This document shows positions 1 through 64,000 of a stretch of 64,000 nucleotides of DNA, in pieces (positions within the stretch are counted from its first letter, which is position 1; the number at the start of each line of letters is the position of its first letter). Position numbers and translations under genes: made by a program. The DNA is taken from positions 1-64,000 of the forward strand of contig CAJINV010000036.1 of assembly GCA_905178155.1 (NCBI GenBank). The letters are read 5' to 3'. Origin of the DNA: Amoebophrya sp. A120 (Eukaryota; Protista; Dinoflagellata). The notes beneath the pieces were generated by a model. It was not told the origin of the DNA. It was given only the letters and a program-made list of their open reading frames with translations, and did not search any database.

Positions 1-614
1 TCGCACATTGGAAAGGGCTGGCAGATCCCTGGTAAGCAAATGCACGGGGTACGACTGGACCCGCTCTCCATGCGGGGGTCGTGCCAAAAATTTTTATGTC
101 CCACCCGCCCACCCGTTACGCTGATTCTTCGCGCCCGCGAGCGGCCACTCGCGGTGACAGAAGAACGAACAGGGAGGGGGCGTAGAGGCATCCCAGCGGG
201 CTGTCTCTACTGTGAGGGACCTGGAAGCCCTCGCTCTCTCTCCCCATCACGCCAATACTCATGCCCCTTCTGGTGGAAAAAAAATCAGAAGATGTCCGTC
301 GTGATAGGGGGTAGCACAACATCAAACTTACGGCATGTTGATGTTGGGTAGTGCAGGTATAAGTACAACTGCACCACTGGCCTGCCTGCGTCTAAGCAAA
401 AGGAAAATCTAAAGCTCGGTGCTGATCAGACACCAAAATGTAGATCAAAACAAGCCAAAGTGACTACTCCAGTACTGCTCGCGCTCAGTGTGAATAGTAT
501 TCGGATCTTTAGGTCACAACACCGACATTCCTAGGTCGTTGTCATGATCACCAGAATGAGATCAAATTTCTTCGATATAAAAGATGGCTCAGCGGAAATG
601 AGAGGATCAAGAAA

Positions 615-836
615 GAGTGAGGTAACAAATTAATTCCTTAAGTTACCGGGTAACTTAGTATCCGGCCGGCCGCCGGACGCTAAGTTACCCGATTCCAGCC
701 GCCAGCCCGTTCCAGCGGATCGGACCGCTCCCGGGATCCCGGAGGCTGGCGGCTGGAACCGGGTAACTTAGTGTCCGGCGGCCGGCCGGATGCTAAGTTA
801 CCCGGTAACTTAAGGAATGAATTTGTTACCTCACTC
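615..836. mobile_element. Foldback/MITE-like element with ~90-bp inverted arms, possible 3-bp TSD (AAA)
   Basis: GAGTGAGGTAACAAAT... at 615 is the reverse complement of ...ATTTGTTACCTCACTC ending at 836. The arms pair almost fully and are flanked by aaa on both sides. Confidence 0.75.
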
Positions 837-1184
837 AAATAACTCAATGAAGGAATGCAATCGAAAACGCACTAGAACATGTTGCGATCCATTGATTGAT
901 GCATGTCTTATCTTCAAACTTCTTTTCAGTGAAAGTCAAAGGAATCAGCGCACAATCAGTGTGACTTACAATTAGCAGTGCCGTTTTATCAACATCATTG
1001 CTTGCGATTTGCATTTGTAGAGCTAGAGGTGTATTTACGCTGGCACGCACACGCTACAAGATCGAAGCTGAACTTCGGGCCGATTTTTTACAACATGAAG
1101 TAGAGTTTGTTGAAAGTAATATAGTAAATCGTTTATTTTTCTTTGCAACCGCTATCCTATTCGAACGAAACTACAAGCAGCAAA

Positions 1185-4100
1185 ATGGCGTTTTTTGGTC
1201 TGAAGGTGAAGCCGGGAAAGCCGGTCGCAGTCGAGGATCCGTTGTCCCCTATGTTGTTTTTGTCTCGCGTCACGGTGCCCGCTGACATGCAGAAGGGGCA
1301 GAAAGCGACGCTGAAAATCATCTCAGCGCAGGACAAACAAAAGTATAATTTGAATCGTAGATACACGTTACAAGATCGAAAGTTCTTCAACACGCAGAAG
1401 TGTCTGCATTTTTACCGCGGCTGATGAATAAATGGCGAAATAAATGTAAATAGTTCTTGTCTGCTACAGCTTTCATCTGCCTGAAAGTGAAAAACCAAGC
1501 CACGAAGTTCTAATTCTAGTTCTACAGATTTTCGAAAAAAATAACAGCCCGTCTGGATTTGCCGTTGCGGTGTTGAAGCCAGGTTTCGAATCGGCCGCTG
1601 TCAACCTCTATGTTGATCTATGCATTGCAAAAGTATCGTACTAGTAGTAATTGCAACACAAATTTGCTCAGCATGACAAATGGAATTTGTCATGCTGATT
1701 TGCGTTGGGAACGAGATTTGTAATGCATGACTGCAATTACTACGAGTACGATACTTTTGCACAGGATATGATCCGATGGAAACCAAATTCGTAGCTGACG
1801 GGCCGGTTGCCCTGGATTTGACCGGATACTACGCACCGGATCAAGGGGATGACGATGACGATATGGATTGTAAAAATGTCTGGGTCTGGGAGATTGCGAG
1901 ACTTGTCATGCTAATCTGGCATGACTCTGGCATCTGTATTGCGTGGCAGCCAAGAGCTCCTCTAGCCTGTCAAGTAAACACGCAGTTTCTCATGCGGAAT
2001 ACGCAACACAGAAGCATGAAAAAACTTGTCATGCTTGGCGGCGCATATACAGTGTCCGTATTATTCAGTGACCTGCATCACAACTTTCCAGACCCAGACA
2101 TTTTTGCATTTGATAGACGAGTCGATGGAGTCGATGGATCTGGATGAGGAAAAGGCAACGCAAGGCGAGGAATCTTCCGACAAGGACAAGGTACTACACA
2201 CAAGCTGATTTCGATTTTGAATAAAAGTAAATCTTAAAACTGAATTTCACCTAAATCCGAAGTATGTAGGGATAACGATAGCATAGCTGTCGTGCTGACC
2301 TCTACTCGAATAGTAATATGACACGACGCTGCTAACAGCAACAGACCACGTCCTTGCTCGCATGAAATGATAGATAAGTTTAAGTAGTACATCACGGCCA
2401 ACAACATCTTCACTACAGAAGCGCGCGGAGGACAAGAAGTTTTGCCGCGACGTGGAGAAGCGGTCGCACTTGGTGCCACCATATCAACTGTAAAAATGTC
2501 TGGGTCTGGAAGAATCCAACTTGTCATGCTGATTTTGGATTCTAAACAAATCTGTATTGCATGAGCAGCAAAGAGAGTCCAAGTTTTGCTACACGGAAAG
2601 AGCATTTGTCATGCGGTATAGGCATCAGCAAGCCCTCACAAAATCTGTGACGCTAGGGCATGCATCACAGACGTCAGGAGTCATGCAAAATGTGCATGAC
2701 AAACCTGGCAATCTTCCAGACCCAGACATTTTTACATTTGATACACCAACGATGGACGACGAGGAGGAGGAGGAAGAAGAGGAGTACGAGTCTGACAGCG
2801 AATTGGAAAAAACGGTAGCTATGCTGAATGACCGCGCCGCTGTCAGTGCTGGTGCTGCAAAGAAGGATCAGCAGCCCGCGTCCGAGTCGGCTGACAAAAA
2901 AAATGTAACCTCAACTACTCCTGTGGAGAAGAAAAGCGAGCAAGTGTCTCCTGCCGCCGCAAAGCCGAAAATTGAAGCCGTGGAACTGCAGAACGACGTT
3001 CCCTCCGCCGCTCCTGCGACGGAGGAACAGAAGAAAACCGAAGACAAAAAGAACGCAGGCGCAAAGCCAACCACGACCAGTGCCGACAAGAACGAGAAGG
3101 AGGTAGCAAAACCGGCTGCCAAGGAAACCGTCGAGTCGGACCTCGAAGACATGAGCAGTACTATACTTGGTTCCGGGCGACTTCGATAGACTTTAGAGCG
3201 CTTAGTTATAGATGCACTATAGTTGAACTTTAGATAAACTATAGACTTTTTGTGTTCGGCCGTGAATTCTTTGTGGCCCTCCCGTTGGCGCCTGCCTTGT
3301 TGGCTGCCCATACTCACGAAAAAGCTCGCATTGCTCGAATTTACGGGCAAAAGCCCGGACTGTCAGACCAAAAGCCCGGACGGCCAGGCACTCACTTCCG
3401 AGATCTTCTGCGGCCTCGCACCTGCCTCGCCGCCTCTCCATCCTGCTGGTTGGCCCAGCTTTCCGCGCTGAATTCGCCAAGCAAAGGCATATTTTGGCGC
3501 AAGGTTTCCCGCGCGCCCGCAGTTTGGCGGATTTCTTCAACCATGTGGCGCAAGAACAGCCGGACCATTGTCGCAGCGCCGGCTGGCCTCCCCCCTCTGT
3601 CTTGATCCATATGCAGAAAAAAAGAGGCGCCGGAGTGAAAAAGTGCGCAAAGTCAAACACTTTTAAAGCAAAAGTCATGGACTTGGCACACTTTTTCGGC
3701 CCTGCGCCTGTTTTCTGCAGAGTTCGTGGCGCCATGATCTTTGCGTGGGTGGCGCATTGCCTGCGTCGCGCGGCGGAAAAAGGTAGGCGGCCGGATGATG
3801 TCTGTACATATGTCGATCGTGTTCAGAAAAGCTCTCTGCCATTTGTGCAGGATTCGTTTCAGAAATTCCTGCCTGAGCAGGCAGCTCTTTCTATTAAAAA
3901 GCAGCTTTTTTCCAATAGAAAAAGCTGCCGCAGGCAGCTTTCACGGAGGCAACTTTTTCTATGTGTTGGAAAAAAGCTGCCTGAGGCGGCTTTTTGGCTC
4001 AATTTGGAAAAAGCTGCCCAGGCAGCTTTTGTTTTTTATCTGAAAAAAGCTGACTGAGGCAGCTTTTGTTATTTGACAAAAGCTGTCTGAGGGAGCTTTG

Positions 4101-6732
4101 TTATTTGTGCCAAGGAAACCGTCGAGTCGGACCTCGAAGACATGAGCAGTATACCTTTTTGCGTTTTGAGTAGTAGTTAAGGGTTGAAAAAGTTAAGGTT
4201 TGCGTCAGGGTTCTTTTGGTTCGTGGTTTCATAGATGTCGCAGCCCCCGCCATTGTTCCTGTTCGCACAGATTTTGTGCGAGGTCATCGCCCATCCAGAT
4301 TTTGTGCGAGGTGTCGCCTCAATTCTGACGAGCGCGCGCTGGCTGATTTGTGGGTCAGCATTTCCCTCGAGATCTAGGCTGGCATCTACGCCAGGCGAGC
4401 CGCCTCGCCCCGCGCGTTACTTGGTACACGGGGCAGGCTGCCCGGCTTTTATGCCTCCGGATCTCGTTCCGCAATCTTGCGGGACGACGTTCGGAGGCAG
4501 AGGTAGAACACCTTCCTGGCCAACCACAGAGATTTTTGTCTCTGTGGTGGCTGCCGCCAAGGCGGCAAGGTTTTGCTCAGGGTTTTGCTTCGAAAAGGCT
4601 CACCGCAATCGAAGCAAAAACTTATTTTTTTCGGGAGCTTCCCCCGAGCTAATAAAATAAGTTTTTGCTTTCGCTTTGCTCTCCTTTTTGTGAACGAAAG
4701 CGCGGAGTTGTTCTGGGCCGGTAGGTTCGCCCATATCGTGTCCAGGCAACCTGCCTGGCCTTGCAAGCTACTTGGAACAAATGGCAGGGCGCCCGGCTTT
4801 TCTGCCTCCGGATCTCGTTCCGCAATCTTGCGGGACGACGTTCGGAGGCAGAGGCAGAGCACCTTCCTGGCCAACCAAAGAGACGCCTGTTGATGCTGAG
4901 GCGTCCGCCGCCGACCTCATCTGCAAACCAAAGCCCGATTTTATTAGGTGGCGTTTCGGAGAAAAAATAATTAAGGTTGTGGTTTGAAGATGAGGTCGGC
5001 AACCCGGTTTGCCCGGGGCTTCCTCCGAGCTAGTAAGGTATGCCAAAGAAGCCGTCGAGTCGGACCTCGAAGACATGAGCAGTATACCTTTTTGCGTTTT
5101 GATTAGGGGAGAAAAATCCATTGCTATCATCAAAATCCTGACCAGAACACGCGAAAAAAAAAGGCTGTTTTTTGGGGCTTTAAACTTTTTCTTTTTTTAG
5201 GCAGTCGACGTCTTCGCGCAACCACTCCGAATAAACGTCTGGGCCCGCCTGGGCAGCCATGGTTTGTCGCTGCTTCGGTTGTCGGGTCTTCTTGGAGTCT
5301 TGCCCCACATGTGCCGGCCGTTCAAGGCGAGGGAGCCCCGGCTGTGAGCGCGCAGCCCTTAGCAAGGCTTCAGGATTTCTGCTCCTCGCCACTGTCGATG
5401 GCGCTTGCGGGTTCCCAAGGCGAGAGCTTTCGAAAGAACAAGACAGCGCCATTAGATTTCGTCCTGCCCGGCCCCGAAGGGGGGTGGCTAGGGGGGTCGG
5501 TTTTGCGGGTACGTCAAATCGCCGGATTCTATAGGGGAGAAGGGGGTCACTTTTGGGGGTCGTTTTTGGGGGTGGCTTCTGGGGCTCTTGTTATTGTTGG
5601 CAAGTGCGGCCTCGTAGGTCTGACTCTTCCCGCCAGACCGATCGGGCCACAACAGGACTGGACTTGATGCGCCCGCCGGGCTGCGTCGGTCCTAGAACCG
5701 GGGCGATGGCCTGACCGCCTTCGGCACCTGGGAAACACGGGGGGCGAGCACCCGGCGGCGCCGCTCACTCCTTCTACCCAATGGCTTCCTGCTGAAGTTT
5801 TCATTTATGTGAAACGCAAAAGCCGCAAGCTAAATTTGCCGGGGCTGCGGCGCTCGCAAGCGGTCTGCCAAATAGGGCGAGACCCCCCAAAAAACAGCCA
5901 ATAGGCTGCCAAGGAAACCGTCGAGTCGGGCCTCGAAGACATTATGGATTGCAAATATGTCTGCGTCTGGAAGAAGACAAACTTGTGATGCGCATTTCAG
6001 AACACAGAAGAATCTCTCATGCATAGGTAGCAAACGCTGCCCAATTTCTGTCACCAGAGTGGGCGATTTGTCATGCGGATTCGGCATTGCGAAAGCTTCT
6101 CGAAACCTGTTATGATAGAGCTTCCATGCCACACCTTCTCTGTCATGCAAAACCAGCATGACTCTTCCAGACCCAGACATTTTTACATCTGATAGACATG
6201 ACGAGCAGTATACCTTTTTGCGTCTCGAGCAGTAGCCTTGCCGCCATTTCACGATCCATATCCCCTGGCTTATGCTTTACCAATGAATTGATATCTTCTT
6301 CTTCATCAATCTATGATAACGAAAATAAAGAGGGGCTGCGGCAACTTCTTGGACTACTTCTATACATAGCATGGTGCGACGAGGACAACCACAACTTCCG
6401 TGTTGAGTATGAAAATCAAATGAATAACTAAAATATCGAAAAACGCAGCTGACGAAGAGGAAGAGTTATACGAAGAGGAGGATTTCGACCCCGACGAGGA
6501 AATCATCGCCCTTGTGCGGGAGGCGAAAAGCCGCGGCCTGCAGATCAATCCAGCCTTGCTGGCGAACTACGAGGAGGCCCTTCGTCGCACCGGAGAAGAG
6601 GACATGGAATTGGCGCCCCCGACCAAGAAGCAGAAGCCGGCTGCAGAACAGGGGGCCAAAACGGTGGCACCCCCTCAAGGGAATAAAAGCAACCAGAACA
6701 AGCAGACCAACGTCAAAGTGAACAAGAAATAA
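1185..6732 (+). CDS. Nucleoplasmin-like (NPL) domain protein with acidic and Lys-rich tracts (putative histone chaperone), multi-exon
   Basis: Reads MAFFGLKVKPGKP...LFLSRVT...FAVAVLKPGFESAAVNLYVDPMETKFVADGPVALDLTGYY, an NPL fold as in HD2/FKBP39 N-termini. GT-AG introns at 1343-1547, 2191-2418 and 3158-6448; three introners removed; ends ...VKVNKK*. Confidence 0.8.
1619..1768. mobile_element. Introner, family B, TSD TGATC
   Basis: TATGCATTGCAAAAGTATCGTACT...AGTACGATACTTTTGCACAGGATA. Excision plus one TSD gives Y-V-D-P-M-E. Confidence 0.92.
1862..2115. mobile_element. Introner, family A, TSD GACGA
   Basis: TATGGATTGTAAAAATGTCTGGGTCTGG...CCAGACCCAGACATTTTTGCATTTGATA. Removing 259 nt joins DDDD to ESMESMDLDEE. 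Confidence 0.92.
2482..2743. mobile_element. Introner, family A, TSD CACCA
   Basis: Family A TIRs. The join gives HLVPPTMDDEEEE. Confidence 0.92.
3117..6235 (+). repeat. Four direct copies of an exon 3' end plus donor site separated by ~0.8-0.95-kb unrelated segments
   Basis: TGCCAAGGAAACCGTCGAGTCGGACCTCGAAGACATGAGCAGTA at ~3117, 4108, 5041 and 5907. Copies 2-4 continue TACCTTTTTGCGT. Confidence 0.9.
5943..6194. mobile_element. Introner, family A, TSD GACAT, inside exon-end copy 4
   Basis: Family A TIRs; GACAT on both sides. Confidence 0.9.
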
Positions 6733-8374
6733 ACAAGCCTGGCAAGACTAAGACACGGATCGCTGGCGCACCAGTATTGCCGCCCATCTGCAGCACGATT
6801 ATAAAATCATGGCGCTTCACCTTTATCTGATCGGCATAAACAATTTTTTGTGTTGATGAAATACAACGAAGGAACTAAGTGTAAATGTTGATCGAAGCTA
6901 GGAAACGAGGAATGTTGCCATGGCAATGAAGGCCAGGCGCCATCTTCACTACATGTTAACGCGGCAATGAATCATGATGAACTTGAACTTTCTGGTGCCC
7001 TGCATTTTCATTTTTATTCAAACACGCGCTGCACGAACACATAGCACCCTCCTCATACATATGTACTTTAGTAGTATTTTTTACTCTCAGCAGCAACATC
7101 ATATCCAGGATGATCGAGAGTAGTACGCTCCACACGTATTTTCGCTTCAGTCTAGACAGGCCCGGTACCGTACTACACGACGACGCAACAAAAAAAGATC
7201 GAAAAGGACGACAAATCAAAATCTGACCTTCATGCAAGCAAGCTATTCCGACTCCATCCATCTCCAACAACCTCATGATCTGCAGCAGCAGGCGTGGTCA
7301 TGATGATCTTTTATTTCATTTGTCTCTCTCCATTGCAGCAAAGAATTTTCTAATTCCCCGCTCCGTCCTGATCGGTGCCGTGAAGGAGCAGGTCGGTGTC
7401 GGTCTCGGTGTGATGCTGTTGCATGCAATTAATGTAAGTTTTGTCCTCATACATCGTTGTGAAAATCGTTCACTCGTCCCGTCACAAGCTTGGTTTCAAT
7501 TGCACAAAAAAATTCCAAAGGAATCGCTTAGCATTTTTCGTCCAAAGGAATCGATTAGCATTTTTCGCTGGAGAAGACTCCACTTCCTGCCGTTTATCTT
7601 CGTGCAAAGAAAAACATCTCCACAATGTGAATGTGTCATTCGGTCGTTCAAATATTCTACCTACCTAGTATGGCTTCGGTTTTGATGTGGTCTCAGTACG
7701 TATGGTTGAGTACCCTGTCGGTGGCCATCATCGGAAAATTGCTTTTTTTCGAATTATTTGTATGCGCAAAGTTGTGGTCTGCCGAACGGACAAAAAGCCA
7801 GATTTTTTGTTGTTTTTGGTCATTTTTCGTTTTTTTTTTCCGACTTGGTTACGCTAAATACCTACAATCATGAACGAGTTGTTCACTTCTTTTCCTTCTT
7901 TTCCTCAAGCTCAGGGAGACCTTTCGCACCCAGCCCCACTCCCCCATAGAAACTAGCATATCCTGCTGCCTGTAGATGTACACGTTGCCCTGGCCCTACC
8001 CATACTGTTGATCAGCGCTAAATATTTCAGATGCGGGCTTGCACTATATCCTAGTCTGGCATTGCATCGAGCTGAAAAGTAGAGTTGTTAGACAACGACT
8101 ATAATCAGTTTTTCTAATTCGTTTGTGTGCTGCTCCTTCAGCTTCATCTACATTTATTAGTCTCTTACATTTTAGTTTTACCTTTGACTTGCACGTCGTC
8201 ACCTCGACCTCCAGCAATTGCAAGTTATTATTTCTCTTCAAATTTAGCAGCCTGCTGCAACTGGCTACTTTCAGACGTGCTTTCGTGCTTCGACAGTGAT
8301 CGTCCTTCCACGACGCCTTACTTGGTCGTTGCACGAGCTCTAGAACGGCCTGCGGCTGCGGCAAGAACATCAGC

Positions 8375-11300
8375 ATGTTTCCTTCCAAATCCAGAAATTC
8401 TGCCTCGGCTTCTAGCTCTTCGAGTAGCAGCAACAGGTATCCAACACTGCTGAGCAGCGCGGGTGAACGAGTCCTGCTAGCCGGTCCATCTGCTACATCA
8501 ACCACTAAGCTGGATCCACAGGAGCATCGCGGCGGCTGCTCCAGAACAGCAAATGACGTCAACAAGGTGGCGCGAATCCCATCCTGCAGCTGCTGCTGTA
8601 GCTGCGATTCGTCTTTGCCGTTGGATCAGTTACAACACCTCCTGCTAACAGAGGAAATGTTTTTGGAGCGCGGCAGCACTTCTCCGGAGCAGCATTCTCG
8701 CAGCTGCTGTGCGGACCATGATGCAACTCCAACGTGTCTATTTGCTCCGCTCACCCTGGATCGGATAAAGACCCCGCCGGAGATCCTGGCGCTTCAGATG
8801 GAGAACCAGCACAATAACGCGGCACCCGACGGGTTCTCCTCGACGCCGTCGTCGTCATTGTCCTCATCGAGTGCTCATTTCGAGCAAGCAAAGCGGGTCG
8901 ACGTGTTTTCGCTGTTGCCGAACCACTTCCAGCATGCGCAGAGAAACCGGCAACGGCGACTGACGGACACGAACTATTTCCAGGAGTCGGCTCGGTTCGT
9001 CCCGGGGCGGAAGAAGACCAATCGCAACGCGTTTGAGCCCGCCATAATCGCGCCCAAGTCGCCCAAGGAACGCTCCGGTGCCCGCTCCGTGCGGGAGCAC
9101 CACGAGCTTGCGCTCGATTTTGCGGGCAAAAAAACGAAACCGAAACTCTACCTGCCACCGGAGGAAAAGGAGGAGCTGGATAACAGTGTGCTTTCCCCGC
9201 GCGGAACCACGGCCCGGTTGCAGCAGAAGATGAGCAAGCAAGAAACATCACTGCAAACGACGAGGACCGTGTTAGAAACCACCGCGAATATCGACCTCGG
9301 GACGTCGACGGCGAGCGCCGCCGCGCTGACCGACACCATGCGCCGCACGAACACCACGGCTACCGACTTATCCACCAAGGAGCTTCGCAGCATCATGGAC
9401 GAACTGATCATGCCCACGGAACGGCAGAAGTCGACCGCCCAACTGGAAATCGACAGCGACGAGGACCAGCTGTACACTTCGGACGAGGAGTTTAACAGCT
9501 TGAAACCCAAACAGAAGGAAAATAAACCCGGGGCCGGCCCGACTTCTCGCAACAAGAAAATACTAAACGCGAAGAGCGGCAAGCGTCCCCGGTCCTCGTC
9601 GCCACCGGTGAGCACCACTTCCAGGACCTCGTCCCCGCCCGGCCTCCAGCAGGCCGGCCAGGTTTCCGTGCAGGCCGGCGGCATTACCTTCATCCAGCGG
9701 TCCGAAAACGAGCAATTCGACGACTTCGCAGCAGAAGTTGACGAGGACGACTACGACTCGGACCTGTACAGCGAGAGCCAAGACGGGTTGTCCAGTTTGA
9801 ACGCGTTTTCGCCGGAGGAACGCATCAAGTTCCTGCAGACCAGCACCGACGAGGAGCTGTTGGAGAAGGGTGTTTTCCGGTTGCGCAAGGTCACCGTGGT
9901 CTCCGACCGCGCCACCGAGTTGCGCAGCAGAGAAGCTGTCGAAGAGGAGGGCCGGGACCGGGCGCGGAAGGGGCGGACCAAACTGATGTCGATCGCGGAA
10001 AACGATACGGAGCACGATTTACTGGTTCAGAAAAAGTACAGTGAGCCCGCGCGGGGGCACAGCCGGTCCGTGTTCGACACGTACATATGCATTGCAAAAG
10101 TAACGTACTAGTATAAATTGCATTACAAATTTCCTCAGCATGAGAAATAAAATCTGTAATGCAGATTTACCTTACCAAAGAGGATTTGTAATGCATGACT
10201 GCTATACGAGTACGATACTTTTGCACAGGATAGTACATGGACGACAGCGACGAGTCGTCCGAGGACGAGTCCGCGAGCAAACCCAAGGTGAGCAAGTTCG
10301 ACGGGCGGTCCTCGCAGGAGAAGCAGCGCACGCGCGTGGAGGAGATGGCGCGGCGCGCCGAGGCGGGCGCGGGCCGCCACGGGCCGTTCCAGCTGACCAA
10401 CGACGTGAGCCCGTTATCTCGGTTTGGCAACCTCGCCGTGCCGGGGGACTTTTTGATTCTGGAGGACGTGCCCGGGATCGCGAAGCTCTGGTTCTCCACG
10501 CCGGACACGCGGTCCGTGGGCAACACGGACCCGAAGCTGAGCCAGTTCCGGTCGCCCTCCACCATCGTGACCAACGCCGCTTTGTTCCCGCTCAAGGACC
10601 GGCAGTTTAACCGGCCCCCGCCCGGCGCCCGCGAAGACCTGGACGTGGAGGCCACCGAGTACACATTAGGGCTCGACGGCGACGACGAGGTGATTCTGGT
10701 GGACGTGCCGGACCCGGACACGATGAACTTGGTGGTGCCCCGCGCGGTCCGGGATCCGCACGAGTTCTCGCTGGAGGTGAACAGCAACCAGGCGCCGCGG
10801 AAGCAGATTCTGCTGGCCCGCATGGTGGAGGACCGGCGGCGGCTGGAGACGTCGCTGAAGCAGACCATCGTCATGCGCAAGGGCCAGGTGGACGCGATCT
10901 CCAAGCTGTTCGCCCGCGACGGGCAGAAGGCCACCCGCGCCTGCGGGCCCTTCTGCTTCCCGCGGTACTCGGAGTACAAGCCGGCGCACGGCATGGGGCT
11001 GCCGGTGGTCGAGATGATGCCCGTGTTCGAGGACCGCCGGAACCGGTTCTACCACGTGCGCCGCGTGCTGCGGCCGGCCCGGATCAACATGATCCGGAGC
11101 GCGCAGCAGAAGGAGATCGACCGCGTGCTGCTGGAGCAGAAGAAGGCCGCGGACCTCGCCAAGAAGGGCGGGGGGCTTTTCGGCATGAAGAAGAACTTGC
11201 TCCGCGACATGCTCAAAAAGGACGGCGGTCTGATGGACCAGGTCCGGTCTAGTATCCTGGTCGTGGACCACAAGTCGGTGCACCACAAACCCCCCTACCA

Positions 11301-13036
11301 CCTATGAGAGTGCACAACTCCCCCTCCCCCTCATTTGTATGGCATGAACAGCAACACAAGCAACAGCAGAAAAGCAGCCTTCGCATGACAAATCTGCAAC
11401 TGCATGCGGATTGTAGTACTGTTTGAAGTTCCAAACTTTGTCATGCTAGCAGTGCTTACGAGCAAGGTGTGCGCTTGGTATTTTGCATGACAAATGAGGG
11501 GGAGGGGGAGTTGTGCACTTTCATACCACCTGCTCTACTCCCTGAAGCAGCACGCGGAGTCGTGGAAGAAGTTCGGGCTGGACTGGTGCTACGGGATTCT
11601 CTATCAAATGCAAAAATGTCTGGGTCTGGAACGAAGCAACTTGTCATGCTAAATCTGAATCATGTAAAAATCTGTGTTGCGTGATTACCAAAAGCTGTGT
11701 CCACTTTTGACCTAATGGAGAGGCAGTTTCTCATGCAGGATAGGCATGATAGAACTCTCACAGAATCTGTCATGCTATGTCCTACATACCAGACCTCATG
11801 GGTCATGAAAAACCTGCATGACAAGTCTGGCATTCTTCCAGACCCAGACATTTTTGCAGTTGATATTCTCAACGACCTCACCAGCGACGCGGCTCTCGGT
11901 AACTTTCTGTGGGAGGTTAATTGGATGGGCATGGACCAATCCGCTCGTATGTTCAAGGCCAGCGTCGGAGCAGAAGCCAAGCGGCTATCGGAGAACAAAG
12001 AACTTTTGCTCAGTACCAACTATAGCTATTTACTTGTGTTTTTCATCTTTTTACGACCCATCTTTATTTGTGTTGGCACCATCTACATCATCTACATCTA
12101 CTTGTGAACAACAGCAAATCAGCAACAGTTTTGATGAATTGATCTTTATCACAGATATGTTTACGACGGTTCCCGACGGTGTGATTCGCGAGATGATTAA
12201 GAAGAAACGCGAGATGTTGTATTAAATGTAAAAATGTCTGGGTCTGGAAGATTCTAAACTTGTAATGCTGTCTTTGGATTCTAAAAAAATTTGTATTGCA
12301 TGACCAGCAAAAGGACTCCAGTCTGTGCTACGTGGAGAGGGCATTTCTCATGCGGTAGAGGCATCACAAAGTCCTCTAAAAATCTGTGATGCTAGGGCAT
12401 GCATCACAGACATCCACATCATGGGTCATTCAAAATATGCATGACAAGCCTGGCAATCTTCCAGACCCAGACATTTTTACACTTGATATGTTGGGGAAAG
12501 AGACCAACGTCGAGAACGAGCTGCTCCAGGCGGACGTGGAGCGGATCCGGAAAGAGATGTTGCAAAAGCAGGGTGTGGACCCACGGAAGGCCACGGAGTC
12601 GAAGATTATGGAGAACCACCGGCACCACGAGACGGAACTGCGCGACATGCCGCTGCGGCACGTGCCCCAGTACATCTGTGCGGTCCGCGACATTTCGCAG
12701 GCCTGCGAGATCCGGCAGGCGTACCCGCCTTCGCACCCCCGCTACGCGAACATCAGCCGCCTCTACTGCGTGGGGTGCCGAAAAATCATCCTCCGGCTCG
12801 GGGAGCGCACGACCTTCTTCTACTGCCACAAGTGCATGGAGCGCGGGAGCCAGCCGTACTGCCTGTGCAGTAACTGCAACGACCAGTTCCGCATGAGTCT
12901 CATGGCCTACAAGCTCTTGGAGGACACCGCCGAGGCCGAGAAGGAGCGCATGGCCGCGGACCTGCTGGCGAGCATGGAGCAAGACGACGAAGATTCGAAC
13001 GCCAAGAAGGCCACTGCTGCACTCTTTGGGAGTTAG
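8375..13036 (+). CDS. Large hypothetical protein with C-terminal Cys-rich (ZZ-like) zinc finger; start uncertain
   Basis: ORFs 8375 and 10237, a short exon 11531-11601, and the exons ending in the 12386 ORF join in frame after removing 4 introners and GT-AG intron 12013-12154. Contains YCVGC...YCHKC...YCLCSNC. Confidence 0.7.
10086..10232. mobile_element. Introner, family B, TSD GTACA
   Basis: Same TIRs as 1619-1768. The join gives VFDTYMDDSDE. Confidence 0.92.
11303..11525. mobile_element. Introner, family C, TSD CCACC
   Basis: TATGAGAGTGCACAACTCCCCCTCCCCCTCATTTGT...ACAAATGAGGGGGAGGGGGAGTTGTGCACTTTCATA. The join gives PPYHLLYSLKQ. Confidence 0.92.
11602..11865. mobile_element. Introner, family A, TSD TTCTC
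   Basis: Family A TIRs. The join gives CYGILNDLTSD. Confidence 0.92.
12220..12488. mobile_element. Introner, family A, TSD TGTTG
   Basis: Family A TIRs. The join gives KKREMLGKETN. Confidence 0.92.
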
Positions 13037-14117
13037 CGACCTGTCTAGCAAAATAAATATAAATCAGCACAGTTCTACTTCGGAATAAGAATCACGTTCA
13101 TCGGACCGTGACGACCAAACAGACTAAGTATCAAAAGCCAGAAATCAGTCACTGACGAAGACAGGTGCACAACTAGAAGAACGTGCTGAGGGGCCCAGAT
13201 GTTGACCGTTGCTAAAGCACTGTTCGCATTTTTCTTCGGCTCGTCTCTCCGTCAGTCTCGTCCTTCCGACCGCTATACAAAAATGCTGCCGTTAGTCATT
13301 TTGATTTTTCCACAAAGAAAAATGTAGTCGGGCACGGGTAGGGTTTCTTGGCGCCGTCCCACTACCTCCGAAAGAGGTGCTTTTGAATATGCACTTTCAT
13401 GAAGTCAGCGACGTGCTCGACTTCTCTTTTCTATCTTTGTTTGTGATGTTCGTGTTGTTGTTGATCTCTTCTTTTATTTATGCGCCTCGCTAGAGACGCT
13501 CGCCAGGCACGATGAACTCATTACAGGCGATCACATAATCACGATCAAAACAGCTCGGTATTATTTGAAAACAGGTGTGAACGATCCTCCTCCTCCCTAT
13601 TTGAAACCGTAACATTCCTCGATCACGCCACAGCGTAGTTGCCGCAGCCCGTCTTTTTTTTGTGGTCGTGCAGAAGAGATTCTTCAAATCTCGTTTCCGG
13701 GTCGCAGTCGGCTTTGATTTGCATGCTCGTGGTCGTTTTCCTTTTCTCTGCGTACTTAATTTAATCCTCGTGCAGAAACCCGTCATGTAACCAAACACAA
13801 TAATAATCAACAAACGAAAGAGCAGGGGCAGGGCACCAGTGTAGTTGCTATTATTTGTGTCTAGACTGTGTCGGAATTCTTAGGCGATACTGCCGAACAA
13901 GAGAATTCTGATTCAGTCGGTTTTGTTCTGAAGGAAATTGTTACAGAAGCTACACAAACACCAACACAACGAAAAGCGTAATGGGTCAAAACAAGAGTGA
14001 CAGAACATCACCATCGACCACATCGTGACCACGACTACATTCATTGGGTGCTATCCTGCTCACGAGCCAAATTCAGCATCCGTTTGCTCTTTTCTTGCTG
14101 GAATTCTTGTGGAATCA

Positions 14118-17100
14118 ATGCGAGCATCCACGACATCTACTGTCGGTTCCGAGCAGGACTTGAGGGTGAGGGCGGAAGATGGTTTGTCTTCACAAATTGT
14201 GCAGGACCACGCTACTTTAAAGTTTCCCGCAAGCTCGCCCGATTTATTTTTTACGGACGATTCGAGTGTCGAGGAACTTTTTGGTGGCAATAAAGGTAGT
14301 TTTCGTTTTCATTGGGAGCATCAAGAGGAAGAGGAAGAAGAAAAAGATCGTTGCTGCGCGGAAGCGGACTACGACCAGGACAGTGCTGAACTTGAGTCCT
14401 GGCCTAGCCTTTGTTCTGAGCTTCCGCCCTGTGTGTCCGCGGAACAAGAAGACCTTGACGACCAGAATGCAGCAGGCGAGGTGGACCAACCTTTGTGCCC
14501 CTCCACCACGACGACCCAGGAGAAGCACGTGCCTTTTGTGTTTGATACCCCGGGGACTTCTCGCCAACAAGGAAAAATGAGCAATTCCAACCCTACGCTG
14601 CTGAAGAGCGCTTTCGGGTTCTGCGGATTTGCGAATCGAAATAAGACAGGGCAAACGCGAGGCACCCCAGTGCATCAAGAGATGAAAGCAGCACACGACC
14701 AGCATGGGCGACAAGAAGGACAAGAAGGTCTTCCCCCAGCGCAAGAAAAGGTCGGACCTTCGCCAGGAGGTTGTACTGTTGACCAAAGAGCCCAGCAGCC
14801 GGAGCTCAGCAAACCGAAAGCCAGTCAGTATTCGCACCTCCGGCAGATTGGCAACGGAGCCTATGCGACCGTGTGGCTGGCAGTGAAAAAGACACGACCA
14901 GAGACGCACAGCACTCAGGCCGCTTCCGACCCGTGCTACGTTGCCGTGAAGGAGATTTCTCGCGTAGATGCTGAAATGACCGAACGCACGGTGCTGAACA
15001 CCTGGAACGAGCGCAACATCCTGAAGAAACTAACGGAGGAGCAGGTCGGACAAAACAACGCTGGCTCGGGCTCGTCTGCCCTATCGAAATGAAGAGTTCT
15101 ATCGCCACATTTTTCAGGTTCACGCGCGGTCGTAGTAAGTAAGTGCATGTATCATGAAGATGACAATGAATATCAAAAGACTACCAAAAAGCCCGTGTAA
15201 TTCGTCATTTTCCATGTACGCAATAAAATGTGCATTCCTGAAGTGCGGAGCTATGGTGTGCATGACGAAGCCATCCTGCTCATATGATAGAGCTTTTTTT
15301 CGCTTCCATACTAGGCTTCTTGCAAGTTCGTGTATTTGCTGGACAGCTACACGACCGCATCAAGTCTGTATCTCGTTCTGGTATCAAATGCAAATATGAT
15401 ATGTCTGGGTTTAGAGCAGTGCGATTGACTTGTCACGCCTAATTCCAATACTTACCAATGCTGCAGCTGAACTCGTCTCCAATGCTAATGCATCTTACAG
15501 AACAGCGTTTGCGCTTCGTAAGCCTCTGGCATGCAAAAGCGCTACTTTTCATCGACCTTGCCCGTTGTGCATCACTACAGAGACAAAGCACACAAAGAAA
15601 AGTGTGTCCTACCTCCTGACTGCATACCTGATTAATTGATGCTGTACTCTAGTACTATTGGCATGACCACTTTCGAAACCCAGACGCATTCGACGCACTG
15701 CATATGTGGAACTCGCCAACCATTCCTCCGTCTTCGAGCACCTCAAACTCTGCTACAAGCGCCGCTCGGAACAAATGCATGCGAACACGCCCCCGGAGGA
15801 ACGGTGTTGGTGTCTATCGCGCGGGGCGGAAGCCGAGCTTTTGTTGACGCCGTGTAAAATAGATTCATCTACCAGTGCTTCTACTTCTTTTGCGGACGGC
15901 GACGGCGGCAACAAGATGAGCAGTACGAACACGCACGAAGGCGACGCCACAAAAACGAGGATCCCAGCTTGGGAATGGACTTTTGCCAAGGCAGAATGGT
16001 GCGCCCGCGAGATTGCGACCGCATTGAAGTACTTGCACGAGAGAAAGATTGCGTACCGCGACATGAAACTAACCAATGTGATGGTGGATATTAGGAGAAC
16101 GACCACCGGTAGTACAACAAGAACGAAAGCCCCGACCCCGAATCCCGCGCCGACCTACGATGGAGGAGGTACAACTTCTACAGAAAGGACTCCTCTGCAA
16201 CGATTGGTCTTGGTGGATTTTGGGTTTGCCACCGACGACGACGCGCACCACTGCACCCACGTGCAGGGGACCATGCGGACCATGGCACCGGAAATCGTGT
16301 TCCTCAATTCCTCCGACAAGAACGATTCGACTTCTACTATGTTGGACGTCGAACAGGATCATGCTCTAGTTGGCTCTGGCTCTCCCCCGAAGACCTACGA
16401 CGGCTTCCGGGCGGACATTTGGTCCTTTGCGTGCGTGGTGTACGAACTCTTTGCCGTGGGCAGGCATCTGCTCCCGGGGTATTTCGAGGATCTCGAAATT
16501 GACACGCACAACTATCGCCGCGAGTATGATCTCGGTACACAATTCCGCCTCCGCATTGTTCTCCCCGATAGCATCAATCGGGATCATCTTCTTGTTTCTT
16601 CTGCAAAATACTTGCACACCACCAAGTACAGTCGTTGCTTCTGCTTGCTTTTCTTTTTCGGCCCTGTGTGCATGAAAACCACAAGTTAATGACGGAAGCC
16701 CAAGCAGGACAAGACTCCAGATCTGTGCGCAGTTCTTTTCTTCTTTGTGCCATAGCAACATCTTTTTTTATATCTTGCTTTGACCTTCGAACAGTATAGA
16801 AGACAAGGGATTGTGGACTCCCATAGGAAACTGGAACGAACGGTGGCACTGCTGGAGCAGAAGGACCTGGCGGACATGTCGACGGAAAATCGCCGCTTCC
16901 CAAACCATGTGCTGCATGAGGAGCGGTGGCAGCAGGTCTTCTGGTTCTTTCTGAAGTCCACCGTGAAAAGAGACCCGGCGGCGCGTCCCGCGAACATGAT
17001 TGAAGTTATCACCCGTACAGGTGTTACGACTTCAGCTGTTCTTCTTGCAACATGTAAAGAAAAGGAAAGTTCATCTTCATTGGCATTTTCTTTCTGCGTC

Positions 17101-17519
17101 CGCCTCCGTGTCGATTTACTTTGCATGATGATTTTTCCTGTCCACGAGTACAGTGATCGTGCGCGGCCTGACATGTTCCGACGTTTATATAGAAAGATAG
17201 TACCTACAACTTTCCATTTTTATTCTTCGCAGCACTTGAGATTGTAACAACTGAGCGGGCGTCTATAACAGTCTGTGACAGATTCTTTCCGGCGCGGACC
17301 ACTTCATCATTGGAGACGATGCGCTACAACGGAAGAAATCATGCGGGTGAAACTGATTTCCAGGTAGCATTCAGCGAGGACCTGGACCTCGTCAAACAGT
17401 TTTCCGACGACACAAGAACAGGAGAGAGCCCATTTGCTCAGCGGGGGCGCGCGCGGGCACGCGCGTTTCGACTTTTTCCGGCAGCCGAAGACGCCGTCGA
17501 TCCCTTCGAGGGGTATTAG
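14118..17519 (+). CDS. Ser/Thr protein kinase (AGC/PKA-like), multi-exon
   Basis: Motifs IGNGAYATV, VAVKEI, YLVLEL, YRDMKLTN, DFG, GTMRTMAPE, DIWSFAC and a C-terminal DPFEGY. GT-AG intron 15045-15314, one introner; later introns are approximate. Confidence 0.85.
15382..15704. mobile_element. Degenerate family A introner, TSD TCTGG/TGTGG
   Basis: TATCAAATGCAAATAT..ATGTCTGGGT...ACCCAGACGCATT...GCATA. The join restores kinase subdomain V YLVLELA. Confidence 0.85.
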
Positions 17520-18359
17520 AATCTTTATCTCACCCAGGGGGCCGTCGAGCAAGAAACGAAGTCCGTTCTTCCATAATATTCCTCGGCCAAAACGGGCGTA
17601 CAATAGATATTTTTACTGGACGGAAGCAACATCTCAGTCTTGTTGATCTTACCGAATTTTGTTACACAAGCAGCTCACTGTTGAACTACAACTCTGATCT
17701 TATATTTTTCAGAAAGTAGATATATATTTTTTAATATTGGTACTAGTATCCTCACTCGGCTCTCTTTGTGCTGACCAGAAACATATTTTTTTAATCAACG
17801 CGCCTAGGCCAACGTGCTCTAGTCTGGAAAAATCTATACGAAAAGCAAAAGAGCTTGGGCGAAAGATTCATAAGTTTTTATCGGCGATGATCTCCAGCCT
17901 GCTAAAACTTCATCTAGGAAAAAGATAGCAGGAGCTACGCACTTGTTTGTGAGTGCAGCGCCGCTTTTTCTCCTTCTTTATTTTGCCGTGTTCTTGTTTT
18001 GTTTTGCTTTTGCGCAACGTTAGAGAGATTCAAATTTAGCAGCTGCAAGGTCAAAAGTGTTTGTGCTTCTGCTGTCACTCTTCTAGATGGTGTTTTACCT
18101 AGGAGTTGGTACATTCTTGATTGTCTCCCTTCTGGCCCAAAAGGTTTTTAAGGTGTTTATATCTCTTTTCGAATGTGATAAAGACGAAGCGATAGATGCG
18201 AGTATGATCTTTTGAAGAAACGATCCGCACAATTTTTACTAATTTAGTTCTTGTTCTCTCTGTTTGTAGTCTAACCATGCCAACATGCGACTTGGATCAT
18301 TCAGTTCTCTGTTTCGTTTGTATTATTGATCCGTAGCAAGAGCTTGGGTGCGCCAGATC

Positions 18360-21300
18360 ATGTTGCTTTCTTTTCGTTGTTGGAGATGTTGCAGGTCATG
18401 GCATCTTCGTATTCTGGTGTGGTTGCACACATTTGGACCAATGCTCCACGCCAATGAAGAATTGTTGTCTTTGCTTTCTGACGCAACTGCTACCTCCAGC
18501 TCCACCTCTCCACCTGTCCAAGCAATTTTCTTTTTAGCACGAGCTGCTCGGTTTCCTGTGCGTGTGCCGTCGTGGAACGACGTTGCTAGCGAGGGCACAA
18601 CTGCTGAAGACGACGGCGTGCAGCAGGCCGGTGAGAAGTACCAGATTCTACACAAAGATTACCGAGGACGAGGTAGCCCCGCTCCTCGTGCACGCCCCGA
18701 AAATCCGACGTTTCAAGTGCAAAATAATGTAGCTCCGTTTACGACGGCCGTCGACCACGGTGTCCGGGAAGAACCTACTGCTACCGACGCGTCGCGACCT
18801 GAGCCGGCGGGCGCGTCTTTCTTGGTCGACGAACCCCTCTTTATCACTGCGACCACGATCTGCGCCGATGAACTACACGTCGATAATTTGTTGCCTAGAA
18901 CATCAAGCACTGGCGACGAACCGCAGCCTGCTCAACCAGAGCGACATGCGGAAGACGTCGCTTCAGGTCCCGCTCCGCTGGGCAGCGCTGTTGGCACCGG
19001 AGATGAGCCGCCAATTGACGACGCTGAAGTTGTACGACCCTCGTCACCACAAGCGATCCGCCTAGGACCCTACCGCAACGCAATTCTCGTACAAGAACAG
19101 GATGAAGACCCAGAGCACGACTCCTTGTCCTTTCCGGCTTTCAAGATGGTTGAGAACAAGAATAGCACAGTGCTCGCGCTAGCTACCACAATGAAGCATT
19201 TCGATCGTCCCTGGCCGGATTCTGTGGCATCCTCAGGCGTTCTTGTAGACTCGGAGGAAGTATTGCCTCTTGATTGCGTAGCTGCTACGTGCCACCATCC
19301 ACGGTATAATTCTGCTACTTCGCCTAGCAGTTCTCTCTCGAGTTTTTCGCTGGGTCCACCGAGGAGTGTAGTGCACGTTGCGGAGCAGAGCCTTGTTTCC
19401 ATGACGCGCAGTGACAGCTTGCTTGACGCCAAGGAAATCGATGTGGAGGTTGATCCTCTAGAAGAAGTAAACAAGGTTCCGGCACAGTACAAAGCCGGGG
19501 AACCTGCAGCTGAACAGGCGACGTCTCCGCCACATGCCGACTACCCGCAAAATTCAACAGGTCAAACTACAGGGACTGCATTTCATGACAACGTGGGGCT
19601 GCCTTTAGGTGATATTTTGAACAATGCTGGTGGGGTAAAAGATGCTACTGAGGATGCCTTCGTTCGGGTAGAGCGTAGCGACGTCGACAGAGTGCGAAAA
19701 CGCAACAAAAATTGTGCTCCAAGAGCCGCGGCTGCTGGAGGGTCAAGCGCTCGTGGTGTCACAACCGCAGAAGACGTTGACAAGTTCGCAACTGAGTGTT
19801 CGGCGACGGCAAGAAGCGGAAAGGACAACCTCCCCGGACTTGAAGCTAAGAGTGGTAGTTGTGCAGCGACAACCGCAAAACGCTCCGGACCATGCCTTGC
19901 GGTCGAGCAACGACCTCAAGAACTACATCATTCCTTTTGCGTTTGTTCCGCAGGTTCTCCACTACTTTCACGGCCCGTTTGCGCGGCAGATGACCTCGAC
20001 GACGAGCCAATAGAAGTGGAATCTACTGCTGGTAGTAGAAGCCAACAAGAAGACCACGCTGCTCTCTACTGCGCCAACAGCGACCAAGCCGAGGCCCGTT
20101 ACTTTCTCTTTGAGGAGTTGCTGCGCATGGTGCGCGGCCCGGATGCGCGCATCGACCGCTTTCAGATGCGGGAGCTGCTTGACCTCCTGCAGCTGCCCAA
20201 TTTGATGGACCATTACATGACGCACCAAGCAAATGGCCCGGACTCGCCAGATGTCGACTGGCTGTCCTTATGCGGTGCGCAACTCCCCCGTCCCGCTCCT
20301 TTGGACAAAGGCCTGGGCAGGAACACAAGTGAAAGTAAGTACCACTAGCAGCGTAGCTTTCGCATGACAGATTTGCGCGTAGCATGATGTACGTAAGTGT
20401 TCTTTGGGGGGCGGTCGAACTTCGTCATTCGATTTGATAAATGTATGACCGGGCACGCGTGGTCTTGCGAGCCTGTGAGCCAAGGCCGACAGTGGTCGGT
20501 CTATATTTTATGAGCGGGCTCAACCCGCCCATCACGGTAACCAAAACCTGAGTAGCATGAATATGAACCAGACAGGGGCGCAGTTTTGCGTTGATTTTCC
20601 TGCTCTGTGTTTGACATGCTGGGTTTTCAGGGACTTGCGCCCCTGCCGATGGTAGCTTGATTGTGATTCGCCGAGGGTGATTAGAGCTGCTATTTTGCTC
20701 TGCCTTAGGCCGATTTATTTCCTCCTGATTTCTCCAGTTCTGGAGAGGGAGAGTTTATTTTCAATCCTAGTTTCGGATTATGATTGGTCTCCCCTGATTT
20801 CTCTCGTTCCGGAGAGGGGGAGAGAGTTTATTTCCAGTCCTAGCTTCGGGCTAGGTTGGATTTCTCCTGATTTCTCCCGTTCCGGAGAGGGAGAGTGGTT
20901 TTATTTCCAGTCCTAGTTTCGGGCTAGGTTGGACTTCTCCTGATTTCTCCCGTTCCGGAGAGGGAGAGTGGTTTTATTTCCAGTCCTAGTTTCGGGCTAG
21001 GTTGGACTTCTCCTATTTTCTCCCGTTCCGGAGAGGGAGAGTGATTTTATTTCCAGTCCTGGTTTCGGACTAGGTTGGATTTCTCCTGTTTTCTCCCGTT
21101 CCGGAGAGGGAGAATTGAGTTTATTTCCGGTCCTAGTTTCGGTCTAGGTTGGAGTTCTCCAGATTTCTCCCGTTCCGGAGAAGGAGAGTGATTTTGTTTC
21201 CAGTCCTAGAAGTTTCGGGCTTGTTTGGATTTCTCGTGATTTCTCCCGGTTTGGAGAAGAAGGATTTGAGTTCCCGTCCTAGCTTCGGACTACGTTTGAT

Positions 21301-24300
21301 TTCTCCTGTTTATTTTCCCCCGATCTGGAGAAGGGACATTTATTTTCAGTCCGAGTTGCGGACTATGTCGGATTTGTGCGGTTTTCTCCCGTTTCTGGAG
21401 AGGGAGAATGTAACTCCGGTCCTAGTTCCGGACTAACTATGTTGGGCGTCTTCTATTTTCTCCAATTTTGGAGCGGGGGGCTTCGCCCTAAGTCCGGGGG
21501 TTTGAAGTATGCCCCAGATTTCTAGTTTCCAGCTCGAGGGAGGGAGGCTCCGTCCTGTTTCGGATGATTTCTTTGCGAGTGGCCTCCTATTCCCCCCTTG
21601 CGAGGAGAGAGTAGGGAATCCATTTCCCCTTCGGGGTCGATTTTGTTTGATTTTCGCATCCGTTTGTGATGGCGGAGTGAGTCTCTGCTTGATTTCGCAT
21701 TTTTATTTGCCGCGCTTTCCCCGTACAAATCGGAGTATCCCCCTTGTGTCTCTCAGCGAGCGTGTTTCAGTCCTGTTGTTAGTCGGGCTTGGAGCAGTTT
21801 ATCGCCACACATCTCTCGTGCTGGTGAGGGAGCATCGGCCGCGTTTATGCCGTTTCTTCGGGGGCTTCTCCACTCTCCCCGCTCGGGGAGTGGGTTTCTC
21901 TTGGATTTCCACTTGTGAGGGCAAGAAGTCTATTGCCCCAGGTTCTCCCGGGTGCGGAGAAGGATTTCAGGGTCTAGCTGCAGGCTGCTTTTCTGCTCTA
22001 ATTTCCGGCTTCTGCCGGCTTTGGTTTTCTTGTGGGTCTCACTTTATTACTCATTTTCGAGATGTGCTTGCCCTTGCAGGCTTCTTTCTCGAGGTCTACT
22101 TGCAAGGTTTTGCTCCGTTGTATTCGACATGGGGCGCCATTCTGACCTTGGTTATTTTCATTTCAACCTTGCTCGGCTTTGTGGCACTGGCGGTTTGAAT
22201 CCGTTAAACCTAAAAGAGGGCAGGCGCGAGATGGAAAGGCTAGGGATGCGCCCGGCGCCTCGTGCGCCGGGGTTTTGTTTTCGCGGATTCTTTTGGTTCC
22301 GGTTTCCGGGTTTCTGCCGTCCCTAGCTCCACGAGCCGAGTCGAGGGCTTGAGATGAAATGACCAAGGTCAGCGATGGCGCATGTGGCGCAGGTTTTCCC
22401 CTGTCGGGATGTTTTCTTTCAAGGTATTCCGATTCTCCTCTGGAGGGGGTGATCTTTCTATATGGAGCTTCGTGCCCCTATGTTGTTTGCCTGTGGTTTT
22501 AGGACATCTTCAGATCCCTGTTGTACAGGGTGCGAGGAGTGTTGTGTCAAGAGTCGATCCGGTTGCATCATTACGCAGCGATGTGGTATCCTCTTCCGAA
22601 TCCTTTGCCCGCCTTTTTCGGTTCAGGGGGCGAGAAGTGTTAGTCCCTGGAGAGAGGAGGTCGTCGGGCGTTTTTGTTGGGTGTCTCATGTTTATCGGGC
22701 AAACTTTCGTATGTGTGTGTGAGGATTCTTGGCAGGATTGTAGGGGGCACTGCGCCTTCCCTGCAGGGCTTGGTCCTTTTCTTTCTGATGTCGCAGCATG
22801 CGCGTTGACCGGATCACAAGCATTACCTCGAGGTCCATTTGGCATGGTCATGGGTGTTAGTGTTTCTCGAGGTCCTCACGGCCATCGTCGCTGAGGTGGG
22901 TGTTGTTTGCTTACTGCTCCAGAGGCAGTCTTAGTGAGTTCGCGCGCATCTCCGGAAGGGTGTCGCAGATGACGGCTCCAATCTTTTCATGGGCTCCGGA
23001 CTCTCTTTCCCTGTGTCATGGTGCCGGGTGGCTCCGAGTTTTCTTTGCACGCAGTGTCTTCGGAAAGGATCCCGCGCCGAAGTTATTATTTCCGTTTGAA
23101 ACACACAGCTTGCGCGGGCGTTGTGGCCACCGCCGCGAGGTCTACTCTTGTGCTTTGGAAGGTTCCTTCCTGGATAGTTGTTTGGTATGCAGGTCTTTGA
23201 CCTGGGGGCGCGTTCATCCCCGTGGGCTCTTGATCTGAGTACTTCTTGTTGCTCGATGACTTTCCAGCATTTCCCCGGCCGCATCCCGGCCGAGTTGTCA
23301 GGGTTGAGACCTCTTTCATCAGTGTGCGAGTGGTCAAGCGCACTACGTATCCGAAGTGAAGCCGGAGCTTCCGGGGAGTTATTTCCTATATTAAATGTTC
23401 TTACGCTGATTCTTGGGCAGCGCTTCTGCCACTAGCTGCTCTTGTGGTTTCGGTAGTTGACAAGGATTTTGCTAAGGGCCAGGGCGAAGGCGCTTTGTTT
23501 CGCCCTTTTGGAGCCTTGTTGGGATGCTGTGTGACAGTCTTTGGCATCTCAGTCGGTGTCGTCGCACGCACTCTTGCGTGTGGGGCGGCTGTTCGGTACC
23601 CAAATTCATCTCCAGCTGGTGCCGTAGGGTTCTTTGGGTCGCGTCGATGCGTTGCGTCTCCGCCGGTGGGGTAGGCTCTCCACATGCTTGGTCGCGGGCG
23701 CCTGCACCTCCTGACTCCCGGAGCGCACATCCAACGATGATCATCCATAGGATGATCTATCCGTCGGAGAAGATGTTGACTAGATCATAAAATGTATGAC
23801 CGGGCACGCGTGGTCTTGCGAGCCTGTGAGTCAAGGCCGACAGTGGTCGGTCTATATTTTATGAGCGGGCTCAACCCGCCCATCACGGTAACCAAAACCT
23901 GAGTAGCATGAATATGAACCAGACAGGGGCGCAGTTTTGCGTTGATTTTCCCACCCTCCCGCCCCTCTTCTTTTCTTGTTGTCTCTTCTTCCGAGCGGAT
24001 GGATCATGAGGCTTCGCGCCGCTTCATTTTTGAGGTGTGACAGAAGCCCATCACTTGCATTCGGGAACGGGGGTAGGCTCTCCACATGTTAGGTCGCGGG
24101 CGCCTGCACCTCCTGATTCCCGGAGCGCACATCCAACGATGATCATCCATAGGATGATCTATCCGTCGGAGAAGATGTTGAGTAGATCATAAAATGTTGC
24201 ATGACACAACCTGAGGGGTACGAGTCGAAGATGTGCACTCTCATAGTCCTTCCGGACGGAACTGAAATCTTTGCTGGCAACGTCGCTAGAGTCACGGTCC

Positions 24301-26676
24301 CCATCTTGTTCGCGCGCCGCACCCGCAGCTTTCCCGATCATCTGCTCACATGGCATTGACCGCTCAGCGGCAGAAAAAGAAGGACCTCGACCACTGGAAG
24401 AAAAAATTGCGGGACGCAAAAAGCTGGACGAGCCGTCCCAGCAAGATGGACCTGCGGTCGGCTACAAGAACAATAAGGCTGTACCCGTTGGTGCGGGTCG
24501 TGATCCTCTTCTTCAGCACGCAACTGCTACAGCAGGCCACGGAGGTTCTTGTTCGCATGTGATTTTTCTCCCGGTGATGCTCTTGGTGAAAGGACGTCTA
24601 CGGCAACTAATTGGCAGTGCCGACCATTGGGCCTGCATTGGAATCGATATCGAAAATGGAGTGGTGGAGCTCTATAACAGTACCGCGGGGCAGGGTTTTG
24701 CGGAGCTCCACTCCGGAGTAGAAAAAGCAAAACTGTGCAAAGAAATTACTTCGCGCGCACGAACTCAGCATGCCCGGGCATTTCGACAGCGGGACCACAT
24801 CAAGGTTGATACCGCGGCTCCGGACGGTGCGCAAGAAGAGCGTAGTCGCTCGACTGTTCTTGCGGAAGATGAGAGTGCCGCGAGCTTTTGTTTGGTTGCG
24901 TCTGGTGGCCAAGGAGGAACAAGAAGAGCGAGCACCAGTGACGTATCTACTGGTACTGCTAGTCAACACTGCTATAACATTCAAGGCGTCGCCACAAACG
25001 CGGATCCTTTTCTCATGGTGCAGAAACCTCTAAGTGAGTTCTGGCAACCGGAGAACGTGACCTGGCTGGAAGATCATGATCTAGTAGAAGTAGCTCCGGT
25101 GCAGCAAGACGAAGTAGAACAGACTTCCGAGGCGGTGGCGGCGGGTCAAATCATGACAAATGATTCCCGTGAAAGTGAAGCCCTGACACGGCAGCAAAGG
25201 GAGACGCCAGACGACATAGAAACGTTTCTCGAAACGGAGAACTTGCTGGCCTTTCGCGAACAGCACCGCGGCGTGTTTTCCGCTCTCGCGGAGCGCGTCC
25301 TGCAGCACGGCAAGGCCAGTTGTCGACCAACTCAGTTTGTGCGTGGCCAGGGTGGGGAGTCCTTATCGCTGGCAGACTTTCTGGAAGAGGTTCGGAGCCT
25401 CGTGATGGAAGTGCTTTCTGAGGCAAAGGGCCAGAGATCCCGTGGCGCGACGGTAGATCAAGGACGGCAAGAGCAAGAAGAATGCTCCGTGGAAATCGAC
25501 AGCGCCCACGTGCCCCTGCAGCATGACCGGAACAGCTGTGGCTTTTTCGTGTTGCACTACATGCTGCACCGCACGAAATATCCCAGTCTGCAGGCCTATC
25601 TCAGGGCCGCGCTCCTCGAAACTCGGCGTCATCGGCTTCGCGCCTGCACCGCTGCAGACATTATCGATCATGTAGTGGTCGAAGAAACCACGAGCGTTCA
25701 CGTAGCCGAGACCGGAGGAAGTTGTGCCGTGATGGCCGACTGCGTGCGCGAAGAGGGTACTGCACCACCAACTTCATGTTCTTCAACAAACGTGAGCCTC
25801 GACGCAGATCATCTTTCTGGTCAAGATGTATTAGCGCCGGCAGAAGAACAGAAAACCAACGCAGTCTCAGTCACAGCAGCGCATATAGTTCTAGAGCACA
25901 GGAGACACAGTATTCATGAGCTTGCGCCTCGGCCGCATACTGCAGCTAGCACACATGATGGTAGTACCTTGCAGCCCCCCAGCTCCTCCTCCTCGACGCA
26001 AGAAGAAATCCTCGACAGAGATGAAACACCTGTTGACACGCTGGCTTCTTCCTCTTTCTGGCGGGAGCCGTCTCGCCGAGGGTTTCTCCTTCAGCCCCCC
26101 GCATTTTCCAACGCTGCTTATCTTGCGATGCGAGGACTGTTTGGCGATCTATTCAGTGTGGGACCACCAGTGCGAAGCGCAGCTGAAGTGATCATGAGTG
26201 AAGACCAGCAGGGGGTCGCTAACGAGGACACGAGCGCCTGCGCCACTGGGACGAGCAGAGCGGAGGACCGTGCGCCTCTGCAAGTCACATGCTCGTCACA
26301 TTCACGAAGAAGTGCTGAAGAAATAGAGCCGTCTACCACTTCCATCGCGACTGGAGCCGCTAGTAAAACTACTGCCTCTTCTACAAGTAGCGTAGCCTCT
26401 GCCTCATCTGGTCTTATTTCGGTACCAACCGTCCCAGGCGGCGCCTCTACAACAGTGTCACGCTCCCGCAGCGCGGAGCCTACAAACAGTAACAGAAGTC
26501 GGTTTTTGGTGTCCGTACTTCGCGACGAGGCGGAGCTTCTGCGGCAGTTAAACTCTGGTTGGATTTCCAACTGGCGCACCGAAGAATTAGCTCGACTTGT
26601 TGATCGCCGGGCGGTTCAAATTTGTCAGGAAATTTCCTGCGCTGGAACACTTAGTACAGTATTGGACGACGACTGA
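18360..26676 (+). CDS. Ulp1/SENP-like (CE clan, C48) cysteine protease with long low-complexity regions; start uncertain
   Basis: HWACIGID...YNS and PLQHDRNSCGFFVLHYM in ORF 24271. Joins ORF 18348 in frame (DWLSFRTELKSLL) after removing 20269-24250. Confidence 0.75.
20439..24197 (+). mobile_element. Non-autonomous split-direct-repeat element (A1...B1-A2-spacer-B2), tyrosine-recombinase retrotransposon type (TOC1/PAT/Ngaro-like)
   Basis: A1 20439-20600 matches A2 23790-23951 (162 bp). B1 23668-23795 matches B2 24070-24197 (128 bp). The spacer is 118 bp. AAATGT is shared by both ends and the B1/A2 junction. No RT or YR ORF recognisable. Confidence 0.85.
20715..21480 (+). repeat. ~73-bp tandem repeat, about 10 copies degenerating outward, inside the split-repeat element
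   Basis: TTTCTCCCGTTCCGGAGAGGGAGAGT...CCAGTCCTAGTTTCGGGCTAGGTTGGA recurs at 20871, 20944, 21017 and onward. Confidence 0.9.
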
Positions 26677-27691
26677 TACTGTGCTACTTAGGTGTAATCG
26701 CGGTCGTGCTTAAGTGTAGTCCCGGTCGATCACCAGATATAACCGCTACAGCAACTTTGATTCTTTGTACCACTTCCACTCCGGGTTCTTTTCTTCAGCT
26801 ATTATTTAACTTCCAGGTAGTTCTTCTTAATGTACTCAGTCATTAGTCGCTCATGAGGCCGTATTAGTATTTTGTTTCCGCGTATTAAGTGTGAGCTACA
26901 GCTAGGTAGAGAAAAATACCCACTCCGCTGTTGCGGTTGACAGTTGTTTCTGTGTGAGATGTAAGCTGCTATGCTAAGCACCGCACTTACACTGTGGCTC
27001 TCCAATACTAGTCCGCTATCTGACTGATGTAAAAGTTAATTCTCGACCTGATTCCTGATGATTGCAAAATGACAAAAATTTCGAAATCTTGTCACGATAG
27101 TTCAGTGCTGGTCTCGCAAACTTCGCGCTCTTGCATCTGTGATACTGGTTCTCTGGTGTGCAATAATTATGATCCTTCCACGCTCTTGATTCTCTTTTTC
27201 ATTCACATGGTTCTTCGATCGCAAACGTGGACAATGATCATCGTGATCATGCCGTTGCAAATTTACTTACAAGAAGTCAAGCGATCATGATTTATGACAT
27301 CGTAGTTTTGACTTTTCCATGCGGATCTCAAGTAGTTTTTTTTTATTTTTTATTGAAGCCCCCCACAGCCGATGTCGTTCGTATTTTGTGTCACCACATT
27401 TCAGAGATCCTGAACCTAAGTCATCACCGAATGTGAGTCATTTTTGACGCAACATATCAACAAGTTATTTAGTCAGTCTCTTTCCTTATCTAGAAGGTCC
27501 AGGTTTGTTTACAAGTAGGGGGAGTAGATTCATAGATTTTTGTCAGCGATAGTGTTCATGAATCTTCTGTAGTCATTTTGACGACCCCCGGCCCCGAGAT
27601 CCCTGTTTCATTAGGTAAAGAAAAAGAAATCATTTCCTTTCCCTGGTTTGACCTTAAGAAATTCCGCGACAAGTTCGAGAACGACGAGAAA

Positions 27692-29143
27692 ATGATGATG
27701 ATGAATCCCGCTATGGCGGTTCCTCAGCAACCGCGGCATGAGCAGTACCCGGAAAGCCACACCATTTACATAAACAATCTCGACGACCGAAAAAACGCGG
27801 ATATTCTGCAAAAGGAACTCACTACAATCTGCGGCGCCTTTGGTGAAGTCCACGACATAATATGTATGAAGTCCTTCTATCGACGAGGCCAGGCCTGGGT
27901 GGTAAAAACGAATGTTTTTTTTTTACTTTCTGATTCGTCTCTTCATTTTCTCTCCTCGTTCTGCAGGTTTTTCACAATCAATATTTGTGCTCACATGCTG
28001 GCTTTGCGAACTCTGACTAGTAACTCGGTTTCTCCAAACTACGAAAACCTCAGGTATACAAAAACCTCGACAGCGCCAAGGAGGCGATGGCTGCCTTGCA
28101 GAACTATCCGCTATTCGACAAACCTATGCGACTTCAGTACGCAAAAACGAAATCAGACGCTATTGCAAAACTGGACGGCAGCTTCGTACCACGACCAAAG
28201 AACACACTGAAACAGGACCCAACCAAACGCGACGCAGCAAAAAAAAAGGTACATACTTTTCCGTGTCCTGGCACCCAGCATGTCTTCATCAGACTGGTCC
28301 TTTTATGCACGCGCAAACACATGTGAGTTGGTTTAAGTTCTTCATTTGTTCACATTAGTTTGCTTTTTCCGAGCCCTGTAACTACCGTGCTAGTAGGTAC
28401 TCATTGTTCATCTTGACGGATGACCTACTTGTGTGCTACCGCTGCTGAAAGGACAAGAAGTTTGCATTTCTGCTCCATTGATTCAGCGCCAAAAATAAAC
28501 ACAAACAGGCGGAAGCGGAGGCAGCAGCAAAGGCTGCAGGCAACATGCAAGCTGCGTTTGCAGCGGTAAACGCAAACCCAATGTCGTTTTTCCAGACCGC
28601 ACAGCCTGTCATGCATCAGAGACCGGTTGTGGGAGGGGTACTTTGACATTATTGTTGATTTTATTTTTGATAGAACGAACTTATACTTCTGCCAGTACCA
28701 TGCAGCACTAGCAGTATATTCATGAAGATTATGTCTTTCCACGCTCGCTAGATGTTTTTGGACTCCATGTAACGTTGTTCTTGTTTAGCAGCTCGGCAAT
28801 CACGAGCTACAAACCGCAAATAGAACATTTGCGAAGATGATACACGGGAAATTACTAGTATCTATACCACATATCGCTATATTAATCGCTTTCAACATCT
28901 CTACTACAGTTTCCGAACGAGACTCTGTTTGTGGTCAACCTTCCGCCTTCGGTAAACCAGACGATGTTGCGCATGTTGTTCGGACAGTACTCCGGCATGC
29001 GGGAAGTGCGGCACGTCGAATCACGACAGTGCGCCTTCATCGAATACGTTTCCGAGCCCCACGCTACCGCGGCATTGCGAGCCCTCGCCAACTTCGACAT
29101 CAAGCCGGGGCAAAAATTGGAAATCGGCTACATGAAAAAATAA
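27692..29143 (+). CDS. SNRPA: U1A/U2B'' snRNP protein (two RRMs)
   Basis: HTIYINNL...RGQAWVVY...LQNYPLFDKPMRLQYAKTKSD, then PNETLFVVNLP...EVR...AFIEY. GT-AG introns 27902-28053, 28249-28508 and 28566-28909. Confidence 0.9.
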
Positions 29144-29764
29144 CGCCCACATGATGTCAATCGGAGAACGCGTCGTGAAAGAGGAGCACAAAGATAAAGT
29201 AAATCTCACTGGCCATCACGATGGCCCCGATGCTTTTCCTTTTTGACACGTCAGGAGCAGCGGATTACGCTCCTTGCGTTCAACATCGCGACTAAGGTTG
29301 AACAGCACCGCTACCGCCTCCGATCCGGAGCAGCCGATGAGCATGTGCAGCTTGGTGGACGATCCAGTGTGTCAACCGACGATCATGTAGACGACAAGGA
29401 GACATCAACGACGACACGGCAGCTTCTGATAATTATCTTGTCAGAATTATGTGTAGGTCTAGGTGTAGGGCCAGGAGGGCCAGAACGCATGAATCATTAA
29501 CATGCAAATAAACATCAACATACTCCGTCGCAACGGCAAATCTTCGCAAGCAACTCCAGAAAATGGAGGTGCAGACGCTACCATACTAGCAGCGCGTGGT
29601 GTTCCAGAAAGAGTAGTCTGCCGAGAGGTCTTCCTGAGAGCAGATGGAAGCGACAGGCCGAAGTTGTGATCTTTCCGTTTGTTTGAGTTAGTTTTAGGTC
29701 GTAAAGTCATTCTCGTATATTCTTTGAGTGAGATGAAATTGCATTTGCAAGCTTTGCTGTCATA

Positions 29765-32494
29765 ATGGAGGACCTTTTCCCCACCTTCCCGCACTCGTTG
29801 CGGCCCACATCAGCCGCAGCAGCCTTCTATGGGCTGCAGGCTTTGACTTTGCTTTGCTTGTGGATTGCGGTGTATGCCGGAAGTGGAGTCGATTTTTTGC
29901 GGCTTGGTCAGAAACTCTCAAACACCGCACTGAAACCGCCCTGGTGCAGAAAAAGTCTCTTTCTGACGGTGTTGAGCGCCGGGGTGTACCTTCCGGCATC
30001 CTACAGCATCGTGCCGCTCATGTTCGCCCAAGCAGTGTATGTGGAACCCCTGCTTGCCCCGCGCGTCTTCACAACTACGCCCGGTAGTACTAGGGCTCCC
30101 TTATCTGCCATGTTGCTTGTGGCAGCGTTTCGTTCTGCGATCGCTGTGGTAGTCACTATCTTTCAGTTGGGCGACTCCTCTCGCACGAGCAGTCACCGAG
30201 ATTATCTAATGTTGTATAACTGCTGGATGTTAGCTGCAACTGGCTGGCTCAATTTTTTTACGACGGGGCTCCTGACGACAGTACTCACCACCACTACGCG
30301 ACCTCCACCCGCCTGGGACCAACTCGCGCAGGCTGTCGCCTTCGGTCTCTGTATTTGGTACATATTCTCCTGCGGGGTATCCAAAGTTTTTGTCGCCGGA
30401 TTCCGAAGCTGGGCTTTTGGAGATACCCTACTCGCCATACTCGACACGTTCTCGCAAAAGTCGCCCCGTGGTGGTGGCCCGGTGCTTGGCAGGCTGACGA
30501 AGTGGCTCGTTGCACAGGCCGCGCTAGTACAACCCACGGTGCGCTCCACCAAACAACAAAACCACTCGCTTGCGGAGCCGCTGCTACAGCATCAGAAGAA
30601 CCAGCAGCAAGAATTTTTGACTTTCGAGGATGCTGGCCACCCAGGAGTCGACGCGCGACCGTCGCTGACCAGCACTGGCACTTCTACCGCAAAAATGGAA
30701 GCTGACTCGTCGTCCTGCTGTGGCCGCTGTGTGAGAGGGTTTCTGAATCTTGCTGCGTTTTTCACTTTGGCGTTCGAGTTCATCGCTGCCCCCGTGTGTG
30801 TGATTCTGAACGTGGTGTCCGCTCTGAATCCGTCCTGGTCGAGCGCCCGAGATTGGGATTCCAGCTGCCGACTCTTCATCGGAGCGGGGATGATTTTTCT
30901 TCATTTGGCCATTATCAAATGTAAAAATGTCTGGGTCTGGATCTGGAAGATTGCCAGGTTTGTCATGCACATTTTGCATGACTCCCGATGTCTGTGATGC
31001 ATGCCCTAGCATCACAGATTGTGTGAGGGCTTCCTGATGCCTATACCGCATGACAAATGCTCTTGCCGTGTAGCAAAACTTGGACTCTCTTTGCTGCTCA
31101 TGCAATACAGATTTTTTTAGAATCCAAAATCAGCATGACAAATTGGATTCTTCCAGACCCAGACATTTTTACATTTGATAGCCATCGGAGCTGTGCAATC
31201 TGGGGCGATCGGTGCGTTCTTTTTACCTTGTGCTGCAAGCTACGTGTACGGCCTCACTTGGAGGTCTAGTGGGGTCGTCGAAGTAGAAACGGCGATGGGA
31301 CAACTACCTCCACAGGAGGAGGATGCGAGGTCGTTGTGGACGAACCAAGCAGCGGCTGTCGCTGTCCAAGCGCAGCAGGCTGCGGCGCCGTCAGTGGGAC
31401 CACGACCAAAACAAGACAGTGTGGATGCCGATGCACCACAAGAAGTTATAATTTTACAAACCCTGGCTGCGCTTGTGCTAGCCTTCGCTCCCGTCGTGAC
31501 TGGGTTCACCTGCTGCGATAGTGGGCTGCTTCCAGAAAAATGGCCCTTCACACCGATGGCATTGTTTCCGTGGAATGCACAGCAGTGGAGTATTTTGCAC
31601 GATTTGCTCCTCCGACAGGACACGCGAATGATTGCCGTTTCGAGGAAAAGCCTCGAAGGAGATGCTGTCATCTTACCAACTAGTATTAAAGATATGGAAA
31701 AACCAGCCCTGGAAGGAGTTCGCGTAATCCCAATCGAGTACGACGCTGAAGTGCCATTGATGGAGCGCGAAATCGGTCCTCGTCCGGGCGAGTCAGTAGT
31801 CGCCTATGATCTGTGGTCTCGGGTTATTGGCATCACGACCTTTCAAAATCTCCTCCTCCAGGCAGTATTCCAAATCATGGCCGACTTTCCCTTGTACACG
31901 GCCGCGGACGACGTACCGCCACAACAAGCAGTTCCCTCCAGCCCGACATTGCAGTTTTTTCGGCTACACGCGGCGCAGCTCCTTCTGGACGCAACAGACT
32001 CCTTCTTAAAACAAGAGCAGCGCGTCATTGAGGTAAGCACTGGCCGCGTCCTCACGGAGTGTGCCTTCGTGCGCGTAAACCCTAAAACTCTACGTATCTC
32101 TGAAACGCTTGCCCTCCCGGGTACGACTAGAGCGATACTTTCTACAAGTCCGATTATCGTACCGAAAAAGAATACGTCAGCTACATCTTTGGGTGCGAAA
32201 CTGCACATCTACCACAGTGCCCAAGAAGGCGAGCCGTTGTGCATTTCTACTCAAGATGACCTACGATGTTCCGCGTTTTCTTCTGTAGTTTGGATGGCTT
32301 CCTCGTTTTTTGCCGCCCGTTCTCCGACACACCACCGTGCGGTCGTCAGGAGGGACGGTGATGTTTTACGGACTACGTTGGTTCTTTACATGTTGACTAT
32401 CAGGGTTGTATTCTGTTTTTTGCTTCCGAGGTCGGTACAAATCAAATCCCGGCCTGAGGTGCAGCTACTGGATGCTTGCAAAACACTGGTATAA
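29765..32494 (+). CDS. Multi-pass membrane protein, HTTM-like; 3' end uncertain
   Basis: Hydrophobic segments; YIFSCGVSKV...W..G, AFEF and MIFLHLAIG resemble HTTM motifs. The two ORFs join by removing the introner. Confidence 0.65.
30913..31180. mobile_element. Introner, family A, TSD GCCAT, reverse orientation relative to 2482-2743
   Basis: The body is the reverse complement of the 2482 copy (the same spurious MHEQQRESKFCY peptide appears on the - strand). The join gives FLHLAIGAVQ. Confidence 0.93.
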
Positions 32495-32607
32495 AAATAC
32501 CATCGAACGGACCCAATCTTGTCCGTTTTTCGTTTTAATAGGCATTGTCTCAACAGGAAGGTTGGTTCTGCAACTTGGCAAAAGTGTAGTACGATTGAGT
32601 CGCGCTG

Positions 32608-33084
32608 ATGTTGCGGCACTCGTTGAGGCGCATGTTCGCCGCGGCGGCCGAGCCAGCGCAGGAGTACACAAACAAGCTACTGCTGACCATGGGGAGCCCC
32701 CACGAAAACCTCTTCCTGCGTAAACCTATCGAGTCGCTGACAGCCCCGGGTCGCGAAGGTTCCTTCACGGTGACCAACAATCACTCCCAGCTGGTGTCGC
32801 AGCTGCAACCGGGCACAATCACGGTCAAGGAGGAGGGACAGTCAAGCACTTACTTCATCAGCGATGGGTTTCTGTTCTTTAACCAGCCCGCTGACAGCTC
32901 GGGCTGCTGCACCGTGGAAGTGAGCGGCTTCGAAATCGTTCCCACCGACATGCTCGACAAGGAGAAGGCAGCCACGCTGATTCAGGAGCTCAACGCGGGC
33001 CCGAAGGAAACGGAATGGGACAAGGCAAAGATTCAGCTCGGCACCGGACTTCTCAACCAAGTCATCAAGAGCGCCACCGCCTAA
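32608..33084 (+). CDS. ATP5F1D: Mitochondrial F1 ATP synthase delta subunit
   Basis: Presequence-like MLRHSLRRMF, then LTMGSPHE...PGREGSFTVTNNHSQLVSQLQPG...YFISDGF. Intronless. Confidence 0.88.
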   Translation: MLRHSLRRMFAAAAEPAQEYTNKLLLTMGSPHENLFLRKPIESLTAPGREGSFTVTNNHSQLVSQLQPGTITVKEEGQSSTYFISDGFLFFNQPADSSGCCTVEVSGFEIVPTDMLDKEKAATLIQELNAGPKETEWDKAKIQLGTGLLNQVIKSATA

Positions 33085-35627
33085 CTACAATTGATTTTGT
33101 TTGTTCTTCGTCCTCCTGAGCGCTGAGCGAGTTGTCCGCGCCAGTCTCCGACAAACGTTTAAAGGATCATAATTCGCGAGACAAAGCGTCGCTTCACTGG
33201 AGCCGCGGATGGAGCTAAAACTGGTACCGCCAGAAGTTATTACACGTTGTGTGCTCATTGAGCGCAACCTCATGATCCCCTCTTCAACTGTAACGAGGAA
33301 GACGCTATTTACTAGCTTCTGCTATCAGCAGAAAACAAAGGCGCTTCTTTTTCATGGAATAATTTGAATTTTTGACTGAATTCCGCACAGGTCGGTTCGT
33401 CCAGGCTTTTATCCGCGAAGCTGCCATGCTGGAGTAGAAGCTCCTTTTTGCGGCCTTTCGTGTTGATGCTTCCCTCCTGCTCGGAACATCAAGGGGAAGC
33501 AGCCGGATTCGGCACCGCGACCACGAGAGCTGCCAACGCCTTGCCTCAGAAAACCACCACTTACGGTGTCCGTGAGGCAACTGGACATGCTCTTCTCCAG
33601 TGATGTTGGTGAAGAACAATAAAGATCGCCAGGTGATAACCCTCCACCCGCACCTCTGACTTACTCTTTCTTAGCAAAAATGCTAGTTTTTTTGAAGACC
33701 TCAGGAATCATCCGAAAGAGAACACTTCACAGCACCTTGCTCCGCAAGCGAGGAATAGTCGTGCCCGCCGGCAAGCAATAAACTTCGAAGCAGCGACATC
33801 AGCATACTGCGGAGGACTTCATATCTGATTGACTGATCCTCCACACCTTGTTCCACTTTCCGACCGCTGCTGCTGTCCAGGATCGATTGTCCTGCAAATC
33901 GGCAATCTTTTCGGTACTTACTTCACTTCCAGAAAAAACCGCCGCGAGGTTGATTCTACCTCGCCCCATATGCAGCAGCACAAGTAGCTGATGATAAGTA
34001 CCACCGCCTGTGCTCCTGCTAGCTCACTAGATGAGCAATCTATCGTGTCAAAATCAAATAATAACGTTGTGAATCGTAATGGTAATCGCCATCGTGGTCG
34101 TCCTCGTCGTCTTATTTATTGAATCTAGGCTCCTACAGATGTTGGTTATGGTTTACGAACTGAAATTCTGGAGAGAAATAAAGGTCGCGACGATACAGAT
34201 GCTTCTTCTTCCATGGAGATTGATCATCATGTTCGTCCTTCTGCCTCGTCCTCGATCCTCCGTCGACATCGTCATCGATCGTGTCTAGTATAAGGTCGCA
34301 GAAAATTAATCAAACTCGATTTGGTTGTTTGTGTCGCCCTTCTTCATCATGGTCTCGTCGTGAAGATTTTTCCTGATGTCTCTTCATTTTCTGTGCTTGG
34401 AATTATCGGTTCTCATGAAGAACAACATTACATGTAAAAGCACCCAACGAAGTTGCAAGTCAGAGCTGGTGGCTCGTACGTTACTCCGACCAACGAAATT
34501 GAACTCGCTTCGTTGTGTTTTTTCCGCTCATCTTCCATTTTGAGAAAAACTAAACAATAATGCGTGCCGCCAGGCGTTTGCTTGAGCAAGCAAAGCCCCA
34601 ACCGACTGACTCGGTTGAGGAGGATGAGCCTCGTGTGCATGCTCCCGTCCCGATCCTCGTTGTCGGCAAGGAGCAAGACACGGAGGACCAGGGCGTGTTT
34701 AGTCAGCACGACGAAGGCGAAGAGCAAGATGATGCAGCAAGAACAGCAAGCACAACGGCCGTTGTGGGCACGGGCAGGGATCTTCCGTATCCGGAAGATC
34801 ATCGCTGGAGAAGGCAGCAGCTAGCTGAGGGTGCTGGAGCAGCAGTAATTTTAAGCCCCCTCGTCCGGCACAATTCTGCCAGAAACGAGCGGAAGAGTGA
34901 GATGCTGGCGATAAACAATCCGCTGCTCGGAACCACAACTGTAGAAGAGCAAAGCAAACCGCCGAACCGCGCTGGTTCTCACACAGCGCTCGATCAAACT
35001 GGAATGGACGGTGACGGAGAAGAAATATCAAACGTAAAAACTTGAGGCATCTTCTGCGCCCACCCCTCACTCTCAAATCGAATGGGATAGGATACTAGAC
35101 ACAAGGACGAGCTACACAGTTGAGCGGCTTATCAAAACATGTTGGCGGTGGAGCCTTGTATTTTCTGGTCATTGTGCAAGAGCAAGTGCGGTTTTCTGCA
35201 CGTGTTGTATCAAGATCGCTGTACCGGTGCTCTCATTTGACTAGAAGCTATCCTCCTGGCTCCTAAGTAGCTGGCGAGAGAAGTTTCAAACAAGGTTCCG
35301 TATCCGTTCCGGCACGAAATAATCGCCAATCCATGACCACACTTGCATCAAATTGCGCCTTGTTGCATATTATCCCCATTGATTTTGCTACGTGTTTGAG
35401 TAGACGGGTTGAAGTGATATGTCAAGTCTTGAAACTGCATAAAATTTTGAGTACGAAGAACAAGACAGCGAGACGAAGGGCGGAGGCGCACATGACGGTA
35501 CTACGTGTTTGATGTTCGTACTTTTCTTCGACGCCCCCATTGCAAGTGGTCAGCACGGTGAACAAGGCTTCGCTAATGGCGGGTGCAATCCTGTCACGAC
35601 CAGAGTCATATATTTTTATTTATGGTC

Positions 35628-37740
35628 CTTTACGAAAGATAAAATACATGACTTTTTGCCGAAAAACTGCGCTTTTTTGAAGTAGAGCATACCGTCGTGG
35701 GCCGCGGAAAGAAAATTGAAAAAATTGCAACAAAATGTGAAAAATTGCTTAGCTGAGAACTTTCCTCGATGGATTCTTAGCGCGACGGCATTATCGTTTT
35801 TGAAGTTTGGATTTGTACTCTGGGAAAGAAGAATGCGGCAACTTTTGCAACAAAAGTTGGATTTTTTCCAAGTACAGCATACCGTCGGGGGCCGCGGAAA
35901 GGAAATCTACAAAAAAGCAAGAAAATTTTGCAGATTTCCTAGCTGCGAATCCGCTGCGAAAAATTCTTAATACGACGGTGCTCTCTTTTTGAAAGTTTCT
36001 ATTTGAACTACACGAGAGACAAAATACATGAGTTTCTGCAGAAAAGCGGCGTTTTTTTGAAGAAGAGCATACCGTCGTGGGCCGCGGAAAGAAAATTGAC
36101 AAAATTGAAACAAAATGTGAAAAATTGCTTAGCTGAGAACTTGCCTCGATGGATTCTTAGCACGACGGCACTATCGTTTTTGAAGTTTAGATTTGTATTG
36201 TGCGAAAGAAGAATGCGGCAACTTTTGCAACCAAAATTGGCTTTTTTCCAAGTACAGCATACCGTCGGGGGCCGCGGAAAGGAAATCTCAAAAAAGCAAG
36301 AAAATTTTAAAGATTTCCTAGCTGCGAATCCGCTGCGAAAAAGTCTTAACACGACGGCGCTCTCTCTTTTGAAATTTCTATTTAAACTCTACGAGAGACA
36401 AAATACATGACTTTTTACAGAAAAGCGGCGTTTTTTTAAAGTAGAGCATACCGTCGTGGGCCGCGGAAAGAAAATCGACAAAATTGAAACAAAATGTGAA
36501 AAATTGCTTAGCTGAGAACTTGCCTCGATGGATTCTTAGCACGCCGGCACTATCGTTTTTGAAATTTAGATTTGTACTCTGGGAAAGAAGAATGCGGCAA
36601 CTTTTGCAACAAAAATTGGATTTTTTCCAAGTACAGCATACCGTCGGGGGCCGCGGAAAGGAAATCTACAAAAAAGCAAGAAAATTTTGAAGATTTCCTA
36701 GCTGCGAATCCGCTGCGAAAAATCCTTAACACGGCGGCGCTCTCTTTTTTGAAGTTTCTATTTGAACTCTACGAAAGATAAAACAAGACATGAATTTTTA
36801 CAGAAAAGCTGCGTTTTTTAAAGTAGAGCATACCGTCGTGGGCCGCGGAAAGAAAATCGACAAAATTGAAACAAAATGTTGTGAAAAATTGCTTAGCTGA
36901 GAGCTTGCCTCGATGGATTCTTAGCGCGGCGGCATTATCGTTTTTGAAGTTTAGGTTTGTACTCTGGGAAAGAAGAATGCGGCAACTTTTGCAACAAAAA
37001 TTTGATTCTTTCCAAGTACAGCATACCGTCGGGGGCCGCGGAAAGGAAATCTACAAAAAAGCAAGAAAATTTTGAAGATTTCCTAGCTGCGAATCCGCTG
37101 CGAAAAATTCTTAACACGACGGCGCTCTCTTTTTTGAAATTTCTATTTGAACTATACGAAAGATAAAATACGTGACTTTTTGCAGAAAAGCTGCGTTTTT
37201 TTAAAATAAAGCATACCGTCGTGGGCCGCGGAAAGAAAATTGACAAAATTGAAACAAAATGCAAAAAATTAATTGCTTAGCTGAGAACCCAGGCTCGATG
37301 GATTCTTAGCGCGACGGCATTATCGTTTTTGAAGTTTAGATTTGTACTCTGGGAAAAAAGAACGCGGCAACTTTTGCAACAAAAGTAGGCTTTTTTCTAG
37401 GTACAGCATACCGTCGGGGGCCGCGAAAAGGAAACCTACAAAAAAGCAAGAAAATTTGGAAGATTTCCTAGCTGCGAATCAGCTTCGAAAAATTATTCAC
37501 ACGACGGCGCTCTCTTTTTAAAAGTTTCTATTTGAACTAATATGCGAAAGATAAAATACATGAGTTTTTGCAGAAAAGCTGTATTTTTTTGAAGTCGAGC
37601 ATACCGTCGTGGGCCGCGGAAAGAAAATCGACAAAATTGAAACAAAATATGAAAAATTTCTTAGCTGAGAGCTCGCCTCGATGGATTCTTAGCGCGGCGG
37701 CATTCTCGTTTTTGAAATTTAGATTTGTATTGTGGGAAAG
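35628..37740. repeat. Tandem satellite: ~380-bp dimer of two related ~190-bp monomers, about 5.5 dimers
   Basis: AGCATACCGTCGTGGGCCGCGGAAAG near 35685, 36065, 36444, 36826, 37209 and 37597 alternates with AGCATACCGTCGGGGGCCGCGGAAAG about 190 bp downstream. Confidence 0.95.
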
Positions 37741-39229
37741 TCCTATAATGCCGCTCGGTGAGACTGGGAACGCCAGCATGCACCTTGTGGTGTAGTATTT
37801 TTCCTTGCAGAAGCATAATTTTGTTCTTTTCTTCAAATAAACAGAATATTTCAAACTCATATTTCATTCCAGTGCCGCGACCGCAGATACCTGCGTTTGG
37901 CTTTCCCGCAGTCACTTTGCAGTCCGAGAATTCAGAGGATCCCTACCCCGGGGGGCGTGGCAGTAGCATGGTGTCCTACCCGGATGACGGGGCACATCCA
38001 GAGGCGTACCGAAGCACTTTGTCCTACCCCGCAAGCCAGAACGAGCAGCCGGAGCCGGCCCCGGCTGTCGATGCTGCGAATATGGACAGAGCAGTCGAAC
38101 TTCCGCAACCAAGCTCTATCACCGGCCGTGTTACCGAGCCCGTACCACGGCTCGCGTCCGCAGCAGCGGCTGTGGTTGGGATCGCTCCGTACTACTAGCT
38201 TACTACAAACTTTTTTTTACTGATTTCATGACAAGAGAATATATCTCTACAACTACATGTCAGGGCGTTGTGATTGTGTACCTGCATCCTGCATGCTTGA
38301 TGTCATGATGAGGTGGTAATGTTCGATGGAGGATTGACATGATTTACGATTTCCGGATACAACAATCATCAAGGCAGCACGCAAAGTGCATGATCGATTG
38401 ACATCAGACCCTCGTCGATTGCACGGGACTCAACGAACACAATCGAGACATTTGGCAACACCATAACCCCTGGAGAGAAGTCCCTTGCAACAATTCCTGC
38501 GGAAGTAGAAGATGCAGGACGGAACAATAGCAGTGGAAGCAGTGCCAGTGCCGCAAAAAAAGCTACAAGTGCCTCTGGAAAGACGAAACAAAACCGGAAA
38601 TCCAGAACTTCCGTCACCGAGGCACGAGCGAAAGGAAAAAAGGAGGAGGACAAAGCTACGAAAGCTAATAGCGCAGTGCCCGCGACTATCAAAAGAAAAT
38701 AAAGGTGTTACACTTACAGCAAACACATTTCTTGGAGCAACTTCAGAAAAAGAACTAGAACAAACTTGCTGTGCATGGCAGAGAAAACTTGCAATTCAGA
38801 GATCATAAGGGAAAACACGAGGCAACCAGACCTGGTTGCCGGCAAGCACGCCTGCTTTCCGGCAACCTCTTTTTTGCGTGTTCTGCAACATAATGTCGTG
38901 TAGCAATTGTAACGCTTTTTCCTGTGCATAGCGCCGGCAGCGGGAACGAGCCCGAGTAAGCAGTCCGCATCCGCAGTTTCGGTTTCGACAACCGGAACAG
39001 GGGAACGAACTTCCTTTCAGAAGAGGCAGGCCCGCAGCTCCAATTTTCGGAGCATTAAGGAGATTGATTCACGGCAACTGGGCTTCAAACAGCACGGACA
39101 AAACCAGAAGCGCCTAGAGCTCGCGCTTCGAACATCAAACAACATCATGCAGCAGGTACTTAAGTACTTACATATGAAGAAAGTATTATCAATGTCTAGC
39201 GATTCGTAGCACTGGTCAGAAAACAAAAC

Positions 39230-42200
39230 TTGTCAAAATCGAAAAAACGAAGAGGAAACAGAAACAAACGGAAACAAATGAAGGTGGCTGCGAGCCGACA
39301 AAACCAAAACGGTGTCGGACAGCAAGGGTTCCTCTCCGAAGAGCAGAATAGCAGCCGGGCCTCTGCGCGTGAACTGGATGACTTGCCTTTCAACGACACC
39401 GACCTGGAGCAAACCCCGCCCGTGGAGCAGAACAAAGCCCGTAGGAAAACGCAAAGCCTCGCGGAGTCTAACGCTACATTGGAAATCGGTCCTGGTACTT
39501 CAGCATCTACCGGGGGGCAACCAGCATACGGGGATTCTGAAAGCGGTACGCCGGCGGAGCAGGCGATCGCAAATACTTCTAGCCCGACCACCGCTTTTCG
39601 TCTCCGCCTGGCGGGGAACCGCGACGGGTACCAGGCACTAGCCTTGGACGGCCAGAAGAAACGTGAGACGAAACCTTCCCTGTTGGTGCAGCAAATCGTC
39701 GCGCCATACAAAAAAAACTTCTCTTTCCCACCGGAGGCCGGCAGAAATTACTCCCAACCGACCGGCGCGAGGACCCCGTCTTCTACCAGCGGCGCAAGTC
39801 CCAGTCCGGCTGGCAAGGCCGCGTCGGGCGCCGCAGCCGCTGCGTCATACAGTACTACAAGCAGCGCCCGGCAGCGCGCGAAGGACTACCATAAAGAATT
39901 GAAGATGAAGCAGAGGAAAGAATCGCCCGCAAGAAGAATCCGACCATCTGGAGGGATTGGGACGGCCACGAGTCCAAATGTCAAACAAGCGTCGAACTCG
40001 AATCCCAGCAAGTTGAATGGCAGCAAAAGGTCATCTTCGGGTGCCGCAGCGTCATCTTCGAGCAGCTCCGCTAGCGCGCCGGCCGGCGCGGCTTCGAAAA
40101 CCGGCTTGACCTCGTCGTCGTCAGCCTCCTCCAGTAGCGGAGGCACACCGGGCGGGCTCCTGCTGACGGGGGGAAGGAGGAGCAGTGCCAGCGCTATGAA
40201 ACTGAAAGGCGATGAGTTCGAGAGCCTGCTTCGCGCCGGCTACGTGCGACGACGCAAGCAGGAGGCTGCGTTTCGGGATACGCGTGCTACGCCGAAGGAG
40301 CTGGTGGTGAAGGACGAGGTTTTGCAGCGCGTTCGTAGTCTCGACCTGGAAACGGTGCAAAAACTCAGTTTCAATCCACACATGCAGCGACAGTACCTTC
40401 AACACGTCCTCCTCAACTCGCCCGGAGTGGACAAGGATGGTCCTGGCACCCCCGCGGGTACTGCCGCGAGTCCGACTTCCCGATCGAAGCAACGGCTGGT
40501 GCCGCAACTTCCTGCGGAGTACCGCGTGCTGGATCAGCTCGAGGATGCGTTCAAGGACGGACAGTATTGGTGGTCGGTCAGCGAGCAGCATAGGAACCAA
40601 GCGTTGCAAGCAGCGAAAGTGGACGAGGTTTTGCGACTGCGCATCCGCCAAAACGAAATCTTCCACCAAAACTTGGCAGAAATCGCGCAGCTGCGGCGCG
40701 AAAAAGTAGGAGACCGCTCCTTGCTGTCTGATTCTGGAGTTGTTGGACGAACATCTGGAGGAGGTCCCGCTCGCGGAAAGGCAGAGAGACCGGCCTCTTC
40801 CTCGGAGATGAGAGCTCTGCGATCTAGTAGTACCTCAGCGAGGACAATTCTGCCGATGAAAAATTCTGGCGAGAACCCGGTCGAAGTAAACGAGGAACCG
40901 GACCGCAAGGTATTTTTATCCTCGGATCCTCTAACACGCCCTGTCACAACGCCCGCTCTTCCAGCCCCACTGCTGGACTACTTGCTTTCGAGGCGCATGC
41001 AGCTCCTTCGAAGTAACGCAAGGGGTAGTGCAGACCGCAATAAAGCGGCTTTGTGGAGAAGCAACTCGACTCCGCGGACTCAATCTCGCATGACCGTGAG
41101 CCTCGACGCTGCACTGGGCGCTGCTACTTTCCGTAATATGAACACCACGACCAGCAGCATCAAGCGCGTTGGTGGAGCCATGCTGGTAGATGAAGACGAG
41201 GAAGCCGAAGACGGCTTTGTGCGTTTGGACCTGACGGCACTCAGTCCGCCGACTACGGTCGCCGCTAGCCCGAGCAGCGCCCGCGCCGTGATGAACAAGC
41301 CAGCCGCGACTGCAGTGGTTTCTGTGAAGGAACACTTGCGTCAGCAACAAAGCCGGTCTGCTGTCCCCACTAGTACAACCGCTAGCACATCTTCTCGCGC
41401 AAAAGTTCTAGCCTCCTTAGTGAACAATCGCGATTTTGCGTCCCCCAGCCTCCTCGTCAGTGGATCCCTACCAGTCTCCAGCGATGCGCCCGGGACAAAA
41501 AATTCACAGACCTCGACTACCAGTCTGCTCGCGTCGAACAAAAGCAGGACAATTGCTGCGCAGGTGAACTCTTGGAGCCCACTACTGAGTCCAGTCCCTT
41601 CTTCCACCGTCAACACAGGTGCTGGCCCGAAGTTAATGCCACAGCCGAAACAGTTCGACTTTTCTCCCACCATTCGCCCCCGGTCATTACTTCCCGGAGA
41701 GCAAACCATGCAACTACAAGAGCCGTCAATGCCGGAGCAGACAAGGCAAATGATGAAAGGCCTAGCTTCTGCGTCATCCTCATCTTTAAAAGGCACGGCA
41801 TCTATTGGTCGTCCACTTGGCTCTGCCAGCTTTGAGACCACAGTTCTGCAGCAGCGCCTCGGTAAACCTTCGAAGTCGAGCGAGGACGCGGCGTCCAAAA
41901 ACCTGTTCTACGGCGAGAGAAGTAAGGACGCAACGAGAGTGGTCGTGGACCCGCAGCGCGACGCTGGAGATGATCCGATCCCGATTTCCCTGCTGCACAG
42001 TAAAAATACTGATGCGATAAGCCGGCGGCGCAGCTCCGCTACTACTGTCCTACAGGATTCCGCTACCGCAGTGCCGATGATTGTCGTTGCAACCGATCCT
42101 CGTCCGGACGAGGATCAAGTATCCGAAAACAAGTCGGAAACCACTTTTGACTACCTGCACACGCAAGCGCGGGCACAAGCAGCAGAAGAGCGCAAGACGA

Positions 42201-43175
42201 GACGGCGGAGCTCCACGGCTGTGTCCGTCGGGGTGAGTTCATCTTCCACTGCCCAACATGGATTTTCCTCGGCAGTCAATGTCATGCGTGCGGCAACCGC
42301 CTTGCGCAAGCAGTTGCAAATTAGCGATGCGGGTGGCCCGTCCGCCTCACCCGTCGATGCTGTGCGACAGAACGCACCTGTACCGATCTCTCCCGAAGAC
42401 AGGGAGGACAACATGGCGTATAATTTCTATTTCGTTATCCTTTGTTATTGTTGGTTTCTATCCGAAGATACTGAGTGAATAAATACAATTTTAATTGCTT
42501 TGTATCTATGTCTATGTGTGTTTTCATCTTCTATTCGCGCACGTTTCGGCGCCCTGGAGCTGCCACCATCTACCGCAAAAAACCAGGGCAAGATCTTCGT
42601 CTGCCATAATCGACTCCGGCAAGAGTAGCCAAGTGGCGGCGCTTCTAGAGTACGCCGCGGATGAACAAGTAGAGCGCGAGGAGGAACAACTTTTTGACAC
42701 TGCGCTCGCCACCGGCGCCGCTCGCGTAGAGGGCTTGCACGCGGCGGTCCTTGGTGCGGAAGAATCAGACCAACGTGCAGAGCGACAATCTGAATTGTAT
42801 CTCCCCCCAAGAACAAACTACCACGAGAATTCCATCGTGTCACGTCCCGCGCGGACCCGAACATCAAGTAGAGAATGGATGTCCAGTAGCGCCTTGTCAG
42901 TTTTCTCCTCGTCCTCTGTTCCGAATTCCGGAATCAGCAAGGTGACTGCAGCTCAGAGCAGGACCAGTAAGGATGAAGCGGATGCGGTCGTCGAGCAGTT
43001 TATGAGCTCCCTGTCGCTGGGAACCATGGCACGCGAGGGCGATGACGAACGGAATGCTGGTGCATCGGCCGCCGCATGGAACAAAAATCGCTCCCTGCTG
43101 TACCAACACGCCAGCAGTGTCGCTAGCAGAGCGAGCCTGCGAGCGTACGAACTGAACTTTGCTTCTAAACACTAA
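39230..43175 (+). CDS. Large Ser/Ala-rich hypothetical protein; upstream exons possible
   Basis: 1082-codon ORF that continues into ORF 42495-43175 across an intron starting at GT 42418. Confidence 0.65.
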
Positions 43176-44551
43176 GACTAACACCTGCTCTATGGGCTTT
43201 ACAATCAAGTGATAAAGTACGTCTTTCCGTAATTCATATAGAAAATAGAATAACCAAGCAAACAAACAATCACTGTCTTGGGCAAACGTGCACGTGCGTG
43301 TATTTCATACATCAGATTAGCACGCCTCCCCCTCTCGTGCCGAGTTTTTCTAGTTTAAGTTCGTCTTTCTTCGTACGGAAAATCAACAAAAGATGCAGAC
43401 TCGTCAAGCAAGTGCAGCCCAGCGTTAATCGACGGTGGAACCCTCTCCCGAGCAGCACCGAAAAAAATGTAAATCGCTCATCTAGTACTTCTTTTTCCGA
43501 GAAATTTTCACTTGGCCTTGTATTCTCCATCTTTCTGCTCTTCTCGCAGCATTGTCACGACTTGACTCTGCAGACGTTGAGAGGAAAACGCTGAACAGCT
43601 TGTAGTAATCAATCGGAAACTCCTTGTAAATCCCCGCCTAAAAATGCTCTCTGTATTAACACGGCTATGAATTGACTCGAAGTTTTCAAGTTTGTACATC
43701 GTGCGCAGACGGCAATTAATTTTAGTCAAACGAGTATTTGAAGCATAATGTCGACCTCTTCCCGCGAGGCCGCGCACACGAATCAGAACGAACTTCAACA
43801 CGCGCAGTTCAACAGGAACAGCGAATCTTCACTCAGGACGTTTCGAAATAAGTATGTTGTGACGACAAATCAGCCTATCGGTTTCGGTAGTAAATGAAGC
43901 GCCAAAATTCGACGTGTCGTTGATACTATCAACACAAAACGCTTTCTGCACCAAAGGCAACACGCGTCTACCCCGCATGACTGTCGTATACTATAGCACA
44001 AGAAGCAAAACGATCAAGATCAAGCTTTTAAGGACAAACGCATCTGTCATAATGGAACTTTTGAAGTCCAGTGTCGGTCATCACATGGAGATGCGCTACC
44101 GTAGCGATGGAGGCACTTGTACTAGTAGATCAACTTTTGCGATCACTATATACTTAGTCACAGTAGCAGAATTAGGGAAAATATGCTGCTCAAAGCGATT
44201 GCACTTGGTTGTGCAACTTCTAGCAACACAACGAAAACAGCACATCAACTCTCTGTCTCTACTCCTGGAGATGATAATCTCTGTTTTATTTCTACAGTTC
44301 CCAGTTTCGACGTTTCTTTACACCCAACATGATCATGAATGTACGTAGGTACATGAATAGTACATTGTAATATTTCGTCCGCGCGACACCGTGGAGCGAC
44401 CTTCCTAAGAATATAAATATGCATACGTTTGCTGACGTTGAAACCCCCAAGAACCTAAAGTACTATTAGTCACATACGCGAAGAAGTTTCTGATCGCCGA
44501 GCAGGAGGACATCAAGAGGTGATTTGTATCAAGTTCAAGTGAATCTGTTCA

Positions 44552-47264
44552 ATGAAAGAGCTGCAAATAATGTCGAAGCACGAGTCAAGCACGTTGACGC
44601 ACATGGCCAGCGCGGGCGGCCCCGCCAACTTGTCAGAGGGTTTGCACATTCCGCACCCCGCGACGCAGGTGTCGACCTCCGGTGCACGCGGGGTCGGGGG
44701 CGGAGGTGCCCCCGGTTCGCAACTTCCCAACGGCGCGCCACAAGTAGCCGACGTGCAGGTGACGGGGATGCGGCACGGCAACTTTTCCCGGCGCCGCCAG
44801 AACCACGCCATCTACGACCACAAAAAGGACAGCTTTATAGAATGGGTCCGCGGGATACTGCGCACCAGCTTCGACCTGGACACGATGGACACCAGCATCC
44901 CCATTCTGCTCCAACAGGTGGAGGAGCTGGTCCGGGAGCACATCGAGCGGCACGAGGACAGCCGGCTGGCGCGCATCGTGCCCGACGTGGCCACCTTCTT
45001 CACGCCCCTGAAGCTCCGAGACGCGTTCCTGATCTACAACAAGAAGTACCGGATCACGCGGCGACGGTTTGTGTACCCCACCTTCAACGAGATTCGCCAC
45101 GTGGTAAACCTGGCCCAGGTGCTCGGCCTACCCACGCTGAAGCTCATGACCTTCGACGGGGATCAGACCCTGTACCCGGACCAGAAAAACCTGGAAGATT
45201 TGTTCCTGGCACAGCAGCTTCTGCAGCTGCTGCAGGCAGGAGTGAAGATCGCGCTCGTGACCGCCGCTAACTACGGCCTGAACGGGGAAAAGTACGAGAC
45301 GCGACTGCGCGTGTTGCTCGAGTATTTCTCCGCGAAGAACCTGTCGCGGGAGTACGTGGAAAATTTCTACATTGTCGCTGGCGAGTCTATATGCAATGCA
45401 ACAGCATCGTACTCGTATAAGTGCATTACAAATTTCCTCAGGATGAGAAATAAAATTTGTAATGCTGATTTACCTTCAGGAAAAAATTTGTAATGCATGA
45501 TTGCAATTACTACGAGCGCGGCACCTTTGCACAGCATAGTCTAGCTACCTGCTGAAAATCGGGCCCGACTACCGCATCCACCCGGCGCAGGAGCAATGGC
45601 CGATAAAAAACGAGCGGAGCTCCTTGACCACCAGTAGCAGCAGCAGTGTGGCCGCGGCCCGTATGGTCCCGAGTAACATAACACAGAAAAAAGTGATACC
45701 GGAACAAGTAGGAGTGTTCCCGGTAGAAGAACAAAAATTGGTAGAAGACGGCGAGGACTCAGCAAATAACCGCGGGTCCACCAATAGCAACTCGTCCGCC
45801 GCACAGCTGGACAACATGCGGCACGTGCTGGACGCCTGCGAGGCCACGCTGCGGCAGGGTATCTACGATCTAAACATGAAGGCGCAGATTCTGCGGAAGG
45901 CCACCTCGGTCGGGTGCATCCAGGCGCACTTCAAGGAGCCCGGACGGGAAAACCACTACTTCAGGCGAGAGCAGCTGGACGAGCTGGTGTACCGCCTGCA
46001 GGAGACGCTGATCGAGAACCGGGAGCGGATCCACTTTCCCTACTGCGCCTTCAACGGGGGGAACGACGTCTGGTTCGACATTGGCAACAAGAAGGAGGGC
46101 ATTCAGGGCCTGCAGACGCTGCTGGGCGTGGAACCCTGCCAGTGCCTGCACGTGGGCGACCAGATGGCACGCACGGGGAACGACTTCATGGCCCGATTCA
46201 TTTCCCCGGTTTGCTGGATCGTGGACCCTTCGGAAACGAAAAAGATCCTCAAGCACGTGCTCCGCAAGCTCGGCATAACGTCGCACCACCGCTCGACGTC
46301 GGCAGACAACATAGCGCCGGTCGGCAGTCAGCAGCATCTCCTGCTTTCCCGTGATGTCAGCAACGCGTCGCAGTCGGCGATGCTGGGGACGACGGCCGCG
46401 GGTAGTGCAACTCCTGGGATGAACAATCTTGTCGCCGCCGGGGGGACGAGCGGCAACAACTTCTATGCGCAGCAGGCGAACGGACCGCCGTCCTCTGCGG
46501 GTTCCTCCAAGAACAATCTCGCCGCAACATCGTATAGTACTCAACAAAATTATGGCCCAGCAGGTGGCGCGACGTGGTCGACGTCCAAGAGATCTTCCAA
46601 AGGCTCCAACTCGCCTCAGACCGCCTGGGGTCCGTCTCCAATCTCGATAGTGCAAGGACAACAGCACGGTGGAGGTGGTAACCTCGATCGCGATCGGAGT
46701 CGCAGTTCCTCGCCCAAGTTCCAGGCCGGCGCGCCACCTCCACGACTGTCAAAACTAAGCTCCGTGGGCTCGAAGGATGGCCCCCTTTCCACCACGAGCA
46801 TGGCCGGACGAACGATCGAGACGCAATTCGAGCTCCCCTCCCACGTGACCGGCATTCCCACCTCCCCAGAACACCCCAGCCGCCAAAGTCAGGAAATACG
46901 CTCTTCCGTCTCCCGTCTGCTGGACGCTACGGCGACGGAGGCCGAGATCGCTAAAGCAAAAGAAACCATGATTCGATGGTCCCCCTCCCAGGATAGCAGC
47001 GAAGGCAGCAGCACTCCCGAGTGCACCCCGAGGAATGACGAGGAGGACACCGCTTTTTTCGAGCATAACGAGCAAGGCACAGCTTTTTACACAAGGTCGG
47101 GAACTGGCACTACTGGCGCACAGCAGACGGGCGAAAGAAATTTCTATGCAGGAGCCGATGGAGTATTTTTTATCTACTTCGTTCTGCGGTGCATAGTAGT
47201 TCTTGTCGGAATGTTTATGTTTTCCAATGGACCTCGACGAGAGGAGAAGATAAGGCAAGAATGA
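44552..47264 (+). CDS. ISN1: IMP-specific 5'-nucleotidase (HAD family); 3' end uncertain
   Basis: PTFNEIRH, TFDGDQTLYPD, IALVTAA, AGESSYL (restored across the introner), CAFNGGNDVWFDIGNK, LHVGDQ...GNDF.AR. Confidence 0.92.
45390..45538. mobile_element. Introner, family B, TSD GTCTA
   Basis: TATGCAATGCAACAG...TTTGCACAGCATA. Removing 154 nt links ORFs 44552 and 45624. Confidence 0.93.
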
Positions 47265-48513
47265 ATACGAACTCATTTCATTTTTACTGTAATTCGCGTG
47301 CAAAAATTTTTACACCAGGACCCCGCGAAGCTTTCACTCGTCGTGCAAGACGCCGCACAGGACCCGCTTGACGAGGGTATCAACGAAATGACAACGCAGT
47401 GGCAGCGACGCGAGCGCGCAATGCGTGAGAAATCTGGAAACACATAGCAGGCCGGCTACCATGTTTGATCAAGATACGATTGGCCCGGGCACCCTTGTTG
47501 TGCTCAGCAATTTTTGTTGGTGCGCCCGCAAGTACTAGTCCTGATTGCGAAGTAGCCTCCGTGATGACGATTTGATTTTTCGCTAAAGTGTTTCGGTAAT
47601 ATCCTAACTTTCACTTGTGCTCGCAGGCAACCCGCATGGTGGCGATGAACTATGTTTTTTCATTTTCCCCCCGTCTATTTGGGGCGAAAATTGTAATACT
47701 TGGTTTCGTGCTGTATTGCAGTACTTCTGCTTGCACTCTAAGTTCTTAAAGACCACTTGACATCCAGATCCACTAAAAACCATGACTCAGTTTTAGTGGC
47801 ATGAAAATGCCAGTAGGCTTTCTTTCAGCATCTTTTCATTTTGTCTGAATTTGGTTTTGTATTTGTTCGCAATCGATATCAATCACATCACATAAAAAAA
47901 AGACCGGATCCACGCGAATTGTACTCGTCACACGCCAGATCACGATCGGCCTCGCAGAAGATTCGCAATCTCGATGACCAGTGTTCTGTTTCATTAAGGA
48001 GCAATACTTATTTTGCGGAGATGTTGTGTATTTTGTTTTTGAAAAGATAACACGAGGGTTTCGATCTCGCAATTTTCTACTAGAAATGGATCGCTGTTGT
48101 CTTCGAATATACGAAATAAAGCCTGTTGGAGTCGTGGCATTTACCAGCAACGGAGTAAGGTATACTATCGTGATCGCACAAAATAAATCGTTATCGACGT
48201 CATTTCTCTGTGGATCATGAATACAGGTCCGCCCCCGCGATGTTTACTCCAATAAAAATCATTTAAGACTCATTGCGCCCTCGTTCAAACATTCTTAGTG
48301 CCCCAAGGACTAGTTGTAGTCTCATGACGGAATCCGAATCATGGGGCTGGTGGAGCCAACAATTTGTTTTTGTTATCCATTGGACGCAAGAATCTTCGTC
48401 GTCATTCCTCCGGCACTAATAAAGTAACAACAAGGAAAGGACTATCTAACTTAAACTTTATCTTTAGGACATACTCTTGAAGAGTTCTTGCACGACCTGC
48501 ATCAAAAATTACC

Positions 48514-49596
48514 ATGGGCGGGCGTGGGGGAATCAATATCTTGGGCCAGAAAAAATGGCACGTGTGGAACATGGACAACCGCCTGCGGGTGGAACGCGAC
48601 GAACGACGGCACCGCGAGCAGCAGGAGGCCGCGCAGCGAGAGGAACAGCAAGGCCGGTTTCAGGACAAGGTCGCGACTCTCAAGCGTAAGAACCGGGGGG
48701 CAAAGAATGCTGCACTGGAAGACGATGCTATCACCAAACATCTGGAAGACCAGGCCGCAAGCAGACGAGCGACCAAGAACATGCTGACAAACGGCTCCTC
48801 GTCCTCGTCTTCGTCCTCGACAACCGCAGCTTTATTTGCAGCGGCATCCGCAACGCTCGGAGAGGTCGTGGGTGAGGACGACAGTGACCTCAAGAAAGCT
48901 CCGGAAGTGCGGCACGTGAATTTTTTCCAGGAGGAGGAGAAAGCCTGGAAAGACGCGGAACTGGCACGGGCGAAGAAGGTCGAGCTGCAGGCCAAGGGTA
49001 GAATCCTTGGAAAGAAGGGCACCTTGGACGGCATGAGCGTGCAGCGTGAGATGTCTAGTGACATCGCGGATATCAAGAAGCAGCCGGTCCCCTGGTACAT
49101 GAAGACAGGGCAGCAAGCCGCAGGAGCAGCACCTGGTGGTGGTCGTGCTGCCAGCTCGTCGTCTTCAAATAAACTACTCCAGGACCACGACGAGAGGAAC
49201 AGCGTCGACAAAAATAAACCCAGCAACGATAATATTCGTCAACTTGTTCAACAGACGAACCAGCTACAGTTTCTCGCACCACAATCGTCTTCAGGTAAAG
49301 ATGATGCGAAGAACGGAGCAGACACGACCCACACATCGGCAGAGAAACAGGAAGTGATGATAAAGAAAGGCAAGCACAACAAGAAGTCGAAGAAGACAAA
49401 AAAGCGAAAACGCAGCTCGTCGTCGTCCTCAGCGTCGTCGTGGTCCGAAGAGGAGGGGGCGAAAAAAGCTTCGAAGAAGAAGAAGAAACGGAAAAACGAC
49501 GATCTTCTTGCTTCGTTTGATACTTCAAAACTATTGTCCCACTCGCAGCTCAGAGAAAAAGACGAATTGAAGCAGCAAGTAAATGGTTGTAGATAA
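48514..49596 (+). CDS. CIR_N-domain (LENG1/Cwc25-like) putative splicing-associated protein
   Basis: INILGQKKWHVWNMDNRLRVERDE, HVNFF, PWY and a Lys/Ser-rich tail. Confidence 0.8.
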   Translation: MGGRGGINILGQKKWHVWNMDNRLRVERDERRHREQQEAAQREEQQGRFQDKVATLKRKNRGAKNAALEDDAITKHLEDQAASRRATKNMLTNGSSSSSSSSTTAALFAAASATLGEVVGEDDSDLKKAPEVRHVNFFQEEEKAWKDAELARAKKVELQAKGRILGKKGTLDGMSVQREMSSDIADIKKQPVPWYMKTGQQAAGAAPGGGRAASSSSSNKLLQDHDERNSVDKNKPSNDNIRQLVQQTNQLQFLAPQSSSGKDDAKNGADTTHTSAEKQEVMIKKGKHNKKSKKTKKRKRSSSSSSASSWSEEEGAKKASKKKKKRKNDDLLASFDTSKLLSHSQLREKDELKQQVNGCR

Positions 49597-50531
49597 CAGT
49601 TGTCCAAAAAGCGTTGAAAAGTCGACCGAAATTCCTGGATACTTACCAAGAATGTTGAGAGACGCTTGAGCGCTGGCCAAAACGCGTTTTTCATCGGTCG
49701 TTGCCCAGAAAAGGTTGCTGTTCTTTAACTCTTTCCACCTTTGCGTGAGGGCACCGCACGTTTTCAAACAGAAGTGCCGAGAGCATGAGCGGAGAAGCGA
49801 AGCATAGTGTTCCCTGTTTTGTGAGAGGCTTTGGTAACTCCCCGGGTCTTCTAGCTCTGATCTGGAAAAGCAAGTACACGTGGTGAATGAAAGATCTCAA
49901 TGGACCATGTTGATGAGCACAAGATGGATCCGATACATACTTAGCAAGAAATAGCAAGACGTAAATGATGTCTGCAGGTGGCATGAGCCTACGAGAAAAC
50001 AGCTCTTGCAAGAATATCCCAGAGAGTACAAATGTTGTTCATCTGTGTGGTTGCGCACCCCACCGTTGTATTAGCGTGCTATATCTAGTATAACGAAAAG
50101 ACGCTCCGAGAAAAATGGAAAGACAGTATATGTATAAATGTGATTTAGAAGAACACGATGAGAGCCTGAAATACATAGCAGTGAGCTACTCGTCTGAGGT
50201 GTATGCTCGCAACAGAGGATATCGCCGGAAATACGACAGCTTCTGCTAGATCTATCATTCCATCTTGTTGTTTTATCGAGCCAGCGATTGTCAATGTGAG
50301 TAGCTTTGATTTTCATTTTCTTCTTGAGTATATATAAAAGTACAGTGTTAAAAGACCCATGTCTACTAGTGGTGGAGGTGTATTATCAGGCCCCACCTGG
50401 CAGTAGGGGGGACGACGACGCCAAACCCAAAGTAAGCGCTTCGCAACTGCTATTACAGGAAAGCGACGAAATTCCTACCAGCGCGCTTCTTTACCATCTC
50501 TGGTGCTACTTCTTGATCTAATAATTTACGT

Positions 50532-52427
50532 ATGCTCCCCATGGATTTCGAAGAGTGGGGAGAGAGTAGCGGCGGCTCCCAGTTGGGAAGCTTTGCGCAG
50601 CTGGTAATTTGCGGTGTAGTTGGCTGGTATTTCGTGCGGGGGAATCGTGCGGAGCCGGCAAGTACGACCCCCTCCTCACCCTCGACCAGCAAATCAAGAA
50701 AAAAGAAGGACTGTGCGGGTGGTGTTAGTAGCGACGACGAGCCAATACAGGATGCAGCACCCAACCACCTGCGGCCGAAAAAGAGCCTGGCCAATATGAC
50801 TTGTTCAAACTACCACTCGTCCCACTCTCGTGGTCTCCAAGCTCTACTTGTGCCTCGACGTCTCCCATGATGATACCTTGCAACTGTCTCTCATGTTTTC
50901 TAAACGCACATCTGTTTGAGTTTGACAGTATCTATTAGTAACGATTTGCAGGAGGTGGAACCAGATGTGGGACAATAGTTTGAGCAGGTGATACGCATGG
51001 CCTACTTTTTCTACATCTCCGGGGGATTTCTGACAGGCTCACACCACTTATACCTGGAGAATTATGAGTACAACTTATATATTGGATACCGCTCCTGTGA
51101 TTTAGTCACATGCCTCTTGTTGAATTGAGGTGTCAACTTTCTTTCATTTCTTTCAAATAGAAAGGCCTGAAGCCCGTAGGTGTATCATCTACTACGGTGA
51201 GCAAGACCACGTCTTCATGAAGGCTACAAATCTAATAAGCCACTAGACTGCGCCAGCGGCGCACAGGCACAGCCACAGCCCACTCGGTTCGTCAGGCCGC
51301 GCAACAACCGTATATTTAGACATCGTCGAGACGCGAAATGCAAAAATGAATCATCAACACTTTTTCAGGTACGGCACGACCTACTTGTTCACCCTGGGGT
51401 ACTTCTTTATCGGCATGTGCGCCGATGCGTTCCTGCTCCCGGTATATGTATACAACCACAACCGGAACGTGCACCCCCAGGCCGTCCAGGAGTCCTTCCG
51501 CGTCTGTCAGTTGCTGTGGAGGTTCTGCAAGCTCTGCTTGCTCCTGAGTGTGCTTTTCACGGCGTTCCTCGCCTTTTTCCCCGTCACGTACGAGTACGCC
51601 ACAGGGGAGTTTTTGGCGAACACCAACGGAGTATGAGACTGCACAAATGTTACTCCTCTCGTCGTCACGCGTAAGCATACAACCACACCATACATACGAG
51701 GATTCTGTTCTTGTCTTTTGGCACTGCTTGCATGACAGCTTCTATCTTCCCGCAGCCATTGAATTTGAACTCGAAGATCGCGCGGGGGCTTGTCATGCAG
51801 TAGCGACAGTTCTAGTTGTACAACCAATCAATGCTTGTGTTATTGTTCATGCCCTTCAAATGATGGAGGGGGGACCGCTTGTGCAAGCTCATACGAGGCC
51901 ACGGTGATGCAGAACCCCTACGACGTTCTGGAGATACCAAGGGGCAGCACCATGCCGGACGCTCACAAAGCCTACAAAAAGATGTCGATGAAGTACCACC
52001 CCGACAAAAATTCCAGCGCTGACGCCAAGGACAAAATGGCCAATGTCAACGCCGCTTACGAAACGATAAAAAAGGTACTTCAACATCTACTTTGTGCTTT
52101 CATGATTACACTTGTTGTTGCATTCCCATTCTTTATCGCAGCTCCGCGCACCTGCTGAAAAAAATCGACAAATGATCATTCCAGGGCACGATCGGGCTGG
52201 AATTCAGTGAAGACGGACTGACGGAGATGGCGGAACGATGGGTGGAGAAGTGGAAAACGCTGCTGAACTATTTGGAAACCTCGTCCAAAGCTCGCAAAAA
52301 GGAGAAGGAGGACAAGACCAAAAAGGCCAAAGAGACAGAAGACACACCATCGGATGGAACGACCAACAAGAAAACCAGCGACAAAAAGAAATCATCTTCC
52401 AGCACAAGGAAAACAAAGGGACGGTAG
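50532..52427 (+). CDS. TM2-domain plus C-terminal J-domain membrane protein (DNAJC22/Wurst-like)
   Basis: KKSLA.AYFFYISGGFLTGSHHLYLENYEYGTTYLFTLG and NPYDVLEI...AYKKMSMKYHPDKN...VNAAYE. Two introners plus GT-AG introns (51068-51368 and one from ~52075). Confidence 0.8.
50795..50993. mobile_element. Degenerate introner, family E, decayed TSD GCCAA/CGCAT
   Basis: TATGACTTGTTCAAACTA...TAGTTTGAGCAGGTGATA imperfect TIR. Removing 204 nt restores the TM2 motif. Confidence 0.75.
51632..51893. mobile_element. Degenerate family C introner, TSD CGGAG/CGAGG, now bounded by GT...AG
   Basis: TATGAGACTGCACAA...TTGTGCAAGCTCATA. Removing 267 nt joins the TM region to the J-domain exon. Confidence 0.85.
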
Positions 52428-53893
52428 AGAATAAAATCAAAATCAAAGTCACCCCTACATTAGATATAAAAACATGTCGAGTTTTTTCAAAGAAACTGCG
52501 CGATCTTTGCTACTTCTATCTACCCCCATCAAGAATTTGTCACGTATTTGTAGTAGTACGTAGCTCTTCTTCACAGAAGTGATTCGGCTTCCCGTGAAAA
52601 CCAAGTTTTTTCTACATTTCCCTCGCATGTACTGACTAGTACTCCCCAGCAACGCGCACTGGCCCCATCCTCGACGCGCATTCTTCAGCTAGAGGCTAAA
52701 GAACCAGCGCATTGTCGAGAGCCCTTGTACGAAGGCGGCGACTTTTCATCTTTTGCACAGTCACAAACTTTCTTATGTTTGTGTGGTGGTCGTTCGAAGA
52801 ACAAGACCGTGCATAAAACATTTTTGTTGTGCCTTTGCAATCGAAGGACTCGCATCTTCAATACGTGCTTTCCAGCGAGGAGGACAAAAGTACACGGAAG
52901 ATCCGATCGCTGCAGCAGCCTGTTCTCTTTCCATACGAATACGGTCCCGGTCGTGTGTGTTCACCGCAGAGAGGGACCCGCATCCATGGGAACAATGTCG
53001 TGAGCCCGAGAAACAGTCGCAGATTCGTGTGCCGTTCGTGCGTCATTTATTTCTGTTTTAAGCGTGATGTCCAAGTATTATGGACCGAAGCTTCACAAGA
53101 AGAATAAACCTACATCCTGGGGAGCAAAAAAAGAAACAGCCGTTCCAGACTTTTTGAACTTGAAGAGAGGCAAAAATATCCTCGTCCTGGTGGGTGAAGA
53201 AGCCGAGCAAGCATGAGATGACGAGTAGACGGCGACCCAGTTTAGGGTGAGGTGAGCAGTGCTATTGCTTCTATTCACACCGAGTCGGAGTCGCTCAATG
53301 AAAAAACTAAAAGCGTTATCTTCAATTTCACGCTCACCTTGAAGAGAAGGAGAAGCGCGCGCGTCATTCAATTTCTCTTTCTTCCAGTTCCAGCTTGCAT
53401 CGCTGAGCTCGATTTGCAGTTTTCCCGAGAAGATGGACCTGCAGTTCTGCACGTTGCATCATTAAAATTATTCAAAAAAAGCAAACGTCGACGCCGTCCA
53501 CGTCTCGTTCGGACAAGGAGACAGCGCAAGGTGGCATCCATTCGGCTCTGGGTGTAGATTCTACTAGTTCTGCGTCTAAATTTAGTCCCTCCATTGCAAA
53601 GAAGGCTAAGAATGACTGTTGGCGCAGCGGGAATTTCTTCGGCTGCAATGCCACAAGTGCTTGTGGGGAAATTGAAGGTTCTGGGCGAGACTTTTGGACT
53701 AGTCGAGGCGGCAGGCACAGAACACCGCATCCCGATTCCGACTGGCGTTTGTACTACTTATACTTAATCGATGTCTATATATTTTGAATGTATCAATTGA
53801 ATCTTTCTCTTTGTCTTTCTGGTTCTTCATCGTGGCGAGGCACATTGTCGTTCTAATCATGAAACACTTTGCAATTCGCAATGTGAACTACGT

Positions 53894-54739
53894 ATGGACA
53901 CGAAAATAAATATTTCAGTCGTGAAGCCGGGTCAGCTCGTGGGTTTCACGGTCAGTGGGGGATCCACCGAAAGCGAAGTGTGGGTTGCAGTCGACGGAGT
54001 TGACCAAGATATTGCAGAGCGAAAGTTTCCGTCGTGTGTGGGCACCGTAGCAAGGAGGCGTTGCGAGCCGCCCTTGCCCTTGGCCGATGATCTGGATGTC
54101 AACGTTCCTGACACGACCGCTGATCCAGCCACGGCCGAGCACGTCGATAACTCCTTCGTTCTGCGCGTCCGTGTACCGCGCTGCAGCGAGAGCGACCGCG
54201 TCGATCAAGACTCGCACGGCACGACGGACGCAGGAGCCGCTGCAAGAACCATCCGCCACAGAAGCACGGAAGAGAACATTGACGAGACAGAAGATGACAC
54301 CATAAGTACGAAAGCAAATTGCGGGAACAAAGCTAGTGGCACGACCACGCGAACGAGCAGGGCGAGTACGATGGCATCATCCACAGCTACACCGTCGTCG
54401 TCAAGCAGTAGTTCATCTTTTTGCGAGTACAACCCGAACGACGACGGCTCGCAAAAACATTTCCAAGAGCAAGTTCAGCAAGGGAACCCTTTCCGGACCT
54501 CGGGTCTGGCGGAGAACGAGGTGGACACCGCTGGTGCTGGAGCTGGGGCTTCTACAACCGGGACAATTACAGCGCCATTTGTACCATCAGAGACTGCAGC
54601 AGCTCGCATCCAGCAGGTGGAAAATCACGCTGGTGTCCCAGCAGATGAAAGTACTAACTCGCACAGAGGCATCGTCCCCCCAGAAGACGCACAAGAACAA
54701 CAAGATGAGTACCCAGCTTCGAACTTTCCCAATCTTTGA
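53894..54739 (+). CDS. Hypothetical protein exon; true start probably upstream
   Basis: 281-codon ORF with coding-like composition; no family recognised. Confidence 0.45.
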   Translation: MDTKINISVVKPGQLVGFTVSGGSTESEVWVAVDGVDQDIAERKFPSCVGTVARRRCEPPLPLADDLDVNVPDTTADPATAEHVDNSFVLRVRVPRCSESDRVDQDSHGTTDAGAAARTIRHRSTEENIDETEDDTISTKANCGNKASGTTTRTSRASTMASSTATPSSSSSSSSFCEYNPNDDGSQKHFQEQVQQGNPFRTSGLAENEVDTAGAGAGASTTGTITAPFVPSETAAARIQQVENHAGVPADESTNSHRGIVPPEDAQEQQDEYPASNFPNL

Positions 54740-54899
54740 AATCACTAACACGGTACGTAAAGAAAACAGCACCTCTAGTAATCAGGCATGTTCTTGCATG
54801 CACTTGCAAAAAGAAAACTCGCACGCGTTGTGATCTTCTTTGTTCATCTAGGACGTCCACGCTAAGATATTGTAGCACGGAACAGGCATGCGCGCAACT

Positions 54900-57800
54900 T
54901 CAGACCGAGTGGAAATTGGGATCGATTTTCGTTTTCAAGATTCCTACCAGGACATCCCGATTCCCGAGAACCTGTTGGAAGCAGCCCGAAGGTACCTGCT
55001 GCAGCATAGCTGCTTTTTAGATATTCTTCTCGCTATCCATGATCCAACCAATATGTATATCCTTCAGAATCTGAATGTGAATCATTATCGTGGTCATGTG
55101 ACCGTGCCCGTGCGGTAGCTAGAAGTATGCCATTGGCCTGTGAGTATGACTCCCAGTCCGATCTTCACATGACAATAACTACAAGCATTATAACACACAG
55201 GAGTCTACAGGAGCCCCTGGCAATCGGAGCGGTGCTTGCGTGTGAAGTGCAGAACGGCGAAATCGTTGCAGGCCCTGTCTGGAAACAGATAGTCGCAGGT
55301 AATGTAAGTTGTAGCTGTTTTGCTGTCATGAACATGCACATATTGGTCACAAAATCTGTGAGACCTCCCAGATACATCACTTGCCTGACTCGGAAGTTGA
55401 GACTTCCACGCGAAACGATTTTTTGCGAGGTAGTTTTTCCGCTTATGCCACTGACAACTGAAACTGTCCCCATCTGAGGCAAGCCGAGCCGCGTTTCTCT
55501 TCTGTGTCATTCTCGATAAGAGTCATGAAAAGTCTCGATGCAATACCAATGGAGTTGCAGAAATTCTCCTGTGTGGCAAGAAGAATGAATGACCGCATGC
55601 GAAACTGCGGTTCTGCCTGCTGTGGGCGGACCACGTAGATTTTTGAATGCGATATCGAGACGCGCCTGTTCCCGAAGCGCGCGGCCACGAACACCGAAGC
55701 CGATGCCAGCGACGCTCCAACAACCACGGCAGCAGCTACAGGTGGCGGCAGAAAAAACGCGCTAGCGGAAGAAGCAGACTTCAATGCGGCACTGCAGGCG
55801 GCGGAAGATCTGATGAACCTCGAGTTTTCGACAACGGCCGGAGGTGATCATGACGTCGAAATGCGTCCTTCTGAGGAAGAGATGCAGACGCAGGCCGCTG
55901 CAAAGCTGCCACAGGACGCAAAGGCAAACTCCTCCTCGAGTACTATATCAGAGAAAGAGCTGCAGCATGAAGGCGCGCAGGAAAAGCCTTCTGCCGAAGC
56001 TTCTGCAACAGGAGCGGCACCGGTACCAACCGGGACGACACCCGCCACATCCTCGTCCTCCACCACAGCGCAGAATAACATGCAGGGAGTGCATATGGAA
56101 GCGTCGGGATCTGGACCGAAATCAACAAAATCGAAATGATTTGTGATGCATAAAAACGCTACCAGTTGGAGCCTCATTTTCCAAGTGGGGCATGACAAAT
56201 TTCGGGAGCAACAAAATCCAGCCTGTCATGCTGTTTGGGCAAGGAAGGCTGCTCCTCTCATGCTACTCTGGCAGCGCATCGCCTTCCCCTAAACGGGCCT
56301 GCATTCGGTCCCATTTGCCTCCTCCCCAACACAGGCCATACGTGCCCTACATTTTATGCATTACAGATTTTGTAGATTTTGATTCTAACACCTCCATAGT
56401 GCACTCCGCTAGATCCGCGCGGAGTCGGCATTACTGGTGTGACGACGACATCGACACGAATTTAGAAAACATTCGTATGGGCACCGTGACGTCGACCAGC
56501 ACCCCAGACAATGACCACACGGTGATCATGACCATGAATCGAGAAATGATCTTTTGCCCGACCGAGTATCTGCAAAAACTTCGGCTTGCGCCCGGCACTG
56601 ACGTCGCCTGCTCCGTCTATACTGACGAAGATGGGCATCCAGTGGTAGTTTGTTACTCCACGTTTTTCTGCTTCTTGCTGGTTGAGAAGCAAAGAGTAAA
56701 TACATACGTAGAGCTGCAATCCTGATAGCTATATGCAAGAACGAGCTTGGTACTACAGTCGCCTGCTAGTTCACAATTTCAACTTCTCTTTCAGGCCGAC
56801 AGCAGCAAACCGCTCTGGGAGCTCTCCACGCCATTCTATCCTACTGATAGCATTTCTCACATCAAGACCACGACCGAGCGCTAATATTGTAAACAAGCAA
56901 GATAGAAACTACAACTTTTTTGACTATGCATAGTACTTGTTACGCGGTGATCTCCGCAGCTGAAGATCCTGTTCTAGACATGTTGTCGACGACATATCTA
57001 CAAAGGCGAGATGAGACCGCCGCATTTAATTGCAGTAAATACAGTTACATCGGTCGTGAGCATGTTTTTGTTGTTGTCATGCAACTATTGACGAAGGCGC
57101 AATCCTGAAAGACGCCATGTGCCGGCACGACTGATTTCTAGGATTCTAAGGAATGCTACTTTTTCCAGTATTTCTTCAAAGAGGAGCAGGTGCCATTCTT
57201 TGGCCAGTACTACGGACGCGTGATAAATCTAAGCTCGCACGTATCATACAGAGAAAATGCAGAACGTAGAATTCGCCCTAGACCAATACCATTGGCGTAG
57301 GCAAGGCTCTTGTAGATCGGGGCTCCTGTCGTTCTTGCGATAATATCGGAGCACTGGAGTATTGCTTTCCGCCCAGCAACTACTAACTGTCTCTGTCAAG
57401 CGCAACAAGCGCATTCCGGCGCGCGTGAAAATAAACAGAACGACGCTTAGCTGCAAGCGCAAGCATTGGTTCGCGGTCTCGCGGCTGCATTTATTCCTTT
57501 TGTGTCGATACCAGGGAAACGGCTTCATTGATTGCGACGCGCTGAAAACCGAGTACGGGCACGACCCTTTTGTCCACCAAAAGATTATGCGTCTCTGCGA
57601 CATCCAGCTGGGGGACATGATCAACTTTACCGTGCACATCAACAGCAGTGGCACGCCCCAGGTTTCTGCCCCGGTTTGGCGGAAGTGCGAGGAAAACCGG
57701 AAGAAATTACCTCAAGTAAGTGCTGTGTTTACCCATTTCTGAACCTTAGTTGCCTTGGTACTGGTGGTATATATTCAGGTATTTGCATTCCCTAGCTAAT

Positions 57801-60408
57801 TGACTTGGCCGTTCGACATCAAAGCGGGTGTTTTTTGGTCAAGTACTGGTAGCAAATTGTTGAAAGTGAAACACATTATGCCGGCCACTTACTCTCAGGA
57901 ACTCAATGAGCGCGTACAACAGTCACTCGCTCGCCTAAAGAAGCGAGCACGCAATTGATGTCAATTTCGTTTCAGGAACACCAGCATCTTCAGCATGGGA
58001 AGGGCAGCGGACGACCGCAGCAGTCAGTCTTGGAGCAAATGAAGGGCGCAGCCGGGATGTACATGAAAGGTGGCTCGTCGTCGTCCCTCGCGATGAGTAT
58101 ACTGAAAGGCGGCGTTTTCCCGCCCCATCCTGGCGCGCTGAGCATGATGAAGGGCGGCGTCGCGCCATCGGCGCACCCACAGCTGCGCATCCCCGATCCG
58201 ATGCTCTCGTGCCCGGCCGGTTCTCTGGGTGCCTTGATCGGCAGTCCGATGGAGGAGCAGTCCGCGCGAAGCAGCCCCTCCTTTCCGATCGGCTCGACTA
58301 CCCCCAACCAGCAGCAGCCTTTCGGTACCAGTGTCCTAACCCCTGGGGGTTCTAGCGCGACTTCTCATCAAGGCTCTTATGGCCCTGCGACTTTTGGAGG
58401 TGCAACTAACAGAAACCGGAATCAACCCCGCGGCCACCCTTACGGCGCCCAGGCAGCTGGATCTGGGTCACACTTCTTTGACAACAGCATGAAAAATGGA
58501 TATGGAGATATGCTGGAAGAAAACATCACACAACTTGGTGTCCTGCTACCTCTTACCTGAACCTGCCCCTTGGAGTTGGAGATGATGGCACCTCCACCTC
58601 CTGTGCTTTCGGCTTATAGACATGATTAAAAAACTAAAAGCCTTCGACGTTTTTCTGTGCATTCGTTCCATCTCTGTTCCGTTCACCAATCTCGTTAGAC
58701 AGGAAAAAGCTCGAGTCGAAGGAGGTAGGACCACCTGGACAGCACCATCCATATGCCGTTGATTTGGTACAACGTGTACAAGGTTTTGTATGATTTTGAA
58801 AGTACTATAACAGGACAGCTTGTGTTCTGCTGCATAATCTCAGTCTCGTCTAGGGCGCAGATGACAGGAAACGGCAACTCGTCCGTTTCGCCGAAGGAGT
58901 ATCTACACCTTCAGCACGGTATGGATTGTAAAAATGTCTGGGTCTGGAACATTGAAACTTGTGATGCTAACTTTGGACTCTAGAAAAATCTGTATTGCAT
59001 GACCAGCAAGAGGAGTCTACTTTGTGCTACGCAGGGAGGGCGTTTGTCATGCGGAGTACGCATCAGGAAGCCCTCTCAAAATCTGTGATGCGCGGTCGTG
59101 CATTACAGACATCCTAGGTCATGCAAAACATGCATGACATATCTCAGAATCTTCCAGACCCAGACATTTTTACATTTGATACACGGGAACTGGGAACTGA
59201 CGGGCGTCATGCCCAACTCGGCTGACGCTCGGAATCCGTTGGCCTTCAATCCGGACTGCGAGGGCTGTCTGAAAAACACCAACACCATGGGGCACGGGTT
59301 TCTCGCTTGTCCTGCATTTCCTGGAGACGATGTCTTCGTTCACAAAAAAGTAATGGAAAGGTACCACGCCAAAATGTTGATTTCTCATTACCAGTTTTGA
59401 AACTCCGCATCTTCAAGCGATTAAAAAGATATTTTGATTTCGTTTTCGTACCGTCGAAAATAATGAAGATATTTGAACGCGCAATTCATTTTCGTGAAGT
59501 AGAGCAACGGCATTTGTCGGATCCCAAAACCAGGTGCAATCTCTCCGTCGGAGATCGGGTCCGGTTCAATGTGCACGTTAGTGCTACGGGCACTGCGCGT
59601 ATCCTAGTGGAAATAATGTCTTCCAGCGATAGCATTACCAGGGTGCATGTGATGTTGAAACAAATGCCTTCAGGAAAGAATCTGAAAAAGGCAGCAGGTT
59701 GCATAAAAAGAACCCAATATGGACGCACTCCTATCTATGCATCACAACCAGGGGGCAAAGAAAATCCTGAGTACGTCGCAAGTCCGGCTGATCTTTTACC
59801 TTGGATAGCGCAATGCTCGGCACCGGTGTGGGTGTACCGTGGGCCAGCGCCGATGATGTACTGAGTCATCTTCTAACACTATCACCGCCAATAAGTATTT
59901 CCCTCACGACTTCAGATGAACCAGAAACCTCGGCGTGGCGAGCGACGGTGAAACGCCATCAGTCGACTGCGCATCCATTTTTCCCCCCCGACTGCTGAGA
60001 ATAGGCAAAACTTCGAGGAAGGTTACGGCACCGGAGGATTGCAGTAGTTTAGATGATTCTATCGGAGGCAAATGTGTCTGGGTCGCGAAGACTGCGTATT
60101 AATGTTTGTCAGGCATCTTCTGGAGCACGCAGCAGCTGGGCATGGGATGCCAAAAAAGCATTACAGGCTGTGAGCAGAAGGCTTCCTCATCATGTCTGCC
60201 CAGCATGCGAAAACGAAATTCGCTATTCGTGTAAGAAGAAGAGGGCAGGAGCTTTGTTAATTTGTATTTGGCCGACACGCAATACAATGATCTTCTTTGC
60301 GAATGCGATTGCGATTCAGTCAGACGAGTCAGCATGACATTCAAGGACCAGATATCTTTGCACTGGATAGATTCGACGCATGGGTTTGATCTCATCGACG
60401 AAACGTAA
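54900..60408 (+). CDS. Multi-exon protein with repeated cold-shock/OB-fold-like domains; start approximate
   Basis: GNGFIDC...DPFVHQK...GDMINFTVHINSSGTPQVSAPVW and GHGFLAC...DVFVHKK...GDRVRFNVHVSATGTAQCSAPVW, plus two more degenerate repeats. Four introners and several GT-AG introns. Confidence 0.65.
56094..56398. mobile_element. Introner, family D, TSD GTGCA
   Basis: TATGGAAG...AAATCAACAAAATC...TGATGCATAAAA pairs with TTTTATGCATTACA GATTTTGTAGATTT...CCTCCATA. Removing 310 nt joins ORFs 55813 and 56192. Confidence 0.85.
58920..59181. mobile_element. Introner, family A, TSD CACGG
   Basis: Family A TIRs. The join gives HLQHGNWELTG. Confidence 0.92.
59600..59807. mobile_element. Highly degenerate introner, TSD GCGCG/GCGCA
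   Basis: TATCC...GGATA ends. Removing 213 nt restores GTAQCSAPVW, colinear with the paralogous repeat GTPQVSAPVW. Confidence 0.8.
60060..60369. mobile_element. Degenerate family A introner, TSD GATTC
   Basis: TATCGGAGGCAAATGTGTCTGGGTC...GACCAGATATCTTTGCACTGGATA, flanked by GATTC on both sides. Confidence 0.82.
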
Positions 60409-62122
60409 ATCGAAAGAGAATAGTCGTGGAAGAAATGTTTCAATGAAACTATAGTAGCTGCTCTACACTCATCTAGTTTATGCTTGTCGTGAACGTAAAT
60501 TTAATGAATTACGAATGTAATCATGACGTGAAAAACAGTAAAGAACAGTATATGGCAACGCCGCGGCTGCGGTTGTAATCTATGATGTACAAACGTACAA
60601 TGAATAGTGCTATGCGTGATTTTTCGCCGGATTTTTGTGACTAGATTATCGCCCCCCAGCAGTTGGAAGATGAATTTTTAAAAGCCCAATATCTAATGAC
60701 AACAGTGCAACTGTATTCTACTCCAGCAATTTTAGCAATTTGGTACTAGTATCCAAAAGGACGAAAAATGCTGATGAACACAACATCGATCTCTTTGTTG
60801 TGGCCCATGCGAATGCGTGCCATGAAGCTACGTCGACGGATCACAAAGTACAAAAAGAAAGTAAATGCAAAATCAATAGCAAAACTAGGTATGGTAAACA
60901 AAAACAACATAATCGTTTCTTCAGTTCACCTGCGAGGGTCTACTTCTAGCGTTTGTGAGAGCAGTGGAATTTTTGAAGCGGTAAAGGCAAAGCATTTGTT
61001 TCTTCGGGCTGATGGACTATACAGATGCATAATTTCCTGCGGTTTTCTAAGCTCGCAGATGCGGCACAACTACTGAAAAATCAGAAGCATCGAAAGTGCA
61101 GTACAGAAGCAACTAGCAAGGAAGGTAGTAGAAAATCGCTGCTGGTGCCCGCCGAAAAAACAGCTCGACCCAGTTGGCACAGCAATGCTTTTTCCTTCCC
61201 GCCCGTACCAGATTTGCGAAAGTGCCCATAGACGTTATACTTAGTTGGATGCAAGGGCAGTACAGCCTTGCAGCTGGTGCTCGGTGATGCCTTTTATCCA
61301 CGGAGCCAACATCTACGGATTGCAAATCAAGCGTGACTGGCGGATTTCAATCCGTTGGCAGGGCTCCCGCTGTTTTTTTTCCACTACGCATACCTAAAAC
61401 AAACTAGGAGTATATGATAGATTTCCGCAGTAAATGATCACAGTCCCCGGGTTTCTCCACGAGTCGTGCACAGAACAAGTAATACAAGTACCTATCGCAG
61501 CTATAATCGCGGTACGAGGTCAGGTGTGTGGTGTCCGCCTCCGCGCACGTAGCCCTTTACTGGAAAAATCTTCGCATGAAGACCCACTGCATGAATATGC
61601 ATAAATAATTAGTTGATTTTCATCGTTATTAATCTTCGATGCGACGTTGCGCGTCATGCAGCTCTAGTTTAAGACGATTGTCCTCATGCAGTACACGCCC
61701 CCTTGTTTCAAAAACGAAATGGACAACGAGGAACATCATAATTACAACATACTACAGCACATCAATCACAATCTGGACAATGTCCGGCATCTTTCCAGCA
61801 AGCTAATAAAGCATGACTGGTGCTAAAGCTTGCCTGGTGTCATCCTTGCTGCTCTCGGCCTGCAACTTGTCGAGTGCAGAAAATCCTCATGTTTTGTTCT
61901 GGAACGAGCAGTCATGATCTCACGCCACGTTTTTCCTTGTGATTTTTTGCATAAGAACCGCAGTCGACGTCGATCGATCCATCTTTTCGATCTGAACCTC
62001 CATTGCATTTTTTCAAAAATTCGGATTTTTTACAGTTTTCAGTTCGAGTTTCTTGGAAGGGCTTTTTATACGAGCTAGAGCCACGACCGCTTTTTGTATA
62101 TATTTATGCATCTACTTCAAAG

Positions 62123-64000
62123 ATGAAGAACATGATGGGGAGCTGCATGTTTTCGTCTGCAGTAGTTGTTCTTGCGATTGCCAATGTAGGAGCCGCTGCT
62201 GAGTCTCTCTGGCCCGTTGACGAATCGCAAAATCCGATTCCGCTTCCATCGCCTCTGTCGACGGTGGGATGCGAATGGCGGAACGTGACGGTGCCAGGAG
62301 TGTCTCCTCCAGGACGAGTGATGTCCACCGCCGCCTCCACTACCGAGGGACTTTTACACGGTAGGACGTCTACCGTCGAACACTACGCAATCGCTGATGG
62401 GTGGTACTCCTCCACGGGCAAAAACGTATCGGAACTTCGAAAACCGTTGCGCAAGGGCGACCTGGTACCGACGGGCGTGACCGCGTACGTAGCGATACTC
62501 TGCGGCACGACGGAGGAGGACCAAAACGAGGCTTTGGACGACGGGGAGGTGTTTTCCACCTCGTCTAGTATCCCTCTAGCTATGCTGCAGGAGCACGTCG
62601 AGTCTTCAGGCGATGATTGGGGCAAAGGCGATGCCTGGTGCGGGCCGGGTCGCGTAGAGGACCGGGCGTGCGTGTACGAGAATCTGTGGCACGTGCCACC
62701 GGCGCTCTCATTTTCGGCGGGGGCCAGGGTACTGGGAATATCGTCCACATCAAACATGGAGGAGAAGGATCAGGAAGCCGAAGCACGCTCTATTACCACC
62801 TCTTCCCTCCGGGACTGGGTGCTGCTTGACAACGTCAAAGAACTCAAACGCGAGGATTTATCTGCCAAGGACAAAAACAAAGAGAAGGTTGACGACAACG
62901 ACGACGTGCTGATGTCGACGACACTTTTTGCCAGTGAGACGAATTCGCACGCTCAGTGGGCGGGTCGATGGACTGTGCGACCACAAAGAATCGCAGAGAA
63001 GAGCGTGCTGAAAGAAGTCGTTGCCGGTTTTTCTTTGCCGCCGCTTGTGGTGCGCGACGAAGTTCTTTTGGTTTCGCGGAGCGACGCAAGCGGGTCGGCC
63101 CACTTTCTGTACGATACGGTAGTCCCGGCGGTCGCGGCCGGTGCTGGAGCGGCGTCGTTGCACGACACCTCTGCGAGTTCAGCAGGACAAGCGGAAGGAC
63201 CTCCTGCAGCAGGAGAAGTAGACTCTTCCACTTCTCGCAGTGTTCTTACGGAGGTCAGCAACACCAGGGGGCCGAAGGTCGTGTTTGTCGACGATTGCAG
63301 CCTGACGGGGCGGGGCCCTACCATCGAGTTCCGCCAGCAGAACGCCCCGGCGCCGGCGACATCTGGGGAAACTTGGTTCGCGAACAGCCTGTATGCTAGC
63401 AAATATGTCTGGGTCTGAAGGAATGCGAGTCTGTCGTGCTTTTCTCACATGGCTCTTGAATTTGTCATGCACATTACCCAAGAGCCCCATTTTTCTGTCA
63501 TGCAGAAACGGAGTTTGTCATGCAGAATAGGCAAGAACACCTAGAAGCTCAGAAACTTGTCATGCTGCGCCAGCATTATTTGTGGCCTCCTCATGATACG
63601 CCACCCAGCTTCACAAGTTTCCAGACCCAGACACTTTTGCATTTGATAGCCTGCGCAGTTATCCGGCCACCTGCGCGATCATCACAAGACAATGGAGCGA
63701 CGCCGTGTTCGGGGAGGGTCAATGGACCTCTTTATCAGCGTTGACGCAAAACCACAGGCGCGCGGTGCTGTTCCGCCGAGCGGCGTCGGGCGGCATGCAG
63801 GTTTTCTCGCCGTGGCAGAAAGACCATCCCTATCGGCGGCCGGGGCTGATGCGACCACTGTTCGCACAGATCCAGGAAAGGCTGGCGGCTTTCGCGGCGG
63901 GGGATCGTCGTGTGGGGCTCGGAGAAAATAAAGGGAAGTGCGAAAAGAACGAAGTGCAACCTCTTGGGGAAAAACGTGAAGTTGATGCTGAAAATAACTG
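62123..64000 (+). CDS. Secreted/membrane glycosyltransferase family 61-like protein, 3' partial
   Basis: Signal-like N-terminus, RACVYENLW and SAHFLYDTVVP. The frame stays open to the window end after removing the introner. Confidence 0.55.
63392..63648. mobile_element. Introner, family A, TSD GCCTG
   Basis: TATGCTAGCAAATATGTCTGGGTCTG...CCAGACCCAGACACTTTTGCATTTGATA. The join gives ANSLRSYPATC. Confidence 0.9.

What the first reader, a model, noticed from the sequence alone, without database searches (positions are those of the whole stretch)
1614..63653. Multi-family introner system: TAT...ATA hairpin elements with 5-bp TSDs act as non-GT-AG introns
Seen: 19 elements in at least 5 families with different TIR sequences share one rule: 5'-TAT, ATA-3' and a 5-bp flanking duplication of arbitrary sequence (TGATC, GACGA, CACCA, GACAT, GTACA, CCACC, TTCTC, TGTTG, GTCCT, GCCAT, GTCTA, GTGCA, CACGG, GATTC, GCCTG, plus 4 decayed pairs). 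In each exonic case, deleting the element plus one TSD copy rejoins the frame seamlessly. Most copies have no GT/AG at the required positions, and ordinary GT-AG introns occur in the same genes. Known: invasive inverted-repeat introner elements with non-canonical boundaries are described in Amoebophrya, and to my knowledge their excision mechanism is unresolved. Inference: the RNA stem and the TAT/ATA ends, rather than the dinucleotides, define the splice sites, and one transposase type mobilises all the families.
Basis: partly seen in the sequence, partly recalled or inferred. Interest (0 to 1): 0.92.

Follow-up and report, generated by a model that had tools for sequence, protein, structure and literature searches.

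The report
Hairpin introns cut at fixed register
Small hairpin-shaped mobile elements, already known from the marine parasite Amoebophrya, are removed exactly from the RNA without the usual GT-AG signals; older copies place the cuts one base before and four bases after the element, which likely is the splice code of a still unidentified machine.

Summary
The window is Amoebophrya sp. A120, whose inverted-repeat introners with TAT starts and 3-5-nt direct repeats were described by Farhat 2021 (PMC7789003). I find 23 elements: 15 with perfect 5-nt duplications and 8 decayed. RNA contigs support removal of element+5 nt for 15 of 23; the other 8 were not tested or not covered.

What I add is the cut position. 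Copies whose duplication has decayed pin it: the intron starts 1 nt before TAT and ends 4 nt after ATA, the only register compatible with all 15. One of 9 non-GT-AG joints does not fit. In a related assembly the elements sit in exons in both orientations (32:33) with no GT or AG enrichment. One spliced copy has lost its long stem but kept TAT/ATA.

No transposase was found; a Ginger-like one is a literature lead. The splicing machine is inferred: a U1-less spliceosome (0.5) or a Euglena-like separate pathway (0.35).

The parts
1619..1768 (+). Element, family B, perfect 5-nt duplication; predicted intron 1618-1772
   Evidence: frame restored; RNA joint not shown
1862..2115 (+). Element, family A, perfect duplication; predicted intron 1861-2119
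   Evidence: RNA joint not shown
2482..2743 (+). Element, family A, perfect duplication; predicted intron 2481-2747
   Evidence: RNA joint not shown
5943..6194 (+). Element, family A, inside the GT-AG intron 3158-6448, inserted in a duplicated exon end whose three paralogues (3117, 4108, 5041) carry the empty site with one copy of the 5-mer
10086..10232 (+). Element, family B; intron 10085-10236, 152 nt removed
   Evidence: adjacent contig pieces
11303..11525 (+). Element, family C; intron 11302-11529
   Evidence: piece end and exact contig length
11602..11865 (+). Element, family A; intron 11601-11869
   Evidence: exact contig length 4382
12220..12488 (+). Element, family A; intron 12219-12492
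   Evidence: piece end and exact contig length
15382..15704 (+). Decayed element (duplication 4 of 5) in a protein kinase gene; predicted intron 15381-15708
   Evidence: RNA joint not shown
20269..24245 (+). Family-C-like element with perfect duplication carrying a 3.75-kb nested element; removal joins a 1454-codon frame
   Evidence: outside the stretches laid with RNA
30913..31180 (+). Element, family A, opposite orientation to 2482 (96% alike inside); predicted intron 30912-31184
   Evidence: outside the stretches laid with RNA
45390..45538 (+). Element, family B, in the ISN1 5'-nucleotidase gene; intron 45389-45542, 154 nt removed
   Evidence: joint in 4 of 4 runs; no indel against 8 of 9 fetched proteins, one of which is this gene's own annotated product
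50795..50993 (+). Decayed element (duplication 2 of 5); intron 50794-50997; allows registers -3 to -1
51632..51893 (+). Decayed element (3 of 5); intron 51631-51897, also GT..AG; allows -1 or 0
55444..55654 (+). Decayed element (2 of 5), no end stem; intron 55443-55658, TT..GA, follows a 13-nt exon; non-slidable, register -1 only
   Evidence: table 5c
56094..56398 (+). Element, family D; intron 56093-56402
   Evidence: exact contig length 4432
56837..57172 (+). Decayed element (3 of 5, ends ATT); intron 56836-57176
57242..57510 (+). Decayed element; intron 57241-57514, also GT..AG, stem kept
   Evidence: exact contig length and 201-nt next exon
58509..58836 (+). Decayed element (0 of 5); intron 58508-58840, AT..CT; non-slidable, register -1 only
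   Evidence: joint in 4 of 4 runs
58920..59181 (+). Element, family A; intron 58919-59185, 267 nt removed
   Evidence: joint
59600..59807 (+). Decayed element (4 of 5); intron 59599-59811; excludes register 0
60060..60369 (+). Element in the 3' UTR; intron 60059-60373, 315 nt removed although no frame depends on it
   Evidence: joint; position after the stop codon
63392..63648 (+). Element, family A; predicted intron 63391-63652
   Evidence: no RNA joint shown
54709..54943 (+). Non-canonical GT..TC intron, non-slidable, that does not fit the rule

Best explanation
These are non-coding inverted-repeat elements flanked by 5-base duplications that are removed exactly from the RNA by a cut one base before their TAT start and a cut four bases after their ATA end, likely made by a remodelled spliceosome that reads the paired ends instead of GT and AG. 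SHOWN: the elements, the 5-nt duplication of arbitrary sequence, removal of element+5 nt, and the -1/+4 register. Because 1+4 equals the duplication length, the original target sequence is restored and any insertion in either orientation is silent. INFERRED, mobilisation: an integrase-related (Ginger-like) DDE transposase encoded elsewhere moves the TAT...ATA families in trans by a 5-bp staggered cut. INFERRED, excision: the inverted repeat brings the two ends together in place of U1 (not detected in A120). The U2/U6 core then cleaves one base before UA, as it does in this genome's canonical GUA donors, but without needing G at +1. The 3' site is set by distance from the terminal AUA, one of whose adenosines (-7 or -5) may be the branch point, rather than by AG.
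For: Removal: 8 listed joints plus one from table 5c; adjacent pieces for 10086; three contigs whose lengths equal the model exactly (4432, 4382, 2077). Register: -1 is the only value allowed by all 15 RNA-supported copies, and two non-slidable joints (55444, 58509) allow -1 alone. TAT and ATA at two fixed places have a chance of 2.2e-4 per joint. In a related assembly one decayed copy matches the A120 protein only at -1 or 0 and another excludes -5 and -4. All 9 top A120 non-canonical motifs in Farhat Table S4 start N-T, and all 9 A25 motifs start TT where repeats start TTA. For a spliceosome: all 12 canonical donors examined here start GTA, so both intron classes have U+2 A+3. Both GT..AG hairpin introns have those dinucleotides exactly at -1/+4 (2 of 8 decayed copies, 0 of 15 intact). 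U1 was not detected in A120 or A25 while other snRNAs were, and U1 is present in the canonical-intron strain Kv. Branch sites fixed a few bases from the 3' end exist in other spliceosomes (PMC2483917). Transposase lead: A120 fam38 is noted as 'Ginger, 5-bp TSD, TA/TA termini' (PMC12130899 sd07).
Against: One of 9 non-GT-AG joints (54709-54943, GT..TC) does not fit, and 6 further joints were not shown. The register rests on only two fully non-slidable joints. In the related assembly one decayed copy (L060 5329-5608) gives one residue too many against the A120 protein at every register. No strand asymmetry such as a spliceosome would favour was found: G at +1 in 54 of 161 (51.8 expected), AG at the end in 19 of 161, TATG versus TATC at the 5' end 25:36, no strand-biased branch motif, orientations 32:33. 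This fits a dedicated symmetric enzyme at least as well. Table S4 motifs may partly reflect aligner choices at slidable junctions. No lariat, circle or transposase was seen. Farhat found no transposase in A120, and the Gozashti main text says fam38 lacks homology to known Gingers and their termini. The RNA evidence is assembled contigs from one study and two samples.
Confidence: 0.5

Rival explanations
1. Same elements and same -1/+4 code, but excision is done by a separate, non-spliceosomal pathway: a structure-specific endonuclease plus ligase, or the unknown machine that removes Euglena nonconventional introns as circles.
For: No dependence on orientation or on GT, AG or a branch motif. The geometry is like the Euglena rule N3-CDG...CHG-N5-6 (PMC12501133): a short paired triplet with a short 5' and a longer 3' overhang. 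Predicted pairing of +2..+4 with -5..-7 has probability above 0.6 in 17 of 21 elements folded and 0 of 10 canonical introns.
Against: The 5' cut coincides with the canonical G-U-A register. U1 was lost although 35% of introns stay canonical. Copy 55444 is spliced with no end stem. Two hybrid GT..AG hairpin introns occur among 8 decayed copies, whereas hybrids are reported as rare in Euglena.
Confidence: 0.35
2. The joints are reverse-transcriptase template switches across hairpins flanked by direct repeats, not splicing.
For: Intact copies are strong hairpins (z -2.5 to -11.4) with a direct repeat at the base, the classic substrate (papers seen as search listing only). All RNA data used here are presumably cDNA-based.
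Against: Copies with no repeat (58509, 0 of 5) or no stem (55444) are removed at the same register. The ISN1 contig is spliced at depth 242 with little cover over the element. The elements carry stops or frameshifts in conserved genes.
Confidence: 0.03
3. The elements are cut out of the DNA in the expressed nuclei, like ciliate internal eliminated sequences.
For: TA-bounded ends with exact restoration of the target recall such sequences (from memory).
Against: Contigs of the DNA-like run X7 run from exons into element ends at depth about 45-50 with no differences. The RNA contigs lack GT-AG introns and elements alike. Only 15 of about 1000 joints were shown, so a minor excised DNA form is not excluded.
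Confidence: 0.03
4. The elements spread by an RNA route (reverse splicing or retrotransposition) rather than by a DDE transposase; this concerns mobilisation only.
For: No transposase found in A120 by Farhat or here.
Against: A uniform 5-nt duplication (117 of 132 perfect; lengths 3, 4, 6, 7, 8 near chance), no orientation bias, and an insertion inside an intron with empty paralogues point to a DNA staggered cut.
Confidence: 0.09

Closest known systems
Amoebophrya A120 inverted-repeat introner elements (Farhat et al. 2021, PMC7789003)
   Same: Same genome. Repeats start with TAT, direct repeats of 3-5 nt (5 bp in Fig. S19 legend), hairpins, many families, RNA-supported non-canonical introns beside GT-AG introns.
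   Different: That paper calls splice sites variable relative to the hairpin and the border unknown (Fig. 3 legend). Here the register is fixed at -1/+4 and the duplication is uniformly 5 nt. Its figures were not visible to me and may already hint at this.
Amoebophrya A120 introner family 38 and Ginger/TDD transposons (PMC12130899; PMC2836005)
   Same: Terminal inverted repeats, 5-bp duplication, TA...TA termini; TDD-4/5 make 5-bp duplications.
   Different: Gingers start TGTNR and mostly make 4-bp duplications. The window's elements encode nothing, and whether they share ends with family 38 was not tested.
Euglenid nonconventional introns (PMC12501133; review PMC11282704)
   Same: No GT-AG, paired terminal triplets at fixed offsets from the cuts, frequent direct repeats, MITE-like origin; register resolved from non-slidable introns.
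   Different: Triplets CAG/CTG with offsets 3 and 5-6 and a purine at the exon start, against TAT/ATA with offsets 1 and 4. Euglenid introns are released as circles; the product here is unknown.
Fritillaria borealis MITE-derived non-canonical introns (seen through review PMC11282704 only)
   Same: Inverted-repeat elements with duplications removed by an adapted U2 spliceosome.
   Different: They have preferred ends (AG-AC, AG-AT) and a TAC target; here the target and both end dinucleotides are free except U at +2.

Membership tests
Amoebophrya A120 introner elements | Host is A120 | tested here: met
   ISN1 exon 100% identical to an A120 protein
Amoebophrya A120 introner elements | Inverted repeat starting TAT at both ends | tested here: met
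   22 of 23 TAT...ATA, one TAT...ATT; end duplex beyond chance in most intact copies
Amoebophrya A120 introner elements | 3-5-nt direct repeat over the exon/intron borders | tested here: met
   15 of 23 perfect 5-mers in the window; 117 of 132 family A copies in the related assembly
Amoebophrya A120 introner elements | Repeated, in families | tested here: met
   clusters of 164, 47, 10 and 9 copies include window members
Amoebophrya A120 introner elements | Removed from RNA at non-GT-AG sites | tested here: met
   15 of 23 supported, 13 of these not GT-AG
MITE (non-autonomous TIR DNA transposon) | Short, inverted repeats, duplication, no coding frame, high copy number | tested here: met
   empty-site paralogues for 5943
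MITE (non-autonomous TIR DNA transposon) | Cognate autonomous element with the same ends | tested here: inconclusive
   none in 542 kb of loci plus the window; 8 hits over 400 nt, none with an open frame above 267 aa, and the 6.2-kb one is two separate copies; whole genome not held
Ginger DNA transposons | TGTNR termini | tested here: not met
   termini are TAT...ATA against TGTNR
Ginger DNA transposons | Integrase-like DDE transposase | not testable with these tools
   no coding copy in hand; literature lead only
U2-type spliceosomal intron | GT/GC donor and AG acceptor | tested here: not met
   2 of 23 GT..AG; 7 of 161 in loci
U2-type spliceosomal intron | Branch-point motif and lariat product | not testable with these tools
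   no strand-biased motif at the 3' end; contigs cannot show lariats
Euglenid nonconventional intron | N3-CDG...CHG-N5-6 with purine at the exon start | tested here: not met
   N1-TAT...ATA-N4 instead
Euglenid nonconventional intron | Release as full-length circle | not testable with these tools
   no back-joint among the 15 joints shown; uninformative for contigs

The most novel reading that the evidence does not exclude
A120 uses a single, orientation-free splice code, N|TAT...ATA-NNNN| read from the intron's side (one free base, TAT, any sequence, ATA, four free bases). Its offsets sum exactly to the 5-bp duplication of the transposase, so splicing and transposition are matched and every insertion is born a perfect intron. 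A U1-less spliceosome or a new enzyme measures the 3' site from the terminal AUA with no G at +1 and no AG. A25 would use the same UA register with its own ends.
Probability: 0.6. Interest if true: 0.75.

Novelty: already known. Interest (0 to 1): 0.48.

Why it matters
About 65% of A120's RNA-supported introns are non-canonical (Farhat Table S4) and how they are excised is open. A fixed -1/+4 register turns 'variable boundaries' into a precise code. It predicts exact lariat or circle junctions, allows re-annotation of tens of thousands of introns, and explains why a transposon with a 5-bp duplication can invade exons in either orientation without harm. It also gives a second lineage, beside Euglena, in which paired triplets at fixed offsets replace GT-AG. 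The elements themselves are not new.

Tried and rejected
Orientation asymmetry: in the window 8 copies have TATG at the 5' end with GATA at the 3' end against 1 the other way (hand count), and 7 of 8 family A copies face one way. This did not hold in 189 copies oriented by a codon model in the related assembly (25:36; 32:33, 20:14, 9:9, 2:2, 4:4; the two family A counts overlap). The model called 11 of 19 window test copies, all correctly, and left 8 uncalled. G-U versus A-C mismatch test: no excess. An apparent AG preference at duplication positions 3-4 in 23 copies shrank with more data; only G at position 4 is mildly raised (66 against 51 expected, one of 20 cells). Mutation-direction test in 28 imperfect duplications: uninformative. 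Six-frame open-frame test in loci: weak (82% for +5 or +8 against 66-70% for other lengths). Autonomous copy: none; the 6.2-kb hit in L065 is an artefact of two family B copies. Two end motifs had no match in viral contigs. The metagenome scan covered 16 of 64 parts; all 148 loci stored come from one assembly, JACKZZ01. Raw-read run X10 laid only 210 reads, nearly all at 90-95% identity on element ends, so it holds a different strain or organism and says nothing on these genes. The search for an orthologue of an L024 exon gave only weak short hits. L060/L061 against a 67%-identical A120 protein: decayed copies were inconclusive and one gave an extra residue. Rfam: no match. Pfam on 9 frames of the two long insertions: one sub-threshold hit only. 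Two look-ups of earlier findings returned nothing. In some searches the 20269 element was entered one base off; corrected with the same open frame.
Full report
Observation. A scan for TAT...ATA flanked by a perfect 5-nt repeat gave 15 hits of at most 400 nt (shuffles: mean 1.94, maximum 5). Twelve have an inverted-repeat score of 5 or more, against none in 100 shuffles. Fourteen flank short elements; the fifteenth flanks 20269-24245, which carries a nested 3.75-kb element bounded by split direct repeats. RNA joints, contig lengths and inspection added 8 decayed copies, for 23 in all. Removing element+5 opens the frame at every exonic copy. In ISN1 the joined protein aligns without indel to 8 of 9 fetched proteins, one being its own annotated product. 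The copy at 5943 sits in a duplicated exon end whose three paralogues hold one copy of the 5-mer, direct evidence of insertion with duplication.

Source. The ISN1 exon is 100% identical to a protein of Amoebophrya sp. A120. Farhat 2021 (PMC7789003; I read sections 10, 11, 12, 16, passages, and supplement legends and Table S4 rows, not the figures) describes these introners in this genome: TAT starts, 3-5-nt direct repeats, hairpins, U1 not detected, no transposase, and splice sites 'variable' relative to the hairpin. The system is therefore known.

RNA. I laid assembled contigs of runs X1, X4 (RNA-like), X7 (DNA-like) and raw reads of X10 on 1200-16700, and X1-X4 on 44300-64000. X1-X4 are guessed RNA, one study, two samples; they skip ordinary GT-AG introns and leave intron interiors uncovered, so they behave as RNA. 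One search showed 15 of 21 joints: 7 GT-AG and 8 others, plus one more joint behind a 13-nt exon in table 5c. Eight listed joints remove element+5 exactly (45390, 50795, 51632, 56837, 58509, 58920, 59600, 60060), and so does the table 5c joint (55444). One search gives 10086 from adjacent pieces. Three contigs have exactly the length of the gene model (4432, 4382, 2077), which adds 11303, 11602, 12220, 56094 and 57242; length sums could hide compensating errors. That makes 15 of 23; the other 8 were uncovered, not shown or outside the stretches. The 60060 copy is in a 3' UTR, so exact removal is not a product of selection for frame. Element sequence is also abundant in RNA contigs from other loci (depths, loose ends), so some copies persist in RNA as precursor, retained or excised forms.

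Register. With a perfect duplication the cut can slide; decayed copies fix it. Allowed positions of the 5' cut relative to TAT are -3..-1 (50795), -1..0 (51632, 57242), -3..0 (56837), -5..-1 (59600), and -1 only (55444, 58509). The intersection over all 15 is -1, which puts the 3' cut 4 nt after ATA. These copies were found through RNA joints, not through the motif, yet kept TAT/ATA while the adjacent duplication decayed. Of 9 non-GT-AG joints, 7 fit 6 of 6 bases, one fits 5 of 6, and one (54709-54943, GT..TC) does not fit. Outside support: in a related assembly (JACKZZ01; one exon 93% identical to A120) 13 elements in one gene join colinearly with the A120 protein, one decayed copy needs -1 or 0 and another excludes -5 and -4. 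One copy in another gene leaves an extra residue. Farhat's nine commonest A120 motifs all start N-T, though aligner choice may contribute. I found no statement of this register in searches; subscription papers such as Roy 2023 and Henriet 2019 are not held, and Farhat's Figs 3 and S19-S25 were not visible.

What defines the sites. In 148 loci (542 kb) family A copies defined by their inner repeat alone end TAT...ATA in 132 of 144 (one end was partly selected by the search pattern), and 117 of these have a perfect 5-mer of mixed composition; 336 elements were found in all. In copies oriented by a codon model there is no bias in orientation, no excess of G at +1, only 19 of 161 ending AG, and no G-U excess in the stem. 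Predicted pairing of +2..+4 with -5..-7 is likely in 17 of 21 elements and 0 of 10 canonical introns, but 55444 has no end stem and is spliced. The terminal triplets at fixed distance look essential; a long stem looks helpful but dispensable in at least one case.

Mechanism. Shown: insertion with a 5-nt duplication, and cuts at -1/+4 whose offsets add up to that length. Inferred: the excision machine. I favour a remodelled U2/U6 spliceosome (0.5). All 12 canonical donors examined start GTA, so the hairpin cut falls in the same U+2 A+3 register. U1 is undetected in the two strains with such introns and present in a canonical strain (PMC12005148, passages). Both hybrid GT..AG copies use exactly this register, though 2 of 8 is a weak count. 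Short fixed branch-to-acceptor distances have precedent (PMC2483917, passages). The full symmetry and lack of a branch motif favour the main rival, a Euglena-like separate pathway (0.35; PMC12501133 passages; review PMC11282704 section 6). Template switching and DNA excision are unlikely for the reasons given under rivals.

Mobilisation. No coding copy was found, and no whole genome was available. Gozashti 2025 (PMC12130899; section 6 and rows of supplement sd07) lists A120 family 38 with a 5-bp duplication, TA/TA termini and an integrase-like frame, but also a Mutator-like family with other ends. A Ginger-like enzyme is a lead, not a result, and the Ginger terminus test fails (PMC2836005 passages). 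Supplement file 14 of PMC12130899 was not searched.

Verdict. Real and already known as a system. The fixed -1/+4 register appears to be an unreported, testable refinement resting on a small sample. Interest 0.48.

Noticed in passing
window 20439-24197: A 3.75-kb insertion nested in an introner, with split direct repeats A...B A B (162 nt 99% alike; 128 nt 97% alike) and a 73-nt tandem array. The layout recalls Ngaro/VIPER-type tyrosine-recombinase retroelements (from memory); no Pfam hit in 5 frames tested. If spliced, the hairpin intron shelters it.
   Followed up: partly
window 54709-54943: Non-slidable GT..TC intron in 4 of 4 runs that fits neither GT-AG nor the TAT/ATA rule; the frame needs it.
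   Followed up: partly
window 3117-6448: A 3291-nt GT-AG intron holds three further copies of the preceding exon end with their own GT donors, plus palindromic repeats; RNA uses the first donor.
   Followed up: partly
window 615-836: Intergenic inverted repeat with 93-nt arms, 96% complementary, not bounded by TAT/ATA with a duplication.
   Followed up: no
window 35631-37740: Tandem array of 385-nt units, 5.5 copies, 90% alike, AT-rich.
   Followed up: no
window 27690-29143: Gene with an RRM in its last exon that reads like a U1A/U2B''-type snRNP protein (recalled likeness); of note because U1 snRNA is reported missing.
   Followed up: partly
window 55430-55442: 13-nt exon between a GT-AG intron and a hairpin intron.
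   Followed up: yes
run X10 laid on window 11602-11688: Raw RNA reads of a different strain or organism hold a family A end at 90-95% identity joined to another flank (63 reads), so the family is present and transcribed unspliced there.
   Followed up: no
L020, L042, L043, L065, L067, L069: Family A copies of 480-970 nt in assembly JACKZZ01 with perfect duplications and no long frame, apparently carrying inserts.
   Followed up: partly
window 47163-47318: Canonical GT-AG intron that matches the TAT/ATA rule at 5 of 6 bases but has no stem; chance or a very old copy.
   Followed up: no

What the first reader, a model, noticed from the sequence alone, without database searches (positions are those of the whole stretch)
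51627..51898. Decayed TSDs suggest the splice register and an introner converting into a GT-AG intron
Seen: four old copies have mismatched TSDs: TCTG|G vs TGTG|G (15382), GCCA|A vs CGCA|T (50795), CGGA|G vs CGAG|G (51632) and GCGC|G vs GCGC|A (59600). One rule gives a plausible protein in all four (YLVLE, SLAMAY, TNGAT, GTAQCS): keep bases 1-4 of the left TSD and base 5 of the right TSD. The intron then starts one base before the element (N-TAT, with T at +2, mimicking the GTAT/GTAC donors nearby) and ends 4 nt into the right TSD. Under this rule 51631-51897 reads GTATGA...AG, fully canonical, and 59599 has gained a GT. Three of the four decayed copies start with GT. Inference: as TIRs erode, boundaries drift toward GT-AG, a route from transposon to ordinary spliceosomal intron. 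The register is not uniquely fixed by these four cases.
Basis: inference. Interest (0 to 1): 0.85.

Follow-up and report, generated by a model that had tools for sequence, protein, structure and literature searches.

The report
Fixed cut rule for Amoebophrya introners
In the plankton parasite Amoebophrya A120, small hairpin-ended mobile elements are missing from spliced transcript assemblies at one fixed offset (one base before the element, four bases after it) whatever letters lie at the cuts, which likely settles a border that the genome paper left open; the proposed drift of old copies toward normal GT-AG introns was not seen.

Summary
The window is Amoebophrya sp. A120 DNA. The elements are its published introners: TAT…ATA ends and a 5-bp target-site duplication (TSD).

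The splice register is confirmed. Three copies allow only that cut. The intron is N-TAT…ATA-NNNN. In old copies the TSD decays (28 of 50 positions differ) while the terminal triplets mostly persist (57 of 60), so the element ends likely carry the signal.

The drift to GT-AG is not supported. 51631-51897 is GT-AG, but it has the best-paired arms of 10 old copies. In 334 copies from a related genome, G at +1 is 29% in decayed and 30% in intact copies, and AG is 6% and 8%, with no trend against TIR score. A weak hint remains in the window's old copies (AG 3 of 10 vs 0 of 15, p=0.05), and the oldest class is undersampled.

Likely mechanism: a relaxed spliceosome reads +2U/+3A and cuts four bases past the stem.

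The parts
51632..51893 (+). Introner element (TATGAG…CTCATA, 262 bp) in a TM2+DnaJ gene; arms still pair well
51631..51897 (+). Spliced intron at register 4, GT-AG; TSD copies 51627-51631 (CGGAG) and 51894-51898 (CGAGG)
   Evidence: joint 51630>51898 in X1 and X4, one base ambiguous
50794..50997 (+). Intron AT-CA around element 50795-50993; TSD 2 of 5 matches
   Evidence: joint 50791>50996, registers 2-4
59599..59811 (+). Intron GT-GC around element 59600-59807; TSD 4 of 5
   Evidence: joint 59594>59808, registers 0-4
15381..15708 (+). Intron GT-TG around element 15382-15704 in a kinase-like gene; TSD 4 of 5
   Evidence: joint 15378>15707 in X4 only, registers 2-5
15081..15314 (+).
   Evidence: joint 15080>15315, no ambiguity, X4 only
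16524..16829 (+). Old copy; TSD 2 of 5; intron GT-AA; registers 3-4
   Evidence: joint 16522>16829 in X1 and X4
17006..17271 (+). Old copy; TSD 3 of 5; intron TT-AG; registers 2-5
   Evidence: joint 17003>17270 in X4
55443..55658 (+). Old copy after a 13-nt microexon (55430-55442); TSD 2 of 5; intron TT-GA; register 4 only
   Evidence: derived from joint 55301>55659 with 10 letters between, X1 and X4 (table 5c)
58508..58840 (+). Old copy; TSD 0 of 5; intron AT-CT; register 4 only
   Evidence: joint 58507>58841, no ambiguity, shorter side only 30 letters, X1 and X4
38686..38934 (+). Copy with TSD 4 of 5; predicted intron CT-GC; outside both RNA lays
20268..24249 (+). Perfect-TSD copy carrying a nested insertion of about 3.7 kb, removed whole (3982 nt)
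   Evidence: joint 20263>24246 in X4; repeats
54709..54943 (+). Exception: RNA-supported GT-TC intron that starts GTAC and lacks ATA at -7; possibly a very old copy
   Evidence: joint 54708>54944, no ambiguity
58919..59185 (+). Example of an intact copy with RNA support. Others with RNA joints: 45389-45542, 60059-60373. Without a shown RNA row: elements at 1619, 1862, 2482, 5943, 10086, 11303, 11602, 12220, 30913, 56094, 63392

Best explanation
These are Amoebophrya A120 introners that transcript assemblies lack at one fixed register, from one base before the TAT end to four bases after the ATA end, and they are likely removed by a relaxed major spliceosome guided by the element's own ends rather than by GT-AG. 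Steps. (1) Shown: the element sits between two copies of a 5-bp duplication, and removal of element plus 5 nt restores the frame. (2) Shown in contigs: the mRNA keeps left bases 1-4 and right base 5. (3) Shown: positions +1 and -4 to -1 take any base, while TAT and ATA persist in old copies. (4) Inferred: T and A at +2/+3 stand in for the same positions of ordinary GTA donors, and the paired arms bring the ends together and set the 3' cut four bases past the stem. (5) Speculative: the branch adenosine lies in or next to the terminal ATA (-7 or -5). Because the boundary letters come from the target site, about 2-3% of copies are GT-AG from the start; 51631-51897 is most simply one such case or an isolated later change, not a stage in a general drift.
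For: All 9 mismatched-TSD copies with RNA joints include register 4, and 3 allow only 4; the chance is about 1e-4 if each cut were uniform over six registers. The DNA-like run X5 covers 13.5-29.3 kb in all 30 bins and shows no joints. Of 13 non-GT-AG introns shown in the two lays, 12 have TAT at +2 and ATA at -7. Old copies show 28 of 50 TSD mismatches but only 3 of 60 terminal-triplet mismatches. A copy with a 3.7-kb insert is cut at the same borders. A DNA-only test in the related genome ranks register 4 best (24 of 37, p=0.05). Predicted canonical donors have A at +3 in 92%. Departures at element bases 1-2 are 3 at the 5' arm and 10 at the 3' arm, while at base 3 they are 12 and 5 (Fisher p=0.025, post hoc). 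In PMC7789003 Table S4 all nine leading A120 non-canonical motifs start NT and all nine A25 motifs start TT; nearly all spliceosomal proteins are present and U1 snRNA was not found.
Against: All RNA evidence is assembled contigs from one study, and the RNA label is a guess, so minor alternative cuts would be hidden. Three of the four kinase-gene joints are in one contig of X4. 19 joints were not shown. One intron (54709-54943) lacks the ATA. The terminal-triplet count is partly biased because copies were recognised by that shape. Some old copies pair no better than mismatched arms (55443, 59599), so a stem cannot be the whole signal. No call tests spliceosome involvement, lariats or a branch point. 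The bases at -10 to -8 vary, so there is no strict branch consensus.
Confidence: 0.7

Rival explanations
1. One reading: the register is the same, but as the arms erode, selection fixes G at +1 and AG at -2/-1 and turns old copies into ordinary spliceosomal introns.
For: In the window, AG occurs in 3 of 10 decayed copies and 0 of 15 intact ones (one-sided p=0.052); G occurs in 4 of 10 and 3 of 15 (p=0.26). Two AGs (15314, 51897) lie only on the intron-side TSD copy. At TSD base 5 the intron side is a purine in 12 of 15 purine/pyrimidine mismatches (p=0.035, post hoc), or 14 of 19 with the window added (p=0.06). PMC7789003 reports the repeat organisation in 15% of A120 canonical introns, which by my arithmetic is about 21% of repeat-bearing introns, against 9 of 240 by chance here. 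The GT-TC intron at 54709 could be a half-way state.
Against: Related genome: G 27 of 94 decayed vs 71 of 240 intact; AG 6 of 94 vs 20 of 240; for TSD of 3 or fewer matches, G 7 of 27 and AG 2 of 27; no trend with TIR score or nearest-copy distance. Direction tests are flat when pooled with the window (G 12 vs 8; AG 5 vs 5). GT-AG already occurs in 6 of 240 intact copies. There is no hidden excess among 137 predicted canonical introns (4 candidates vs 5 and 7 in decoy frames). The GT-AG copy has the strongest arm pairing of 10 old copies. 4-6% of predicted canonical introns have an 8-nt inverted repeat anyway.
Confidence: 0.2
2. The register is the same, but removal is not spliceosomal: a structure-specific nuclease and ligase cut at fixed offsets from the base of the stem.
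For: There is no sequence requirement at either cut. Intron length from about 150 nt to 4 kb does not matter. U1 snRNA was not detected (PMC7789003 section 10). The excision mechanism of euglenid nonconventional introns with similar geometry is called unknown (PMC4770533 abstract).
Against: The +2T/+3A match to canonical donors, and the weak 5'-specific tolerance of TAC, fit spliceosomal reading. Canonical and element introns alternate in the same genes. The spliceosome removes comparable introns in Fritillaria (passage). Copies with weak stems are still cut exactly.
Confidence: 0.22
3. There is no single register: cuts vary within the TSD, as the published figure legend says, and assembly hides the variation.
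For: The PMC7789003 Fig. 3 legend calls the sites variable. Contigs drop minor forms. One intron breaks the shape rule.
Against: Three copies allow only register 4 and all nine include it. At copies with 0 of 5 TSD matches, other registers would change the protein.
Confidence: 0.06

Closest known systems
Introner elements / non-canonical introns of Amoebophrya sp. A120 (Farhat et al. 2021, PMC7789003)
   Same: Same organism. TAT start, about seven variable bases and then an A run, inverted and direct repeats, multi-copy families, removal from RNA.
   Different: The paper gives direct repeats of 3-5 nt, no clear splice signature and a border that 'remains unknown'. Here the TSD is 5 bp and the cut is fixed at -1/+4. 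Its Table S4 and its wording on four upstream nucleotides may already hint at this; I could not see its figures.
Euglenid nonconventional and 'intermediate' introns (Milanowski et al. 2016, PMC4770533)
   Same: A stem with fixed offsets from the cuts (+4 to +6 with -8 to -6), non-canonical borders, and occasional GT or AG ends read as possible conversion.
   Different: The offsets here are +2 to +4 with -7 to -5, and +2/+3 are fixed. Euglenids favour a purine at +1 (51 of 55), whereas here +1 is nearly free. The conversion idea is therefore not new in principle.
Fritillaria borealis non-canonical introns (passages in PMC11282704, bioRxiv 2025.08.15.670264, PMC13326754)
   Same: Derived from TIR transposons; described as removed by the U2-type spliceosome.
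   Different: There the splice sites are the TIR termini, with fixed dinucleotides such as AG-AC. Here both cuts lie in TSD-derived sequence with free letters.
TSD-co-opting introners such as those of Florenciella and Symbiodinium (PMC9860276, passages)
   Same: Splice positions fall in the duplicated target site.
   Different: Those recruit canonical sites from the target. Here intact TSDs are near neutral (G at base 5 in 102 of 346, AG at bases 3-4 in 28 of 346).

Membership tests
Amoebophrya A120 introner elements | Host is Amoebophrya A120 | tested here: met
   An exon matches P0001, named A120, at 100%
Amoebophrya A120 introner elements | Inverted repeat starting TAT, about seven variable bases, then at least three A | tested here: met
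   End profile from the related genome; intact window copies fit; the A run is eroded in old copies, 26 of 60 positions
Amoebophrya A120 introner elements | Direct repeat of 3-5 nt at the borders | tested here: met
   5 bp in 15 of 25 window copies, decayed in 10
Amoebophrya A120 introner elements | Repeated family membership | tested here: inconclusive
   Met for 14 of 14 intact copies searched. For 51632 only the ends match another copy (E=1e-8). 7 of 10 old copies have no library hit at E<1e-4
Amoebophrya A120 introner elements | Removed from the transcript | tested here: met
   13 copies with joints in RNA-like contigs; no joints in DNA-like X5
Non-autonomous TIR DNA transposon (MITE) | TIRs, constant-length TSD, many short copies | tested here: met
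Non-autonomous TIR DNA transposon (MITE) | A cognate transposase that mobilises it | not tested
   No whole genome is held. PMC12130899 passages mention an integrase-like TIR family in A120; it was not linked to these copies here
Canonical U2 spliceosomal intron | GT…AG ends | tested here: not met
   1 of 25 window copies and 8 of 334 related copies; met only for 51631-51897
Canonical U2 spliceosomal intron | Lariat branch point and spliceosome dependence | not testable with these tools
   Needs lariat sequencing or inhibition
Introner-to-canonical conversion series | GT/AG frequency rises with element age | tested here: not met
   Flat in 334 copies; weak AG hint in the window only; oldest class undersampled

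The most novel reading that the evidence does not exclude
Amoebophrya runs a spliceosome without a recognisable U1 that has dropped the G at +1 and the 3' AG for most introns. It defines the donor as N-UA and measures the acceptor a fixed distance from a branch adenosine supplied by the transposon's own terminal ATA, so tens of thousands of insertions became introns at any target site. A25 would reach the same +2U/+3A donor with a different element (TTA start at +1).
Probability: 0.4. Interest if true: 0.8.

Novelty: new variant of a known kind. Interest (0 to 1): 0.55.

Why it matters
About 65% of A120 introns are non-canonical, and their exact borders were published as unknown (PMC7789003). 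A fixed rule lets tens of thousands of them be placed exactly. It replaces an apparent jumble of dinucleotides with one signal (N-TAT…ATA-NNNN). It also makes the open question of how this spliceosome picks sites testable by lariat mapping and by mutating +2/+3, the ATA and the spacer. It shows a way for a transposon to become an intron with no target-site requirement. The negative result matters too: single GT-AG copies are expected by chance and do not show conversion. The elements themselves are known, and I found no statement of the register in the searches or in the text I read; unseen figures and closed-access papers may contain it.

Tried and rejected
No whole genome is held, so the genome-wide test was run on 630 kb of a related assembly found by a motif scan. 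That sample is biased to element-rich loci and shares no detected gene with the window.

Raw-read runs X8 and X9 covered only repeats (3 or fewer of 30 bins) and gave no evidence. No listed holder is on record as RNA.

Gene-parser calls with TIR score under 4 are unreliable: decoy frames gave as many. I dropped 30 of 364 calls before the count of 334 and 36 of 460 for unclear strand. On the window the first parser run missed 3 RNA-supported old copies and the GT-TC intron.

The ancestral TSD at 51632 could not be read from homologues: the closest is 43% identical and the linker is not conserved.

Candidates at 11986-12157 and 16338-16610 were rejected. The first is better explained by a predicted canonical intron, and the second conflicts with the RNA joint.

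Whole-intron folds of four old introns were at most modestly better than shuffles (z from -1.9 to +1.5).

Earlier scan notes held nothing on this genome.

Full report
WHAT THE WINDOW IS. An exon of the gene around the finding matches, at 100%, a protein named Amoebophrya sp. A120. It is a TM2+DnaJ protein and contains SLAMAY and TNGAT; that gene model may rest on the same RNA data, so it is not independent. I found 25 elements with TAT…ATA ends in the window, 15 with a perfect 5-bp TSD and 10 with mismatches. They fit the A120 introner elements of Farhat et al. 2021 (PMC7789003). Of that paper I read the abstract, passages, sections 10, 11, 12, 16 and 25, supplement passages and supplement part 3 of 5 with Table S4. 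I could not see its figures; Fig. 3 and S19-S23 may bear on the register.

OBSERVATION. The four TSD pairs, the GT…AG at 51631-51897 and the four peptides are as stated.

REGISTER. I laid contigs of runs guessed to be RNA on 44501-64000 (X1, X4, plus raw-read runs X8 and X9, which covered only repeats) and on 13501-29300 (X1, X2, X4, plus X5). They behave as RNA: they skip 11 ordinary GT-AG introns, while X5 covers all 30 bins with no joint. Register k means that k bases of the left TSD are kept. The allowed registers are: 15382 {2-5}, 50795 {2-4}, 51632 {4,5} and 59600 {0-4}, which intersect at 4. All 9 include register 4; the chance is about 1e-4 under a uniform choice among six. Of the 13 non-GT-AG introns shown, 12 have TAT at +2 and ATA at -7; the exception is 54709-54943 (GT-TC). 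Limits: these are contigs from one study, 19 joints were not shown, three kinase-gene joints are in X4 only, the 58507 joint has a 30-letter side, and the 55444 junction is derived from a joint with 10 letters between. A DNA-only codon test in a related genome also ranked register 4 first, weakly (24 of 37, p=0.05). Published Table S4 is consistent: all nine leading A120 motifs are NT-NN and all nine A25 motifs are TT-NN. Aligner preferences could contribute to that pattern.

WHAT CARRIES THE SIGNAL. In 10 old RNA-supported introns, including the exception, the TSD copies differ at 28 of 50 positions and the terminal triplets at 3 of 60 (partly biased by recognition). Two copies with no TSD match at all are still cut exactly. 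A copy holding a 3.7-kb nested insertion is removed whole. In 334 related copies, +1 and -4 to -1 are close to background composition. Predicted canonical donors are GTA in 92%, so N-TA shares +2/+3 with them. A scan that did not require TAT found 3 departures at element bases 1-2 of the 5' arm and 10 at the 3' arm, against 12 and 5 at base 3, mostly TAC (308 copies; p=0.025, post hoc; a few rows are probably mis-paired). I infer a relaxed major spliceosome helped by arm pairing. No call tests that step, and two old copies pair no better than mismatched arms.

DRIFT TO GT-AG. A motif scan returned 141 loci of assembly JACKZZ01, merged to 630 kb, with the same families at up to 96.6% identity. 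Strand calls agreed between neighbours in 240 of 245 cases. First pass, 424 copies with at least 4 TSD matches: G at +1 was 23/79, 30/111, 48/150 and 26/84, and AG was 5, 9, 13 and 5, from weak to strong TIRs. Second pass, a gene parser that scores the five TSD-derived bases neutrally, 334 of 364 calls kept: intact copies G 71/240, AG 20/240, both 6; decayed copies G 27/94, AG 6/94, both 2; three or fewer matches G 7/27 (95% interval 11-46%) and AG 2/27 (1-24%). Rank correlations with TIR score are about zero. The quartile most distant from any other copy has G 31/84 and AG 4/84. Mismatch direction is balanced when pooled with the window (G 12 vs 8; AG 5 vs 5). Among 137 predicted canonical introns there is no excess of ATA at -7 and no excess of hidden elements over decoy frames. 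The GT-AG copy at 51632 has the best arm pairing of the old copies, and at least one GT-AG among 25 copies has probability 0.47 by chance.

The DNA-only sample also under-represents the oldest copies, which are 5 of 25 in the window at two or fewer matches. Verdict: no general drift over the ages sampled; late, rare conversion remains possible (about 0.2).

COMPARISON. Euglenid nonconventional introns have a similar fixed stem geometry, and possible conversion was proposed there from a single GC-AG case (PMC4770533, abstract and section 9). Fritillaria's TIR-derived introns are described as removed by the U2 spliceosome (passages of PMC11282704, bioRxiv 2025.08.15.670264 and PMC13326754). Other introners co-opt canonical sites from the TSD (PMC9860276 passages). 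PMC12130899 and PMC11453091 (passages) discuss A120 introners without a register in the passages shown. I did not read Roy et al. 2023, Henriet et al. 2019 or Huff et al. 2016. Searches listed no paper stating the register.

VERDICT. The elements are known; the cut rule is confirmed and, as far as I could check, unstated (register about 0.93; spliceosomal route about 0.7). The headline conversion claim is unsupported. Interest 0.55.

Noticed in passing
window 20268-24249: An introner carries a nested insertion of about 3.7 kb with split direct repeats (162 nt at 20439 and 23790; 128 nt at 23668 and 24070) and a 73-nt tandem array. The layout resembles tyrosine-recombinase retroelements (recalled, not tested). 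The whole 3982 nt is spliced out.
   Followed up: partly
window 54709-54943: RNA-supported intron with a canonical-type GTAC donor and a TC end, no ATA at -7 and only partial arm pairing. It is the one exception to the shape rule.
   Followed up: partly
window 55430-55442: A 13-nt microexon between a canonical intron and an old introner.
   Followed up: partly
window 27700-29140: An RRM gene that looks like spliceosomal U1A/U2B'' (resemblance recalled, not searched). Its three RNA-supported introns are all canonical.
   Followed up: no
window 615-836: A near-perfect 222-bp palindrome with internal repeats, unlike the TAT family.
   Followed up: no
window 35620-37740: A tandem array with a unit of about 380 bp.
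   Followed up: no
window 3118-6230: The last-exon segment of the first gene recurs about four times, separated by repeat-like DNA; one copy carries an introner at 5943.
   Followed up: no
merged JACKZZ01 loci: At mismatched TSD base 5 the intron-side base is more often a purine (12 vs 3), and at intron position -3 more often C (14 vs 6, p=0.12). Both are post hoc and not reproduced in the window.
   Followed up: partly
L069 contig, merged position about 3364: A likely element with a perfect TSD whose 3' ATA appears changed to ACA. Splicing is unknown.
   Followed up: no
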